Source of the DNA: Orbicella franksi
Taxonomy: Eukaryota
NCBI GenBank assembly: GCA_964199315.1
Contig: OZ116708.1
Location: 6,448,001 to 6,512,000 of the forward strand
Direction of reading: 5' to 3'
Length of the DNA: 64,000 nt
Below, piece by piece: positions 1 to 64,000 of the stretch (positions are counted from its first letter, which is position 1; every line of letters starts with the position of its first letter). Made by a program: the position numbers and the translations under genes. The notes below the pieces were generated by a model that was given only the letters and a program-made list of their open reading frames with translations, did not search any database and was not told where the DNA came from.

Positions 1-488
1 GCTTTCTAAAGGTAATTTGGACACTCCCGTTAGGGGGCCTTGATAATTGGATAACTCATTTTATTTCAAAATTCTTGGTGTCGTTTGATAACCAGCTCTA
101 TAAGCTTTAATTTGATATAGGGGTTAGGTATCTACAGCACAGTGTAAAAGGGGAGCATTACTTCTCTTGGATGCGAAACATCTATACGGTAACCTTAAAC
201 CATGAACTTATTGCTTCCTTCCATTTTTTGTGGAACAATTTATGACACAGCCACCTTTATAGCGGAGCTCCCAGCGGCTGCCGCCAAGCGGAGCCCCATA
301 ACTATAGAAACAGAACCACGTGCACGCGAACAAATAGAAAACCACAGAACTATTTTTTCATGGTCAACATGTCTAGCAGTGTGGATCATGGTGGGTGCGC
401 CCAACAAAGCCAATGCCGCAGAACATGGCGGCCATAGTTTAATCATACATGTATGATATTGGACATCCATGTCATGGTCAATTGACAG

Positions 489-519
<31 letters not shown>

Positions 520-647
520 TATGTGACCATATCATGGCTCAGGTTAAGAGCTCATCAAGGTCACATGTTTTTTAAAAAGTTGACCGCTGACAAAGTACCG
601 GTTTTCTATTGGATCGTGGGCTCAAGCTAGGTTAACTTGTTGATCAG

Positions 648-824
648 GGCCGGGTTGTTCAGAAGGTATACTAATGTTTTTCACTGCTTATGTTTAATGT
701 AGTTTGAGATTATTGAAACTCAAAACAGATGGCCAGACATTATAAACAGAAAAGCTCAACGCAAAGTTACAAAACTCACATTAAAATCCTGGGTTAGCTT
801 ACTCGGGCTTTAAGCAACCCGGCC
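648..824. mobile_element. MITE (PIF/Harbinger-like)
   Basis: TIR ggccgggttg...caacccggcc with cag direct repeat on both sides; no ORF. Confidence 0.7.
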
Positions 825-2529
825 CAGGAGCTCCACTTTTAAGCTTGGCTAAATCTAAATATTACAATGTTTACAATTGACTCAGTGGTGGCGTGAATTT
901 GTACATGTATTTTGTAACATAAACGTGCATTGCTATTTGCCGTCATGCTGTACATCCATCAATAGTTCAGTTTTTTCTTCATAAAATATGCTATTAATAC
1001 TGTCTACCTTTTAAAAAATACTGGAATTCTACATAGCCTTAAGACACTTCCCAAAAGTGACTGTAAAAAGATACAGTTAAAGGTATGACAGCTGTACAGT
1101 ATTAAGAACAGCATACAGGAATATAATGAGATCCATTCCCTACTGCAAAATTGCAACATTGCAACATTCACAATGAAAAAATCCCCCTGGCATTAATGGT
1201 AAATATAACACTTTGTGGATAAACACTTACAGCATGTAGGCTGCCATTAATAATCTTATAATTCAACTTCTATAATTGATGTGTTTTTTTTTTTCTCCAC
1301 GAAGATTGTGGACTACAGGGACTGTTAACTACTGGGTGACCTCATCAAATATATAATTTTGTAATGAAATTATGTCAAAAATTAATCAGTAAGCTATAAG
1401 TAAGGTATACCATCTAGACATATTTTGCCTTCACTACTTGTAGACAACTGAACACACTCGGAGGTTTTGATGCATATGTGCATTTGGTCAGCCAAATCCA
1501 AGATGTGTTTAATTAAGACATCAGTAAAATTACAGCTAAATGGATAAAAAATATATCCTACATGCACCAAAGTTGAACACGTAAACCCCCTCAAACAATT
1601 GAAAAACAGGGTCCGTGTATCCCCAAATGCAGTGGCACCAATGGAATCATCTCCTTGTAGAGCTTTCTATGCATGCAGGGTCATTGATTGATGAAGAAAA
1701 AATAGTTCATGTTCATGTGCAAAAGGGGAATATGGAGGTGCTATTAGCAATTTACCACGTTTCAGAAGAGTGTATGGATTTAGTATTTTGGAAAATTATG
1801 TTCCATACTTGCTGCATCAGCAAACCTAGTGTAATATTAATCATCCACTCGACATTTCAACAACAACAACAAAACCGAGGAAAACTACATAATCACAATA
1901 TGCATATCACTACACCTGAATCAAACGAAGGATGCCAGAAATGTTACAGAAAATTCGTTTAAGATTGATTATCATTCCAGTTAAAGCGAACAAATGCATT
2001 TAGAAGCCACAAAACGTCCAAAATCTCAAAGACTTGCGGTGTTCAATTTTAATAATTATTCGCGCCAAAGCGTAATTTGAATATTATTTTTGCCGACGGC
2101 TTTGTAGTCCTTTTTTCGGCCGTAACTTTACCAGTCTTTTACCAATAACCTTAAAAGAAATTCAGCCAAACATTTCACTAAACCCAATAAATTAAACAAC
2201 CAAAACGAGGAAGTCTCCATAATTTGTAAACGCAATATGCATGACAACATTCGAGCGTCAAAAGCTGTCAAGGAGAGCAAACGATGGTTTTCCTTCTTCC
2301 AAAGGTAAACAGAAGAAGAAATTATAGCAGTCTACAAAGCGGCTGTCCTTACTAACACAAAGAAAACTTTAAAACTCGCCAGGCAGTATTTACAAATACA
2401 GTTTTATTACTTTTAGACGTGAGGTTATCGGTATACGGCGAAAAACGACAGAAAACTAAGCTTGTTTGTTTACCCATGGTGCTTCGCTGGCGCGCTTCGC
2501 GCACTGAAGCTCCGCTACAAAAGCTGTAT

Positions 2530-3530
2530 ATTTGGCTCACTTCAAATAAATTAAGTCATATCATCAAAAAGTCTAATTTTGTCATGTTTCGCCCCCACCA
2601 GAAACAAATCTACCCTTTCAACCAAAAATATGTATATTTGACAATGAGAAGAATATGAATGTTCTTTTTGACTGCAAATATTATGTCAAGTACCTAGGAG
2701 TGTTACTTGATTACAATCTTTCTTGGAAGAACCTTATTGAATACGTTGCTTTAAAAAGAAGTAAAACTATAGGTATTATTTCGAAAATACGACACTTTGG
2801 CCCCTTTCGCACTCTGCCAAATATTTACCAATCCTTAATTTCTCCCTACATTACCTACGGATTATCTGTTTTGGGTCAGGCTTGTAAGTCTCGCCTAAAC
2901 AAAATATTATTGTTACAGAAACGAGCCCTGCGTTTTAAGTGTTATTTATTAAGACTAAACTTCTACCCATACGTCCACTCATTATATTATAGACGTTTGT
3001 CGGAATCAATGAATGATGTCAATACTGCCTCAGCGCCAATTAAATTACGTAGTTTATTTATGAAAATATCTGACGTCCATTCTTACAAAACCCGCTACTC
3101 TACCTCAAGTAACTTTTCCATAAACTACACAAAAATTCATTCTCCAGAATCGGTGGCAGACTATTGAACGAGATACCACGCATATAAGAGAGCTACCAAA
3201 AAAAGTATTTCAAAGTTAGAACTAAAAATCAATTACTAAGTATGCTCCAGAAAGAAAATGCTTTTCTTTGATACACCGGATTAATCATAAACTGAAATCT
3301 TTTAAGTGACTACATGAATCAATGTCCTCTCTCATTATTCTCCCCTGATTTTATTTTAATAGTGTCTTAATATGCAGAAACGATAAAAGTATTAACTACA
3401 TATTTAATCTTGAATTAATTGTTATTATTGTAATTTAATTAATCTAGTTATAGGTACAAGCGTTTAATGGCACGCCTAGATTAGGACATGCTATCCGCGG
3501 GCCAAATAACATGTAATTTTAAAATAAAGG
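2530..3530 (+). mobile_element. 5'-truncated, frameshifted L2/CR1-group LINE (RT C-terminus plus 3' UTR)
   Basis: Translations IWLTSNKLSHIIKKSNFVMFRP and VKYLGVLLDYNLSWKN...KTIGIISKIRHF...YGLSVLGQ...LQKRALR match the end of a non-LTR RT; 3' limit approximate. Confidence 0.8.
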
Positions 3531-3680
3531 AATATAAAAATTTTTCTCGTTGTTGTGCGCTCCTATGCACAGTTAAAGAATGAAGTTTATTGTTATCAGA
3601 TCAAGGAATGTTTACTGGATGTTAGACTGTACCTATATGCCCATTACAAACATAACAACAAATAAGGCAGAGTCACTTAC

Positions 3681-3956
3681 GTTCGCAGCTTTTTTGATTC
3701 CCTGAAAGATGATAACCAGGAAAGCAGCTACATCGAGAAGAACCACCATAGCTCTTACAAATCTGGTCACATCCTCCGTTGCCAGGGATACATCCATTGC
3801 ATTCTGTCTTCTGATTACTACTTCCGCTGCAGGAACGCCCCCCGCATTTTGGGGAAGGACTATCACATTTGCGATACCGGGTCTTGTACCCATTTGAGCA
3901 CTGAGTTTGGGCCCAGCTTGATGGCTGCCATGAACCCCATTTGCCATGTACTGGCG
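3681..3956 (-). CDS. Gene A exon 2: TSP1 + EGF-like
   Basis: Frame not in ORF track: PVHGKWGSWQPSSWAQTQCSNGYKTRYRKCDSPSPKCGGRSCSG...CIPGNGGCDQICKSYGGSSRCSCFPGYHLSGNQKSCE; ctag acceptor, gtaagt donor. Confidence 0.85.
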
Positions 3957-6900
3957 CTAGAAATTTAAAATAATGATGACGATGATGGTGATGATGATGA
4001 TGATGATGATGATGAAGATGATGATAATAGAAATAGTAATAGAAACAGTAACCGTAAAAGTAATTAACAGTAACAGTAACAGTTATAGTAATAGTAATAA
4101 TAACAATTGTACAATTATATAATCAATGTTTAGATCGTTGCTTTTAACGGCAGCCCGACAATACCAGTAAAGATACATTGCATGAACGAAATTATTTGAA
4201 ATCAAGATGAGATGCATCCCCGGAATCCCAGGGGCAACTAATCGGGACAATGCGATACTTTCAGACGATAGTCTACATCCCGCTCTTGATGTAAACTTTC
4301 ACCCGAAAATATCGCGTCTCCCGAAAATATCGTATCTTCCCGACTAGCAGCCCCTGGGCCTTCGAGGATTAATGAGATATATTGTAAATATATTTAGACC
4401 AAGCTCTGTGGTGACCCACGCTTCACAGTCTTTCTCGATCTTTCCATGTCCTTTTGTCTTTTTTGTTTTTGGTTTATGTTTTTCTTTTTTTTTTCTTTTT
4501 TTTTTTAATACGGTTTCTGATATTTTAAGACTGAAAAATATGACTAGAGCACGGGAGGAAGTAAAATGTGCGCTGCTACATCAAAGACGGGTTTTAGACT
4601 GTGCTGTCTTTATTTTGGCACAGGCCTTTGAACACAATTTGCTTCGAAGGTACCATGCTCACTGGGGCCCCATCGAAGCGATACGTTTTGCAATGAATTG
4701 TTCTCTAATCGAAAATTTAGCCTAAGCTTTACGTCTCCACTGTAAGACGCTGATACGCTAAGAGAAATCTCAATATCCGTTATTTATGCATTGCTTGTGT
4801 TGAAAATGATGTGAGCGTTTTTAAAAGCCTTCGTATTCGATTCACTGTTCACATTTATATGATAGGGCTTTGTTTGTTAATCGCTCCACTCACGAAAACA
4901 ATTTTCGATTTGAAACGGTGAGCATCATAAAATGAAACGAACAAGGCAAAAAAACGCTAAGGGAACGCATGCTTGCTTTTACGTATGTCTGTTGAGAACG
5001 AATCCATTTTGATCTAGATCATAGTCTCTTTAAAGTGCAATAAACCATGCAATGAAACATTGCAGCAAATTTATGACATTAATCATTCTAATGAATTATT
5101 CGATCATGTCACTGGGTACCCGAACACTGTTCAGCATTATCATAATCATTTAAAGTAAAGATAATGTCATTTACTCGTGTTCTCCTGTCTTGTTGAGTGC
5201 CCTGAGTGTCTTGAGTCGTTTAGATGAGATTTGAGAAGAAGTGACGGCAGTTTACATTTCATATATCATCTTTAATTGTCTGCCGCTTTGTAAATATAAA
5301 GCTCCGATTACGTCTCGAGTTTTCATTATCGCTGTCAACTATTAACTCTAATTTCTCCCTGGATGATAGTGATGGCAGTGAAAGCTCGAGAAGTAGTCGA
5401 TACTTTATATTTACAAAGCGACAGGCAATATATTTTTACCTTCGCTTCTATTCAAATCCGCCTCCTTAGCGACTCAAAAAGGCAAAGCGACACAGATAAA
5501 TAACGGTGTAAATAGTATTGATTATGTTATTGCTGAGACAGTGTTCTATTCCTCTGTGGTCACGTGACTTGGCGTTTTTAATGCAGCTACATTATAAAAA
5601 GAGGTTTCACCGCAATATGTCCAAAGCTTTGAGCGTCTCTCAGTTGTTTAGTGAAGGCAAAATTTGGTGCTTTTTAAAGGTTAAATCTCAAACTCGTTAA
5701 TAATGCATCAAGAGTTTAAACAAAGGAAATCATGACCTGGACGGTGTTTCGATATCTGATCTCAATTAGCATGGATTTGTGTGATTTTAATTTCTCGTTT
5801 TCCCTTAGTTTTAGTTTCGGGTGAGAAGATGTGTCAAACCCTTAAAACCATGTTTGACCACATGTCCAAACACCTCGAAGTACGTTACGCGTCGTATTTT
5901 CAACTCTGTTCTCGCCGTTTGGAAATGCGGTCAACTGGGAGGCGGTCATTAGTGTTTGATATATTATAACATAACTGACTTAGAGAGATTTTGGATTTTA
6001 TAGCGATTCATTTGATATAGAGATTTTTATTTTTACATTTTAGCAGTTTTTGCTATTTTTAAAAACAATTTTGGAACATGAAAGCGAGCTCTTTTGGCTG
6101 GCAGAACTATTTTCAGTGGCAGTTTTGCCCACAGGATACCGGGACAAAAATATAATTTGTCGAATGCCTGTTCGTGGTGAAGGATTATAAAATGAAAATC
6201 TGCCGAATACAAACTAGCTGAATTTCGTGCATCATGTTGCGATGATAAAATTTTGTCCTCACAACAGTTTTTTTTTTTTTTTTTTGTCGTTGTTTTTCGC
6301 TAAAAGGAAGCATTTCACATAAAGAAAACGGTTGCTGCAATATGTGCCTGCTTCATGTTCCGCAACACGGCCTATAATTTGCTTGGACTCCCTTCTTTTG
6401 TAGACATTAAAAAACAGGAATCGGAAACACTCTTCTTTCTTGCGTTGGACTTGATATCGCACAACCTGCAGAAACTGAAGTTCAGTTGTATTCGTTCTTT
6501 TTATTCCCACTTTTCGAGCTTTTCGCGGAGTAGCATGCATTTCCATGCTAAGATATAAACCTCGTGATATTGCTAATGTTTCACACTTCAGTAACATTGA
6601 TTCGACTCGCGCAAGAAATCATTCATGCCGAGAAGCTCGCACTAGTTTTTGATCGGTGAACGAATTGACAGTAATAGATGGTTGGTGAAATCGGATTACA
6701 AGTAAATTGGTGGGTAATTATGCGGAAAGCCCACTACCTAAATCTGGCGCTCCTTCCCCTTCTTTCCCACGCCAGTATCTTGCACTAGCAACGTTCCTCA
6801 CATGGACAAGCTCGGATGATTATTGAATAATGTGACACTTACAGAAAGTGATACTAATTTAGATTTCTCGGAAATGCCGGAATCCGAATGGTTCTCAACT

Positions 6901-7985
6901 TGCACAAACGGCACAAAGTGGCTAATTAACAACTTCGATCTACTTTTGAGATTTATATAGGCAAAAATTAAAGTTCTGTATAAAGAAGAGTGTTGGATTT
7001 TCACACTATCGATCGCCAGTTGACGATTTGTTTCGTTGTTGTGTATATTACGAACGTTCCTCACTCAAAACCCGGCGGAATTGCAATGAATTTCAAACAC
7101 CCTTAGACGAAAAGGGCCTCGTTTACTTTTAAGCCTTGGTCAAACGGTGCATGATAGGCGATCGTAGTTGAATGATTCTCCCCGAATTTTCACCGACTAT
7201 CATCAACTATCATCGACTATCATGCACCGTTTGACCAAGGCTTTACAGCTGCTGGTCATAATAGGTCAATACTGGGTGATAATTCTGCTCGTGTTGGGTT
7301 ACAAAATCGTTTATAACCAGGCTGTATATCCTAATCACAAATATCTCCTGCGATTGCCATTTATGGGACAGCTGATCAGGGCTAACTTTTTCATCACTGA
7401 ACACCTCCAAGCCGGAATACTGATCAATACGGGACCAAATTTACTGCCAAAACGTGGCAATCAATGTGATGTCATTTGGTGGCTTACATTACATCTTATT
7501 TAATGTTCCTTGTAGCCCAATCGAGACCCTTTCCTTTATGTTTCTGGATACAATAAATAATTTAAACACATACAGTGCAGTACAATAAAATATCAATCAG
7601 GAGCAGGGTTGGCACAGTGGTGAGAGAGCTCGCCTCCCAACAAAGTTGCCCTTGATCGATTCAGGACCGATGCCATATGTGGGTTGAGTTTGTTATCGGT
7701 TCTGGCCTTCGGCTCCGAAAGTTTTTTCTCTGGGTTCTCTGGTTTTCCTCCCTCCACAAAAACCAACATCTCAAAATTCCAACTAGGATGAAGGACGCAC
7801 GTGAATACTATAAGCTAAGGCTGATGTGGCTTTCTCCCTGAATATTGTAATTGATTGAAGGAATAACAGGCATACTCACAAGAACCACCTCCACCTCCTT
7901 TTCCACACGCAATGACGCAATTCTGGTTGGTACCAATTGCTACTGCCGCTAAAACAAGAACGGTGAGCTTGACAAAAGAGCTCAT
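3681..7985 (-). CDS. Gene A: secreted protein, signal peptide + Gly linker + TSP1 + EGF (3' end unresolved)
   Basis: join(7985..7880,3956..3681); phase-1 junction T|CG gives MSSFVKLTVLVLAAVAIGTNQNCVIACGKGGGGGSSPVHGKWGSW... Confidence 0.8.
3975..4105. repeat. (GAT)n and (AGTAAC/AAT)n simple repeats
   Basis: Direct reading. Confidence 0.9.
4215..4369. mobile_element. MITE
   Basis: Imperfect ~30-bp TIRs catccccggaatcccaggggcaactaatcggga / tcccgactagcagcccctgggccttcgaggat. Confidence 0.6.
7132..7242. mobile_element. MITE with TTA TSD (PIF/Harbinger-like)
   Basis: Perfect 26-bp TIR agccttggtcaaacggtgcatgatag; tta on both flanks. Confidence 0.8.
7600..7855 (+). mobile_element. tRNA-derived SINE (degenerate) in gene A intron 1
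   Basis: ggagcagggttggcacagtggtgagagagctcgcc (A box), decayed B box, body atatgtgggttgagtttg...ttttcctccctccacaaaaaccaac. Confidence 0.7.
7880..7985 (-). CDS. Gene A exon 1: signal peptide
   Basis: ATG, hydrophobic LTVLVLAAVAIG, gtgagt donor in phase 1. Confidence 0.8.
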
Positions 7986-8058
7986 ATTTATTTCACGGAG
8001 CTTCGTGTAACTTGAAAGAGGAAATGGCACAACCGCTGCTAATTATGCTCCCTGGCTG

Positions 8059-8089
<31 letters not shown>

Positions 8090-9318
8090 GGGAAAAACCC
8101 CGAAGCGTAAAATGAGCTATAGATAAGTATAAGTTAAAAGTGAAATCTGTCATTACTGCACATTAAGTGTTTTTTCAAGGACGAAGAGTTTCGGTTTCCG
8201 AGCTTCCAAAAGTACAATAAAGGCGCTTTTCATCTGGATGATTCCGGGAACTTATCCAAAGAATGTAAGTAGATGTATGCAAGTTGGTATATTATCCTCG
8301 TTCTGAAAATCTACCTGGGTGAGTAAAAAGAGAGAATTTAAACTTAGTTTGTTGACGATTTTGCAGCTAAGGAACCCTTTACTTGGGATAGTAAAGATTA
8401 CGTTTCGCTGGTAAAGCACTTAATGGTTCTTGTTAAATTTGCATAGATAATTAAAGTTTCAAATACCAAATTCTAAATCAGCAAACCAAGTACGCAGGTG
8501 AACGACTCAAGTAGTTTAAGGCCTGGCTCAAAGGCTTTTACCGGTGAAAATAATTTATTAGTTATATTTCTGAAGGTATAAATGGCAATGGAACCAGATT
8601 TAGCACACAGTTAGGTTTTGACATCCTGAATATAACAAGAGATATAGCTACTCAACCAGAATTCCATATGGCACACAACCATAATTAGGATAGACTGGCG
8701 AGAAAAGTTACTGACGAAAACATTCCTTTAAATGACAAATGAATTTGTCTTGAGTAATGCTCTAGGCCAATACTGTACCGTCTCCTTTTTATGCATATTA
8801 AACATCAAGTCATGGTCCTATAGCTATTACTTTCTACCAAATCGTTGTTTCTTCCCCCTTTTTAACTCGATTCACTCAAAGAGCTGATATAATCTTGTTG
8901 AAACATCTGCTACAAAGCAGAACAATAGTTAAAGCCGAAGCTGAATTCTCGAAACACTTTCGGCACGCTGCTCTAGATAACCACGAAATTCATGACTAAT
9001 AATAATTCGATTTTTACCGAGCAGCACGTGGTTCATTAATAGCAATTTCATTAGCTACATTCTTGAATCGTAATATAACCTAATTACAGAAATAAAAGTT
9101 AAAAGACGAGTCTTTAAACCATAGAAGCCAAATATTCTTACCTCTGAACGATAGTCACAGATTACAACGTGAGCAGAATGTCTAAATTCCTCACGGTAAA
9201 ATCTTGGGCGAATACTAACGTTTGAGATTCAGGTGGGCTGCTTTTTGTCTCCGCGGTAATGTTGCAGTGATTATTCATTATTATTCTATAACAATACTAC
9301 CGTTGTTCTATACACCAG

Positions 9319-9519
9319 ACGCAAGTCTGATTTGTTGTGTGGGCGTTCTGCAAGATTTGCACTTTCTGTATCAACAGTCTATTCTGTAGAACTTGGTATG
9401 CTAATTTCTTCTATTTTCATTGTTGGCACAGGAACGTCTCTAGAAGATCATGAATGCTATCTTGTGGATATGTACGCTGTCCATGTTAACGCCACAGAAA
9501 AGTGCACAAGTATACCGGG
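9319..9519 (+). CDS. Putative 5' exon of gene B (hydrophobic stretch plus Cys-containing segment)
   Basis: ...FALSVSTVYSVELGMLISSIFIVGTGTSLEDHECYLVDMYAVHVNATEKCTSIPG then gtaagt; ends in phase 2, not directly compatible with exon 11087. Confidence 0.4.
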
Positions 9520-9837
9520 GTAAGTTAAATTATTACTTAAACTATTACTTAAATTAAAATATGAATAAGTAGTACAACTAGGAACCACGTCACCTAATTG
9601 TCTGAAATAAGAAAGACCAACATAACCCAGTAATATTCCTCCTTGAGATATTTGTTGGGTCTTTGTCCCTTTATTAGTGCGGAAATTCGTATGGGAATAA
9701 TGAATACTTTTTACTCACTTTGACCTGTTAATTTATATTACCCGTTGCATATCTGTCAGTAGATTCGAAACACAGGGCTGATTTGTTAAAAATTGGTGGC
9801 ACGTTTATCTTGCATTTGATTGATTACCCTTAGTTAA

Positions 9838-9928
9838 AGGAAACTGATTTCGTGCCACTAGAATATTGGGAATATTGTGAATGCTATCGTGTATTCACAA
9901 TATTCTAGTGGCGCGAAATCAGATTCCT
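9838..9928. mobile_element. Short palindromic MITE with TTAA TSD (Kolobok/piggyBac-like)
   Basis: ttaa|aggaaactgatttcgtgccactagaatattg...caatattctagtggcgcgaaatcagattcct|ttaa. Confidence 0.65.
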
Positions 9929-11086
9929 TTAAACTGCGAATTTATTTTCAATCGTAACAAATGATCGATGAAGCTACATACCTCTCAAAGTGACGTTGTT
10001 GTCGGCAACAATCGCTTAATTTAATCCGTTGACTAAACTTTGCTCAAGAAAATACCATTTTTTTCGAATTTAAAGGTACCGATCCTAGTTTTTCGAGCAT
10101 CTCAACTTTTTCTGTTCTTGTTTTTCTTTATTTTTCCAAGAATTGCTCAATCGAATTCTAAAGGGATGAACTGGTCTGCATCCGTTCAAGTCGTTGACAA
10201 ATAATGAAACACCCAGACACCCAAACTGACAATACTGGCTTTAGAAAACGAAATCATCGCAAAACGTCTAAGCGAATACTTACAGGGTGCATTGTACAAA
10301 ACGTTTTCGATCAAGTGCACTGCTCAATGAAGTGCATGCGATTAAAATCGACGTTACCGAATTTTCTTATACTTTCATGGCTTGAACATATACAAGCTTG
10401 ACCAAGAAAGATACGGGCATGCGACGGTATACGTGACGGTGACCGTTACAACAAGTTTGAAAAATAATCTGGCTGCACAAAAGCGTCGAGAATGTTGATG
10501 ACAGAGCAAAAAAATTGATAAGGAAAATTCGTGCATGTCGAAGTAAACAACGCTGCTACTAAAACTGTCTGACTTTACATATCGATACTTCATCTGTAGT
10601 TAAACTGAAAAAAGGCAAAGATTTGAAGGAAAACTAAGAGTAAAAGCGTTCATTCTCCTGTTTACTGCATAATATTGCGGAACTTGAAGTCTATTCGGTG
10701 GATTTCAAATTAAGCCGGGAATTGGAAGTCGCTCAAAATCACACATAAATAATTGTGTAAATGTGTCAAACTTGACCCAATCAACGAACACTGGCCACTT
10801 TTCCGGACAGTGACGACGTCAACAGACAGAATCAGTGGCTTAGTAGTTCAGAGGTTCATCTGAGCTAGGACTGCAATTCACGTAACAGTTCTTAGCAGTT
10901 TTTAACGTTCTGAAACTTCTTTGATCGCCTAAGATCGATTCCTTAACGTGTGTTTGGAATTTACTGAGACCCACAGTCAACGTGTCAAAACATAAGTGCC
11001 GCGTACTTACTAACCTAAGTCCATCTCTCTCCACTTATATGATAACGTTTGTTCCGTTCCTTTTTCTTCTCTCTCCCTGTTCTTAG

Positions 11087-11480
11087 CCACGTTATGCAGT
11101 CCACCTTGTTTACTGGTGACAAACACATCGGACATTGTTGCCATTAACTACACAACTGCAGCTGCTCATTCTATTATCTCGGGTCTAACCAGAGCTGTTG
11201 CCATAGATGTCCATTTTAGCTTGGGTTACATATTTTGGAGTGATGTAACAGAACAAAACATCAAACGCTTCCACATTGACGTAGCAAGCACGACGACAAT
11301 TGTCACTGGCATTGGAGTTTGTGATGGACTGGCGGTAGATTGGAGGACATCACAGCTGTACTGGACTGATACGACAAATGACAAAATATCGATATCAGAT
11401 CTTAATGGCAATAACCAACGCAGCCTCGTTTCCTCGGAACTGGAGGAACCCAGAGCAATAGCTCTGGACCTCGATAATGG
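11087..11480 (+). CDS. Gene B: YWTD propeller 1, first half
   Basis: IFWSD, CDGLAVDW, LYWTD, EPRAIALD; ttcttag acceptor, gtatgc donor. Confidence 0.9.
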
Positions 11481-11912
11481 GTATGCATTATTGTTATTAA
11501 TGTATCTTTTTAGAATTTATTTCTGGTTACAGAAGCTAAGATTTTTCTCGAACTAACAAACTTATGTCACTCCGCTCAATCACTTAAGAATCGGTAACTC
11601 GAATATCCTAAATTTATACAAGGGCGTGATTTCCTTTACCTTAGATGTAATAGGGTTATAAAAGATATGGTTATTTACTGATTTTAGGGGAAAAAAATAC
11701 AACACGTTGCTTTACCTGGATTATCTATGTTTTACAATTCTTTCCTTCGTTAAGCAATAACGAATTGCATATGTAGGATCATGATTATTGGTTCAACTTC
11801 TCTGGACATATTGATACGGAGTGAAATTTGTGTTCCTTCGCTGTTCTCGTATCATTCAGGACAATTGGAGGTGTGAGTTATATTTAGGGAATCTTTTGCT
11901 GACATGCAATTA

Positions 11913-11947
<35 letters not shown>

Positions 11948-12822
11948 CTTTCATTGAGGTTAATGATCTGGACTGACTGGGGAGTTAACCCTAAGATTGA
12001 AAGAGCTTCACTAACTGGAAATCAAAGGCTCGCCATTGTAACAACAGATCTTTCCTGGCCTAATGGTATTGACCTCGACAAAGGAAACAAACGAATATTT
12101 TGGGTGGATGCGGGAACTGACAAGGTCGAATCGGTCGATTACAATGGCAACGACAGAAAATTACTTTTTCAACAGAGTGGCTTACATCCGTTTGCAGTTG
12201 CATTAATTCCCCCTTTCTTATTTTTCACGGATTGGAATACGTATGACGAGTTTCACCAACTGGACGCCTCGACTGGGGAAGTGCTTCGAAGTTATAGCAT
12301 CAATGATGGGCAGCCTATGGGCATCGTACCGTACGACAGCTCACGACAACCAGCTGGTATTTAAAAGGAAATTTCATGTCATGAAAAGAGCTCGTCTATT
12401 TTGCAGTGATTGATAAACTGTCTGTCTGCCTGCCTGACCACCTGACTGACTGACTGACAGACTGACGGACTGACTGACTAATTCAGTGATTCGTTGATTG
12501 GATCGATTATATTGAAGTGATCGATAAACGGCCTGCCTGCCAGACTGACTGCCAGACTGACTGCCAGACTGACTGACTGACTGACTGACTGACGGACTGA
12601 CTAATTCACTGATTTGTTGATTGGGTCGATTATTTTGAAGTGATTGATAAACTGCCTGCCTGCCTGCCTGTCTGCCTGAATGACTGACTGACTGACTGAT
12701 TGACTATTTCACTGATTCGTTGATTGGGTCGATTGATTGATTTTTTGAATGACTGTTTGATTGATTGATTGATTGATTGATTAATTGATTAAATGATCGA
12801 TCGATCGATGAATATCAAGTTT

Positions 12823-12855
<33 letters not shown>

Positions 12856-12989
12856 GAATGGATGGATGGATGGATGGATTGTTTGTTTGGTTGGTTGGCT
12901 GGTTGGTTGTATATATTGATTGATTGACTGATCGATTAACTGATTGATTGATTAATTGACTGATTGATTGATTGATTGATTGATTGATC

Positions 12990-13026
<37 letters not shown>

Positions 13027-16000
13027 GGAAGGTGTATGCAAAAGCGCCAGGGTAACTCGCTTACGAGAGCTTAAACCATATTGAATCGAAATTTTGCCTC
13101 ATTAGCAGTATGATAATTTTAAGACATTTAAGGTCGTCTCTTTTAAGACATTTAAGGTCGTCTCTTTTAAGACTGATAGGGTACAGTGCATGTGCATTTT
13201 TTCTTTAAATTTTTGAATGCTTTATTCATGGGACGAGCCAATTTCGAGAAATCATCCGGTACTTCCCATTGAGGAGTTTCCTGCTCTTGCACTACTCAAG
13301 ATTGCGGCAATGTTACAACCCCTTATTATCCAATTTTCGCTTTATTAACTGTCAAGCCGTCTCTGACGGGAGGTAAAAACAAAAGAAAATTCAAACTTCT
13401 AGCTATAAAAGTGGCCGCGGTCGCTTATAACAGGTGGTCGCTGACAAGTTCAGAAGTCCCAAATAGAATGATTTGACTTAAAAACTTTTGGTGTTTTGAA
13501 AAACTGGTCGCCGAGGAGAGGTTGTCGCTTACGAGAGGTGGTCGCAACCGTGTTGTCTTCAGCGAAAGGCTTTTTTTTTTTCTTTTTTTTTTTTTTTTCA
13601 CCTGTACAACGCAACTTCACTTATTATCATCCTCATAATAATATAGAAAGATAAATACATACGTAAACTTTTTACATTGTTTCTAGATTCTATGTGTTCT
13701 AGTTCAGGAGTATATCATGTGTGTTCTTGTAGGTGTACATTATAAGCGGGATCGAGTATCTTCTCTCTCTTGTTTTAGTTAAAAGCGCTGGCGCCGATGG
13801 TTCTGCTTTGGTGGTGCTGCCTTTGGTCTGCTTTGGTTCATCAGCAATTTCGTCAATTGCTATGCTTGTGTCTAGGTCTTAATTCACTTTCGTGCCTAAT
13901 AATGTCATTTTACCATGTACACTGTTGTGCTCACTAAGTTTATTAGTGCTCACGCCATGAGGAAGCCGGTATTACTGCGCGCCATTATGCTCGTTTACGT
14001 ACATTATGTGACAAACTTTCTTTTACATTGTGTTTCTTTGAAGCTTCAAGTCCTTGTGCTGTTAACAATGGTGGATGCAGCCATTTTTGTGTCGCAACAA
14101 AATCTGGTTATGAATGCATTTGTCCTACTGGTTTGGCAGTAAAGCAAGATAACAAGACCTGCGAAGACAGTAAGTCTACTGAAAAAAAGTGGAAGCATTG
14201 CGTCTGACGACGAAGAATATAGTTAGCGATTTTACTCCATGCTACCCAGTCTAAAAAACCGCAAATTAGATCGCAACTCGCACATTAATTCAGTTCAAAT
14301 GGAAACAATTGCTTTTCGTTGCCAAGCCGGGAACAAGGTCGACTTTTTTTATACAGAAACGTAACTCCTGAATTATCTTTAACTATATTATACCCGTGTA
14401 ACAAATTTAGTATGAGCTTCTATATAAGTTAAGCGAAATTTTCAACATTTTTTTTTAAACCAGACGTTTATTCATGTTGTACTGTCCTCAACCCGCCAAG
14501 TGTAGTTTTAAATACTTCTTTGTTAAAGGTCGCCTCAAACCCATAGTCTTCACTCTTCCTCTTGAGATCCAAAAATAAGTTTGCTCTAATGACTCCTTTG
14601 ACGAAAAAGGAGAAGAATATATTAGAGATTTTGACCCTGTCAGGAGCTGTACAATAAGTATTTCTACATCACCGAGAGAAAAAAGTCAAGCCGTCAAATC
14701 AAGGTATGTGTTTTCATTTACTTCTTGTAATTCTTATCGTAGAAGTGAAGAAGTTTATCATTTTTGCTGACGCCGACGCCAAATCGACGAATATTATTTC
14801 ACTGGATGTTAACTACTTTGTGGTACAAATTTTGTTTCGTCATCTTGGAAATCAACGCCCAATAGCTTTGGACTTTGACCCCGTTGAAGAACGTGTGTAC
14901 TGGTCAGACATAGCAGAAGGTCTCATAATTAGCGCTTTTTTCAATGCAACTGCTGTGAAAATTTTGTTTCGCTGTAACGTGAAGAGTCCTGAAGGCTTAG
15001 CCATTGACCACGTGGCAAGAAATATTTACTGGACTGATACAGGGACCAATAGGATTGAAGTGGCTCGGCTTCATGGAACAAGCAGGAAACTGCTCATCAA
15101 AGATGGACTTGATAAGCCAAGAGCGATAATTCTGGATGAGAGAAATGGGTAAGTTAATCGGATGCCGTAAAATTGGAAGGTCGTAAAGTAATTCTTTCAG
15201 CATTGTTCTTTCTGTGAGGTGAAATCAGCCGGCGTGACATACGATAAATATTCGTCCCAGCATTCTTTTCAAGATAACATAGCTAATAGCATTTGCTCAT
15301 AATAGTGCAGATACTGTATTATTTGAAGCGAAATTGGTTACTAAAATAGAACCTCGATTTAGTTTAGTTGATTTTGTTTTTTGGTCTTTGTTAATTAACA
15401 CCACTTTTTGCTCTTTCACGTGATTTTGTACTTTTATTAATTGTCACTTGTAATTACGTAACCACTAGCACCTTAATCTTATTTAAAGCTCGTTTTTATT
15501 CAAAAATTGTAATAAATGAAGGTCTCTGACCGAAACGTTTTTTACTAAATTTTTTAATCTATTTTACGTCAGAAGTTGTCCGTCCTCACAATTTTTTAAC
15601 TTTCTATGTATGTATGTATGTATGTATGTATGTATGTATGTATGTATGTATGTATGTATGTATGTATATACGTTTTTTTTTCTTTCAGCTCGTAACCACT
15701 CCCAGACAGAATAATCTTAGCGAATTCAAAAAAAAAAACTTTCCTGCTAGGTTTTCGCCTTGATTCGGGCGAAGCCCGAATCCAGGCTAAGCACACAGCG
15801 ACCTTAAACCAGGGAGGGCTCCGTCAAGGCCAGGCTGGGCACATGGCCCAATGACTGGTCTATCTGCTGGGGGCTTGCTGGGGACCAGCTGTCAAAAGCA
15901 GGCGGGGGAGGGTGTCTTGTACTGACACCCCCAACTAGCTAGAATTTGGGTTTTCAGTGTTAAATAAGATTGTAATTGACTGTGTTTCTGGGTATTTTAC

Positions 16001-17016
16001 TCAGTTGTTTGACCTTTTTTGAGGCTTCTGTGTTGACATGGCACTCTGCTAGAGTGGTCCATGCCACGTGCATGCGTGTGGGGCCAATCTCCTAGCCAGG
16101 GGGGTTGTCAGAGGACTTCTGGCCGCTGGAACTGTCTCTGAGTCAATGCGGGCATGTTTTTGCGAATTCGGTTAGATCTATTTTTTCACCCTAATTGAAT
16201 GATACCACTACTTCAATATTTAAAATCAGCCATCAGCCGATCGATAATTTGTCCAAGGAGGAAAAGCTTTTCATACTTAGGCATTCATTCAACTCGGATA
16301 TCGATGGATGTATTAACCTCTTGTATTGCTGCGCGCCCCTTGTGTTCTTGCCTTATTCCGTGTTCAATCACAAAATGTTTCCGTACTCTTTGACGCTTTC
16401 AGCACGATGTACTGGACAGATTGGGGCGCCAGTCCAAAGATCGAGATGGCGGGGATGGATGGTTCAGCGAGACTAGCCATTGTAACTGGAAACCTTGTTT
16501 GGCCAAATGGACTTACTATCGACCAAACGACAAACCGTCTCTTCTGGGCTGATGCCAAACTAAACAAAATTGAGACATCAGACCTTACTGGAGGAAATCG
16601 ACAGCTTATATTGTCATCTGGGAACAACATCCATCCTTTTGGCCTAGTTGTGTACAACAGCATGCTGTAGTGGACCGATTGGAATATCTTGAGCGTTTCA
16701 AGCTTCAATTTAGCCAGTGGAAATCAGGATGTGATGGTAACTGGCCTGCAACTGCCGACCGACATTCACGTGTTTGATCCTTCCCTAATATTTTCAGGTT
16801 AATTATTGGATTGCTTAGTCTTTAAACTATTAACAGTACATAGTATATGAACCTAAAATGATTGCTTTCTTTTTGCTAATGTCATTTAAGAGTTGCTATG
16901 CACTAGTGTAAAACTTTTTTTAGCTTTTATAATTACCTGACATCAGGAAAGTTAGAAAAGCAAATGACAAAATACAAAGGATCCAAAAATCCACCTGTTT
17001 CTTGTTCTGTCTGTTT

Positions 17017-17052
<36 letters not shown>

Positions 17053-20000
17053 TTTTCTGAATCGAAAGTTACACAGATAATACATTTCTGAATTTTTCTA
17101 CCATCGCGGATGAACATATCTATCTGGTATGTTGCTTTACGTTCAGAGACGCAGACTCTAATAGATCAGCGTCAAAGACATTGCAATTGTAACATAAGTC
17201 CGAGGCTCTCAAGACTAAGCTCTAAATTTTCCACTTCTTCATTGCATTCAGATCTCCTCTGGTAAAAAGGGGAGTTTAAAGGGTTTTTTTTTTTTGGTTC
17301 TCTGGGACCTTGAAGTCTTGTTAGAAGACTGAGATATTGAACGTTGACTATTGCATCGCTTAATTTCTATGTCATTAGGACCCCATAATTGTTCTCAAGA
17401 CAATGGTTTATGCAGCTATTTGTGTCTTCTAAAGCCAGGGGGATTTCAGTGCGCATGTCCAACGGGTATTGCACTCAAGCCGGATGGGAAAAACTGTGAT
17501 TATGGTAAGGATGCTCAAGTGTTTCCGCAATGAGTTACTTTTTGTGTTCCCCTACATTTGTGCTAAGTTTGAGCGAAATCGATGATTTGAGCTGCGTCAC
17601 CACCTGTATTTTTTCTGCTTGGTTTTCTTATGGACACATTCTGAAACATCCTAGACTATCTAATGCGACAGATATTCCATGATTTCTTTACTGATCACAC
17701 CTTTTTTCTTTTCTTTTTTTTTTTTTTTTTTTTTTGGCTTTGTTTTTCCCCCATTAACTCCAAGGTTTGTTTTATAAGAGAGGCTCTGAAAAATTTATGA
17801 TCTTCGCTGAAGCCGATTCCGGAGAAATTTACATGGTTCCTCTCGCGGTAGAGGAAAATCCTTGCCTTCCCCTCGAAATCAACACAAACATCTCAAGACC
17901 GGTGGCAGTTGATTACGATCCAGTGGAAGGAAAGATTTATTGGACAGATGTTACCTTAAAACTGGTGGCTAGGGCCTTCCCCAACGGGTTTTCGGTGGAA
18001 ATCATTGCGCATAATAATGTGGAGACACCTGATGGGCTGGCATTGGATTATGAGGGAAGAAATATTTACTGGACTGATGCAGGGACAAGTAAAGTTGAAG
18101 TAGCGCGATTAGATGGGTCATTCAGAAAGAGCCTTATCACATCAAACATTGACAAGCCAAGAGCTTTAATCCTTCATCTGGTAGAGAGGTAATTCGGAGA
18201 TGCAGAGTTCTAACTGATTGCTTTTAGTCCATGTTATATTGACTATCATCTAAAATGAGCTCACTGCGTAATCTGGTGCAAAAGCTGCAGCATTTGGGAT
18301 AAGTATGTTGAACGTTATTATAGAGACACGAGGTTGTTCAGGCTGGAAGATAAACCACTCGTAAAATACATACGCAACTAGTTATATAACATCTTTCCTC
18401 CAGGTAGTTTCTCTCTGTAAACTTTCTTCAACTCACATATCATGACGGTGTTTGTTAAGTCGTTTGCAAAAAAAAAAGGACTACCCAACCAATCATATTC
18501 GAGTTGTTTTAATTATCAAAATGTCAAATTTTATCCTTCTAAGTTAATTAAATAATCGATTTTGTCACTTATTTTCTTAAGTCTTTTGGACCTTTATCAT
18601 GTTAATCTTTTCGCAGATTTTCTTAATTAACGTCATAATGCGCGAAGTCGTTTAGACAGAAATCACTACAAAGTCATTAAAATCCCAGGGAAAAAAAATC
18701 AAAATACAAATCCAGTATCCTGTTTATTTATGAAAAATTTGTTATTTAGAAAGATGTACTGGAGTGACTGGGGATCATCACCAAAAATTGAACAAGCCAA
18801 CATGGACGGTTCCGCCAGGACAGTTCTCGTTAGCTCCGGACTTGTGTGGGTAAATTCACTAGCCCTGGATTTCGAAAACAGACTGTTGTATTGGTGTGAT
18901 GCTAGCCTTGATCAAATAGAAAGAGTTGACTTCCAGGGAAACAACCGAGTGCTCATACTTGATTTATCAGCTGATAACCTGCATCCGTTTGGACTGGCCC
19001 TAACTGACAACGTTCTGTACTGGTCTGACTGGAACAACCAAAGTGTCCACAAATACAATATGACCTCCTCTCTCAGTGAAGTATTGGTTCAGGGAATGGG
19101 AAGGCCAATGGAATTGCATATTTATGATAAGACAAAAATCTTTAACGGTAAGCCAGCATCGATTTGATAAAATGTACATTCCCTGGGTGTCCTCCCGGGG
19201 GTCAAGCGCTGAACTGTACAGGTAGAACGAAGTGAGTTGGTGCCCATTGACAGTTCACAAAGTATGTTTTGTTAAATTGTTTGTTCATTTATTAGATGAA
19301 CAAAATACGAGAAACGTTTTGGAAGTGTTATCTACCAAGTCTCTCTTTAGGTTAAGTCCTCACGCTCATTTCAAACTTATGAAACTAAAACAAAAGTGCC
19401 TAAGTAATAACCTACTGTAATTATACGCGACTTTCATTGCTACTACAGCGTGTTGTGTGTACGTACTGCCTCGCAACTCTTCTTACCCAGTCGTGAATTT
19501 TTTTGTCCAGTGTACGTTTCAGGCTTCAATGTCTGTTTCAATCTGTATTTACGGTTCTAACAATCTTATATCTTCCACGTTCTAGAGTTAAGCGATACAT
19601 TTGGAGGAGAGTGTGGAAGACATTCCGTCTTTACTCGCGTCTTCCTTTTGAACTTTGAAAGAAAAAAGAAAAAAACATAGGGACCATAGAATTAAAAGGA
19701 AAAAGGGCAAGTCCCGCTTTAGTCACGCGTTAAGTTCGTCGTGAAATATATGCATTTTTTAAACGCAAAGCCAAGACAAAAAAATAACAAGGTAGCTCTC
19801 TCTTATCTCATAGGGTCAACCAGCTGTTCTCAACTTAATGGACACTGCAGTCACATCTGTCTTCCAAATCCACAAGGACATCAATGCTTCTGTCCAGAAG
19901 GAATACTGCTGAAGTCTGATGACGCCCTCACTTGTGAAGGAGGTACTACTCCATGCTGACTGTCAAATGATGCTCGAATATTCCTGCGTGCAACTTTATT

Positions 20001-23000
20001 AAGCAGATTCAAACCAAGAATGGATGTTGAGTTTCATGGGCCATAAGTTTTCACTTTCAACCACTGTATAGTAAGACCAAAAGTAGAACATCTTGACTAA
20101 CGCACAGTTCTCTGCCAAGATCGGCTAAAAATCTCTAAAAAGCATTTTCCTTGAGTACATGTTCTAGGGTAGTACATACTAGTTACGCAGTGGTGTTGAG
20201 TGGAGCATGAATTCAATGTTTTAATTTTGTGAAATAGTGAACCGCTGCCCACAGCTTTCGGCACCACTCCACGGCAGTCTAGAGCCTTGTTCCAATTTGC
20301 CAGGAAAAACTTGTCACTTGTCCTGTGAAAGAGGATACATCCTGAATGGGTCACCAGCACGGACATGCAACAGCGATGGGACATGGACCGGCACTCAGAC
20401 TCAGTGTAATGGTGAGTGTGCTATTGTCCCTTGATAAAAAATACAAGAAATAAATGAGAAAAACTCGATTATGCGAATGAGCAAGATATATGTGCGCCAT
20501 ATCTTTCCCCGTTGTTTTCTTTTGTTGTTGTTTTTGTTGTTGTTGCTTTTACGAAACTCCTCTCGTTACATTAATTTGAGAAAAGGGTGAAAGCCCGCTT
20601 CTCGACTAGTTTTGTTTAAAGCTAGAAAAATATTCTTTTTTTCACACGATTCTTGGCAAGCTACGTATATCGGAGACTATATCTATATTGAGTAGATGTT
20701 ACATAACAAGAAGTACCTAAACATGTATATCGCATCGTGAGTGTTAATATTACAATTTTATTGAAGCATGCTTTAATTGCAAGCAACGTAGCCTTACGTA
20801 TAGTCAATTAGACTACTGCTAATAAGCACCAACGACCAAAATATTCGTGCTATGGCTTTCAGCTGTTACATGTCCAGCTTTACCAGCACCGTCCAATGGC
20901 ATCAGGCAAAATTGCACAGGGACAGCAGTGGAGTATTACAATACAACCTGCCTCTTTGTCTGCCATCCTGGATATAATGCAGTCGGCTCCTCATCAAGAA
21001 AATGTCTTGAAAATGGAACCTGGAGTGGCCAAGAGTTCGTTTGCCAAGGTAAAAATATTTATAACCAGATTAAGCTTGCACTATTTTTTTTTTCTCAAAA
21101 GATCTAAACGCTTGACATTACATCATTGCATGCCATTAATATCATGTTTTTATCATGTACTAGTATTAATAAAACAAATTCGTACGTTATAATCAAAGCT
21201 GTCACCTGTGCGCCTTTGAGCATCCCTGCAAGAGCCATTCTGCTGACTGTGTCCTGTGGCAATACGTACGGATCAAACTGTGTCTTCGGCTGCCAAAGTG
21301 GATATGGCAGCCCTTACGGGAATGTTACTAGGACGTGCTTACAGTCTGGACAATGGAGTGGAAACGCGATCAACTTTACAGGTACCAGGCAGTATTCGTT
21401 TTAATGCACCATACACCGTCTAAAATACTACTCAGTAACTTCCATCTGAACTGCAACACGCTAGGGTTTTATCAACAACTTAGTGCAACTCAATATTCAA
21501 AGCTACTGATAACGAACACCATCGAAGAACTCCTTGGAAGGTTTCATCCGAATAACCAAAAAACAAACAAACAAACAAACAAACAAACAAACAAAAAAAC
21601 GGAAACGGTATAATGCTAGCTATGTGAGAGTCAACTGAAAGAGCGGCCTTGCTAAAAAGATCCCGTGGCATATAACATATAGTGAGTTGGAAGTTATTTC
21701 AGGACTTCACTACATCAATTGAAGTACTGGTAGCTACATCAATTTAAGTACTTGCTGTGATACTAAACCGATTGTTTAATGTTGTGTTCTTTCATATTTC
21801 AGATATGCTTCCTCCAACATTTGGCATCAAGTGCCCAGCAAGTCCATTGCTGGTATATGCAGAACGTGACATGTTTTCAGCAGAAGTAAACTGGACAGAA
21901 CCAGTTGCCACTGATAATTCAGGAATCATGCCTAGGGTGACGCCGAATTACCAACCGCCACAAAGACTCAGTCAGGGAACTCACGTGATCATATACACTG
22001 CAGAGGACCAATCAAAGAACAAAGCAACTTGTAGCTTCACTGGTAAAGTAAAAGGTGCGGATTAAACATACACGAAGTTTCATATATTTACTCTTGGTAA
22101 CATTTGTTTCAGCATATCTGTAATAGCAAATTGTTATATAGGATATAGCTTACAAAACGTGGCGTTGCATCTCACCATCTCCCCCACCCCCCCATCTCTG
22201 CACCAAAAAACACTGTTTTTAATATTTGTGGCTGCCTCGTCTTAAGTTTGTTCGTGATGTTAATACATTATTTTAACAGTTTGCTCTTTTCCGACGGGCA
22301 ATACAGTTCTATTTAAATGCTAACCATCAATTAAGTGGTCATCATTTTAATGTCAACAGTTATCAATTGCGCATCGCTGATGGTAGACCAAGGAAGTCCA
22401 CTGCGCATGAGCAGCTGCGGTAGTCATTTTGGGGTACAATGCAAGTTTTCTTGCATGATTGGTTATCGTTTGAATGGCTCGTCAACAGTCACCTGTGTTG
22501 CCCCTGGCAACAGACCCCCTGGATCATGGGATAACCCGCTGCCTATATGTCAAGGTAAGTTATACAGATGACAGCTTTCATATAATCAAGCGATCCCTTT
22601 TATCTTTACGCTCGGAATCATGCTCAATCGAGCTAAAATGTATTGGCAGTCATCAAGCTGAAACAACAACCATGATGAAACAACAGGGTATCCTTGTAAT
22701 ATTTGTTTGTTTAATTTTAATTGACAAGTTTGGCTCAATAGTTGATGTGCTGGACTCAGGAACTTGCATTTTGTGTGGTCTAAACAATGCATATTTAGCA
22801 ACTGATCTTTTCGTTTATCTGTAGCTATAACATGTACTTCTCTGCCTTCTCCATCTAATGGAGTTAAGACCGGCTGTACTCACATCGGATCAGAAACTTA
22901 TAATACTCATTGCAGTTTTACATGCAATGTTGGCTACACTCTGGTTGGTTCGCCGGCTAGGCGGTGCCTAGAAAATGGGACTTGGAGTGGAGACATGCCT

Positions 23001-26000
23001 TCTTGTCAAGGTAAGTAAAAATACAACCTTTACCATCAAAGGCTGTTAGTTATGCAGTTTTGAAAGCTGTAAAAACACCAGGCACAATGACTCACTTTGG
23101 TAGGAATATACCTGCTCCATTTCATGGTTAAACCTTTCTGTGGGCCTTTGCCGATTACGACTGATGGTTTCATAGTAGAGCAACAAGACAAATGAAAGGA
23201 AGATTAAACCAGAAACAGCTGCTTCTTTGCAGAATATTGGAAGTATGTCGGGAAAAACACAGGCTTGAAGAGTGTATTACATCAAGTTTAAAGTTCTTAA
23301 TCTCAGGAACAGTCTTAACACAAACATTACCTTAGCATTAACGCGTCAGAAGATTTTTATTTCTTTGTCCGTTTATTTAGTAATCAGTTGTGGCGCACTC
23401 ACTCCTCCAGCGCTTGGTGTCATTTCTCCACCTTCCTGCCTAGTTGGCAGTAATTATAGCCAGACATGTCAATATACTTGTGAAAGACTCGGATACGTTC
23501 TCAAGGGATCTTCTGTAAGAATGTGTGATACTAACGGACAGTGGACTGGGTCAAACGTAACACGTTGCAGAGGTAAAGTGACTTAGTTCAACCTAATGTA
23601 GACTGTTTGCTTATTTTCTTTCCTTCTACCTGCATTTCTTATTATCAGAATATTAATACGATGAACGTCTTGGCAATCATTTAGAGGAAGTACTGATCTA
23701 CTTCTGCCTTGTTAGAACTTAACCATCATTTTCCCTTATAATCACTGGTGTACTGGTCATCAACTCTTAATGCGTAGTCTTCGGTATTCTCAATTCTATT
23801 TCTTTTGTTTCGTTTTGATTTTATTTCAAAATGTAGAAGCTTTAACAATTTGTTTATTCATGGTGTTTGTCTCCCAGCAAACTGCTTGCTTTAAAAGGCT
23901 GTCTTTTTCATCGTTTGTAGATACTGCTCCTCCTTCATTTAATGACACCTGTCCTAACAATATGGTGTTCTATGCTGCTGAATGTTCGTCCAGCGGTTTA
24001 ATTACGTGGAATGAACCAGTGGCTACTGACAATTCTGGTCACGTGTCTATCAGCTACCCTACCATTCGTTCTCCTGCCAACCTTAGTATCGGTCTGTACA
24101 GTGTACTTTATTCTGCGATAGACAGCAGTGGAAACCAAGCTAACTGCACGTTTATAGTTCAGGTAGCAAGTAAGTCAATCCTCCTGTCATGAGGAAAATA
24201 CCATGATAAATAGATATATACTAAAGAGAGAAATGTTTGCAAGACTTAAATCACTTCTGATTATATCATATCCATAGTTTTATTTTAAAGATGCGGCTTT
24301 TCTCTAAAGACAGAACTGAACTTTTCTGATTCACAGGAAAGTCTTGTACTATTCTTCAAGCACCAATACACGGGGCCATAACTTCTCTTTCGTGTGGATT
24401 TTTATTTGGTTCCCTGGCTTCCTTCTCTTGTGATAAAGGATACCAAATGGCTGGGTCTCGACAGCGCTCGTGTAGAGCAGATGGAACATGGTCAGGCGAC
24501 ACAACCCTATGTAACAGTAAGTGACTGCTACCCACGTCTTTTTGATTTGCATACTTTGTGACGCAAAACGGAAATTTCGTGCAGCACTGTTATATCATTA
24601 TAGGACAGCATCACACTGGAATTGATTGCTCGCGACATTCAGTAACTTGTTGCTTCCATGCATAATACCTAATTGTATATTTTTGGATCGCTTCGGCAAA
24701 TCAGGCTCAATTAGTTTCCCGATAGCCTGAACCATGGCCTCACTAATCTCAACTGACATACCGCCGAAGCGTACCAAAAAGATACGATTGTATATGAGAA
24801 CCGTGTTGACGTATGCGAAGATACAAGAGTCGCTCGAACGATTACTGGATGTCGTTTTCCGTTATTTCCAGAATAACCAAGTGTAAGTGTTATCGGCTGA
24901 GGCTGATAATATTTGCAGTGACCTTGATAAGTCTGGATATCGCGAAAAATCGAACTTAGTAATTGTGTTAATACATATTGAACAAACATAAGTTTCATTC
25001 ACTGTTAGTGAAATCAATTTAGTTTGAAGGCTGAATGTCCACTTCATGCTAAAACGTTTCTGTTCAGCTGTTCGTGAAAATTATCCCCTTTATTTATTCT
25101 ACCTATTACGACTTTTTCCGTGGATTTTTTGGTGTTTTCCGCTTCTGCATTATCCACTTTATTTCTGCATTTCGTAAAAGGGAATGTGATCGAAACGAAA
25201 TCATCTTTGTAGCTGTGCGACCGCGCTTAACAAGTGACCAGTATCTAGAATTGTCTTAAGCCAACAGATTCTATGGAAACTGAGAGCCTACAGTGTAATA
25301 AGTATAGGTAATCGTATGAGTGCAAGTGCAATTAAAGACTTCCGCAACGACTGATATTTGAAAATTCTCTCAAACTTACACAAACCTTTAGGGGAGTGTA
25401 CTGTGAAAGAATTTACAAATATCACGAGTTGTGTAAATCCTGAATTGCTCGAACCTTCATACGATTACTCATTTATTATATGACTGCGAAAATCACAAAA
25501 GTTCACGCGTTAATTTGCACTGTGGTGCAAATTAAAAATAAACGACAAATTGGCCCGCTCTCTCTCGAGGAATGCACTTAGCGTTTCTATGCTGTTACTT
25601 TAAACATATACAAGTAAGATATCCTTGACCGTGCTTTGCTCCTTTATCAAGCACTGAAAGGAAAGAAAGCGAAACACGTGCCGCTAGCTATCAAACTTAA
25701 ACTCATTGAGCTTTATTAAGAAACAAAGCAACTTTTCCTTATTCCAACGTTATGTACAAGAGTCCCAGTTATCTTTCAAAATGGTTCATAGTTCGTGTTT
25801 GCTTTCTTCCAGTTGTTAGGTGTCCGACAATTACAGCGCCAACAGATGGAGTGATATTTCCTTATCCATGCACTTCGATCTCTGGTGTAAATTATGGAAC
25901 AGATTGCTTCTCTATGTGCAATGTTTCCGTTGGTCACCGACTGGAAGGTGCACAAAACGTATCCTGCCTCGAAAGTGGGTTTTGGAGTGCAGATACTACC

Positions 26001-27593
26001 AAGATAATATGTAGAGGTATCTAATCTAGATGTATTTTTGTACGTGGTGTATTTACCTGATAAACCAGAGAAATTGAACTTAATCATTTTCGTTATTTAG
26101 CTGTTTTGTGTTTCTCCGCGGTAGCAGGTGCACAAGACCATCTCTGACCAACCTGGTTGTTTTTTGTTTTTGTTTTTGTTTTATTTGTTTGTTTGTTTAT
26201 TTGTTTGTTTTTGTTTTTCCTGTTGATTCTTCAGCTCCACTATTCTCTAGTCTTTCTCTTCCTCTCGACCTTTTCTACACAAAATTGCCTTCATTTTATC
26301 TCTTGACCATCCAATTTCTGATTTCCATGCAACCTAGTGTCCTCAAAGTCATTCGTTTTCCTTATCTTCCATGTTTTGCAGACAAAGCAGGACTAGCTCT
26401 AAAGCACACTGAGATAGATAGTCCCTCCAAATACAACAAGATAGAGATCCACTTAGAGCATGCTCACGTTGCTGATCCATAATTTAACATTGATATCATC
26501 GGCCGTACTTATTGTGCTTGGTACATACTGTCCCTCACCAGATTTACCACACGAATCCTTAAATTTCATGCTGTATAGACACTTATCTTCTGCTTAAAAC
26601 GTATTTTATTTCTAATCGTGCAATGATATTTCTGCTGTTCTTTGGTATCCATTTAATTAGACTTCGTTATACTGCTATCTGAGTTGTCATTCAGTACAGC
26701 TAACCTTCGTGGTGACCTTTAATTCTCCTGCAAACCACCTATTATGCTAAGTGTTCTTCTTCTTGGTCCTCTCCATGTACATCCACTGACGTAATCAATA
26801 TACTCCTTATCTACTTTGCTCCTCGCAGCACACATTACAAGTTCGGTGCTTAACGAACACAGTCCATTTCGTTTGCACATTGGGGAACTCTATAGCATTA
26901 TCAGGCGTCTTATCAGTTATCTTATTGGCCGCAAAACCTTTCGTTAGCTTTAGTTCACCTTGCGTAATGAACTCACTGCCATTACTGATTATATTTGGAG
27001 CCTATTGATTTTCTCCAGAGCGTATTTGACTCCCCTTGTATCAAGCTTCTACAGGAGTGAGTGATATCGGCTCCCAACAAAACCCCCAATCATACAGAAC
27101 AAGTTCATCTAATAGATTTACACATAACTAATTCACTTCTGGAATCATCCTCTCCGCCAAGAGAGATTAGTTTCCAATAATCTTTCCAAACTACCACTTA
27201 ACAGATGTTCAACCTCCCAGTATTCAATGCCCACACGATGTGGAGATTCCCACAGAAACTGGACAACCATTTGCAAGCGCGACGTGGCAAGTACCAAACC
27301 CCACCGACAACTCTAACGAGTCCGTAAGCCTCAGTGGTTTGCTTCCGCCCCAAAAGTTGGATGTTGGCAATAAGCACATCACATACATAGCGACGGATTC
27401 AGCTGGGCTCATTGGAAGCTGTACATTTTCTATTTATGTCAGAGGTAGGATATGTTTTATCTTAAAGTCATCGAATTCCAATTCTAAACGTGCTCATCTT
27501 TTGGAGCTGTTGCTTTACCCATTTCAGCTCTAATAGCAGGAATCCACAAGATTGGATTAGAGTTTCGATTTCCAACTTTCCGTTCAAGTTCTC

Positions 27594-27626
<33 letters not shown>

Positions 27627-30600
27627 GAGAAAGCTATGCAGCCCCCACTTTTATGTGTCTCTTGATGTCACCCATTTACAAGGCGTAAAGCGATTAAGAG
27701 CTGAATATATTTTATTTATACGAGGTTCTTTTTACAGAATCCCAAGTGTTATATAGAAAAATCAAAAAATTTCCTCGCTACTCTTTACAGAAATTGTTCA
27801 TAACGTCAACAATTCTTATCTTCTCAACTCACTTAATAATTGTTCCCGCTTTCTTCTTTAAATTTTCTAGAAAATTAAGGATGACTCTTAGCATCTCAGC
27901 TGAATAACTTTGTAAATTGCATTATCTTATCAACGTCCTGATTTCAATTAAATAACAAAAATGCGGGTCATTGAGCTTGCTTCTAAATTGTAAGCACTTT
28001 AAGCGAATATAAGGGCTGTTTCTACCAGGCTAAGCTGTTGCTATTGTAACCATTTACGCGAAAAGATGTGCAAACCTTTTTTTACCAATGAATCGGTATT
28101 CTGTTTGAGATTTCTTACTGTAGAATGAACTGATTAAGAGTGATAGTATTGGTGCATCAATTTATAAGTTCTCAAAACAGCCGCAAACTGTTGTTAGGCC
28201 ACCTAAATCGTCTATATAACAAAATTCTCGGTTTTAGTTGGCTCTCCACGCACCTGACTGTCATTCAGTTGGCGTGCGATCGCGAAGATGCTCAATAACA
28301 GGTGCGTATCCAGTTACAACCTTTTGTAACTATATACCTGTGATTGGACGCTCCGACATCCACGCAACAATTAGCTAGGCGCGCTTTAAAGACTTCCTCC
28401 TCTACTGTTTGTAGCACTTCTTCATCTCAAAATTTGTTGCTGGTACCATTAATTAGTAATTAGACCACAGGCCGTAAATTCATTAAGAGATGGTGCTCGT
28501 AATTTCAAATGGGCCTTGCCAACGCCATTAGACCAGACCAATTATGATTTCTGGCTGCCATATTAATAACCCATTTTCAAAACATCATTTAAAACATTTT
28601 ATGGACATTTTTAAAGCCCTGGACCATTTAATATTTTATCATGTAAAGTTTTCAATGTCTTGTTTTAATTGTTAGACTTGCTCTAATGCTTTGCTTTTTT
28701 AAAATTTTAATGTGTCTCATATTTTATTTATTTATAATTTTTTTTATATATTACCGTTTTATATTTGAGAATCTTTCTATGTTATCGATTTTCAATAGTT
28801 CATCTTTTTATTCTGAAACTATTTATATGAGGGCCACTGGTTTCTCAGTTGCTAAGGTTATGTTGTACCCACAATAATTATAACTAACGTTAATTATCAT
28901 CATCATTATCATCATCATCATCATCAACATCATTTATATCATTATTATGTTCACAAACAGATCTTGAACCGCCTAAGATTGCAAACTGTCCCGATGACAT
29001 CCGCAAGACGTCTTCAACGAAGCTGACAAAGATGTTTTTGCCAGGAGTCACTGTCACAGATAATGTTGGCGTTCACTTATTTACAACAAGCAGACAAAAT
29101 GGAAGCGACTTCACATGGGGAGAGCACAACGTAACTTATACTGCATCAGATATAGCAGGAAATACTGCCAAGTGCCATTTCCAAGTCATTGTAACCGGTA
29201 GATACATATAAGTTATTGAACGTTATTTTGTTAAAGACAAAAAGACAAAAGACGAAAAGACAAAAAAAAAAAATAAATAAATAACAAACCCTTGGGAAAT
29301 ACCTGGCAAAAAATGCAAGGCTTGCGCGGGCGCTTAATCAAAAATTAAATTTTAGTAAATCGAGTAACTAGTTTTCATTTATCTTTACCTTTGTAAAAGA
29401 TTACACCTGTCCGGATTTACAACCACCTTTGAATGGAGCTAAGGCATGTGAGACGTGGCTAAAGGGCATGTTTTGCACCGTACACTGCAATGAAGGTTTT
29501 GGGTTCGTGGATCAACCAGAAGCACTGTATGTGTGTAGTCCTAAGGGAGCCTGGATAAATGCAGGGAAAGGAACGCCCAGTCTTCCCGACTGCTCAAGTA
29601 AGAGAAGGTGCTATGTTCTAAACGTGTTATTCTAAACAAACCTAATATGATGTGCGGCATTTTCCTCCCATTTTTTAGCACATTATCTTCGTTCAATTTG
29701 TACCAGTTTTAAGGTATAATTTCGTACCTTGCGTACTATAATGGTTTAATAAAAATATCATTATTTATATGTTTATTTTATGACAAGATAGTCTTGAATC
29801 CGAGTGTTTCGATTTGTTATTTATTGGTCTGGATTCAGCCATACGGACTGTTTCCATGGAAACGGTTATATATTTTTTTTGTTTTTTTGTTTTTGTTTGT
29901 TTGTTTTCGAAAGCCGGACAAATCAAAATTTGCCACTAGCCCAAGTGCCATATAATAAGCTACTTACCTAGCTTGCTCGAGCCGTTAAGTGAAATACTGG
30001 CCCTTGCTCGTTTTAGCACAGACCTCGGGCCAATATTTCCCAGAGAGGCTATTGCTCTCCGTTATTAAGAGGTAAATATCTTAATATTGCAGAGACTCAC
30101 ATGCCCAAAGAAGCCGTGGTAAATGGAGATGTACATTATTTAGTTGACAAGTGCGGCGGAGAGAGCGTGAACGAAGTCATCGCCGGCAACTTTATAGACC
30201 TTTTCAGCAACTCGCCGTTTGGTATGGCTGGAGGCTGCAATGGGAAGTGCACCATCGACAACGTGAGGGTTGAATGCGGAAACCAAACTGAGGCACGCCG
30301 GCGAAGAAAGGCAGCTGATGGCAAGCAAGCGTTTAAAATTCCCCTAACTGTGCATTTCTCTTTAAAAGTTCCGTTACCAAGCAACGCCCCCTTATTTGAC
30401 CTCAACCAGACCAGTCAACAAATATCAAATAACCTGCTCGAGGCATTGAACGAAACAGACCTGACTCTGGATATCAGCGGAGTTATTATAGTATATGATT
30501 TATCAAAGCCGCCAGTGTTTCGGCTTACCAGTCTTGTTTGTAGTGAAGGACAAGTCCAAAGAGGGACAAGATGCGGTAAGAAGTTTCCTTTTGCTTTTGA

Positions 30601-31315
30601 CGGTCTTCATTTTTGGTTTTAAATGTTCTATTACATCTAGGGAGAACTCTAACCTGTCTAACAAATAGTCTGTCTTTTAATACTGTCCAAGTTAAACTGT
30701 TCACTAACTAGTGTACATATATTTTTTTAAGAAAATAGGTCACCTGACTTTACAAAAATCAGAAAAATTAAATATTGTAGGTACCGTCTTGAAAGGCAAG
30801 ATAAGAATATACGGTGCACTTACCTTGCTCGCAGTTTAATAGCTTATTAATAGCTAATTGATAGTTAATTAACAACTTAGCAAATTTCTTGCCTTCGTTT
30901 TGCAGCATTTGCATTAGTATACAAGTAGAATTCTACTAATAGTAATTAGAACACAGATGCTGACACTACTTTGTTTTGTTTATTCTACTCTTTGTATTAG
31001 TGAACTGTCCGCTTGGGTATTTCTTTAACACCACTGGTTGCCAGGCATGCGCAGTGGATGAATACCAAGATCAAGAGGCCCAGACGTCATGTTTATCCTG
31101 TCCATCCGGTACAACTACATTTGGACAAACGGCATCAAAGTGGCACGAAAATTGTCAAGGTTACTTGAAAATGAAGCTTTAACTTGTTTTATTCTGTTAA
31201 ACAACACATCTCTTGGCTAGAGGCAATTTCAAATGCAAGGAAAACGTGATCGCATGATTTTAAGATATGAAACCAATAATTTTTTTACGATAACTACAGA
31301 AATTCTCGCGCGTTT

Positions 31316-31355
<40 letters not shown>

Positions 31356-32941
31356 GATTTATAATTCATGCGATGCGTCTACAAACGAGAGTGGATAGTT
31401 CGACAACTTGTTATCGTAAAAAACAAATTGATGTCAGTTTTTAATGCGTCTGTCCTTTTATTGACAATGAATTTCGTCATAACTTTGTCAAAGTAGTCTC
31501 CGGATCCACTTGGCTATCGCCTCGTGGATCCAGAGCTACTTTGACAATGTTATGACGAAATTCAAGATCAATAACAGGACAGACGCATGAAAAAACGACG
31601 TGAAATTGTTAAATTGCGTCATATTGCTGCATGACAATAAGAGGTTAGCACTAGCAGGCCTGTCAAGTCTTGAGTTGGGCGATGAAGTGTAAGTTTGCTC
31701 GCCGCGGAAGAATCCCATAATCTGTCGCCATTTAATTATTTTTGTTGACATGTTGACATTTCCTTTCAGAAATTCCCAGCCCTTCCAACCTTGAAGAACA
31801 AGGTTTATCCAAGCCAATTCTATATTCAATCATTGCAATAGGAATCTGCGTATTTATTGGACTGATTGGTCTCACCATCTTTTGTGTGCAGAAACACTGT
31901 GTGTAAGTTCTTTCATTACTAAATAAAAATGTACTTCACGAAAGCGTTAAGTTAAAAAATATGTCTATCCATCTATCTATTTTGTGGACAATTTCCTTCG
32001 ATCAGTTGGTGTTGGATCTAGATGGATCAGCTTCATTTTAAACAGAATGAGTTGAAAACGTTCCAGTGCCCCAAATCAATAAATTGTCTTAACCTGCTTA
32101 ATTCCTATGTTTTTACGGTATATAACTTTGCATAAGAGTAGGAGTAATTTTCCAACTGCAGTGATGCTTATGATTCGGGTTTATGGGTCACCCACACAAT
32201 AATAATGCAAATCTCAAAAAACAAACTAAATCTTGACATGAAATAGTGACACCACTCGTAGCCTCTTTAGAATCGATCCATTTAATAAGTTAACCATCCT
32301 CATCTTTATCAATTTACATTTATACGCTATATGCACATTATAGTGATTAAATTAACTTTTTTTTTTCAGGATTTAAACAATTTTTTACACGAGCGCGTTG
32401 AATATGAGATGCTAGATAGCCAACCAGGCGCGGAGCGTCGAGTTGGCTATAATCATCTCATATCCAACAAGCGCAAGTAGAATAATTGTTTAATTAAAAA
32501 CGCCACTAAAAAATAGCAGACTAGACTAGAATAACAATAACATTACCAAAAATCACTCGTGCACTTACCATTTTGGTAGAGCATGGTATAATGGCTCATA
32601 ACCCATGATGGCTAAGCCAATGAAATCTCTCGAATTGCATTATCTAATGATCCAGTTTTTGATAATTTTAATTATTTTATTTCTATAGTGCTGGCAAAAC
32701 AATGTCACGAAACGAAAGACGTACTTACCCGTACCCAGTGGATGACGATATGGGACGCAGCAATCCAACATATGCTGTTACTGAAACTATTCAAACGAAG
32801 GATCCATTTTCTATAGAAATCTGTGAATTTCAGAAGCGCGGTCTTTGTTTTGACAGTGTGAATTACCTTTCGCAAGATGATGCACAAGATGCAGCTGGAA
32901 ATGATTTCAGAAGACTTAATTTTAATCAGTCAGAGGTGTAG
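11087..32941 (+). CDS. Gene B: LRP-like (3x YWTD propeller-EGF) / Sushi-HYR-GCC chimeric type-I membrane receptor, one in-frame stop
   Basis: 26 exons with GT-AG boundaries and continuous phase (6500 nt, ~2165 codons); exons listed individually; TAG at 16668-16670. Confidence 0.9.
11959..12356 (+). CDS. Gene B: YWTD propeller 1, second half
   Basis: MIWTDWG-NPKIERASLTG, WPNGIDLD, IFWVDAG, HPFAVAL, FFTDW. Confidence 0.9.
12420..13030. repeat. Compound (GACT)/(GATT)/(ATCT)/(ATGG) microsatellite with a ~100-bp higher-order unit repeated about 3 times
   Basis: gactgactaattcactgattcgttgattgggtcgatt recurs near 12475, 12597 and 12700. Confidence 0.85.
14044..14169 (+). CDS. Gene B: EGF 1
   Basis: [38 protein letters not shown]. 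Confidence 0.9.
14743..15148 (+). CDS. Gene B: YWTD propeller 2, first half
   Basis: PIALDFDPVEERVYWSD, SPEGLAIDHVARNIYWTDTG. Confidence 0.9.
15605..15664. repeat. (TATG)n microsatellite
   Basis: Direct reading. Confidence 0.95.
16403..16797 (+). CDS. Gene B: YWTD propeller 2, second half, with premature TAG
   Basis: MYWTDWGASPKIE...HPFGLVVYNSML*WTDWNILSVS...PTDIHVFD; frame continues to a gttaat donor. Confidence 0.85.
17379..17504 (+). CDS. Gene B: EGF 2
   Basis: [36 protein letters not shown]. Confidence 0.9.
17765..18188 (+). CDS. Gene B: YWTD propeller 3, first half
   Basis: PVAVDYDPVEGKIYWTD, PDGLALDYEGRNIYWTDAG. Confidence 0.9.
18750..19147 (+). CDS. Gene B: YWTD propeller 3, second half
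   Basis: MYWSDWGSSPKIEQANMDG, LYWCDA, HPFGLAL, LYWSDW. Confidence 0.9.
19814..19942 (+). CDS. Gene B: EGF 3
   Basis: CSQLNGHCSHICLPNPQGHQCFCPEG...TCE. Confidence 0.9.
20238..20411 (+). CDS. Gene B: Sushi/CCP 1
   Basis: CPQLSAPLHG...CHLSCERGYILNGSPARTCNSDGTWTG...C; phase 1-1. Confidence 0.9.
20863..21048 (+). CDS. Gene B: Sushi 2
   Basis: CPALPAPSNG...CLFVCHPGY...[10 protein letters not shown]..FVC. Confidence 0.9.
21199..21381 (+). CDS. Gene B: Sushi 3 (last Cys replaced by Phe)
   Basis: CAPLSIP...CVFGCQSGY...TCLQSGQWSGNAINFT. Confidence 0.85.
21803..22054 (+). CDS. Gene B: HYR 1
   Basis: PPTFGIKCP...[13 protein letters not shown]...GTHVIIYTAEDQSKNKATCSF. Confidence 0.9.
22360..22554 (+). 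CDS. Gene B: Sushi 4
   Basis: CASL...CKFSCMIGYRLNGSSTVTC...WDNPLPIC. Confidence 0.9.
22825..23010 (+). CDS. Gene B: Sushi 5
   Basis: Not in ORF track: CTSLPSPSNGVKTGC...[32 protein letters not shown]. Confidence 0.9.
23381..23572 (+). CDS. Gene B: Sushi 6
   Basis: CGALTPPALG...CQYTCERLGYVLKGSSVRMCDTNGQWTG...C. Confidence 0.9.
23921..24169 (+). CDS. Gene B: HYR 2
   Basis: DTAPPSFNDTCP...TWNEPVATDNSG...YSAIDSSGNQANCTFIVQV. Confidence 0.9.
24337..24516 (+). CDS. Gene B: Sushi 7
   Basis: Not in ORF track: CTILQAPIHG...FSCDKGYQMAGSRQRSCRADGTWSGDTTLC. Confidence 0.9.
25813..26016 (+). CDS. Gene B: Sushi 8
   Basis: CPTITAPTDGVIFPYPC...CFSMC...SCLESGFWS...C. Confidence 0.9.
27205..27444 (+). CDS. 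Gene B: HYR 3
   Basis: DVQPPSIQCP...TWQVPNPTDNS...ITYIATDSAGLIGSCTF. Confidence 0.9.
28961..29197 (+). CDS. Gene B: HYR 4
   Basis: DLEPPKIANCPDDI...VTDNVG...FTWGEHNVTYTASDIAGNTAKCHF. Confidence 0.9.
29400..29597 (+). CDS. Gene B: Sushi 9 (SVEP1-type)
   Basis: CPDLQPPLNGAKACETW...FCTVHCNEGF...YVC...W...LPDC. Confidence 0.9.
30093..30575 (+). CDS. Gene B: ~160-aa module with basic furin-type site (SEA-like, inferred)
   Basis: HYLVDKC...CTIDNVRVEC...ARRRRKAA...LVCSEGQVQRGTRC; phase 1-1. Confidence 0.8.
31001..31159 (+). CDS. Gene B: GCC2/GCC3 (ephrin-receptor-like) Cys repeat
   Basis: NCPLGYFFNTTGCQACAVDEYQDQEAQTSCLSCPSGTTT...C. Confidence 0.9.
31290..31615. mobile_element. Non-autonomous element with an internal ~85-bp inverted repeat
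   Basis: Arms ~31423-31509 and ~31524-31610 (gcgtctgtcc...gaatttcgtcataac.ttgtcaaagtag / ctactttgacaatgttatgacgaaattc...ggacagacgc). Confidence 0.65.
31770..31902 (+). CDS. Gene B: transmembrane exon
   Basis: PILYSIIAIGICVFIGLIGLTIFCVQKHC; phase-2 gtaagt donor. Confidence 0.85.
32689..32941 (+). CDS. Gene B: cytoplasmic tail, last exon
   Basis: Phase-2 acceptor; contains NPTY (32762-32773); ends NQSEV-TAG. Confidence 0.8.
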
Positions 32942-33806
32942 ATTCCATAAAAGGGTGGTTTTCTGCACTTTGCCTCTAACATATTGAGTGATTTATATCA
33001 GAACAATCACATGCACCATTGTAGTAGGCAAAAACACGAATCGACCATTTTACAGTTGTCTGCTCAGTGAGCTGGCCTTTGTATTGCAGCGAGGCTAGAG
33101 TTGACCTTGTTTTGATACAGACCTCACTGCTTTTGTTGTGTAAAACAAGTTGTTCTGATGCTAACTAGGTGCTTTTACATGACAAAAATAATTACTATGA
33201 TTACTGTAATTATTGAAATAATTACATGGTCTATTATATACATATCCGTGTCAATTTCAGCACAACGATCCTACCTCTTTTTCAAGAAAATACACAGGCT
33301 TTTGATATCAATTAATCTCAAGCAGTCTGTCACCAAACAGCCTACTCATCCACCTTGTTTGTGTGTGGCTGCCTGGCTGCTGGTCCCTGAGCCTACACAG
33401 CGTGGCGGCCCAGGCTGTCCTGCAAAGTAAATGAGAAGTTCTACCGTAAAAACTGCCCCACTCTGTGGCCCGGTTTGGTATCAGCTGTTTGCCAGGGACC
33501 TAGGCTGTCTGCCCCAACCCTCCTTGTAGGGGACTATAGCTGGCTTTCCCCCAATTTTGACTCGTTTTCCATAAATCCAGACATATAGACAGGGAATATT
33601 TTAATTAGTCGTTTTAGCATGTAGGTTAATGGTAGAAAAATACTTGATCGCTTCTCTTTTGGTAATTTTTTATCGATTTCTAGACAATTAAGGCATGGCT
33701 CTTTCCTTATTGCACCCAAAAATTAGGGGGGGGGTGGTCTATCTTCTCAGGCTTTAACCACATTAACCTAAAACGTTTTCAGACTAATAGGCTTGCAAAT
33801 CTTGTC

Positions 33807-34542
33807 ATATTTAGCTGGATGATATATGCAAATTAGGTCACGTGACCTGTCGGGACTATCTTTAGCTCAAATTTCTTTTTAGAGAAATGGCACCACTTTT
33901 TACAGCATCTAGGAAGCTGGCATTATCTTTATAATGTTAAGAATAGTACGTACTTTATATCCGTGCCCGGACTTGTTGAGAGCTTTTTTTAAAACAAAAG
34001 CATAAATTAGGAATTTACTTTTATTGGGAGACCGGGCAATAGTACAAAAAGCCGTTTATTTTCAAAATTGATGAAAAATTTAACAACGTCCGGGAACAGA
34101 TGTTTTGTTGCTAACCTTTTGAGCTATCTGGGTACATTCAAGGTAAATGACTCCAGATGTAAACTGGTGCCATATTCGCTCAAAGAATTTCTGGAAGTTT
34201 TTGGCCGCCAGAAGTAAAAGGTAAGGTAAAGTCTGCATACGAGCCAAGTGGCCCATCAGGCCGGAGCTTATCCCGTTTCTGTAGCATGAAGCGACTAGGA
34301 GTATTTCTACTCCCCCCTGGATGGGACGCTAGTCCATCGCAGGGTTACCCCCGGCATTAAGTTCGCCGGTACCCATTTATACACCTGGGTGGAGAGAGGC
34401 AGTGTGAGAGTAAAGTGTCTTGCCCAAGGACACAACACAATGTCCCCGGCCAGGGCTCGAACCCGGACCGCTCGATCCGGAGACGAGCGCACTAACCATG
34501 AGGCCACCGCGCCTAATTTGCATATATCATCCAGCTAAATAT
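33807..34542. mobile_element. MITE with 31-bp perfect TIRs, interrupted by a SINE
   Basis: atatttagctggatgatatatgcaaattagg at 33807-33837 and its reverse complement at 34512-34542. Confidence 0.8.
34216..34514 (-). mobile_element. tRNA-derived SINE (V-core-like), near full length
   Basis: Minus strand: aggcgcggTGGCCTCATGGttag (A box), ggGTTCGAGCCc (B box), gtgttgtgtccttgggcaagacact core, (accttt)-type tail. Confidence 0.85.
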
Positions 34543-35680
34543 TGAGACATGCTTCTATGAACAAGATGTCCATAAAATTTAATTAAGTGGGATTAGGGTT
34601 AGGGTTAGGGTTTAGGTCTAGGGTGATGTTAACCATCTTATGTTAAGTTGGTTTCTGGAAACAGTTTGCAATAATAAAACTGAAACTGGGATTACAGTAG
34701 CTGTTTGAATGGGCTAGAATCTGCTATGTTCAATCTCCTTAAAGAAGAATATTATTCTTATTGATCAGTTGCTTCAACAACAACACAGCAATAACGACAA
34801 CAACTTTATTAACTCATACACTTACTCACTCTCCTGACGTGAACGGTTCGGCTTAATCAAGGCGATCAATTCAACAAGAGCTAAAAATTCACTCCAACTC
34901 TTAAAGAATGATAGCTTTGTTAAACAAGAGGGACGATTGAGAGAGCCACTTGAAATTTAGCTTCGATTGATTGTTTGCTTTTTTGTTTGCTAGCTTGTGT
35001 TCTTTAAGTCACCTCGATTGATAGACCAATTTCAAGAAACATTTCCTCTAAACTGACAAGGACTCTTAACATGGACACTCTTACATGTTACAAGTTACTA
35101 GGCGTTGTGCATCTAATGTTATCCCATAAGTCGTTTTTACTTTTAATACCAACAACTAAATTTATTACGAACTTTGCCAGTATGCAAAAAGTTTCAAAAC
35201 CTATTTTGAAAGGTAGCTCTATTTATCAACTCCCACCCCCCAGCCCAGCTTTGTGTCCCAGGCTTCTCAGACTGGCATGAATCATCTTTACAAAGACGCC
35301 GAAAGGCAGAAAGTCAAGATATGACTCCCCATAGTAGACTCAAGCCGATAGAAGACTGTTAGGAATTGTAAAATACTACTGCAGCTCAAAATTAAAAAAA
35401 GAAATAAATGATAATAATAATAATAATAATAATACAAAAAAAAAGAAAGAAAGAAAAACAAAGGAAATATTTTGTATTATTATTATATAGCTTGGGTAAA
35501 GTTGAATCTAACGCGCGATTTTATCGGTGGATTTGTGGTCCAGTCGCATTACCGAAATGTAATCCTACCCGTTCTAGCTACTAACCAGAGTTTACTGAAT
35601 TGTTATATTCTTTTCATTTACATATTTTCATATCTATTGGGATTCCACATGCATACCCCCAAACATTACATAACATATTA

Positions 35681-35719
<39 letters not shown>

Positions 35720-37412
35720 GAGAAAGTAACCCTCCTTTGGGTCAGTTCTCTTCTCTCACTTGGAATTGGAAATGGGTTCAGAAATTTTCAGGTGTCCTGG
35801 ATGTACTGGCGATATCCTAGTTGTGTTAATTCCTCCAGTCTTACCACTTTACACTAAATGCCAGCAGCTATATAACATGACGGTACCCAAGGGGCTTCTA
35901 CTGTAAGTACCGCAGAGAAATGGTAGGAAATTTTCCTAACATTCCTTACGTACTCTCATTAGGGTTCTTCGTCTTGCGGCCATGGAAGGCGTCATAGTCT
36001 GTTTCAGTGACATGCCGATGATATTAAATAAAAAAATAATAAACCAGAAAGGGCCGATGGAATATGAGACAAGCTTTAAAATGAAGTAAAGATATTAATA
36101 GTGCTTTAAATGTAAATAGTGCGTTTGAGTCATTCCCGATGCTTTCAAATGATGGCGGACTCCACCGACGCCAATAATCTGGAACAAAACAAGGTCATTA
36201 TATATCGGATCACGTCTAAACGCACGTGGAAAAAGACTTGGGCAGGAAAAAAAAGTGAGCGGACAAAACCGGGAAATGCCGATAAATCAAGTAATCCCGC
36301 AATGATGAACGAATTACACAACATGAACCTTCCTCTGCTTCTCCCCCTGAACCAAGTTCAGATCTACGACCTGAACTTAAAGGTACCAAAGTGCCTACGA
36401 ATGGATGTTGAGCGCGGCGAGCAGACGTAAATGTCTTGTTTACCCAATGAAAGCCATCACAATAAACTCTGAGCTTGCATCGAGATGCTTGTCCGGGCGT
36501 AAAGGAGCGTTTGATTTATCAGTCTAAAACAGATCTTAAGGAATAAAAGCCCAGATGATCTGGAATACTTGTCTGAGTATGTCGTTGGCAGTGGGAGCCA
36601 CGTGCAGTACTATCATGCTCGGCAATTGAAGTTATTGTGTAGAAAATATCGCGCAATTACACAGCCGAGGGCAAAAAAAAAGAAGCGTGAGGAGAAACTT
36701 AGCACATGGAGCTAAGATAGATGGTCAGTGTTTTAGGTGACCATACACGGCTACCAATGGCTTGGCCAATGGCTAGCCAGTGGCTTGTACAAGCAACGAA
36801 TCGTACAAGTCCGTAAGTAACGACCTCCGAAAGAAGTGAGCCCACCCCCCATCCCCTGAAAATAGAGGAACTAAGATTCAAAAGTATATATTTTTTTCCA
36901 ATCAATAACCTGAAAAACGTACGATAAACTAAAGGCGATTCAACTAGGGAACGTATTGCTTATTCCAGGATGGCGTCATGAAGAGCCCTGGTAAAACAAA
37001 CCCCGCAAAATTTTCATCAAGTAACAAGAAGGCACTAACAGGACCTTTTCTTCAAATTCAAATTACTAAGATTAACAACTTTGCATCATTTTTAACAGGA
37101 ACACATAAAAAGTACGTTTAATCATATTGAAATTAAAAACTCGACCACAGCAGTCAAATATTCATAATGCAGATTAGCGTAGCAGTGCATCATGAACAAT
37201 AAAAATAGTTTAAGGTATCTCACATCACGGCCCACCCATGTGCCAACAACATAAATTTGAGCTGGAACAAAGAATTTCAAAACAATTTATAAGAATTCAG
37301 TGTTTTTACGAATTATACCCACAGCCTTAAAGGAATGCAGCCCTGTTCTCATAAAATTAAAAGAAAAACAACAACAACAACAAAAATCAACAACACCGGG
37401 AAGAGATACTTA

Positions 37413-39372
37413 CAGTAGAAGTCATTTGCCTTCCCTCATGGGGTAAGAGATTCCTGCCTATATCAACTTTCTTTTCTCTCGTAAGTCCTTGCGCGTTCAG
37501 AGTTGCGCCACACTCGCGTTTTAGCTGCCGGGATCTCAAGCAATGCCTACGTAACTTTTTAAACACGCTACTTTTAGCCCTCCCCCAAATCTACACAAGT
37601 GTATTTCACTTGTGGAAAACTATCGATTTGCACAGTGTTTGGGTTGGATATTCTCGCCCCTATCAACTTTCTTTTCTCTCGTAAGTACTCTGGTGTTTAG
37701 AGATGCGCCACACCCGCGTTTCAGGAGCCGAGATCCAAACCAATGGTTACCTAACTTTTTAAAGATGCTAGTTTTAGCCCTCTTCCAAATCTGTAATGTT
37801 TATTTCACTTGTGGAAGTCTTTCGACTTGGACAGTCCTTAGGTGAAAGATTCTCGCCCCTATTAACTTTCTTTTCTCTCGTAAGTTCTCCCGCGTTTAGA
37901 GATACGCCTCACTCGCGTTTTAGGCGCACGGATCACAACCAATGCTTACCTAACTTTTTAGAGATGCTACTTTTAGCCCTCTCTCAAATCTACACACGTG
38001 TATTTCACTCGTGGAAGTCTATCGATTTAAACAGTGCTTGGGTGAGAGATTCTCGCCCATATATATCAACTTTCTTTTCTCTCGTAAGTTCTCACGCGCT
38101 TAGAAATGCGCCACACTCGGGCTTTAGTTGCCGGGATCCCAACCAATGTTTACCTAACTTTTTAAGGATGCTAGTTTTAGCCCTCTTCCAAATCTCCAAT
38201 GTTTATTTCACTTATGGAAGTTTTTCGATTTGGACAGTGCTTGGGTGAGAGATTCTCGCCCCTATCTACTTTCTTTTCTCTAGTAAGTTCTCGCGCGTTT
38301 AGAGATGCACCATACTCGCGTTTTAGGTGCAGGGATCCCAACCTATACTTACCTTACTTTTAAAAGATGGTACTTTTAGCCCTCATCTAAATCTAAACAC
38401 GTGTATTTCACTGGTGGAAAAATATCGATTTGCACAATGCTTGAGTGAGAGATTCTCGTTTATGCCAACTTTCTTTTCTCTCCCGCGCGTTTAGAGATGC
38501 GCCACACTTGCGTTTCAGGTGCCGGGACGCCAACCGGTGCTGAACTAACTTTTCAAAGGTGCTCCATTTAGCCCTCTTTTAAATCTACACACGTGTATTT
38601 TACTTGTAAGAAAACTATCGATTTGCAGAGTGTTTGGGTTGGACATTCTCGCCCATATCAACTTTCTTTTCTCTCGTAAGTTCTCGCTCGTTTAGAGATG
38701 CGCCACACTAGCGTTTCAGGTGCAGGGATCCCAAACAATGCTTACCTAACTTTTTAAAGCGGCTACTTTTAGCCCTCTTCAAAATCTTTATCTTTCGGTA
38801 TGCGTCGGTTTTCTGTACACTGTCGTTCGTAGTTCGTTGTTGTCGCGGCTTACCAAACAGTCTAGAAAAGGAAGTTTTCCATTTTCTTCGATCTCTTTAA
38901 TAAAGAGATCGGCACTTCTTTCTAATAACCAAGCGTTCAAAAAATTTTCCTCTCTCCATTTCACTGAAAACCAAAAGCTTCTCTAATTAGTTTAGAGTCC
39001 CTAGGACTCGGAAATATCGCCCAAATTTTTGGAAATCGACCCAAAGTTGGTCAAAATAAGGCTGCGCGTAGCCCGGTCTCGGTGATTTTGAGCACTGTCT
39101 AGATCGATATACCTCCACAGGTGAAATACACTACGTCCAATGTTCAACCCAAACACTATGCAAATCGATAGTTTTCCACAAGTGAAATACACGTGTGTAG
39201 ATTGGGGGGAGGGCTAAAAGTAACATCTTTAAAAAGTTAGGTTAGCATTGGTTGCGATCCCTGGACCTAAAACGCGAGTGTGGCGCATTTCTAAACGCGC
39301 GAGAACTCACGAGAGGAAAGAATGTTGATATAGGCGAGAATCTCTCATCCCGTAACAAAACACTCATTACTG
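37413..39372. mobile_element. Large-TIR non-autonomous element carrying a ~200-bp tandem array
   Basis: cagta...tactg ends; left arm tandemly amplified, right arm one inverted copy (~39117-39345). Confidence 0.6.
37445..38785. repeat. ~200-bp satellite, about 6.7 copies
   Basis: ttctcgccc.tatcaactttcttttctctcgtaag recurs near 37450, 37650, 37850, 38050, 38253, 38453, 38647. Confidence 0.9.
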
Positions 39373-40053
39373 GTCGCGATTCTCGATTCTCATGCCCAGG
39401 ACACTCTGAATATCTAGGTTAAAATTTGGGAAATTTTAAAAAAATATTTTAAGAATAAACCCTAGACTGAGATTCTGAAAAGAATGTATTTTTTATGATA
39501 AAAATTTGTAAACAAAATACGATTATATGTTTTTAACTAAACTTTACAAAAAATTCTTCCTTTCCATTACTCGCACAACTGCCCAAAAAGGAAAAAAAAA
39601 AAAAACAGCACTGGTCATAGGTTCGATGTTCATAACACTACTGGAAGAAGTTTTGTGCGCGATATCAGACTTAAATGCCTGCAGGCTGGCTCCAAAATTA
39701 CTTGAACACGATCAAGACACCAAATGCATTTACAAAACAGATATGACATACGCTTAAGTCTAAGATTATTCACAAGAATATTATCAGCCTAAAATCGGCA
39801 GAAAGATAAGAATATTTAGCATCGGCCGGAAAGAAAACATTCTTGCCAGAAGAGCGTGTAATTAAGTGTATATCAGTGCCCATCTAACAGCAGTATTTCT
39901 ATAAAAATAGGTCCGCAATGCGTACTTGTGGGTATATGCTTAGTTTTATTCCATTCGGTTGGAGTTTGTTTTTAAAAGTCAGTATCTGGAAGTATATAAT
40001 GGTATTCTAACAACTTGACGTTTTGCAACGTTTAAGCCCAAAAGGGACTCTAA

Positions 40054-40316
40054 GGGTGCGTTTCTTTTTGTTGTTGTTGTTGTTGTTGTTGTTTTTTTTG
40101 GTTTTGTTTTTTTTAAAGAAAATCTAAGATTAGATTCTTAAATCCGAAAGAATCCAAAAATGGATTTTGCTTTCCTTTACTAAACAGATCAATCCAAGAT
40201 CTCACGGATCATGGTGGGTCAAAGGAACCGAAATATCCACTCCCAGATCAAAATCCGTTTTTGGATTCTCTTGGATTTAAGATGCCAATCTTGGATTTTC
40301 TTAAATAAATGCACCC
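40054..40316. mobile_element. MITE with TAA TSD (PIF/Harbinger-like)
   Basis: taa|gggtgcgttt...aaatgcaccc|taa. Confidence 0.75.
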
Positions 40317-41478
40317 TAATTATGTCATAGAGCACGTTTGAATTTTCAGGTTTATGCATTGCCTGACATTAGAAAGGCGGCCCAATAAGGCTCTCGAGTA
40401 GGTCAAAAGAGGAGTTATTGCTCAAGTTTCTGCTAACTAACCAGTTCTTGCTCTAGAAGAAGTATCAATTGCAATAACAACTTTTTGTTTCATTGGCAAA
40501 ACTTAAAGAGATATGTTTTTATCACTTCACAGCCGCCACGTTGGTGCCCCCTCCGAAGGGCACCAACATGGTGAAGGCTTCCAACAATGCAATACATTTT
40601 CTGTCGAGTTGGTTTGAGATGACCATGTTTTAAGTCGTCTGGTAGTGTGAGCAGGTCTTTCCTTAGCTTGTGTGGTGCTACAATTAAGGTTCATCGACGG
40701 CAGTATACGCGCTAAAAGCAGATAACACGTGACGTGACTCTTCAACGGTACATCTTTATTGTTCATTACGATGCCTTATCGAATATGGCAGAAACACAAC
40801 TATCATAAATCAAACACGAATAACATATCACAACTATTTTGCAAATGATACAAAACCATACTACTATGAACTGCGGAGCATATATTTTGCCTCTCTCTTA
40901 CCTAATTAGAGCTTCAATGTATCGGTTCACAGCAGTATTTCAAGGATAAAATTCTGGCTATAAGTCTTAGGCTTATTCAACTTCACAAGGGGTTTGAGGT
41001 GGGTTTATAAACAGGAGGGCTCATATCCTTAGGGCGTGGGGAAGGGGGGGGGGGGCGGCAGCTAATAAATGATATAGAAAACCTTTTCGCAATGAGTTGA
41101 TGAGACCAACCTATGTATCAAGTATAATAGAGTCGTTAACTGAAATAGCTGTTACATTTAAGCAATATACTTCTATGAACTACCACTTTAAGTCGTCCCG
41201 GTCAAAGTGCTGCTTATTTTAAAGTACTAGCGGACTACTGAAAATGGGAAGGTCAGCTCCCCTTGTCATGTAAGCAGGATTCGATACTTGCAATATTTGA
41301 GTGCTTTCACTCTACTGAAGTAAAGTTAACTATGATCAACAGTTCTCTCTGTTTCACTCTACTGCTTTGGAAGAAAACACACACACACAAAAGAGCAACT
41401 GAAAAAACAACTTTCGTCACTGGCTATTAATGCATGGTAATTGGGTGAACATCCCTTTCAATCATGAAGCGACGTGAT

Positions 41479-41671
41479 CTACAACTCTGATTGTGTAGCT
41501 GCGTTTTCGTAGCCTCTGCCTCCATTCTGCTCGTCTTGTGAAGATCTTCTCTCTCCTAAGCGTAATTCGCCCTTGAATCCTGGGTCACCAGGGTGCACGC
41601 TGTTCTTCCACCGGCAAGGGTTTTGTTTATTAAGAGAAGTTGTGCGATTAAAGCAGCATTGGTTGCGAAAC
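41479..41671 (-). CDS. Gene C: cytoplasmic tail, last exon
   Basis: Pyrimidine-rich cacgtag acceptor, phase 2 matches TM exon: RFRNQCCF...[11 protein letters not shown]. Confidence 0.7.
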
Positions 41672-44600
41672 CTACGTGTGAAACTAAGCGAAAAAAATAA
41701 AAAAAAGTACATAATTTCCTCAGTAACTTGGACTGAAACAAAAGGAAAACCGCTGGGAGTGTATGTAACGTGCTTCCACTATGATGTGTATGCGTGTTCA
41801 TACTTAAAATTGAAAAGAGTATTTTACGTGAAACCTCGATTTAAAGAAGTGCCAAGGAACGTTGGAAATTTGGAAATGTCAATATAATCTGTTTCCTGAG
41901 ACTTCTCTGTTTGCTTCCAAAACTTATATCTTCCAGTACTACTTTTCCGTCTCTTTTTATTTTATTTTATTTTATTATTATTATTATTATTATTATTTTT
42001 TTGTACTCAGATAAATAAAGTGAATTCACCTTTTCGGAGTTAAATTTCACGTGTAGTTTCACGTGACTTATGATGTAAACAAACTGGGAAAGTTCGGAAA
42101 TTCTAGTCAAGCACGCATTACACCTGTACGAAGTTTTCAACTTCGCCAACGTCCTGTCACTACTAATATATATTTCTCTCTGCTTCAAGTCTTTGAACTT
42201 AGAATAGTTTCACCTTCAAAATGGCAGAAAAAAAGAATAAAAGCGACTTCAACGCCATGAATGTGGCAGAACTTAAAAGATATTTGCAGGAACGTGGAGT
42301 TTCAGTAAGCGAACATTTGAAAGCTTCGCTCGTGGAAATCGCTTCCGCAGTCGAAAGAATGGTTGTGCCAGTGATGATCCAAACTTCGAAAAAGATCAAA
42401 CCACTGATGCTGACGAATAAATAATTCATGAAATGCTAATTCCCAAGCCAGTTTCCCTGAAGACCTTGAACAACTTCAACTCGTCGCCGCCGTTTGGGTA
42501 GTACGACATTTTTAATTATTTGATTTACCACTCAACCGATTACGACAAGCAGGGACTCGCCGCTTACAAGTCATTTGAAGATTATCGTTTATTCGCCGAT
42601 GGTTACGTGGAATCTTTACTAACTGCTCAGTTGAATCAAGAGGGTGTTCATGTATATATAGCCAAAGTGCGACCTTTGAAGTTTCATGAAAATCAAAACG
42701 GATGAAGGACGGGGTGGTCATGAAGGAAAGGAGCACTACGATCTCTGGTTTATTCTCCAAGGCAGCGTTCTTCAGGCACGATGCAAGTTTAAAGGTGGTA
42801 GAGATGGGGGATGCAAGCACATTGCGGCCGCCATGTACTTTTTCATCAGTCTTTCTGTTGATTTGAGACTCGATCGGTTCAGGAAACTCGTCGGTTCGCT
42901 CTTCCGGTTCGAATTTCTCAGGGGCACCCAACGACCGTTTTCTCTCAAATGCTTTTTAATGCTGTTTTAGGCTATCTGGAGTACTTTTAAAGCTCTGTAG
43001 GTTACTTTCAGGTTGCGCCAAAAAAATTTTATCTGTTCGGTTATTCTAGGGGAACTTGAGTATTCTCGAATTTATTAGGGCTTCTTTGTCCATTCCCCCA
43101 AAACCTTGGGTCTTATCACCTTTCCGAAACTGATAGTTGACCTATTTTCGGTACCCAAAACGACATTTTTAACAATCCGAAAACAACAGACATTGAATTT
43201 CTCAAATCACGAAAGTTCGAGACGACAATTCTCTTCAGAAAATCAGAAGAGATTAAAGGCCTTCCGAACAGATAATTTACCGAAACGATCCGTTGGGTGC
43301 CCCTGATTTCTGGATGCTTTCCTCATCGGGCTCTCCTAAACTCGCCACTGGCTCTGAGCTCAGATCTAAAAGAGTCATGGCGGCGGAACGTTCTTCTTTA
43401 GATTTGCCAGCAAGGCGAGTAAGCGTCAGTTGGGTTTTAGCCACTGATCGTTCAAGATAAATTTCTTGCTTTTCGCTTTGTCTGCCTCGCGTTCATGGGA
43501 TGCCTTTCGTTTACGATTCAGTCACGACACCTAGGCACGGTATAAAATATCAGTTCAAACGACAAAATGTGTTATAAAAGCACATATTGATAAACGCACC
43601 CTTTCTTTACTGGCAACGGCAGATATAGGATCAGGATCCTCTTTTGTTAGACCATTTCCAACGACAAAATGTAGGCTACAAAGCTAACTGTCTTTCGTGC
43701 ACACGAACGAGTCACCGCTGTGACATGCTTTTAGCCACTTTTTATCTTCTCTCGTTTTGTCTAAATGCGCCAGGAAAATGGAAGAACCTCACTGGATCGC
43801 CGTTTGGGTTTCTTTTCCACGATTCAGGGTATCGGGAATCGTTTCTACATGTAACAAAAGCACATCTTTTAGTCGTGACCATTCTGTTAGAACACTACTT
43901 GTCGAACTCGTGTGGTTGACTAGAATGTCCGAACTTTCCCGGTTTGCTTACATCATAAGCCACGTGACACTACACGTGAAATCTAACGCCGAAAAGGTGA
44001 ATTCATTATTTTTGTAATATCAGTGTTCCCCAGGGATTTTGAAGAAGCCGACAAAAGTCGAAATTTTGCCAGCACTTATTGATCGAGTCTCCAAGCGCAA
44101 GAGCCTTTTTCGGAGTCAGAAGTATCGTTTTAAATAATTCAGCACAACTGAACACAGTTAAAAAAAATACAAAAACAAAAACAAAAACAAATGTAAATAC
44201 CTGTAATAGACAGCGACACCAATAAGAATAAAAACAACAGGTATGGCTACCCCTAGAGTGATTTTGAGGATAGTACTGGGGTCTTTCGGCTTGCTAGCTT
44301 CTTTTGCATCTGGTGGAAAAATCAAACATTTAAAATAATTTGGACATTTACCATCTGCAACTTTTATTTATTTTTTTTCTTTGTTTTGTTTTGTTTTGTT
44401 TTGTTTTTTGCCATCTCTTTAACTTTGGCCATCTGTATTGCTCACGCTAAACGCTAGCCATCCTAGCAACAGGTGATCCACTCACTAGAATTGTCATCTG
44501 GCGGTTTACTATAGAACAATACTAATACTTCGCCTATCTTGCTGTTGACTACCATATCAACCGTTAAGTATCATTACTTTCTGCTTTACATATTGAAGTG

Positions 44601-45220
44601 CAATCTTACACTCGATGCACCCGTCACTGTTAGTCGTTCCACGTCGGAGGGTTGTCATTCCCTTGCCACATGTTTCGCAGCTGGCCTGGCCTTCCTTGTC
44701 TTGGTAGCTGCCTTTACCACATAGTTTACAATCGAGGCTGTTTTGGTCATGAAATGATCCGACAGAACAAAGCACTGAAAGTCAAAACAGGCGTTAACTG
44801 TTTGCATTATTACGGCAGCTCACATGACCAACCGTAAGTGCTTGAAAACAAAAATCTTTCCAAGGGTAAACATTACAATCAAGCTCATTAGATCTATAAA
44901 GGATGTTACAATTAAGCCAACGTAATTCTGGCCCAATCCTAACATATTTTCCAGGGTGTATTTCCACGGCGAGTTGTCGTAGTAGCCACTTGTGTTACAT
45001 TGGCAAAATAGTCGATGAAAAAATCAATAAAATTACCCACCAATTATGCAGCACGCATAATTAGGTTTATGTAACACGAGAAAGGGTCATTGTTAAGGAT
45101 ATCTAGTGGGCGGAGAACAATTGGCCTTACGGGTTGTATCAGATTCCTTTATAAAAGGTGTGAAGACATGATCATCGCAGTAATGCACGCAACTTAAGCA
45201 GTTGCGAAATTAAAGCCTGA

Positions 45221-45260
<40 letters not shown>

Positions 45261-48200
45261 TATTCAGGCCTGAACGGGATTCGAACGCATGACCTCTGCG
45301 ATACCGGTGCAGTGCTCTACCAACTGAGCTATCAAGCCATCTCCGAGCTGGTCACTTTGTGAGTTTGTAATACACGCGTAAATGATGAAGAATGCAAATA
45401 AATATATTCATTTGAATATAAAGGTGTGTCGCCAAAGAGAGGTCCTCTCTTTGCTCCTAGCTGCTGAGCGTAAACGTCGCTGCTCGTAGCTGTCAGAAGT
45501 TTTAACCCTCTCCCGCCCCTTCTTAACATTGGCCCTACCCCTATTTTTTTTTTTTTTTTACTTATGCCTATATCCAATTCACACTTATGTCATCAGCGTT
45601 CTAGTTCTCCCCACTTTTCATGAATGTTCGTTGTTACTGTCATCACTTCATGACGTGACAGGATAAGTGTTTATGGGATAAGTGTTAATTTGCCACAATC
45701 GTGGCAAATTAATCCCAGCAGGGCTGTTGTCTCATTTCATCAAACTGAACTCGCCACCGTCAGGTAATGAGCTGAGAAATAAAGCCATTAGCAGTGTGTC
45801 TTCTTTTGAGTCGTAACGTAAAAATAAAGAAAGAAACAAATCAATGGATAGATAAATCAATACCTAACTAAATGAATAAATAAATACATAAATAATTAAA
45901 TAAAATAAATAAACAAATAAATAAATAAATAAATAAATAAACTTACTACTAAATACTCACCACATCTCTTTCCATTATTGCTTGGGACAGAGCCAACACT
46001 GCAAGTAACCTTAGAGAAGAGATATTTTAGTGAAGACCTCTGAGCAGTGGTGTTTATTCCATGTAAGCTTATCGTGAACTGTCCAGCAGCAACGGCATAC
46101 TGCATCTGAAACAACACTTCTTCACTTTTTTCTTCGACATTGCCTTCTGATGAGGACGAATTAATATCCTTAAACAACACCATTGAAAATAGAACTTTAA
46201 CGTTTGTGTCGACTGCTCGTTTTGACCTTTGATTGGCTTTCGATTCACATCCAGGAACTGCGACGGTCTTTAAGTTACATGAGTGACATCCAGAGAGTGT
46301 TGAAAGTGTGTTGCTTAATCTCTTCTTGAGTGCCGAGCGTAACTCGTCGTGACTCTGGATGTCCTCGCATTTCATTCCAGGAAAATCAACCGAGAAGTGA
46401 TGTTCTATTTCCTTGGGCGCGGCATTTTCTGTGGTAGAAAGTGAGTTATAATTGTGAATTTGAATAACACTTATAAACTGGAGAATTGAACTGTTTTTGA
46501 AACTCAGTGACTGATGGCTTCCATTAGAATATTGGCTTTTCGAGATTTTATTTCAATTTACAAAATAAAATTTACGGAAATATCGCAAAGAGTAATTTGG
46601 CCTACTAATAGTTACTTCCATGTCGCTCTGGATTTTTGATGTTTTGCAGAAACAAAGGAACGGTCTGGGAAAGTAAAGCTGAACTCACATTTTATCATGC
46701 CAGGAACTTTTCGTTTCTCTTCTGTGGAACAGTACCTCAAATATTTTGTGCTGGTACAAGTAACCGACCTTCCAACTTTTAAGCACGAAATCTAGTCAGG
46801 CAGTTTACCGAACATTGCCCTGGGTACAGCAGGTTTTTATTTCTCGCGACTTGACTGGGATTGCAAATCAGGCCATGTTACCCAGGGAGCAACTTTTTCT
46901 GATGATAGTTAGGAGATAAATCGATTTCTTCAGTTATTAATTAAGAACTATAGTGCGTTGTTTGATCAGTTATTAATACGCACTTAAGCAGGTTGGTATA
47001 GTCATATCCATGATGCCATTCCAGGTCCACTCTGTGTCAGGGCCGCAGACAAAGGTAGTCACTGCCTCAGCACTGAAAGAGTGACCTTCATCGCAGTTCA
47101 TAGTACAGGAAATCGCTCCAGCAACTTTTTGGCAAGATTTTTTTCCATTGACGGGCTCTCTCAATTCCGGACACTCTGTAGAGTTCAGATAACACGCCGT
47201 TAGTGGTGTCCTTGTGTTCTTCCGCAATGAAATTTATAAGAGCTTTCTTTACAAGTGTTCAAGAAAAGTTTCGTTGCTTTCCATACAATCATGCAAAATA
47301 ATGCATTTAGTGTAAATACAAGATAGGTTGAAAAAGTTAAGATATGGCTACCTGCTGAGGACGGTGCTCTTAAAATATCGCAATTCGTAAGTTGTTTAGA
47401 GAGTTGTCTCCTTGTCTCTCGAATGTATGTTAGGTCAACAAAATGTAGAGAACTGAACGTAATTAGTCTTAGAATAATAAGGCAAAGAGTTTAAGGCCCT
47501 GGTAGCAGACCACTTCCTAAAATTCAAATTAATTTATTCTCTTGGGTCCTCTTGGACTGTCGTGAAAAAAAAATGTGTCACGCTTACACAACAGATGAAC
47601 AAATTCATAGATTTCTTTCATCATTGTGCTATAGACTGATAACTTCTGTAACCATCATACCTCCTTCATTGATGATTTTCTTTTCACAATTTACTCCCCA
47701 ATAGCCTTTGCTGCACTCGCAGTCATAGCGATTCACACCATCGACACACGTCCCTTTGACGCATGGATTTGAGCTGCAGTCATCAATATTAATGTTACAG
47801 CCGGTACCTGAAAATCCGGGTTGACAGCTACAGTTGTATTCGTTCTCATGAAACTCGCATCGGAGGAAGTGCAAGCAGTTGGCAGTGCACCTGTCAAACG
47901 CTGCAAAGCAAAGTTGTAAAACGTTATAACCTGTTGGTTTTTCTTTCGTTTCTAGGATAGTATGAAAATCGATGTACTCTTGCGGTGACGGAAATGAACT
48001 GAGCTACCGTCTATGTTAAATATAAATGTAAACTGCAATACGGAAAAGCTCTCAGGAGCTCATTACAAAGTGTTCCAATAAGACTATGGAGTGTTGGATT
48101 TTGTGGCGGCAGAAAAACCAGAAAATCCACAGAAAAGACCCTCGAACAAGGATATAGAATTAAAAGGGAACTCATCCAGGTTTTTAAAATAAGCAGGCAC

Positions 48201-50465
48201 CGAATCAAAGTCACCGGCTACTACAAGCATTTGCGGCAGGTACTTTTTGTATTCCAAAGTTTATTAATACGCAGTTTTGTTTCCCCAACGTAATCATGAT
48301 ACATGACCGGATCTATGTCAGGAAATAACTGAACAAGTGAAAAACTAAACAGTGTGGCTATTGTATGTACACCTTTGAAGCAAGAGAAACTTTTTTAGAG
48401 GGCCTTTTGCCGTCATTCAAACTTACATGTACATTGTATCAGATTTGCCAATAAATGGACATTTTCGACGATTGAAGTGGAGGCAGCAGACTATGCTAGC
48501 TGTCTTTTATTGCCACTGTTAAAAAGTTAGGAAGACAAACAGGTAACAAACAGGTTACCAAATATTACGTGGTGTGCAGGAGCGTAGCTAGGGGAGTCCC
48601 TGGGTGCCCGTGACGCCCCCTTTTGTAACCTACAACAGGTTTCGAAAACGACAGGACTTTCTGATGAGTACTCTCACTTGGACAAAATGTGAGCCCTCCC
48701 CCCCCCCCCCCTTGAAAATTGCTGGCTACACCCATGGTGTTCTAGTTTTGAAAGCCTAGCCGTGTACGTGTGCGCGTGGTGAATGTGGAGCCAATACCGG
48801 TATGAAATTTTAGCAAAAAAAAAAAAAAATATCCATCAATAACGCGAGTGTTTGCTGTACAAAAGAAACGAAACTTCTAAACATCGAAGCACAAACTAAA
48901 CAAAACCGCTGACTTCTTGAGTGGTGATCAATGTATGTGACAGAAACTATATCACCGGTAAAATATATGTCATCTTAATCCATTGACCATCCATTGTTTC
49001 CCCGATCATTTACAGCTATTTCATTCCAAACATTAAAACAATTTTGTTGCCCGCTACTGAAAGTTTTTATCTTCAACTTTCATAATTGACATAACACTAA
49101 TAACATTAAAGCGACAGCTGATTCATGTTATTACAGTTCAATTAAATAGAAATGAATTCACTCGAAGATTTCAAAAGTAAATGACCTAAATAGGACTGTA
49201 CCAAGAATGCTAAGTACCTTTACACTGTGTCATGAATCGTTTTTCTACATGTCCTTTGACTCCAAAGAGGAAGCTGTTCCATGCACGCAGACTTCCTGCG
49301 ATAGGCCACGTGCAGTTATGAGCCGCGTTCCACATGTCTAAAGGACTTGCTGGAACATTCCAAAAGCTTACTTGGTGCATAGTGCCGGCAAAAGCTGTTG
49401 AAAGGTTTGAAATCTTTACCCCTGCGAGATATCGCTGGCCAAGCACAACCCACCCTCCACCAATGATCGTATCGTTGGTCTTGACGCCTCTTGCCTTTTT
49501 TATTTCTGCCCTATCAACGTACACCGAGACAGTCCCAGTTATCGCCTGCCACACGACTCCCAAGAAATGCCAGTGATCGTCCGTAAACTCAAAGTCTGCA
49601 CTTACTGTGCTATCTTTGATCTCCAGCTGAACTTGAGACTTTGTAAAGGAAAGCACGATGATATGGTTTGGTTGCTCAGGCACACTGTAGCTGAACAATG
49701 TTCCTGAATTGTATCTGGAGTCTGCACGAAGATACAGGGCGATTGTGAAAGAATCCATGTTTGGAAGACCTTTGCCATCTGATAGCAAAATCATGTCATC
49801 TATGCTTTTGCGTTTGAAAATGAGATCAAAGTCACTGCCAAGAACTGCAAACAAAGTGAGAAAACGAGTGTTAGGATACTCCCTCTATTGTGAAACATTC
49901 CCTACAATGAACTTAAAATATAATTTGCAGCGGTTCCTCTCGAAAGGGTTACCATTTCATGGGCAAAGGGATATAAAAAGGTAGGGAGTTGACGAGTCAA
50001 AGTGAAGATAGGTCAGGGGAAACTAACATTCAAGTATTTCAAGGACCATTTCGAAACATCTAAAAGTGACATACTTAAGGACTAATTCATCCAAGTATTT
50101 GAAGAGTTCTTCAATTAAATGATACAGGGAAGGGAAGCAGTGTTCAACTGTATATATAAGAAAGGCGTGAATGACTAAATGCTACATAACAACAGATTGT
50201 ATAGTCAGATACATTTCTTAAAATTCTTAGGCTCCATTTTTGGACAGCTCATTGACATGAAGAATTCGCGAGGTGGGTGAAAAGATCCGCTCTACTTCAT
50301 TGTTTTCAATTATCGACTTGCTACTGTTCTTATGGGAATGTTACCATTTTAAATGGCCGAGCTACTTTATAACACTTTTTTAAGGACGCTGCAGATTAAA
50401 GAGAAATTTAAAAATGCAGCTTGCTGTGCTGCTAATGCTGTCGTATGAAGTACCGCGCCACCCAC

Positions 50466-50499
<34 letters not shown>

Positions 50500-53400
50500 T
50501 TCCCTCTCGCACGCGAGTCCGCAGCTCGTCAGCAACTCTCTCAGAGTTTATGAAGATGATATATTTACTTTCAGTCGCTTTCAGTGGCTCCTTATTCCAA
50601 ACTGATGGAAATTTTGGTAATTCAAATATTTGACTTCGTCTTTTGACATGCCATAACAAATGCATTTTTGAGCTAATTATCCTGCAATGAACATTTCTTT
50701 GACCTTTACAGAAAATGATGAAATCAATGATGACGACGTCATAATCAACATATAAACAATGGTATCCTGGAGAGCAAGCTAAGTACCATCTATTAAACGC
50801 AAACAAGTGTTTGTACGTCTTATTACCACATCCCTCCCCTCAGAAAAAATAAACAAATAAATAAATCTGAGGGAAGGGCTCATCCTACGTCTTTCTACCT
50901 GTATTGCGTTGTTTAGGTAAGAGTTTCGATTTGAATGCACCTCCGAGTGTCAACTTGAGTATTTTCTATCTATGCGGCATTTCCCATTTCATCCGTTTTA
51001 CCAATAAAGAACTGTCATAAATACTAACTTACAGATGTCACAGTTGTCTCCAGAGTAAGAGGGGTAGCATTCACAGCTGTAACTATTCATCATATCCTGA
51101 CAATACGCGTTTGGCATGCAAGGCTCTGAAGCACAGTCGTCAATGTCCACCTCACATTTTTCTCCGGTGAAGCCAGCTTTGCACGTACAGCTGAAGTCTT
51201 CTGAGTAATTATAAGACCTACACGTGCCGTGATTGAGGCAAGGCATTGATAGACAGACGTCTGTAACGTTTTGGCATTTCTCTCCAGTAAACTGACTCAA
51301 ACATTCACACTTGTAACCTGGTGTCAGATCAATGCAGGTACCATTGTTGATACACGGGTTCGATTCACATTCGTTGATCTCGGTTTGGCAGTAGGTTCCA
51401 TTGTATCCGGCGGGACACAGACAAGAATACCCGAGAATATGGTCAACACAAAAAGCGCCATTTTGACAAGAGGCATTGACACAGTCGTCTATGTTAAGCT
51501 CACAGTACCTTCCAGTATACCCATCAGCACACGAACAAGTGAAACTGTTGACCTTATCGTGGCAGGTTCCGTTGTTAAAACACGGCCTTGGTAAACACTC
51601 GTCTATTTCCAATTCGCAGTAATCTCCGAAGTAGCCAGCGCTACAATTGCAGTAAAAATAGTTATGAGAGTTAACGCAGAAGCCATTTCGACTGCAGTTA
51701 GTTTCTTTGCAGTGGTCAATGCGGTTTTCACAGTTATAGCCGTTGAAGCCCTCTGGACAGGAACAGGTGTAATTTGCCACTAGATCTGAGCACGCGCCAT
51801 TATTTGCACACGGACTGGATTTGCAGTCGTCAATATTAACTTCGCATTGCAGACCTGTCAATCCATTAGGACAGACACAAGCAAATCCGTTGATCTGTAA
51901 AGTAAAAGGAGACTGATTTGAAGTTCCGTCACCGTATCGCTGCTATATACAAGAAACAATCCAATGTGTTTCTACTACTTATGTATAGCACACCTTTTTA
52001 TTAGGCGTTTTAATTTCCTACGTAGCTATAGTCGGGCCTCCCCTTTGTCAGCAGCTCGGTAGTTTAACTAAAATCAGATTTTTTGAAAACGCAAACTACG
52101 ACAGCAAATCTAACTATCTGAAAGCATCCATGGGTCCGTGCACCCATGAATCCATCCATTGATGCATACATGCATCAATGCTTCCATACCTCTATGCATA
52201 CATTTACTCTTTCATTTACCGGAGCAAAAAATCGGAATAATTTGCCAACCAGTTTTAAGGAAGGAAGTTCAATAAAAAAAAAAAAAAAAGGTTTATGGGT
52301 AGGTAGACCTATACTATCAGGTCAAGCAAAACTAATTCTGTAACATTAAGCTAGTAATAGTAAAAAAGTAACCTATATTGTGTGTGGTATTCTCTGCAGA
52401 GCCCTTATTGAAACCAGATTTAACAAAAATGCCGTGTTCAAATAAAAGATTCCATGCATGCATGTATCCATCCATCCACAAAGAACGTTTATGGATTGTC
52501 ATTCATCCTCCAAAATCATTGTCGACGAAAAGGAAAAAGTTTTGCCAACCTTACCATGTTTTTTTTTTCCTCTAAATCTTTATATTTCATTAAATTCTCA
52601 TACAAGTAAATAGGGACTACATCTACTAACCTCAACCGAACTTAATTCATGGAATGTACATAGGTTGCTCCGCTTAACGAATGTTACTACTTGTCTGGGC
52701 TTGTGCTTAATTAATACACGCGCATAACGTAGGATTGAGCATTTGCACATTACCTGATCATAACATGTTCCTCCATAGTAACAAGGGAAAGACAAGCACT
52801 CATCGATTTGCACTGTACAATCATCGCCCAGAAATCCAGGTGCGCAGTCGCAAGTGTAGCTGTTCATTCCGTCTCTGCACGTGGATCCATTACCACAGGA
52901 ACTTAGCACGCAGTCGTCGATATCAACCTCACAGTGTGGTCCACTGAATCCATCAGCACAGGAGCACTTGTAGTTATCCACTTTGTCGATACAAGTAGCA
53001 TTATTGGCGCATGGAGAGCTGGCACACTCATCGATGTCAATGCTGCAGTTTTTTCCTGTGTATCCCTTTTTGCAAGTACAACTGTAGTCATCTATGAGAT
53101 CAGCACAAGCTCCATCGTTTGCGCATGGATTCTTTCCGCAGTCATCGATGTTTACTTCGCAGAGAATACCAACAAAGCCGTCAGAACAAGCGCATTTGTA
53201 TCCATCTATTACGTCAATGCAAGCGCCGTCGTTTAAGCAAGTGACATTCTTACAGTTGTCTATATTGCTCTGGCACTGATCTCCTTCGAAACCATCTGGA
53301 CACTGACAAGTAAAGGAAGTGGTACCATCAAAGCATGTTCCATTGTTCAAGCAGGGCATCGAGGCGCAGTAGTCGATGTCCACATTGCATATTTTACCTG

Positions 53401-56400
53401 TGAAACCTATCGGGCACACGCAGGTAAAGTTGTCCACCCCGTCATGACACGACCCGTTGTTTGAGCAAGGACTCGATGCACAGTCATCTATGTTGTTTTC
53501 GCAGTGTAATCCATCAAAACCATCGCGACAGTCACAGCGATAGGCATTAACCATATCCACACAGCTGGCTTGATTTTGGCAGGGACTGGAGATACATTCA
53601 TCGATGTTGAACTCACACGCTGATCCAGAAAATCCCCTCTCGCAGATACAATAAAATCCATTAATTTGATCTAAGCATGTAGCGTTGTTCTTGCATTCTG
53701 CCCCAGCACAATCGTCGATATTATGTTCACAATTTGTCCCGTTAAATCCTGCAAGACAATTGCACTGGTAACTGTCAATTCCATCGCGGCAGTGGCCCCA
53801 GTTTTGACAAGGGTCACTCGCGCAGTCATCGATATTCTCTTCGCAATCGTTGCCTTGGTAACCAACCGGACAGACGCACTCGTAGTTGTTTATTTTGTCT
53901 CTGCAAGTGGCTCCATTCTGGCATGGAGATAACAGACATTCATCAATGTCCGTATCACACAGTCTTCCCGTATAACCAGGCTCACATTGGCAATGATAAC
54001 CACCAGGGAGATTTCTGCACGAGGCATTGTTTGAACACGGCGAAGAAACGCACTCATCTATATCCTCTTCGCAGTTAGGGCCTCGGTAACCATATGCGCA
54101 TGAGCAGGTGTAGTCGTTGAGCAGGTCTTGACATGTGCCATTGTTAAAACATGGTTTATCTTGACAGTCGTCAATATCAGTAGCACACTGCTTCCCAGTG
54201 TAACCAGGTTGGCAGGAGCACAGGAAATCGCCAATGAGGTCAGTACACGTGGCGTTGTTGATACAAGGGTTAGAATAGCACTCGTCGATTTCTGGAACAA
54301 ATAAACCCCCTAGAATTAGAAACTATGAGTTTCCAGCTTTAAGTGGTTGCGGACAAAAAATTAGGTAAACGTGACACAATTTAAAAGCACGCACAGAAGC
54401 TCCGCGAAGAAATGGAATTGTACTTAGGCGGTATTCTATGTTAATTGACAAGTGATCAAAGTTCATAAGCATTCTTTTGTCAATCGATTCCAGAACTTTT
54501 ACGACGTGTTCTTTTTATCATCATTCGCAGTCCGTCTCATCTTAATCAATCGTAGCCACCCGTTTTCGTCTTCGTTTAAGTTTACATCTTCAGTGTCCAT
54601 CTGGCTTAGTTAACAAACTTCTTTTTTGATGAGGTTTCTGTTTAATTGAAATGATTTGTATGTTATAAACGTCTCTTGTTAAAACTATTGCTGTCTTAAA
54701 GATTTTCTTTGAAATTTATCTTACTGAACCATTTAGGGAAGAGCGGCTCTCAATGTTTCAGTAAGACTACTGACCTATACAGTCTTGTGCGTTCTTTGAT
54801 CCGGGTCTCAGTGTTACAGTTGTTCCTGGGCATGAAAAACACACACGACTCTTATCACGTGGCTGAAAAGAGCGTCGATCGCATAAAGAACATGGGGCCA
54901 GTCCAGTTGGGGAAAATGATCCAGCCGGGCACGGAACTGTGGAAAATAATTGATCAAATGCTAGTCATCAGAATGAAGATTTTTAAATTCGTTTGGAAGA
55001 AACAATATGTAAAACCATCATTTAAATCCATTAATATTAACATCGTTTTCGACATTGACACAATGTCTACTTAAACTGAATGTGCTAACGACGTGTTCTT
55101 GATTAAAGAACGTAGCCGAGGTCAAGTTTTAGCACCTAAATTGAGGAGCGAGACAGGTCCTTAAGTTACTAGGTATGTTGCCGGTCCGCTACAAGCCAAC
55201 TCAGCATTCTTTTCTTAGCTTGCCCTTACAAAAGGCTAATAGCTAGCAGGCATATCATTTAGATTCCCTGGTGGAGGAAGAGACTGTGTCCATGTCGTCC
55301 AAAGAGCACAAGGAAACTTCGCAGGGTACGAAAAAGAACCAGAACCTCTTAATCCAAAAGTAACTTTGCTAGAAATCAGATTATTGCATTTCTTTGGGAG
55401 TAACACCTGGTGTATCACATACATGGAATCTTTTTTTTTAAATACATACCTTTACATTGTGTGGAGCTGTTAGATCCCTCAGCAGAAGTTGTCTTGTTCG
55501 GACTGCATTTAAAGCATGAGCTTTGGCCCTCCTTGGACTGATAATAGCCCTTGTCACAAAGAAGACAGGGCTCCATTCCGGTGGGCGAGTGCGAACCAGG
55601 TCGACAGAGAGCTGCCATGAAAACAAATAGTCAAGAGAGGCTGCCAGTTATGCTTAGTCCTAGAGGTTGCGCACTTCACTCTACCTCAATATATATTAGA
55701 TAATATCTTAAGGTCTACTGAACACTTGACGTGACCACAGGATATTCAACCTCTGGTGAAATTCTGGGACCCTACCTTTACTCCCTCCCCCCTCCCATTG
55801 TGTATTCGGCGTTTTTTTATGTTCATTGATTCCGCTTTGCCATATAGCCAAGGTTATTAGATTGCTCATTCGTTAGTGTCAACAGCTCAGAGCTGAGAAA
55901 TTTCTGTCTCATCAGCTTTATTAGAAAAGTCAGTTACCTAAGCAGTCGGAGCTATTCTGTGTTCTGGAGTCTGTTGTGGAAGTGCCTGGTGGACACATCG
56001 CACACTCTTCCTGTGCACTGAGCTCTTGGTATGATCCGATAGGACAGTCTTCGCACTTTCCAGTGGTACTGTCTAAGTAAGTCCCCAGCGTGCAGTTTAC
56101 TGTAGATCACAAAGACAAAGATGCAGTCAAGAAGTTTGTATGAATGTAAAACAAGCAAATTCAACTTACCTCGACAATAAACTAATGAGCTCTTTACAGT
56201 TATAACTAAAATAATATAAGGCAAGATAGTTTTGCTGTAAGCGTAATTCACTAGCAGGAAACGTCTTAGGTACTTCGTGAGAAATGCTGACAAGAGCTTA
56301 ACGGCTAAAACTAAAATCTGAAAAACTAGAAATAAAACTTTATCCTGTGCCTAGTTTAAAATGAAGCAGTTGAAGCATCGCATTGTTGGGTCTTTTGGCG

Positions 56401-59400
56401 CAAAAATGCGATCAAATTAATAACAAATGTTAATTTGAGGAAATATACTAACGGCAATATCCCTTTTTATTAAATGTTTGTCCCTTGGTACAGAATTGTT
56501 TAGGTTCTGAGATGTTGAATGAATTTCCATCAGCTACGAAGTCAGTGCCATTGATGGTCAGACTGAGATTGCCGTTGTCAACTGCAGCTTTTATCCGACT
56601 GCTGATGTTTTTGGCAATTTTTGTGCCCTCCTCGCCAATGAAGATCTGGCCTTCTTTGGTGTCATTTGCTTCAATGCCATTAAGGTCAACTACAAGAGTT
56701 AAGCATTAAAATATCATTATTGCACTGAGACTCGATAATAATAGGTTGTGGCATAGATTATTTAAAGTCTTTGACTTTGTGTCTTTTGGTATCTTTTTGG
56801 TTGCCTTATGGTTAATATGTTGGCGAGAAATATTTCCAACGTGGCTGCGCTGATAGGCTAGAGACTTTCTCTCACAGCTCTTTGCTATACCCAAGAGTTT
56901 GGTTTAGGTAAAGGTGGATAAGGACAACCGGATGCTATTTAAGTCCCATCCGGCAGTATACAGATATTTCCATTCCATCCATACCACGGAAATGGGAATT
57001 AAATTAAAACCCAGTCATGAGTTAATGCCTTTAAATTTTCAATTCTCGGAAGCTACATTCTCCGTTATCAGTATAACGAGTAACGTGACTTTTTGACATT
57101 AAACCATTGCAAAGTGAGAAAAAGGTCGGTTGAACGATTTAATTTAGGCAGGGTGATTCAAAACTTGAAGTTTAATTTTCTAACTATCTAGTTTTAGGAG
57201 AACAAGTCTTTCTTCACACGCTAAACTGCAAGTTATGTAGAAAAACACTTTATTATAATCGACGCAGACAACCCTTTTGTCATTTTCAGGTGTTCAGTCG
57301 TCCCAAAAAACAAACAATTAAAATAATATTATTGACCTACCAACGATATCTAGAGTAACTGTGGTTCGTGGAATTGATCGTCGAGTTCTTCTATGATGAC
57401 CAACATCGTCTGGAAAATAATAATAATAATAATAATAATAATAACGTAAAGAGATTAAAGATTCAGGCAATTCAAATTACAGGGCTTATTCTCTACAGGT
57501 AATTATACTGAGGTACAGTCTTAGTTTACAACAATTGGATAGTGCAAGTGCGAGTGCAAGTGCACAAGACTGTAAGATGAGATGTGGCTGGACAAAGTGG
57601 TTTTCTGTCAGTCTGTGTGTGTCTGTCTGTCTGTGTGTCTGTCTGTCTGTCTGTTCAGATCTGTAAAACAAATATTTAATAAGCAAGCTCCCAAACTGAT
57701 TTGGTGCAACGTTTAGATCTATTTGAAAACATCCAGTAAGAAAGCGTGCACTTATAGCTGCACTTCTCGGACTTAGTAGAACAACAGTTCTGTAGTCCAA
57801 GCCGTTCACGTAATGTTGAAGCAAGCAAAGAGAATGTACATCTTCTTTTCCGCAGTGTTCTCTTAAGAAACTAGACAAAAATTTTCTCTTTGTAAGTTCG
57901 AGTAATGCAAACATTCTTGAAAGTTTGGAAGAACTCGAAAAAGCACATGCCGTTCGTGTTCCTTTTTGCATATTTCCACTATGCAAAAACTTGATAGCCT
58001 AGGGATTATGCAAATCCTAATAACAGAGGCTTTGAGCAAACAATTAAGAATAAAAATCAGCGATAACATTTTCGAATGACGTTTCGATGACCCGTGCACC
58101 ATTCGAAATTATTATCGCTGATTTTTATTCTTAATCTATTATGAGCCTCCCAGTACCCACGGAGTAAGTCGGACTTGATCTAGCTGTTCGCTTCCATTTT
58201 CGCCTAGTCTTGGGTTTTCACCAGGCCAGATCGATTCCCCATGACTCATTACCATGTCGTGAATAATAATACCTACGGTAGAATATTACATTATTCCATC
58301 CAATTGAAACAACGAGGATGTTTCTTGTTTCTTAAAATAATGAGAGCTTTGTGTAATGTTGCCATACCTGCTGAACGCCTTCTCCTACTGATAACAAAAT
58401 CAACCGCAGCGCACGTTACTTTCACATTTTTTGCCTTGCACTTGTCCTTGAGTGCTGGATCTTGGCAGACCTCTTTGAAGAAAGACTCGTTTAACAGTTG
58501 GATAAAGTTCTGTTTTATTTGAGCCTGGGCTTCTGGCGTATTACAGTCACCATAGTAGTAGTGCAAATCCATTGCCATCCTGACATCGTTGGGGCGGTAT
58601 ACCTCTACAAAAGGGTGGACAAACAAAACGAGTTGGGTCTTCCTTACATTATCTGAGGGTCTGGATGGGTTTTAACTGAACTGATAGCAGAGAATAGGTC
58701 AAGATTTGTGAAAATATGAAAAATATGCGAGGTTTCTTTTTTTTCTTTTTTTAACTAAGAACTGCGATCTCAGATCAGCAAAATTTGCCAATAGTTGAGA
58801 ATGAGCTGAACTTTGACTGATAACTAAATAAAATCGCCCAAAATGTGGAAAGCTTTTAAAACACGAAATGGCGAGATTACGAAATGGCACTACAAGTAAG
58901 AGTCCATGTGGGATATGGGTGTCTGTAAGCGTTACCTTTACAATTACTGAGAGCTAACCACTGTCAAGGCAGTAATATTTAGGCTAATCTGAGTTCTATT
59001 TAGGCTAACTGGAGCCATTTCGCCATTTCGTTGCTTAAAAACGCCCTGAAATTTAACTGATAACTGAGTTCCCACCATTTCATCTAGACCGTCTTAAAAA
59101 AAAAATTGTGGCTTGGTAAATATTGACAGAATTTCATTTCTAGTGTCAAGCACTTTTATAGACCATGGGAACTGCGTCATAACATTAGTTTTTAAAACGC
59201 AAGTACAACCGCTAGACTCAGGCCCATAATACCCTTCTCCGTTGACATTTAATTAATTTTACTTCAATATAAAACATGATTAATTCAATCCACCATTTGG
59301 ATTACACTACATTGTTATGTCCTTAGCAAATAACATAAATCAAGATAAGATTCCAGAACGGTAAAAAAGAAAAACTATGAAAGAACATATTAACATTGCG

Positions 59401-62400
59401 AAGTTACTTACGAAAATAATATCAAAGTAACACATAGCAAAGGAGCAAAACAATTATGTCAGAAAATTTCAATTTTCGGTACACTTGCACAGTTGACACA
59501 GTTGACGGTTTGTTGTCACATATTAAAAATGCCCCTTAAAGACAAGCCATCGCCAAAAGAAGACAGGGAATGGTATTTATGTAATTTCTTGTGTTGTAGT
59601 GTAAAAAGGAAAAATGCAACTAATTATTTACTCACTTGTACAGTCTGGAAAACGATTGGTTGGCATCCAAGTTCCTCTTGCTCCGCAAACCCACATAGTC
59701 GCAGGTAAAGGTTGGGCAAAGTCCGATTTGTTGCTGCAAAAAGGTGAACAGAACGTTCCAAACATCCAATCGTCACAAGCCTTTGCGCCCCCTTTGGGAG
59801 GAGGCAGGTCACTGCACTTCGTCGCTGTACGAGTAAAGAAAATTAAATTTTTCCAACAATTATTGTTATTGTTCTTCTTCATTCTTTCTGACCGGTTACT
59901 TTCAAAAGTACTTTTCAACATTGATTGTTAGTTTTGTTAAAAATACAAAGAACCGCTGATAATAATTTTGTTCATTACAATGTCGTCATCAACACAATGT
60001 CTTCTGCATAGTGAGATACAGGCAATTAGGGGTTAAACTGATGGTATTCCGAAGAGGTCACCGTAGTTTATCAAGTATTAGCACATAATAGGAGTAAAAC
60101 AGTACGCGACAAAGAGGAAGTCGACATTAAATTTAACACCAAAGAGTTTGGCTAGTTCAAGGTACTGAGCGGTAGTTGCATGTGGCACGGGACGTTTATA
60201 CAACTTTCAGATGCTTGCCCTTTTCTATTTTTTCAAAATTGGGTCTTCAAATATCTTAGGTTAGTCTACCTGATGCTTACGTTTAACCGTTATAGTAAAC
60301 TGGCAAACAGCTGGGTCGTTATCTGGATTATCATCGTAAGCTGTGCAATGCACATTCCATGTCCCCCAGTAAAACTCAGTCCCACTTTGATGACTGCATG
60401 TTATCACCAATGGACTATTGCTGTTGTCTTTAAACTGAGGTTCGTTCCACGTAACTGTTGTTGTCATCTTCGTAGCAGTAATTTTCTGGTCTGCGGGGCA
60501 ATATACAACCTGAGGGCCTAAATTATCTACGATGAAAATATATAAAGGGTTTGTGTCAAGAAAAGACTCTATCCTCGGAGCAGATTCTATTACATTGACA
60601 TAGCTCTACCGGCCATTTTGGCGATAATTCTTACACCACACAATGACAAGAGAGAAAGAGCGGAGAGTGATCGGTCTTCACTCTTAGACCGAGGTGAGAT
60701 TGTTGGCAGCTGACAGAGTGCTGGACTATAATTTCCTAGCCTTTTACTCAGACATTATATGAGTAAGGAATCATGTCAGCAATATAAAAAACAGTTCGGA
60801 AATCAATTTGGCATAATTCTCCATACACGTGGCAAAATCTCTTTCGGACTCACCTTCCAAAACTACTTTAAACGAACACTCTTTCTTGTTCCCACTTGCA
60901 TCTCTTGCAGTGTAAACAACAAGAGTAGTTTTATTGAAGACGTGTGGTGGGCTGATCCCTGCTGGAACAACTGTAACTTGTGGTGGCAGATCGTCGTTGT
61001 CCAGAGCGACAGGCTCCGTCCAATTAACCAATGCTGTAGAATTTTCATTGATGCTTGCGCGAATATCTGAAGGACAACTACTCTTGAACACTGGTGGGGT
61101 AACATCTATGAGAATATGTCAATACAAAAATACGTTAAGATTTCAGACGTACCATCTTCCTTGACGGATCATCATAGCCCAATCGTTTAACTATTATAGA
61201 AATCAGCTGACTTTTAAAAATGCAGTTCTCTAATAAGCTAAAGGCCGCATGTGTCTCTATCCACCCAAATAGAGACGGAAACGTTATAGATCTATGTAAC
61301 ATGTGTTTCTAAATAAATATAGTTGAATCTAAACATCCGCTGTGTGTTTTTGTTGTTGTTGCTGTTGTATATAGCTTTACTAGACTGGAATAAACTTCTA
61401 ATGAATACTTTAAAAGTGAAATGTTTTAAAATAGATATAAATGTTTCTTTCAACAGGGAGCCCACTTCACATACACGTGGTTTTCAGTGGGGCCCTGCAA
61501 AAATAAAATTGCAAAAGCTAAAGAGATAGTAGATTAAAAATAATAATAACATTTAACCATTGTGCTAATAGAAATATAGAAAACAGTAAAAAAAAAAAAA
61601 AAAAAAAATGAGAATTAAAAATTAAGAAAAACCCCTAATTCGACTTTTAAAATTAAAAATACTGATACTGTTCCTAACTTCATTGGGTAAAGTATTCCAT
61701 TCATTAACTGCATTGTAAATAAAACGCTTTTGTCCCCAGGAATGACGGGATGGAGGCTTACAAATGCTGTCTTTACTTCTCGTATTATACCCACGAATAT
61801 CTTTAAAACTACAAAAATTAAAATCCCAGTCTATTAAACCATTTAAGGCCTTAAAAATTAAAATCATGCGATAAAACCTTCTTCTTCTCTTCATGTTCTC
61901 CCAGCCGAGCTGTACGAGTGCCTCTGTAGCAGATGAATGCATTGACTTGTCGAGAACAATCCTCGCAGCTGTGTTTTGCAGTACTTGGATTTTATTCATC
62001 AGGATTACATTGTTTTTGTCTCCCCATGTAACATCCGCATAGTCTAATAACGGTGTTATGGTCGTCTTAACAAAAAGTTCTCTGATGTTCCTCGGAAGAA
62101 AACACTTAATTCTTCGTAATAAACCCAATCTTTGCGAGACTTTGGCACAGAGGTGTTCTACATGGTCTGACCAAGTCAGATTCTCATTTATTCTCGTTTA
62201 CAACATTAACTAAGCGAAAAAGACTGACCAGCCTCTATTTATATGCAGTTATCAACGATACACAAGATTGACACTGATACTGATACAACACATACTCGGA
62301 TCAATATATGATAATTTACAAAGCGGTTACCAAGGCACTGTAAAATTGAAGATTCATTTTTGGTCCAGTTTCCATCATTCCCACACAGAATCGAGCTAAC

Positions 62401-64000
62401 TCCTCCGTTCCCAGAGAAACCATGTCTGCATTCGAAAGAGCAGACAGTTCCACTATCTGGGGAAAATGTACACATGTGCGGGTAAATAAAACCATTCTGA
62501 GGCGCACTTAGTGAAGAACAGGAACGTACTGAAAAGAAAATTAGGACATAAGAAAATAAATTAATAAAGTAATTAATCAATTAAGTAAATAAACTAATTA
62601 ATTAATAGTTGTTTCAAGTCTTTAAAATAGTTTACAATCACACCGATGTTAATGAGTTTTCTCAAATGATAATAATTTACGCGAAAACTCTGAAATATTC
62701 ACTGCAATGGACCCATTAGCCTTTTAAGTCCCAAGCTGAAACGTTAGATTTTCTAATGTCATTTGGTGGTAAATCGTGACAATATCACTTAGTTGGTGAT
62801 TTCGTTTACTTTCGTCACGTCCTACGTTATTTGCATTGTAACCAGAATTAGATTTTGATCACTCCATAGGATTAATGGGGCTTTTCCAATGAAAGTGATT
62901 TTTGTATCATTTTGCAAAATGCAGTCACGTGTCGCAGTAACCAGTAACTGATCCTCGGGAAGGTAATAAACTAATAAACAAAAAAAAAAAAAGGGAAAGC
63001 TATGCAGAGGGAAGGTTTTGACGGTTGTCAATGGCAACACTGATTAGTTTAGACTACTGTTTCCAAGATATGGAAATCTGAGACGTAGCTCCTTTACGAT
63101 ACTAATCTAAATAGGTTTGGGAATTACAAATTTAACGGGCTTAAGTTAGGAAGTTAAAGTTTGATGCAAAAAGGGAACATAACGTTTACGAACTACTGGT
63201 CGCTTACTTTTACAGGTCGGAATCGATCCGTTCCAGTACCCGGTAAGATGGCCCGGTTTGTGAAGGCAGGTGAGGATCTCGGATCCCAACAAGTTATATC
63301 CATCTTTGCATCTCATTTGACATGTGCAGCCGAAGCTGTTGTCACAGTCTCCCACTAGAAAGCCGTTTAATGGAGGAAACAATGTTTGGCATCGCACAAC
63401 TGTAGAACAAATTACAAAACAACACATGTAACAGCGAGTCTTTCTAACTCGAAAATGGTGATGTCTGGAAATGCCCTTATGGTACAATATTGACCTGCAT
63501 ACTGTTTAGAAGACTCGCGCACACAGAGAGACAATTCGTATTTAATGTGACTTAGTGTGTCGCTGATGGTCGAAAAACAAAAAGTTATGGCCGGTGTTTC
63601 CCGAGGAGAGATCTGCCACAAAATAATGATCAATCTAAATGCCTACTTAGTTGCCAGCTACATCTATATTGAAAACTATCGCAAAAAGCCTTCCTTACGC
63701 GGAATGTTTTGGTTAATAATAAGCAATAGCAATTTGTTTTGCAGGGAGATCTATCATTACTTAGTAAAAAGCTTACTTTCGACCGTGACGTGGAATTTGC
63801 AGATTCTGTAATTTCCTGCTGCGTCACTTGCGTTGTAAATGACCTCATGTCGTCCTTCGTAGAACTTGTTCCCGGAAGGAACACCATGTTTCGTAACATT
63901 GGTTGCCATGCCAGAGTTATCTGTGGCAACCACTACAGGCCAGTTTACAGTGGTATAGTTTTTAGCCCTGTCTGCGTACCTTCTGATGTCACTACTGGGA
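41479..64000 (-). CDS. Gene C: Uninflatable/SVEP1-like giant type-I membrane protein; 5' end beyond the window
   Basis: 21 exons in window with consistent phase and no stop found (~2240 aa): HYR-Sushi2-HYR2-Sushi-furin module-GCC3-EGF21-pentraxin-EGF2-Sushi-furin module-GCC-TM-tail. Confidence 0.92.
42221..42840 (+). pseudogene. Decayed transposon accessory ORF: SAP-like N-terminus + SWIM zinc finger
   Basis: [15 protein letters not shown]...[43 protein letters not shown]...[21 protein letters not shown] (CxC..CxH with one Cys lost); frameshifts. Confidence 0.75.
42841..43882 (-). pseudogene. Decayed THAP-domain transposase N-terminus
   Basis: [19 protein letters not shown]...VRFFHFP...KWLKAC...LCSLHF (THAP C2CH, FP, W); stops and frameshifts; no DDE domain retained. 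Confidence 0.75.
42919..43305. mobile_element. MITE nested in the THAP ORF
   Basis: 15-bp perfect TIR caggggcacccaacg; atttct direct repeat on both flanks. Confidence 0.75.
44201..44309 (-). CDS. Gene C: transmembrane exon
   Basis: [24 protein letters not shown]; phase 1-2. Confidence 0.85.
44610..44774 (-). CDS. Gene C: juxtamembrane GCC2/GCC3 repeat
   Basis: [40 protein letters not shown]. Confidence 0.9.
45266..45338 (-). repeat. tRNA(Thr, GGT)-like pseudogene inside a dispersed repeat (~45165-45420)
   Basis: ggcttgatagctcagttggtagagcactgcaccggtatcgcagaggtcatgcgttcgaatcccgttcaggcc; A/B boxes, imperfect anticodon stem, adjacent (CA)n. Confidence 0.65.
45961..46428 (-). CDS. Gene C: second furin-site module (SEA-like, inferred)
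   Basis: ...[15 protein letters not shown]...QRSKRAV...[16 protein letters not shown]. Confidence 0.85.
46984..47175 (-). CDS. Gene C: Sushi
   Basis: [14 protein letters not shown]...[11 protein letters not shown]...FVCG...W...IPTC. Confidence 0.9.
47661..47900 (-). CDS. Gene C: 2 EGF repeats
   Basis: [49 protein letters not shown]. Confidence 0.9.
48577..48736. mobile_element. Degenerate MITE
   Basis: caggagcgtagctag ... ctggctacacccatg, imperfect TIRs. Confidence 0.4.
49218..49844 (-). CDS. Gene C: pentraxin/LamG-like domain
   Basis: FTIALYLR...GTLFSYSV...[11 protein letters not shown]...VYVD...GGGWVVLGQ...[12 protein letters not shown]. Confidence 0.9.
51033..51894 (-). CDS. Gene C: Ca-binding EGF repeats 14 (second half) to 21
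   Basis: Tandem DIDDC..PC.N.G.C.D....Y.C.C..G..G..C; phase 0-1. Confidence 0.95.
52754..54291 (-). CDS. Gene C: 1538-nt exon with 13.5 Ca-binding EGF repeats
   Basis: Frame translated by hand, open from [10 protein letters not shown] to [10 protein letters not shown]; ORF track shows only the last part. Confidence 0.95.
54775..54936 (-). CDS. Gene C: GCC2/GCC3 repeat 3
   Basis: Not in ORF track: [42 protein letters not shown]...C. Confidence 0.9.
55450..55611 (-). CDS. Gene C: GCC2/GCC3 repeat 2
   Basis: [34 protein letters not shown]. Confidence 0.9.
55938..56099 (-). CDS. Gene C: GCC2/GCC3 repeat 1
   Basis: [41 protein letters not shown]. Confidence 0.9.
56453..56689 (-). CDS. Gene C: first furin module, C-terminal part
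   Basis: [10 protein letters not shown]...[20 protein letters not shown]...[14 protein letters not shown]; phase 1-1. Confidence 0.8.
57341..57409 (-). CDS. Gene C: 69-nt exon with a second furin site
   Basis: ttttccag|[23 protein letters not shown]|gtaggt; phase 1-1. Confidence 0.75.
58368..58604 (-). CDS. Gene C: first furin module, N-terminal part
   Basis: LHYYYGDC...IKQNFIQLL...[11 protein letters not shown]...SRRRRSA. Confidence 0.85.
59636..59824 (-). CDS. Gene C: Sushi (SVEP1-type)
   Basis: [27 protein letters not shown]...WVCG..GTW...FPDC. Confidence 0.9.
60281..60526 (-). CDS. Gene C: HYR
   Basis: [14 protein letters not shown]...[12 protein letters not shown]...[11 protein letters not shown]...CQFTITV. 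Confidence 0.9.
60854..61105 (-). CDS. Gene C: HYR
   Basis: [15 protein letters not shown]...[12 protein letters not shown]...[18 protein letters not shown]. Confidence 0.9.
61420..62220 (-). mobile_element. 5'-truncated L2/CR1-group LINE (RT C-terminus plus 3' UTR) in a gene C intron
   Basis: [12 protein letters not shown]...[11 protein letters not shown]...LQNTAARIV...LGW...F.Y.A..EWNTLP; 3' gggccccactgaaaacc stem-loop-like end; limits approximate. Confidence 0.85.
62331..62528 (-). CDS. Gene C: Sushi
   Basis: [17 protein letters not shown]...CSFECRHGF...CGNDGNW...C. Confidence 0.9.
63208..63399 (-). CDS. Gene C: Sushi
   Basis: [10 protein letters not shown]...[19 protein letters not shown]...YWNGSIPTC. 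Confidence 0.9.
63777..64000 (-). CDS. Gene C: HYR (cut by window edge)
   Basis: [14 protein letters not shown]...[29 protein letters not shown]. Confidence 0.9.

Follow-up and report, generated by a model that had tools for sequence, protein, structure and literature searches.

The DNA analysed here (below, the window) is a 64,000-nt stretch of the Orbicella franksi assembly GCA_964199315.1, positions 6,448,001–6,512,000 of contig OZ116708.1, forward strand. It covers part of a tandem array on a single coral chromosome, in which two kinds of giant type-I membrane glycoprotein genes, C-type and B-type, alternate. The window contains exons 1 and 2 of a left-hand C-type gene (minus strand), the complete gene B (CDS 9450–32941, plus strand) and most of gene C, a second C-type gene (minus strand, from 41479 to beyond 64000); the left-hand gene lies head-to-head with gene B, and gene C lies tail-to-tail with it (Table 1). 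The initial annotation described a three-gene locus with these orientations. Genes B and C and the directions of transcription stand, but its gene A is exon 2 of the left-hand C-type gene, and the surrounding array was missed.

Table 1 Features of the window (positions are those of the window; a slash marks a splice junction)
Feature	Position	Strand	Evidence
Left-hand C-type (Polydom-like) paralogue, exon 2: TSP1 repeat and EGF (former gene A)	3680..3956	-	
Left-hand C-type paralogue, ORF block with exon 1	7818..8047	-	Met and hydrophobic stretch
Divergent intergenic region between start codons of C-type paralogue (-) and gene B (+)	7986..9449	.	ATG positions
Gene B exon 1: start codon, signal peptide	9450..9519	+	Phase-1 donor CGGG/GTAAGT
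Gene B head: three YWTD beta-propellers, each followed by EGF	11086..19950	+	Pfam, ORFs
Gene B head exon blocks	11086-11520, 11966-12340, 14040-14192, 14760-15149, 16380-16799, 17378-17506, 17797-18180, 18751-19140, 19816-19950	+	
Gene B body: ~8 Sushi/CCP and 4 HYR exons	20225..29208	+	Pfam, paralogy to gene C exons
Gene B HYR exons	21748-22062, 23716-24189, 27171-27530, 28894-29208	+	
Gene B CCP-like module, opens shared cassette	29372..29632	+	blastp to gene C
Gene B SEA-like stalk, multibasic loop RRRRK	30101..30589	+	AF2 model, structural matches
Gene B Ephrin_rec_like (TKE) cysteine-rich domain	30964..31179	+	Pfam PF07699 E 2e-8
Gene B transmembrane exon, phase-2 donor	31770..31902	+	Hydrophobic 24-residue stretch, in-frame join
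Gene B final exon: cytoplasmic tail with NPTY, QSEV and stop	32689..32941	+	Phase-2 join
Gene C final exon: cytoplasmic tail, QSEL and stop	41479..41683	-	Phase-2 acceptor, in-frame join to transmembrane exon
Gene C transmembrane exon	44201..44309	-	In-frame join
Gene C fourth Ephrin_rec_like domain, terminal cassette	44560..44781	-	Pfam PF07699 E 1.4e-10
Gene C terminal SEA-like stalk, RSKR site	45962..46423	-	hhalign to B-stalk profile; paralogues found
Gene C second CCP-like module, terminal cassette	46976..47233	-	tblastn, 31-32% identity to B 29372-29632
Gene C two EGF domains after pentraxin	47632..48003	-	ORF; conserved in every C-type paralogue
Gene C pentraxin domain exon	49213..49854	-	Pentaxin E 4e-14, Laminin_G_3 E 2e-11; conserved in C'
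Gene C EGF array exon, ~8 EGFs	51001-51942	-	
Gene C EGF array exon, 13 EGFs, several calcium-binding	52601-54322	-	
Gene C three Ephrin_rec_like-type cysteine-rich exons	54770-54964, 55418-55630, 55933-56106	-	ORFs
Gene C internal SEA-like stalk, split	58294-58671 (RRRRS), 56451-56705	-	Conserved in paralogues
Gene C CCP-like module	59631-59927	-	blastp to gene B
Gene C HYR exons	60264-60605, 60774-61118, 63760-64000	-	Pfam HYR E 2e-11
Gene C Sushi exons	62242-62580, 63149-63505	-	Pfam Sushi E 7e-6

Gene A had been read as a separate small gene for a secreted TSP1-EGF protein, a possible soluble partner of the other two. Its ORF (3676–4122, minus strand) instead corresponds to an internal exon bounded by an acceptor (tttctag/) and a phase-1 donor (GAAC/GTAAGT), and the stop after ...SCERK is intronic. 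The exon matches Pfam FXa_inhibition (E 3e-8) and TSP_1 (E 0.016). A 504-nt metatranscriptome contig (run X4) is bounded exactly at 3680 and 3956, its 30 and 197 further letters on the two sides lying outside positions 3400–9399. RNA contigs also end at 8047, the edge of the exon 1 ORF block; RNA support consists of such assembled contigs, and no reads of the raw-read RNA runs were placed. In four paralogous units conserved sushi and HYR exons of a C-type gene come after the TSP1+EGF exon on its strand, and the phase-1 donor and acceptor match in both units where both sites were found. The body of the left-hand gene lies to the left of the window, where its next sushi exon, with a matching phase-1 acceptor, is found 15 kb downstream of exon 2. 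A small secreted gene A was rejected on these grounds (an internal exon flanked by two splice sites, an intronic stop and an in-frame continuation to sushi exons), and the soluble partner disappears with it.

Exon 1 of the left-hand gene starts with an ATG at 7985 and encodes a signal peptide followed by a C-G-x-GGGG motif; a comparable exon (signal peptide and CxGCGGGG-type motif) is present in Actinia (L043, ATG 2120, minus strand) and Actinostola (L040, ATG 6099, minus strand). The head-to-head layout with gene B had been noticed correctly, but with the wrong gene model, as gene B faces a C-type gene rather than a small gene A. The two start codons are 1.46 kb apart here and 1.6 kb apart in the similarly arranged Actinia genes, and the interval between them is a candidate bidirectional promoter.

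By its sequence, gene B combines an LRP head of three propellers with a Polydom-like body and carries an NPTY motif. Exon 1 joins an acceptor (ttcttag/CC) at 11085/11086 in frame, and the resulting N-terminus parallels that of an LRP4-like protein of Acropora millepora (P0182). Pfam finds Ldl_recept_b (E 2e-15 and 3e-18) and FXa-type EGF (FXa_inhibition/EGF_LRP2, E 7e-15) in the head, and Sushi (E 5e-10, 2e-7), HYR (E 2e-18, 4e-15, 5e-17) and Ephrin_rec_like domains after it. Oculina, Nematostella, Actinia and Actinostola have orthologues colinear with the head, and the NCBI names of the Nematostella and Acropora gene B orthologues are LRP4/LRP6-like. The features that gene B has in common with the LRP4/LRP5/LRP6 branch of the LDL-receptor family are YWTD propeller-EGF units (three in gene B), one transmembrane helix, NPxY and a terminal S-x-V; LRP4 bears both NPxY and a PDZ-binding end. 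The propellers of gene B, by contrast, lead into the Sushi, HYR, SEA-like and TKE modules of the Polydom-like kit, and LDL-A repeats are not seen: there is no such cysteine-rich ORF in the six-frame listings of 9450–32941, and Pfam finds none in the Nematostella orthologue (P0159). An EGF array and a pentraxin are likewise absent from gene B by Pfam. The CCP-like module matches no Pfam family and is 36% identical to gene C 59631–59927 (E 2e-13, blastp). The out-of-phase ORF at 32289–32477 is probably not a gene B exon.

Gene C continues about 20 kb past the window end, where its exons (G000:C11:6512219-6532651) encode three Sushi, an HYR, three Sushi, an HYR, two Sushi, TSP1+EGF and a signal peptide; this portion, with its own TSP1+EGF exon, had escaped the earlier reading. 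The C-type order is signal peptide, TSP1+EGF, ~11 Sushi and 5 HYR, CCP-like module, SEA-like stalk, three TKE, ~21 EGF, pentraxin, two EGF, and then the cassette again. Pfam matches are Sushi, HYR, four Ephrin_rec_like, 13+8+2 EGF and Pentaxin; the two EGF array exons match EGF at E 9e-92 (13 stretches) and EGF_CA at E 4e-32. Since it has a pentraxin exon and ~23 EGFs, gene C is Polydom/SVEP1-like. The Sushi, HYR and Ephrin_rec_like (TKE) core of Polydom/SVEP1 is present in both B and C by Pfam; gene C shares in addition the long EGF array and the pentraxin domain, and many invertebrate homologues of the stalk are automatically named SVEP1-like. In contrast to canonical vertebrate Polydom/SVEP1, gene C has no N-terminal VWA exon (no such block lies in the conserved C-type exon series from the signal peptide onward) and no long C-terminal Sushi tail, but ends with a second CCP-like/SEA-like/TKE cassette, a transmembrane helix and a PDZ-type tail. 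The CCP-like module of that cassette (46976–47233) has no Pfam match. The final exon starts with an R-x-x-C-C-F type motif common to those of the paralogues C' and C'''.

Genes B and C thus end alike, with a CCP-like module, a stalk, an Ephrin_rec_like (TKE) domain, a transmembrane helix and a short S-x-V/L tail. The initial annotation had described them as surface receptors that draw on a shared module kit and have a paralogous stalk; at the sequence level they are indeed large type-I membrane proteins of that make-up. The gene B profile aligns with the C-terminal-stalk profile with a probability of 91% (hhalign, E 9e-7, 132 columns), cysteines and basic site in register, and the gene B TKE exon is 50% identical to gene C 55933–56106 (E 3e-8, blastp). 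The closest relative of the gene B stalk is the internal stalk of gene C (30% identity over ~80 residues, E 1e-6 to 4e-5, blastp/tblastn).

The stalk has no Pfam match at E <= 0.1, SEA (PF01390) included. Its AF2 model in gene B (pLDDT 79.5, pTM 0.75) consists of two beta-alpha-beta halves separated by a low-confidence loop. The best six structural matches (VIA) are all SEA domains (Z 7.2–8.8, rmsd 3.0–3.5, 96–114 residues), among them MUC16 (Z 8.8), ADGRG6/GPR126 (PDB 6v55, residues 375–522, Z 8.6) and TMPRSS6 (Z 8.1), Z scores of 8–9 for SEA folds being close to the background ceiling of the tool. Foldseek on the PDB found nothing at E <= 1e-3, and SEA-bearing proteins are among the weak AlphaFold DB matches. 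As modelled, the stalk folds like a SEA domain, a ferredoxin-like alpha/beta sandwich adjoining the membrane. It resembles furin-cut SEA domains in lying by the membrane with a multibasic motif in its exposed loop, and the Notch heterodimerisation domain is likewise SEA-like with a furin-type S1 site. It differs in its four conserved cysteines, in the TKE domain that always follows, and in the loop, where no G/SVVV autoproteolysis motif was found in the stalk alignment and the multibasic motif takes its place. SCUBE proteins consist of EGF repeats, a spacer, cysteine-rich TKE-type repeats and a CUB domain. The SCUBE2 spacer (479–638), which precedes the cysteine-rich repeats in a similar stalk-then-TKE order, is a weak match at the structure level (E 1e-2, TM 0.42), but SCUBEs are secreted or peripheral and have neither transmembrane helix nor PDZ tail.

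The furin-type sites noted initially were recovered, RRRRK in gene B and both RRRRS and RSKR in gene C, and can be read as RRRR/K, RRRR/S and RSKR/A in a loop of low pLDDT. The multibasic motif is retained in 13 of 14 paralogues and occupies the equivalent loop in ~16 of 20 aligned homologues, from cnidarians to molluscs, echinoderms and amphioxus. The loop therefore has the exposed, conserved R-x-[KR]-R of proprotein-convertase (furin) substrates, and cleavage there is predicted. There are 177 stalk homologues at E <= 1e-3, including Nematostella LRP4-like proteins and SVEP1-like proteins of echinoderms, hemichordates, amphioxus and molluscs; a vertebrate-type SVEP1 (P0185) has no match to the stalk profile. 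The SEA-like stalk is without annotation in Pfam and in the Nematostella Polydom-like literature (PMC12549020).

The final exons of B and C each join their transmembrane exon in frame through phase-2 splice sites, which confirms the QSE[VL] C-termini proposed earlier (QSEV in B, QSEL in C). Similar endings recur in the C-type paralogues C' (ESKV), C'' (ESQV) and C''' (QSKV), in a diverged B-type paralogue (L035), which ends in QSEV and has NPAY, and in the Nematostella gene B orthologue (ATQV). The class-I PDZ pattern [ST]-x-hydrophobic (SEV, SEL, SKV, SQV, TQV) thus runs across the family, but it is not universal, as Acropora P0182 ends in SSNA and Actinia P0173 in DSQA. Judged by motif, the tails are putative class-I PDZ ligands, and NPTY in gene B, an endocytic-type NPxY, is a putative adaptor site.

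Along ~2 Mb of the contig, B-type and C-type genes are each present in at least 14 copies. Much of this array might be an assembly artefact of uncollapsed haplotypes or mis-joined repeats, with some copies pseudogenes. Three blocks at ~+0.57 and +0.93 Mb bear A, B and C markers that are 98–100% identical, one copy joins a 92% head to a 100% stalk, stops interrupt the tail exons of B' and of an 84% B copy, and TGA lies inside two propeller copies; the copies 0.57 and 0.93 Mb away that are 99–100% identical may be assembly redundancy. As an account of the array, however, artefact is unlikely, given that the diverged units B', C', C'' and C''' adjoin the window directly in one contiguous, gap-free stretch and are under purifying selection. 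Genes B and C themselves are real genes under such selection (dN/dS 0.32 for B/B' and 0.25 for C/C').

Copy number, mosaic copies that suggest gene conversion, and paralogues up to 50% different in the TSP1-EGF exon would also suit a fast-diversifying system of many receptor variants for self/non-self or symbiont recognition, and proteins of the Sushi/EGF kind have a part in allorecognition in certain other colonial animals. Every ectodomain exon compared nevertheless has dN/dS <1 (mostly 0.14–0.5), and orthologues have stayed colinear and conserved across coral families and anemones, so that such a role is quite improbable.

The age of the copies and their linkage bear on the initial proposal that a small secreted TSP1-EGF ligand and two co-evolved receptors, encoded by three separate genes, form a dedicated system. 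The orientation is real, B and C have cassette and PDZ-type ending in common, and A-type exons lie head-to-head with B-type genes at eight places on the contig. However, the supposed ligand is spliced in RNA as an internal exon and runs in frame into sushi exons. Gene B and B' have a dS of 0.19 and align through their introns, whereas C and C' have a dS of 0.72 and align in exons only; the B copies are far younger than the C copies, and there is therefore no sign of B-C co-evolution. The linkage of A, B and C differs between genomes. Anemones lack the tail-to-tail arrangement of B and C (a GPCR gene lies downstream of B in Nematostella and Actinia). A head-to-head C-type/B-type pair with homologous exon 1 is found in Actinia and Actinostola, but in Nematostella and in one Oculina copy no C-type gene was seen in the 10–16 kb that precede the B orthologue. 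The three-gene proposal is hardly tenable.

A further alternative is that these are mainly matrix proteins, the anchor and furin loop serving to release the whole ectodomain into mesoglea or basement membrane with the membrane stub as a by-product. Vertebrate SVEP1 is a secreted protein, and because the cleavage loop adjoins the membrane, a single cut would free nearly the whole ectodomain. On the other hand, the cut halves of known SEA and Notch-type domains usually remain associated, and the conserved cytoplasmic S-x-V/L and the NPxY of B, which are under constraint, suggest that a membrane-bound form matters. An expanded Polydom-like family with a Sushi-HYR-TKE core has been described in Nematostella, where some members have an N-terminal TSP1 repeat, Polydom and the Polydom-like proteins were all recovered from mesoglea extracts, and their levels rise at the larva-to-polyp transition (PMC12549020); that matrisome study also cites Hydractinia CnPolydom. 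A mainly matrix role is possible on these grounds, if doubtful. The same family, together with the LRP likeness, shows that it was too strong to call the locus unlike any described system.

The best explanation, to which we give a probability of about 0.75, is an array of alternating Polydom/SVEP1-like and LRP-headed membrane genes that share one cassette, gene A being exons of a C-type gene. The B type is a chimera in which three YWTD propeller-EGF units, a head in the style of LRP4/5/6, sit on a Polydom-like body. In the secretory pathway a furin-type convertase would cut the exposed SEA-like loop, after which the ectodomain may remain attached non-covalently to its membrane stub, in the manner of Notch S1, or may be released into the matrix. 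PDZ scaffolds would bind the S-x-V/L end of the tails. By analogy with relatives of the LDL receptor, NPTY of gene B would recruit endocytic adaptors of the PTB type. The head-to-head pairing of a C-type with a B-type gene around a common control region probably arose early, and the pair was later multiplied in the coral.

Gene models in the window were built from six-frame open reading frames and Pfam domains (the host genome is 497 Mb), and they resolve into two long multi-exon genes, B and C. The reality of these two large genes, proposed in the initial annotation, is upheld by their open frames, Pfam domains, splice joins and purifying selection. Gene B lies on the forward strand and encodes three YWTD propellers, each followed by an LRP-type EGF (Ldl_recept_b E-values of 2e-15 and 3e-18), then about eight Sushi and four HYR exons, and it ends in the order CCP-like exon, 163-residue stalk, Ephrin_rec_like (TKE) exon, transmembrane (TM) exon and final exon; the CCP-like exon and the stalk are without a Pfam match. 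Exon 1 joins a phase-1 acceptor at 11085/11086, and the N-terminus of the joined gene parallels that of an Acropora millepora LRP4-like protein (P0182). The tail is 84 residues long, with NPTY inside it and QSEV at its end. An open frame at 32289-32477 is probably not a tail exon; its acceptor is phase 0 as against phase 2 at the end of the TM exon, and the TM exon joins the final exon directly in frame. Gene B is a chimera, an LRP-type propeller head on a Polydom-like body.

Coordinates of gene features and positions of paralogous matches (window positions unless a contig is named; C11 is the contig that holds the window, at 6448001-6512000, and C10 another contig of the genome; a slash within a sequence marks the splice point)
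Feature	Position	Strand	Remarks
Gene B exon 1	9450-9519	+	ATG start; phase-1 donor G/GTAAGT
Gene B TM exon	31770-31902	+	phase-2 end; in-frame join to 32689
Gene C TM exon	44309-44201	-	phase-2 end; in-frame join to 41683
Gene C, own TSP1+EGF exon	C11:6524752-6525096		outside the window
C-type paralogue owning the A exon	down to C11:6411215		body left of the window
A-type exon	C11, 6.37-7.64 Mb		14 full-length matches
B stalk	C11, 6.15-8.27 Mb; C10		18 matches, 17 on C11 and 1 on C10
B first propeller	C11, 3.6-7.8 Mb		18 primary matches, 51-100% identity
C terminal stalk	C11, 6.40-7.61 Mb		17 matches, 14 on C11

Gene C, on the reverse strand, runs past the window end at 64000. Its part inside the window opens with HYR and Sushi exons, followed by a CCP-like exon, a stalk that is split and three TKE exons. 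Two large exons, which carry 13 and about 8 EGFs, precede a pentraxin exon (E 4e-14) and two further EGFs; the gene then closes with the CCP-like exon and the stalk for a second time, the fourth TKE, a TM exon and the final exon. Its tail is 67 residues long and ends in QSEL, and the gene encodes a membrane-anchored Polydom/SVEP1-like protein. The tail splice junctions of both B and C were placed by splice-site phase and paralogue conservation. In the gene C intron between Sushi and HYR exons there is a 191-residue open frame (61625-62197, -) without a Pfam match, which is absent from the conserved exon series and may be a mobile-element fragment. A stretch of about 1.8 kb is shared by introns of two C-type genes (C11:6514752-6516527 and C11:6440929-6442627); it has 85-100% translated identity in all frames while the two host genes are otherwise only 50-85% alike, and this suggests a repeat that was inserted recently.

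To the left of gene B the initial annotation placed a third, small secreted gene that might supply a soluble partner. The frame in question (3676-4122, -) codes for a TSP1 repeat and an EGF according to Pfam, and the limits of its coding part are splice sites in phase 1 (tttctag/ at 3956/3957 and GAAC/GTAAGT at 3680/3679), so the stop after ...SCERK is intronic. In a coral metatranscriptome (run X4) a 504-nt contig of depth 46 matches 3680-3956 with its positions 31-307 only, and its remaining 30 and 197 letters match nowhere on 3400-9399; a similar piece was recovered from a second RNA run. Two raw-read runs (X23 and X24) gave zero reads on 3400-9399, which is no measure of expression. When 180 kb of flanks were taken in for paralogue comparison, four paralogous units were found in which an A-type exon lies upstream of a C-type gene on the same strand. 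In each of them it leads into one conserved series (Sushi, Sushi, HYR, three Sushi, HYR, three Sushi, HYR), which continues with the exons present at the right end of the window. The distance to the next Sushi exon is 0.4-1.5 kb in three units and 15 kb in that of the window; in the two units with both sites found the acceptor of this Sushi exon is phase 1 and the join reads through. Upstream of the A exon lies a signal-peptide exon (ATG at 7985, -) with a C-G-x-GGGG motif that is found again in the first exon of C-type genes from Actinia and Actinostola. The splice limits, the spliced RNA contig, the conserved exon series and the phase of the join together identify A as exon 2 of a left-hand C-type paralogue, a spliced internal exon, and the small secreted gene and its soluble product are therefore removed from the model. 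At 7640-7780 the summed contig depth is 839 and 3210 in two RNA runs, against 10-60 nearby, with many loose ends; the probable source is a short repeat, transcribed and present in very many copies, that lies in the first intron of that C-type paralogue or in its upstream region.

Over 244 kb around the window the gene order is C''(+), C'''(-), B(+), C(-), B'(+) and C'(-), where primes denote paralogues. Blocks with 98-100% identical markers recur about 0.57 and 0.93 Mb further along C11; they may reflect either very recent duplication or redundancy in the assembly. B and B' align in both exons and introns at 82-87% nucleotide identity, and C and C' align in exons only. Nei-Gojobori estimates give dS 0.19 and dN/dS 0.32 for B/B' (about 2,400 codons) and dS 0.72 and dN/dS 0.25 for C/C' (about 2,100 codons). 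Both kinds of gene are thus constrained, and diversifying selection was rejected, as dN/dS is below 1 in all ectodomain exons compared. The difference in dS means that the copies differ in age or that B has been homogenised, and it does not fit a pair that duplicates and co-evolves as one block, as had been proposed for B and C. Elsewhere in the array, three B-type first-propeller matches (73-82% identity) lie on one strand within 34 kb (C11:6168998-6203244, -), about 247 kb left of the window. A mosaic B-type copy (C11:7485729 and 7504315, +) has a first propeller 92% identical to that of the window's B, like B', and a stalk 100% identical to it, which points to gene conversion or unequal crossing-over among units of the array.

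The idea that B and C draw on a common module kit is borne out by their paralogous stalks and by the CCP-like/stalk/TKE/TM cassette in which both end. Profiles of the B-type and C-terminal stalks, made from the genome's paralogues, align with an hhalign probability of 91% (E 9e-7, 132 columns), with four cysteines and a basic motif in register; the closer relative of the B stalk is the internal stalk of gene C (30% identity, E ~1e-6). At a locus on C10 (17804298-17807266, +) two stalks separated by 2.5 kb on one strand, one B-like (51% identity) and one C-like (37%), each have a TKE exon after them; the locus looks like a gene with two different tandem cassettes, as in gene C. The stalk has no Pfam family; DUF7637, a weak match to the C stalk (E 0.044), was discarded after a whole-genome scan with it found nothing.

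An AlphaFold2 model of the stalk from a 14-sequence alignment (pLDDT 79.5, pTM 0.75) has a beta-alpha-beta unit, a low-confidence loop containing RRRRK, and a second beta-alpha-beta unit. The six best matches in an exhaustive VIA structure search are all SEA domains, namely MUC16 SEA5 (Z 8.8), ADGRG6 ectodomain residues 375-522 (8.6), a mouse MUC16-like SEA (8.3), TMPRSS6 (8.1), a second MUC16 entry (8.0) and a type II protease SEA (7.2), and Trop2, SorCS2, dystroglycan and PCDH15 rank after them; these Z values are near the tool's stated background, so we term the fold SEA-like rather than SEA. Among reviewed AlphaFold models there are weak matches (E 1e-2 to 3e-2) to SEA-bearing ADGRG6, TMPRSS7, TMPRSS11D, IMPG2, enteropeptidase, agrin and MUC13, and the same list includes ZPBP1/2 (E 4e-4); the spacer before the cysteine-rich repeats of SCUBE2 also weakly matches the stalk structure (E 1e-2). 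Foldseek against the PDB gave no match at E <= 1e-3, and a coherent SEA signal came from the VIA search alone; a profile search of PDB sequences returned nothing meaningful, and an ESM Atlas feature search gave scores of at most 0.81, with one row, a lead only, being a SEA-domain cluster.

Searched with the stalk profile, a set of 1.84 billion representatives yielded 177 proteins at E <= 1e-3; a homologue search with the Nematostella stalk region as query returned only itself. The long homologues are a Nematostella LRP4/LRP6-like protein with the stalk directly before Ephrin_rec_like, Actinostola and Exaiptasia proteins, and, in sea urchins, starfish, brittle stars, acorn worms, amphioxus and molluscs, proteins that are SVEP1-like or uncharacterised. 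In those homologues for which the domain architecture was inspected (cnidarians, echinoderms and hemichordates), the stalk precedes TKE. It is not detectable in a vertebrate-type SVEP1 (P0185), and we therefore make no claim for vertebrate SVEP1. The furin-type sites first noted in the coral stalks gain support from a multibasic motif in the same loop of about 16 of 20 homologues aligned with six coral stalk sequences; this conservation gives the strongest reason to propose cutting of the loop by a furin-type convertase.

The similar C-terminal endings of B (QSEV) and C (QSEL), also pointed out initially, are confirmed by the in-frame joins and recur in paralogues with exceptions. Final exons of neighbouring C-type paralogues end in ESKV, ESQV and QSKV, and those of C' and C''' open with an R-x-x-C-C-F type motif as in the window's C. 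A further C-type copy ends in QSEV, as does a diverged B-type paralogue that has NPAY, and the Nematostella B orthologue ends in ATQV. Since such endings recur across paralogues and in the Nematostella orthologue, S-x-V/L is a family trait, with exceptions in the Acropora LRP4-like protein (SSNA) and an Actinia protein (P0173; DSQA). The tail exons of B' (C11:6563299-6563919, +) and of an 84% identical B copy (locus L034, ~5184-5445, -) are further exceptions, as they contain in-frame stops and a frameshift. The ectodomain exons of both remain open, and those of B' are constrained by dN/dS; these copies may be truncated-tail receptors or decaying genes. That B and C themselves are a pair of receptors sharing one kind of scaffold-binding end is plausible.

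Conservation of linkage in relatives, expected from the initial annotation, holds for the head-to-head pair in Actinia and Actinostola and fails for the tail-to-tail arrangement of B and C, since in Nematostella and Actinia GPCR genes lie downstream of the B orthologue and a C-type gene is absent there. In the window 1.46 kb separates the two start codons of the head-to-head C-type/B-type pair. Actinia has a 3150-residue HYR/TKE/EGF gene that lies on the strand opposite to the first B-type gene model and begins 1.6 kb from it; in Actinostola signal-peptide, TSP1+EGF (42% identity, E 3e-14), Sushi and HYR exons point away from the B-type gene, and these C-type exons begin some 3.7 kb away from the first propeller exon of that gene. 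Eight B-type heads on the coral contig have a head-to-head A-type exon within 8-25 kb, and three of these eight pairs are clearly diverged from one another. Some B-type genes of the contig are without a C-type partner, and the 10-16 kb that lie upstream of the Nematostella B orthologue and of one Oculina copy yielded no C-type exon. The pair is thus recurrent and probably old, and it is not universal. In Oculina patagonica (GCA_052425735.1) a single annotated model of 3954 residues takes in a B-type model of 1775 residues, a retroelement (RVT_1, Exo_endo_phos) and, beyond it, more B-type exons; in relatives, automatic annotation fuses or truncates these genes.

One could go further and see in the divergent pair, whose start codons are about 1.5 kb apart in coral and Actinia, a two-receptor unit that is ancient in Hexacorallia and co-regulated, and whose products cooperate at one PDZ-organised membrane site. 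On this view their shared, hitherto unannotated, furin-cut SEA-like+TKE cassette would be a juxtamembrane module widespread among invertebrates and governing how giant ectodomains are released by force or proteases, a putative role like that of the Notch NRR or the GAIN domain. We consider this unlikely, at a probability of roughly 0.15.

The initial annotation did not recognise the arrangement as a described system, and the view that it is undescribed is not supported. According to a recent study (PMC12549020), the Nematostella matrisome has an unusually expanded Polydom family, in which four shorter Polydom-like proteins have the same EGF-Sushi-HYR-TKE core, with a TSP1 repeat in some, and all rise at the larva-to-polyp transition. 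The coral B and C genes belong with these proteins. In the passages of PMC12549020 consulted we found no mention of a SEA-like stalk with a conserved multibasic loop placed between CCP-like module and TKE domain, of a TM anchor or of a PDZ-type tail. By their motifs, and by analogy with the established behaviour of SEA, Notch and LDL-receptor proteins, the coral proteins would be cut in the stalk loop on their way to the surface, after which the two chains could stay associated or the ectodomain be shed into the matrix; the tails would tie the membrane stub to PDZ scaffolds, and the NPTY of B would additionally tie it to endocytic adaptors.

The most useful products of this analysis are the corrected gene models, which have no small secreted ligand, the definition of a stalk domain missing from Pfam, with its SEA-like fold and conserved furin-type loop, and, as a lead open to testing, the conserved head-to-head pairing. 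Two large coral genes, hitherto unstudied, are now placed in families already known, as Polydom/SVEP1-like and LRP-like, and the 2-Mb array that holds them is a caution for coral annotation. Because the Polydom-like proteins of Nematostella rise together as the larva becomes a polyp, membrane-anchored, cleavable members of this family with scaffold-binding tails would bear on how the cnidarian epithelium attaches to and remodels its matrix.

Follow-up and report, generated by a model that had tools for sequence, protein, structure and literature searches.

A coral receptor gene joining LRP-type propellers to a Sushi/HYR stalk, interrupted by a premature stop in Orbicella franksi

Results

A 27-exon gene for a multidomain membrane protein

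We analyzed a 64,000-nucleotide stretch of Orbicella franksi DNA (the window), in which a sequence-only reading had placed a chimeric receptor. Our gene model resolves the locus into a single plus-strand gene of 27 exons at 9450–32941, with GT/AG sites at all introns (Table 1). When an in-frame stop in propeller 2 is ignored, the gene encodes a type I membrane protein of 2189 residues. The earlier reading had started the gene at 11087, having overlooked the signal-peptide exon upstream; a WICTLSVL-like peptide also lies 5' of exon A, the first propeller exon, in L008. Pfam searches and the exon model together returned exactly the domain order that had been claimed, Sushi3-HYR-Sushi3-HYR-Sushi2-HYR2-Sushi-module-GCC-TM. 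Module boundaries from EGF 1 through GCC are all phase 1, as had been proposed for nearly all stalk exons, and phase-2 introns are limited to those within the three propellers and to the intron after the transmembrane (TM) exon. There, the conserved donor at 31902 joins position 32689. An exon at 32370–32476 that was first assigned to the tail proved spurious, falling inside a window-specific stretch of ~400 bp that is not in the orthologue.

Table 1. Features of the receptor gene, in window positions (L010, a JGI transcript contig)
Feature	Position	Strand	Evidence and remarks
First coding exon, signal peptide MNAILWICTLSMLTPQKSAQVYR	9450..9519	+	GTAAGT donor, phase 1; ORF and donor also in sister-species locus
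Propeller 1	11087..12356 (exons 11087-11480, 11959-12356; phase-2 intron)	+	Ldl_recept_b E 5e-15, 9e-19; splice sites and lengths conserved
EGF 1 (phase 1-1)	14044..14169	+	FXa_inhibition E 2e-14; boundaries confirmed by L010
Propeller 2	14743..16797 (exons 14743-15148, 16403-16797)	+	Ldl_recept_b E 3e-19, 4e-23; junctions confirmed by L010
In-frame TAG, codon 554	16668..16670	+	Replaces Tyr of LYWTDW motif in propeller 2 (ML*WTDW)
EGF 2	17379..17504	+	FXa_inhibition E 3e-13
Propeller 3	17765..19147 (exons 17765-18188, 18750-19147)	+	Ldl_recept_b
EGF 3 (phase 1-1), final LRP-half module	19814..19942	+	FXa_inhibition E 4e-11; H/I junction confirmed by L010
Sushi 1-3	20238..21381 (20238-20411, 20863-21048, 21199-21381)	+	Sushi E 5e-10, 4e-10, 2e-6
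HYR 1	21803..22054	+	HYR E 2e-18
Sushi 4-6	22360..23572 (22360-22554, 22825-23010, 23381-23572)	+	Sushi E 3e-6, 7e-12, 2e-7
HYR 2	23921..24169	+	HYR E 6e-16
Sushi 7, 8	24337..26016 (24337-24516, 25813-26016)	+	Sushi 7 E 2e-11; Sushi 8 marginal, E 0.004
HYR 3, 4	27205..29197 (27205-27444, 28961-29197)	+	HYR E 4e-15, 5e-17
Sushi-like module 9	29400..29597	+	Cys/Trp pattern only, no Pfam match
SEA-like juxtamembrane module	30093..30575	+	Conserved RRRR 30296-30307 in predicted beta2-beta3 loop
Ephrin_rec_like (GCC2_GCC3) repeat	31001..31159	+	E 2e-8
Transmembrane exon (SIIAIGICVFIGLIGLTIFCV)	31770..31902	+	Phase-2 GTAAGT donor
Cytoplasmic tail exon	32689..32941	+	NPTY 32762-32773; QSEV 32927-32938; stop 32939-32941

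An LRP4/5/6-type head and an endocytic-type tail

Pfam bore out the three YWTD propeller and EGF units of the sequence-only reading: Ldl_recept_b matches in six exon pieces make up three propellers, accompanied by three FXa_inhibition-type EGFs. The proposed absence of LDLa repeats also held, with zero Pfam matches to Ldl_recept_a among the exon pieces and no LDLa signature (D-x-S-D-E or Cys pattern) in the three plus-strand frames of 4200–33500. For single-propeller chains, LRP6 and LRP4 were the top-scoring matches, at about 130 bits, with ApoER2, VLDLR, LDLR, and nidogen lower. The second exon of propeller 3 has tandem acceptors at 18749 and 18753; L009 carries the in-frame AG only.

Tandem units of a six-bladed YWTD propeller and an EGF, together with a single TM helix, liken the protein to LRP4, LRP5, and LRP6. 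It differs from them in having three propellers rather than four, in lacking both LDLa repeats and the PPPSP motif, and in placing about 1100 residues of Sushi/HYR, SEA-like module, and GCC between propellers and membrane. The tail, of approximately 90 residues, contains the NPTY motif noted earlier and no PPP[ST]P motif, again as noted. NPxY, which is also found in LRP1/2/4 and LDLR, is conserved in three coral species, with NPAY as its form in both the sister species and L011. The SEV ending that had been likened to endocytic receptors is shared by the window and the sister species and is not conserved in L011, a more distant coral.

An SVEP1-type stalk with a SEA-like module

Seven Sushi exons exceed the Pfam cut-off of 20.7 bits; Sushi 8 scores 18 bits, and Sushi 9 was assigned by its Cys pattern. 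Sushi 3 is missing its fourth Cys (NAINFT in the window versus NAINCL in the sister species); this change, C1112F, removes a disulfide Cys and is a derived state of the window lineage. SVEP1 (polydom) and SVEP1-like proteins share the HYR-HYR-Sushi-(SEA-like module)-Ephrin_rec_like cassette, and an alignment to an Amphiura protein named SVEP1-like covers 99% of the stalk of the sea anemone Actinostola. Next door lies gene C, in which an EGF_CA array and a pentraxin-like exon were identified by eye; it has two copies of the cassette at 33–39% identity, a level that rules out recent duplication from gene C. Two of its exons are 34–38% identical to Sushi-like module 9. Unlike SVEP1, the coral receptor has no VWA, EGF_CA array, or pentraxin, the only Pfam matches in its stalk being Sushi, HYR, and Ephrin_rec_like, and it bears an LRP propeller head, a TM helix, and an NPxY tail.

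The segment between Sushi 9 and GCC had been described as a furin module. Its furin-type RRRR site is conserved, and we retain that part of the description; the module itself is provisionally reassigned, as its predicted structure resembles a SEA domain. Its putative relatives in fold are the SEA and SEA-like juxtamembrane domains of MUC16, TMPRSS6, Gpr126/ADGRG6, Trop2, dystroglycan, and the Notch HD. The G/SVVV autoproteolysis motif does not occur in the module alignment, which has a conserved R-R-[KR]-R site instead. Foldseek searches of PDB and Swiss-Prot with the module returned nothing significant (the top match was a thyroglobulin linker), and a search of 1.84 billion representatives gave only 48 matches, mostly single-exon ORF fragments and none a full-length annotated protein. 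AFDB cluster matches bear SVEP1 names. The model also matches a vertebrate SCUBE2 cluster (TM 0.51, 128 residues aligned), and a scallop entry named SCUBE3 matches at E 1e-5. In SCUBE1-3, as in the coral protein, the module sits before Ephrin_rec_like repeats; the coral protein differs in having neither CUB nor an EGF_CA run and in being membrane-anchored, with sequence identity of only 13–22%.

The layout is shared among corals and reduced in a sea anemone

In the sister species, the 26 exons downstream of the first are all present and nearly identical in length, with matching phases, GT/AG sites, and an open frame of 2169 codons. Between the window and the sister-species locus, Ka/Ks is 0.25 overall, 0.18 in the LRP half, 0.29 in the stalk, and 0.21 in the SEA-like module. 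Four coral species share the exon structure, and collinearity across the propeller-to-Sushi/HYR junction, and on through GCC, TM, and NPAY, extends to two corals that are more distant. Actinostola has a reduced, one-propeller version. The gene is no one-off chimera, having family members in several corals and a reduced form in a sea anemone. Judged by these sequence comparisons, the layout is old within hexacorallians and has been maintained by purifying selection. We found no description of it in literature on YWTD/Ldl_recept_b, Sushi, and HYR combinations. Feature searches of the ESM Atlas, with a propeller exon and with the Actinostola stalk, yielded generic LRP or SRPX/SVEP1 clusters only, with Ldl_recept_b and Sushi/HYR together in none of them. 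Homologue searches made exon by exon, under a length filter, gave genomic single-exon ORFs almost exclusively.

A premature stop in a gene that spans both halves

The reading frame, implicitly intact in the sequence-only reading, is broken by a TAG in propeller 2 that had been overlooked. Codon 554 is TAC in the sister species, and LYWTDW is found in all the ORFs retrieved from five other species (5/5). The identical TAG occurs in two JGI contigs, L007 and L010, which come from different data sets and are 98.6–99.5% identical to the window. Because of this stop, the copy in the window species probably makes no receptor at all; most likely it is a young null allele or pseudogene, transcribed yet unable to make the receptor. 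Relaxed constraint on the window lineage was not significant (N:S 35:33 versus 34:48, p = 0.25), and within-species differences number 6 N to 4 S.

Exons 3' of the stop contain no second disabling lesion and have Ka/Ks similar to that of the upstream part, as would be expected if the stop were bypassed and a working receptor still made, by joint skipping of exons D and E, by readthrough, or through A-to-I editing that turns UAG into UGG. Exons D and E together are in frame (406 + 395 = 801 nt), and skipping them would remove exactly propeller 2. We nevertheless consider bypass unlikely: the sole transcript found keeps both exons with the TAG unedited, and TAG-TGG is not known as a readthrough context. 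It is very unlikely that the functional form here is a secreted decoy of 553 residues, comprising propeller 1, EGF 1, and two thirds of propeller 2. The stop leaves the signal peptide and propeller 1 intact on its 5' side and mRNA is present, but a six-bladed propeller that is incomplete would probably not fold, and the downstream exons, which would decay if the decoy were the product, stay intact. A stop so far upstream of the last junction is also expected to trigger nonsense-mediated decay, which counts against a decoy.

That transcript, L010, is spliced, carries the TAG, and runs from EGF 1 into Sushi 1. It confirms five predicted splice junctions, uses a frameshifting acceptor for propeller 3 (exon start 18754), and retains the intron between EGF 3 and Sushi 1, where reading through would meet a stop five codons past the EGF 3 donor. 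The retained intron, together with an Actinostola annotation that divides its locus into two models, could indicate that the LRP and Sushi/HYR halves are two separate genes lying head to tail. This is highly improbable. The intron, at 295 bp, is too small for one gene to end in it and for another to begin there with its own promoter and signal-peptide exon; it is phase 1 on both sides, in an arrangement conserved in four corals; L010 is continuous across it; and matches to propeller, EGF, Sushi, and HYR all fall within the first Actinostola model. In Stylophora, propeller 3 and Sushi 1 are joined in one GenBank model named 'LRP4, partial', the kind of label that pipelines had been predicted to give. 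Searched for exact matches to the spliced EGF 3/Sushi 1 junction, the JGI contigs gave none, which is uninformative. These data support a single gene for both halves, as the earlier reading had it. Finally, although a single base separates TAG from TAC, an assembly or sequencing error in a gene intact in the species is largely refuted and scarcely credible, the same base being present in contigs of separate data sets whose sequences diverge from the window elsewhere.

Discussion

We consider it probable that the locus is a transcribed 27-exon coral receptor gene of old hexacorallian layout, with putatively convertase-cut, endocytic orthologues and a window copy broken by a stop at codon 554. 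The encoded receptor would run from a signal peptide through three LRP4/5/6-type YWTD propeller-EGF units, nine Sushi and four HYR domains to a SEA-like module with RRRR, one Ephrin_rec_like repeat, a TM helix, and an NPxY tail. Ligand binding or capture, furin cleavage, and endocytosis are activities that we infer. In intact orthologues, the propellers may bind protein ligands at the tip of a stalk that is long and rigid; cleavage of the SEA-like module by a proprotein convertase would yield two chains, like those of LRP1, Notch, and Gpr126; and the tail would recruit PTB-domain adaptors for endocytosis. In the window species, the gene carries a recent Tyr-to-stop change in propeller 2.

The locus indicates that, early in the evolution of hexacorallians, phase 1-1 exon shuffling put LRP-type propellers on a stalk of SVEP1/SCUBE type, with selection keeping the result. 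Pipeline names such as 'LRP4, partial' or 'SVEP1-like' hide the family. In the annotation of this genome, the copy should be recorded as stop-interrupted and not as an intact receptor, and the locus offers a dated instance of the very recent loss of a gene from a receptor family. The SEA-like module and its conserved convertase site provide a concrete, testable processing step.

It is conceivable, if doubtful, that these proteins form an undescribed hexacorallian class: an LDLa-less LRP4/5/6-type head held roughly 40–50 nm off the membrane on an SVEP1-type stalk, split by convertase into two non-covalently joined chains and internalized through NPxY. Were this so, corals would possess a capture receptor sensitive to shear or ligand, with Wnt-pathway modulators, matrix proteins, or microbes as its targets, and its copies would be quickly gained and lost between coral species.

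Gene model and domain content

The window has a G+C content of about 39% and is eukaryotic, and stop-free stretches on its + strand between 11 and 33 kb translate to recognisable extracellular modules. From splice sites and reading frames we assembled an exon model for gene B, the receptor gene combining LRP-type propellers with a Sushi/HYR stalk, which comprises 26 exons (11087-32941) with GT/AG at all introns. Pfam assigned Ldl_recept_b in six pieces, amounting to three propellers each with one internal phase-2 intron, along with three FXa_inhibition-type EGFs, seven above-threshold Sushi, four HYR and a single Ephrin_rec_like (GCC2_GCC3) repeat. Sushi 8, at 18 bits, is a marginal match below the cut-off of 20.7, and module 9 is Sushi-like from its Cys/Trp pattern only. 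The domain order is identical to that proposed in the sequence-only reading, and the phase-1 boundaries claimed there hold as well, with phase-1 introns flanking each module from EGF1 to GCC.

Exon A (11087-11480) enters in phase 1 and therefore requires an upstream exon; the signal exon (see table) has both its ORF and its donor kept in the sister species, a coral with an orthologous locus. The complete coding sequence of 2189 codons specifies 34 N-glycosylation sequons, one R-x-[KR]-R site and one NPxY; PPP[ST]P is absent from these codons, and no LDLa signature was found on the + strand of 4200-33500. Upstream of gene B, an exon at 4122-3676 (-) with a TSP1-like and an EGF-like module after a long His-rich run is part of a third gene. 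Downstream, a short sequence at 34219-34514 and 34632-34688, also present in intronic DNA of the sister species in opposite orientation, is probably a dispersed repeat.

Features of gene B and of the neighbouring gene C
Feature	Position	Strand	Remarks
Signal exon of gene B	9450-9519	+	encodes MNAILWICTLSMLTPQKSAQVYR; GTAAGT donor, phase 1
Exon W of gene B	30093-30575	+	SEA-like reading; without Pfam family
Gene C	~64 kb to 43 kb	-	SVEP1-like giant; leaves window at 64000
Gene C SEA-like module, first copy	58602-58351 with 56705-56451	-	basic site RRRRS
Gene C EGF_CA exons, two, huge	54322-52601, 51942-51001	-	
Gene C pentraxin/LamG-like exon	49884-49213	-	
Gene C SEA-like module, second copy	46423-45959	-	basic site RSKRA
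Gene C TM segment	near 44367-44161	-	

A single conserved gene spans both halves

The propeller and Sushi/HYR architecture is real, belongs to a single gene and is conserved. Only 295 bp separate the end of EGF3 (19942, phase 1) from the start of Sushi 1 (20238, phase 1), a gap too small to accommodate a 3' end together with a promoter and another signal-peptide exon. Walking ENA contig ERZ25067546 ctg58268 led to the sister-species locus, where all 26 exons are present (24 equal in length, two off by 3 or 6 nt), with GT/AG throughout and an uninterrupted frame of 2169 codons. Protein identity between the two is 88% (Ks 0.24, Ka 0.059, Ka/Ks 0.25). The LRP half has a Ka/Ks of 0.18, the Sushi/HYR stalk 0.29 and the juxtamembrane module W 0.21, and both halves have therefore evolved under the same purifying selection.

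Loci of two more distant corals, L008 (ERZ25067872) in one and L009 and L011 (ERZ25073751) in the other, have exons collinear with gene B over the propeller-to-Sushi junction, and in L011 the collinearity extends via module W and GCC to the TM exon and a tail bearing NPAY. A locus of the sea anemone Actinostola sp. cb2023 (GCA_033675265.1; PMC12250223) has a single propeller and EGF ahead of Sushi/HYR modules and module W. It is annotated as two models, the first of which (523 aa) extends over matches to propeller, EGF, Sushi and HYR. Propeller 3 continues into the end of Sushi 1 in a GenBank protein of Stylophora pistillata, which is named "Low-density lipoprotein receptor-related protein 4, partial". 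The architecture is not named in the literature searched, and gene B is made up of known parts. At L008 (ERZ25067872 ctg19427, 15150-20034) a Sushi2-Sushi3-HYR1-Sushi4 block apparently recurs in tandem two to three times, so stalk length differs among species.

Module W and SVEP1-like proteins

The 1.84 billion representatives searched include just 48 relatives of module W. Aligned, these display conserved cysteines, the motif VECG and an almost invariant R-R-[KR]-R. An AlphaFold model built on this alignment is confident (pLDDT 83.6, pTM 0.77), with the topology beta-alpha-beta-beta-alpha-beta and the basic site within a low-confidence beta2-beta3 loop. Foldseek matches in PDB and Swiss-Prot were weak; AFDB clusters matched proteins of molluscs, brachiopods, sea urchins and amphioxus at E values of ~1e-5, some of them bearing the name SVEP1 or SCUBE3, and the ESM Atlas gave a vertebrate SCUBE2 cluster (TM 0.51). 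We read module W as a putative divergent SEA-like domain, and on our reading it is the same unit as the one ahead of Ephrin_rec_like repeats in proteins of SVEP1 and SCUBE type. Because the basic site is conserved and Gpr126 and Notch S1 offer analogues for convertase cleavage, module W may be cleaved there by a convertase.

Gene C contains HYR, Sushi and several Ephrin_rec_like exons, with an HYR-HYR-Sushi-module-GCC cassette in two copies. Its identity to gene B is just 33-39%, indicating an old paralogy. Among echinoderms, an Amphiura protein named SVEP1-like shows the stalk cassette alone and has no Ldl_recept_b on record. Open frames at 62197-61625 (-) and 2577-3164 (+) resemble a non-LTR retrotransposon reverse transcriptase in its C-terminal part; one sits in a gene C intron.

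An in-frame stop in propeller 2

A stop codon overlooked in the sequence-only reading breaks gene B. Exon E (16403-16797) translates as ...VVYNSML*WTDWNILSVS, with TAG at 16668-16670 in the Tyr position of the LYWTDW motif; the sister species has TAC. In exon E ORFs retrieved from five other species, the codon is for Tyr and the frame stays open in every case; ~70 more database ORFs reach full read-through length. The sole same-species match in a 5.8-billion-protein database is a 114-residue ORF ending at the same stop; its source contig, L007 (JGI 3300010021, Ga0133905_1007503), carries TAG and matches the window at 98.6% identity across 1157 bp (10 mismatches, 2 indels). An exact-pattern contig scan around codon 554, with the third codon base left free, yielded one further contig, L010 (Ga0099807_1103517), again with TAG. 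Given this recurrence, the TAG is not an assembly slip but a genuine allele present on two or more haplotypes.

L010, the only transcript contig found for gene B, is spliced, and the gene is therefore transcribed. It aligns to EGF1, propeller 2 (two exons), EGF2, propeller 3 (two exons) and EGF3, with five of six introns between EGF1 and EGF3 excised exactly at predicted sites. Exon G (to 18188) is spliced to a site 4 nt beyond the in-frame acceptor (exon start 18754, not 18750), giving a frameshift; L009 has the in-frame AG alone at this tandem acceptor, which shows that the in-frame acceptor is the conserved one. The EGF3/Sushi1 intron (19943-20237) is retained, the contig continuing into Sushi 1; if translated, the frame would stop five codons past the EGF3 donor.

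With L008 and L009 as outgroups to set polarity, Y554* and the change that removes the fourth Cys from Sushi 3 (C1112F in numbering without the signal exon) are both derived on the window lineage. N:S there is 35:33, against 34:48 on the sister lineage, an increase that is not significant (p = 0.25); differences within species are 6 N:4 S. The gene B model of the window has no frameshifts or lost splice sites, and the lesion, seen in three sequences, is therefore young.

The cytoplasmic tail

The tail had been called megalin-like. NPxY is kept in 3/3 corals examined, whereas the QSEV end is common to the window and the sister species and differs in the L011 species; of that description, it is thus the endocytic motif that has the better support. 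Within the last intron, a 400-bp stretch (32212-32611) missing in the sister species has a strong acceptor and an ORF mimicking a cytoplasmic exon. The TM exon and tail (31770-32941) differ from the sister species by 29 nonsynonymous and 5 synonymous changes, and their Ka/Ks of 1.64 departs from that of the rest of gene B (Fisher p = 1e-5). This excess of nonsynonymous change, with NPxY kept, points to fast or adaptive evolution of the cytoplasmic tail.

Follow-up and report, generated by a model that had tools for sequence, protein, structure and literature searches.

Two multidomain genes at one locus

The window analysed here, a continuous 64-kb stretch of DNA from the coral Orbicella franksi without N, holds two genes, B on the + strand and C on the - strand. 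Their tails face each other, and 13 kb separate the last GCC exon of one from that of the other. Gene B combines a head of propellers with a stalk of Sushi and HYR domains and a transmembrane (TM) stretch. Its features are:

11014..19956, + strand: head of three YWTD (LDL-receptor class B) propellers, with an EGF exon after each (Pfam and reading)
20225..23583, + strand: upstream stalk of three Sushi, one HYR and three Sushi domains (local HMM map; Pfam HYR at 21748-22062, Sushi at 23269-23583)
23716..29208, + strand: HYR, Sushi, Sushi, HYR, HYR, modules 1-5 of the preliminary description (Pfam; phase-1 splice sites; RNA-seq joints)
23716-24189, + strand: HYR 1 of the block (Pfam)
24330-24521, + strand: Sushi 1 of the block (Pfam)
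25710-26021, + strand: Sushi 2 of the block (Pfam)
27171-27530, + strand: HYR 2 of the block (Pfam)
28894-29208, + strand: HYR 3 of the block (Pfam)
29400..29597, + strand: exon of an atypical Sushi, 'a', of first-unit type, NGAKACETW..MFC (match region 29372-29632; RNA joints at both ends)
30093..30575, + strand: module X, single exon, SEA-like predicted fold, RRRRK basic site (match region 30095-30574; RNA joints; AF2 model)
31001..31160, + strand: single GCC exon, Ephrin_rec_like = GCC2_GCC3, PF07699 (Pfam hit 30964-31179, E 2e-8)
31757..32938, predicted ends, + strand: TM exon (ILYSIIAIGICVFIGLIGLTIFCV) and cytoplasmic tail with NPTY, ending ..QSEV (translation, hydropathy)

Pfam places Ldl_recept_b on six exons of the head (E 5e-15 to 4e-23), and the EGF-like exons at 13947-14204, 17348-17530 and 19723-19956 were read from the sequence. 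Four junctions were seen as joints in poly-A RNA-seq (27444/28961, 29197/29400, 29597/30093 and 30575/31001), and the TM/tail exon is conserved in a paralogue, Bp. An EGF array, a pentraxin and a VWA domain were not found in B, where the N-terminal part consists of YWTD propellers and the single GCC leads straight to the TM, as the preliminary description had it. Gene C is built differently beyond the shared block:

59631..64000, - strand: HYR, Sushi, Sushi, HYR, HYR and atypical Sushi of the first unit (Pfam; phase-1 sites)
63760-63999, - strand: HYR 1 of the block (Pfam)
63149-63505, - strand: Sushi 1 of the block (Pfam)
62242-62580, - strand: Sushi 2 of the block (Pfam)
60774-61118, - strand: HYR 2 of the block (Pfam)
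60264-60605, - strand: HYR 3 of the block (Pfam)
59631-59927, - strand: atypical Sushi, first unit (match to B 'a'; no Pfam hit)
56454..58602, - strand: first X in two exons, 58363-58602 and 56454-56699, with a phase-1 intron after RRRRSAG (sequence match)
54770..56106, - strand: three GCC exons, 55933-56106, 55418-55630 and 54770-54964 (Pfam Ephrin_rec_like, E 1e-12 to 2e-13)
47632..54322, - strand: EGF arrays (about 21-22), pentraxin and two further EGF (Pfam EGF/hEGF, Pentaxin)
44161..47233, - strand: membrane-proximal unit as a whole (a2-X2-GCC-TM)
46976-47233, - strand: atypical Sushi 2
45962-46429, - strand: X2, single exon, RSKR
44560-44781, - strand: membrane-proximal GCC
44161-44367, - strand: TM stretch (hydropathy)

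Within C, Pfam assigns EGF/hEGF to 52601-54322 and 51001-51942 and Pentaxin to 49213-49884, and the 131 Cys of the two large EGF exons translate into about 21-22 EGF domains. The series of additional modules ascribed to C, namely two more GCC, the EGF array, pentraxin, EGF, Sushi, a second furin module and GCC, was thus recovered in full and is followed by the TM. Both halves of the first X are kept in the paralogues D, E and Cp, and at the DNA level the 3' end of C was not conserved with its paralogues by blastn. By blastp no similarity was detected between the tails of B and C, although the empty comparison of C's tail may reflect a database problem. Beyond position 64000, the local HMM map of C continues with Sushi3-HYR-Sushi3-HYR-Sushi2. 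The Sushi3-HYR-Sushi3 pattern raised as a possibility for this part is therefore present, while the propellers raised alongside it were not seen in the ~9 kb read upstream. Upstream of the first Sushi, the same ~9 kb contain a TSP1-cbEGF exon in place of a VWA domain, which was not seen there.

The block shared by B and C

On opposite strands, B and C encode the same order: HYR-Sushi-Sushi-HYR-HYR-atypical Sushi ('a')-'furin module' (X)-GCC. Pfam and specific matches of a and X confirm the collinear, inverted 8-module block of the preliminary description. In both genes each module is one phase-1 exon, barring the split first X of C, and by splice-site reading phase-1 introns bound all module exons. 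The earlier proposal that phase-1 introns fall at the same boundaries holds for the module exons but misses an extra phase-1 intron in C, just past the basic site of an X that is a single exon in B. The match also reaches upstream of the start first given for it, to 15 modules (SSSH-SSSH-SSHH-a-X-G), and the local HMM map gives this order identically in B, Bp, C, D, E and Cp. Chance falls far short of explaining 15 modules in identical order, two of them rare and un-annotated.

Modules six and seven, the atypical Sushi and X, have no Pfam hit in B or C yet match each other specifically. B 'a' finds its best match in C at 59631-59927 and falls inside a 99/98 clade of X-associated Sushi domains. 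In local comparisons of B against C, a scores 141, X 79-89 (z=13) and G 105, in each case the top hit of its row, and X identity between the two is about 28%. The B unit is of the first-unit (u1) type, with a shared motif GAxxC[DE]xW. Judged by these comparisons, only a-X-G can be called specifically matched between B and C. The view that the blocks are homologous by descent is borne out, with a, X and GCC as specific matches, and the split is old.

The remaining domains behave differently. HYR and Sushi trees group domains by position within a type, never with support across types, and position-matched HYR and Sushi domains of C are no closer to those of B than other HYR and Sushi domains are. 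For HYR, a permutation test of positional matching gave P=0.71, and an AU test spoke against positional pairing of the block's first HYR (p=0.0155, uncorrected, one of four tests). HYR and Sushi domains of C do show positional orthology with the paralogues D, E and Cp. Sushi domains gave a weak positional signal, their position-matched sum exceeding permutations (P=0.0135 against C, 0.0087 against E). Position-matched domains of B and C are hence not mutually closest genome-wide, and for the five N-terminal modules of the block the refuting condition named in the preliminary description applies. To judge from the trees, in which three B HYRs cluster together (88/86) and two B Sushi domains, S-11 and S-7, pair at 95/97, some of the collinearity could have arisen because SSSH was duplicated internally and in parallel, or because domains were homogenised within a gene.

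These patterns invite the idea that 1-1 Sushi, HYR and GCC exons were shuffled independently around a shared a-X-G, with SSSH amplified separately in each gene. Every module is a 1-1 exon, the class most prone to shuffling, the B groupings point to internal duplication, and upstream Sushi/HYR patterns differ in deuterostome relatives. We nevertheless regard independent assembly as unlikely, given that both types, and also a distant B-type gene, have exactly the same SSSH-SSSH-SSHH-a-X-G pattern, that position-matched Sushi scores exceed permutations at P about 0.01, and that the core S-S-(S)-H-H-a-X-G is fixed across phyla.

A coral gene cluster and its relatives

B and C belong to two old subfamilies, B-type and C-type, whose members are intermingled across a cluster of roughly 2 Mb on contig C11. 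The B-type layout comprises three LRP-type propellers, the stalk, one GCC and a TM; the C-type layout comprises the stalk, three GCC, about 21 EGF, a pentraxin and a-X2-GCC-TM. Genome-wide, we counted 18 B-type X loci, 17 of them on C11 at 6.15-8.27 Mb, and 21 C-type X loci. B-type and C-type X queries do not find each other across the genome at E<=0.001.

The preliminary description derived B and C from an ancient local inverted duplication, with loss (or gain) of the EGF/pentraxin core and recruitment of an LRP head in B. In the version weighed here, the two genes are the direct products of one such event, and B later lost the GCC-EGF-pentraxin core and gained its LRP head at this locus. The tail-to-tail arrangement and common module order fit such an event, and the concentration of both subfamilies on the same 2 Mb of C11 makes it plausible that the first B-type gene arose locally. 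Closer relatives of each gene argue otherwise. B is equally close to C and to the neighbouring C-type gene E. B-type X modules 47-100% identical to that of B occur at 17 or more further loci, and at least 13 loci carry a C-type X nearer to that of C than B's is. The [B+ C-] unit also recurs, both as [Bp+ Cp-] and in near-identical copies, with 83-85% DNA identity between Bp and B, introns included. The HYR domains lack positional orthology, and another species, with an X of just 34% identity, has an LRP-headed B-type gene. Within about 18 kb downstream of that distant gene no C-type module turned up, a weak check made on the ORF list only. A single-duplication origin of this specific B-C pair is largely refuted, and as a full account the scenario is, in our judgement, quite improbable. 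The inverted orientation seen today is a property of the duplicated [B+ C-] unit and is silent on the founding event.

Four copies of the B-C pair, 93-100% identical and irregularly spaced on one contig, raise the concern that uncollapsed haplotypes inflate the cluster and that the paralogues are alleles. This is hard to credit, since B and C share one continuous window, protein identities of 47-92% among paralogues far exceed allelic divergence and RNA-seq reads splice B as predicted.

Outside this genome, un-annotated assemblies and a single Desmophyllum fragment were the only sources of B-type sequences. One contig of a distant assembly (L025/L027), the source of the 34% identical X, encodes YWTD-EGF-S-S-H-S-S-S-H-S-S-H-H-a-X-G. 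The LRP head was already on the stalk in a distant species, so its recruitment was not a local, recent event. A sea-urchin protein (P0063) was considered as a B-type orthologue on the basis of a blast match (46% over 65 residues) and rejected, because the tree places it elsewhere and Pfam finds it without LRP repeats.

To search more widely, we used a profile of X whose alignment covers the N-half only (A3), whole-X rows mixed with C-type half-exons having been set aside. It matched 252 proteins, of which the long ones are SVEP1 or SVEP1-like and come from amphioxus, sea urchins, starfish, hemichordates and a mollusc. In each of the 30 long proteins scanned, HYR and Ephrin_rec_like lie around X, in most of them as S-H-H-a-X-G, and Pfam finds Ldl_recept_b in none of the 30. 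Amphioxus, echinoderms and hemichordates have SVEP1-like proteins with the core S-S-(S)-H-H-a-X-G, and there the Sushi/HYR patterns upstream differ from those of B and C. Two deuterostome proteins (P0056, P0077) have a second 'a...G' unit, and in P0077 and other deuterostome proteins the TM follows directly after the last GCC.

Gene C resembles SVEP1/Polydom and these SVEP1-like proteins in having the core and Ephrin_rec_like x3, then an EGF array and a pentraxin. Pfam recovers Sushi, HYR and Ephrin_rec_like x3 in order, then the EGF array with a central pentraxin, and an un-annotated multibasic-site module lies between Sushi 4 and the GCC repeats, the same position as in SVEP1 and SVEP1-like proteins. 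Relative to vertebrate SVEP1, the Sushi/HYR stalk of C is longer, and the long Sushi tail at the C-terminus is missing. Instead of the ~28-Sushi array of the vertebrate form, its pentraxin is followed by two EGF, an atypical Sushi, X2, GCC and TM, and in ending with a second a-X2-GCC and a TM it is like sea-urchin, starfish and hemichordate proteins. C is SVEP1-like, not a canonical vertebrate-type SVEP1. B also has the Sushi-HYR-a-X-GCC core but differs from SVEP1/Polydom by its LRP-type head and by the absence of the EGF array and pentraxin. With the LRP/LDL-receptor family it shares YWTD propeller-EGF units and an NPxY in the tail; it differs in its SVEP1-type stalk, and the window showed no LDL-A ligand-binding repeats. 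B thus shares only the core with SVEP1/Polydom and is a chimera.

We conclude that the B/C block is probably the conserved SVEP1/Polydom core and that B and C represent old subfamilies that both inherited it. This core would consist of Sushi-Sushi-(Sushi)-HYR-HYR, a special Sushi, a furin-cleavable SEA-like X and then GCC/ephrin-receptor-like repeats. The C-type would be a membrane-anchored SVEP1-like protein (TSP1-EGF, Sushi/HYR stalk, a-X1-GCC3, about 21 EGF, pentraxin, a-X2-GCC-TM), and the B-type a chimera with three LRP-type YWTD propellers on the same stalk and a-X-GCC, TM and an NPxY tail at its end. The B-type may have originated once, long ago, by block duplication and fusion from a C-type/SVEP1-like ancestor. 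Tandem and segmental duplication would then have multiplied both types within the roughly 2-Mb C11 cluster, the tail-to-tail [B+ C-] pair presumably being one of its repeated units.

As a duplication story this is ordinary, the block being a family signature and B and C two members of a large coral cluster. An expanded Polydom family with a common Sushi-HYR-TKE core has already been described in the sea anemone Nematostella, where some members have a TSR at an end and no VWA (PMC12549020). The core of the Nematostella Polydom, Polydom-like and Polydom-related proteins corresponds to the B/C block, a likeness drawn from their description only; as far as it was consulted, that account mentions neither an LRP/YWTD-headed member nor an X/SEA-like module, nor any clustering in the genome (PMC12549020). 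The coral cluster offers a clean example of an old matrix/receptor family with two architectures amplified side by side. The LRP-headed B-type is conserved in species distant from one another and appears to be unstudied.

The un-annotated module X

An AF2 model of X (pLDDT 80.8, pTM 0.76; disordered loop at residues 62-81) predicts a ferredoxin-like alpha/beta sandwich of ~120 residues. SEA domains are the top six VIA structural matches of the model (Z 7.4-8.8). They include SEA5 of MUC16 (Z 8.8, rmsd 2.8, 107 residues), the furin-cleaved SEA region of Gpr126/Adgrg6 (6v55, residues 373-506, Z 8.3) and TMPRSS6 82-208 (Z 7.4), and the SEA domain of airway trypsin-like protease also counts among the closest known ones. 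A Foldseek search against the PDB gave no match at E<=0.001. X is predicted to fold like a SEA domain, the match being moderate (Z about 8; Foldseek E about 1e-3).

The likeness lies in the beta-alpha-beta / beta-alpha-beta-type sandwich and in a cleavable loop between strands 2 and 3. In X this loop carries an RR[KR]R basic site, kept in all lineages and phyla compared; the multibasic site follows the last Cys of the N-half and aligns with SVEP1-like proteins. X differs from known SEA domains in having 4-15% identity and no sequence similarity to them, four conserved Cys in its first half and a Cys-rich segment at its end. It has no Pfam SEA hit, and a basic convertase site stands in place of the autoproteolysis motif (G/SVVV; GSVVV), which is absent.

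A proprotein convertase might cut the exposed RR[KR]R loop, and the SEA-like sandwich would then keep the two cleaved halves together. The outcome would be a two-chain ectodomain, membrane-adjacent in B. We tentatively suggest that X may be a SEA-fold module whose autoproteolytic loop was swapped for a convertase site, kept since before the coral/deuterostome split. Lying next to the membrane under an LRP-type head, it could turn B-type proteins into two-chain receptors that force or a protease can release, like those of the Notch-HD, mucin or Gpr126 kind. A furin cleavage site has been reported in human SVEP1 (PMC13722417). The SEA-fold/convertase-site reading, if true, would also explain the reported processing, and the SEA-like appearance of the conserved module provides a testable structural explanation for it in a protein of medical interest (coronary disease, glaucoma, lymphatic development).

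The X tree adds to the history of the module. B-type X sequences, together with those from Desmophyllum and further assemblies, make up a clade of their own (96/91), and the best tree joins coral C-type X1 with deuterostome X1 (87/82), not with the B-type, although the AU test keeps both B-type with coral X1 (p=0.20) and B-type with X2 (p=0.30). The X2 of C groups with a sea-urchin X2 (97/91).

Module order and expression of genes B and C

The window spans positions 6448001-6512000 of contig C11 in a 497-Mb animal genome. Pfam resolved the stalk of gene B (+ strand) into HYR, Sushi, Sushi, HYR, HYR, two modules without a Pfam match and one Ephrin_rec_like domain, a family once named GCC2_GCC3. 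Gene C (- strand) follows the identical order and then carries two more Ephrin_rec_like domains. The unmatched pair comprises an atypical Sushi domain (a) and a module of ~160 residues (X), termed a furin module in the preliminary description; S, H and G denote Sushi, HYR and GCC/Ephrin_rec_like. The module order reported there was borne out on both strands, as was the remaining layout of C: EGF arrays, pentraxin and EGF, then another atypical Sushi and another X (bearing RSKR), followed by GCC and a TM stretch. Gene B is headed by three YWTD propellers and ends with a TM followed by a tail bearing NPTY. Phase-1 introns bound every module exon in both genes, as had been proposed, but an extra phase-1 intron splits C's first X and is absent from B, whose X is a single exon.

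58363-58602 and 56454-56699, minus strand: the two exons of C's first X, with the phase-1 intron directly after RRRRSAG

Within this intron, an ORF-like element (57321-57476, - strand) sits beside (ACAGACAGACGG)-type microsatellites. Two copies of it occur in the equivalent intron of the related gene E (stretch L009), and it is probably a repeat element, not an exon.

Poly-A RNA-seq reads, from runs labelled as coral metatranscriptomes that contain this stretch, join 27444 to 28961, 29197 to 29400, 29597 to 30093 and 30575 to 31001. These splice joints coincide with the boundaries predicted for B, so the transcripts come from B itself or from a copy nearly identical to it. Just 5' of B's GCC exon, reads pile up at 30900-30941 with loose ends and joints that run backwards, a pattern suggesting a short repeat that is transcribed from another locus. 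The intron 3' of that exon holds a dispersed repeat of ~330 bp (31280-31616), with ~90% identical copies on many contigs and a partial self-match on the opposite strand. Between B and C lies a tandem array (37441-38790) of a ~200-bp unit whose copies are 79-88% alike; a partial, inverted copy (39139-39351) follows 350 bp further on.

The gene cluster on contig C11

Using HMMs made from the window's own domains, we mapped 284 kb around the window and found six genes: four SVEP1-like, or C-type (D +, E -, C - and Cp -, with D cut by the edge of the fetched stretch), and two LRP-headed, or B-type (B + and Bp +, the latter 80 kb downstream of B). C-type genes read S S H / S S S H / S S S H / S S H H a X G G G ... 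a ... G, and B-type genes S S S H / S S S H / S S H H a X G. The shared block is thereby confirmed and extended, since these maps make it 15 collinear modules rather than the 8 first described. Beyond position 64000, where the preliminary description had looked for further stalk modules or propellers, C continues Sushi3-HYR-Sushi3-HYR-Sushi2, and the next exon upstream of its stalk is TSP1-cbEGF, not propellers.

3676-4122 and L011:2752-3093 (L011, a stretch around the window), minus strand: TSP1-cbEGF exons 5' of C-type stalks

The exon at 3676-4122 probably belongs to E, whose stalk lies before the window start, and not to a separate gene A.

Genome-wide, B's X matched 18 loci at 47-100% identity, 17 of them on C11 at 6.15-8.27 Mb, and the N-terminal half of C's X matched 21, of which 14 are on C11; at E<=0.001, neither the B-type nor the C-type query recovered X modules of the other type. 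Bp and B are 83-85% identical in DNA, introns included. Queried with window segments 23001-32000 and 63001-64000, C11 carries four irregularly spaced copies of the B-C pair (6.47, 7.06, 7.41 and 7.50 Mb) at 93-100% nucleotide identity. They are the product of very recent segmental duplication accompanied by gene conversion, or else haplotypes left uncollapsed. The fourth B copy is a mosaic, with its 5' part 82-83%, middle 93% and 3' part 99% identical. In Cp (L017; 138010-139639 in window coordinates), the penultimate HYR is present in an extra copy and a stop lying between 138162 and 138166 interrupts the last one, which may reflect decay of the gene or a wrong base call.

Relationship of B-type and C-type genes

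The preliminary description had explained the shared block by a local inverted duplication producing B and C. When all modules in the window were compared with one another, the best match was the position-matched C module only for B's a, X and GCC. Pairwise local scores gave clean diagonals for C against E, C against Cp and B against Bp, and none for B against C among Sushi and HYR domains. The scores of B with C were 141 for a, 79 for X and 105 for G; with E they were 137, 88 and 113, placing B equidistant from two C-type genes. The HYR tree contains strongly supported positional groups within C-type genes and likewise within B/Bp; B groups never join positional C groups, and three B HYRs fall together (88/86). 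AU tests of positional pairing gave p=0.0155 (uncorrected, four tests) for the HYR that opens the original 8-module block, p=0.068 for the one upstream of it, and p=0.30 and 0.10 for the pair adjoining a. The Sushi tree is similar, with an extra intragenic B pair, S-11/S-7 (95/97). For the eight Sushi positions, permutation detected a weak but real positional signal (against C, P=0.0135; against E, P=0.0087); HYRs showed none (P=0.71 and 0.375, respectively). The preliminary description would be refuted by position-matched domains no closer to each other than to other Sushi/HYR domains genome-wide; on that measure the last three modules of its block hold up, at family level only, and the first five do not. 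The specific inverted duplication was not upheld; B and C represent two old subfamilies amplified together in one cluster, and their paralogy is real at family level.

Within C, B's a-X-G resembles the first unit. With X1, the first X of C, B's X scored 89 (z=13); with X2, the second, it scored 55 (z=5.8). A GAxxC[DE]xW motif occurs in B's atypical Sushi and in first-unit Sushi domains of corals and deuterostomes, and is lacking from second-unit Sushi domains. A full-length X tree unites coral X2 with one sea-urchin X2 (97/91) separately from X1 plus B-type, places B-type in its own clade (96/91) and groups coral C-type X1 with deuterostome X1 (87/82). AU tests rejected no alternative (p 0.2-0.3).

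Searching 1.84 billion representatives with a profile of the X N-terminal half (alignment A3) returned 252 proteins. The long matches, which come from Branchiostoma, Lytechinus, Diadema, Patiria, Ptychodera and a gastropod, carry the name SVEP1 or SVEP1-like and have the core of B and C by Pfam and local-HMM architectures. A hemichordate protein reads VWA-G-S-S-S-H-H-a-X-G-G-G and an amphioxus protein VWA-...-H-H-a-X-G-G-G-EGF-pentraxin; amphioxus and sea-urchin proteins have expanded stalks and also the late a...G unit. In one sea-urchin, one starfish and one hemichordate protein a TM directly follows the last GCC, as in coral C, E and Cp. According to a study of the expanded Nematostella Polydom family, shorter Polydom-like proteins lack VWA, some carry TSR, and all have a core Sushi-HYR-TKE motif (PMC12549020). 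This core corresponds to the block of B and C, which on that account was already known at the domain level.

Relatives of the B-type X are graded (90, 63, 55, 49, 45, 38 and 34% identity), one being from the coral Desmophyllum. Two contigs of other assemblies encode H-S-S-H-H-a-X-G with X in one exon. Upstream, the most distant contig (X 34%) has YWTD blades, EGF and then S-S-H-S-S-S-H, its blades matching B's last propeller exon at 43% identity (E 1e-23). This complete B-type layout indicates that the LRP head joined the stalk long before Orbicella. In a weak check of that species, a C-type module was not seen within ~18 kb downstream of the B-type gene. We infer a single ancient origin of B-type genes from an SVEP1-like ancestor. 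In another species' B-type gene (contig L026), the X exon occurs twice (9914-10579 and 18684-19319), and the ~8 kb separating the two copies contain reverse-transcriptase ORFs.

Fold and basic site of the X module

AlphaFold2 modelling of X from a 19-row alignment (A4; pLDDT 80.8) predicted strand-helix-strand, a disordered loop (residues 62-81), strand-helix and three strands. Foldseek returned weak matches only, several to SEA-bearing proteins, and in an exhaustive VIA search the top six matches were SEA domains; our literature search found no paper tying SVEP1 to a SEA domain.

SEA-domain matches to the X model in the VIA search
MUC16 SEA5: Z 8.8
Murine MUC16-like SEA: Z 8.5
Zebrafish Gpr126 373-506: Z 8.3
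A protease SEA: Z 7.6
TMPRSS6 82-208: Z 7.4

B-type and C-type proteins, like those of deuterostomes and molluscs, keep RR[KR]R immediately after the fourth Cys of X, and this basic site falls inside the modelled disordered loop. According to a 2026 paper, human SVEP1 has a furin cleavage site shortly before R997 (PMC13722417). X may be cleaved by a convertase, and the resulting chains could stay associated in a SEA-like manner.
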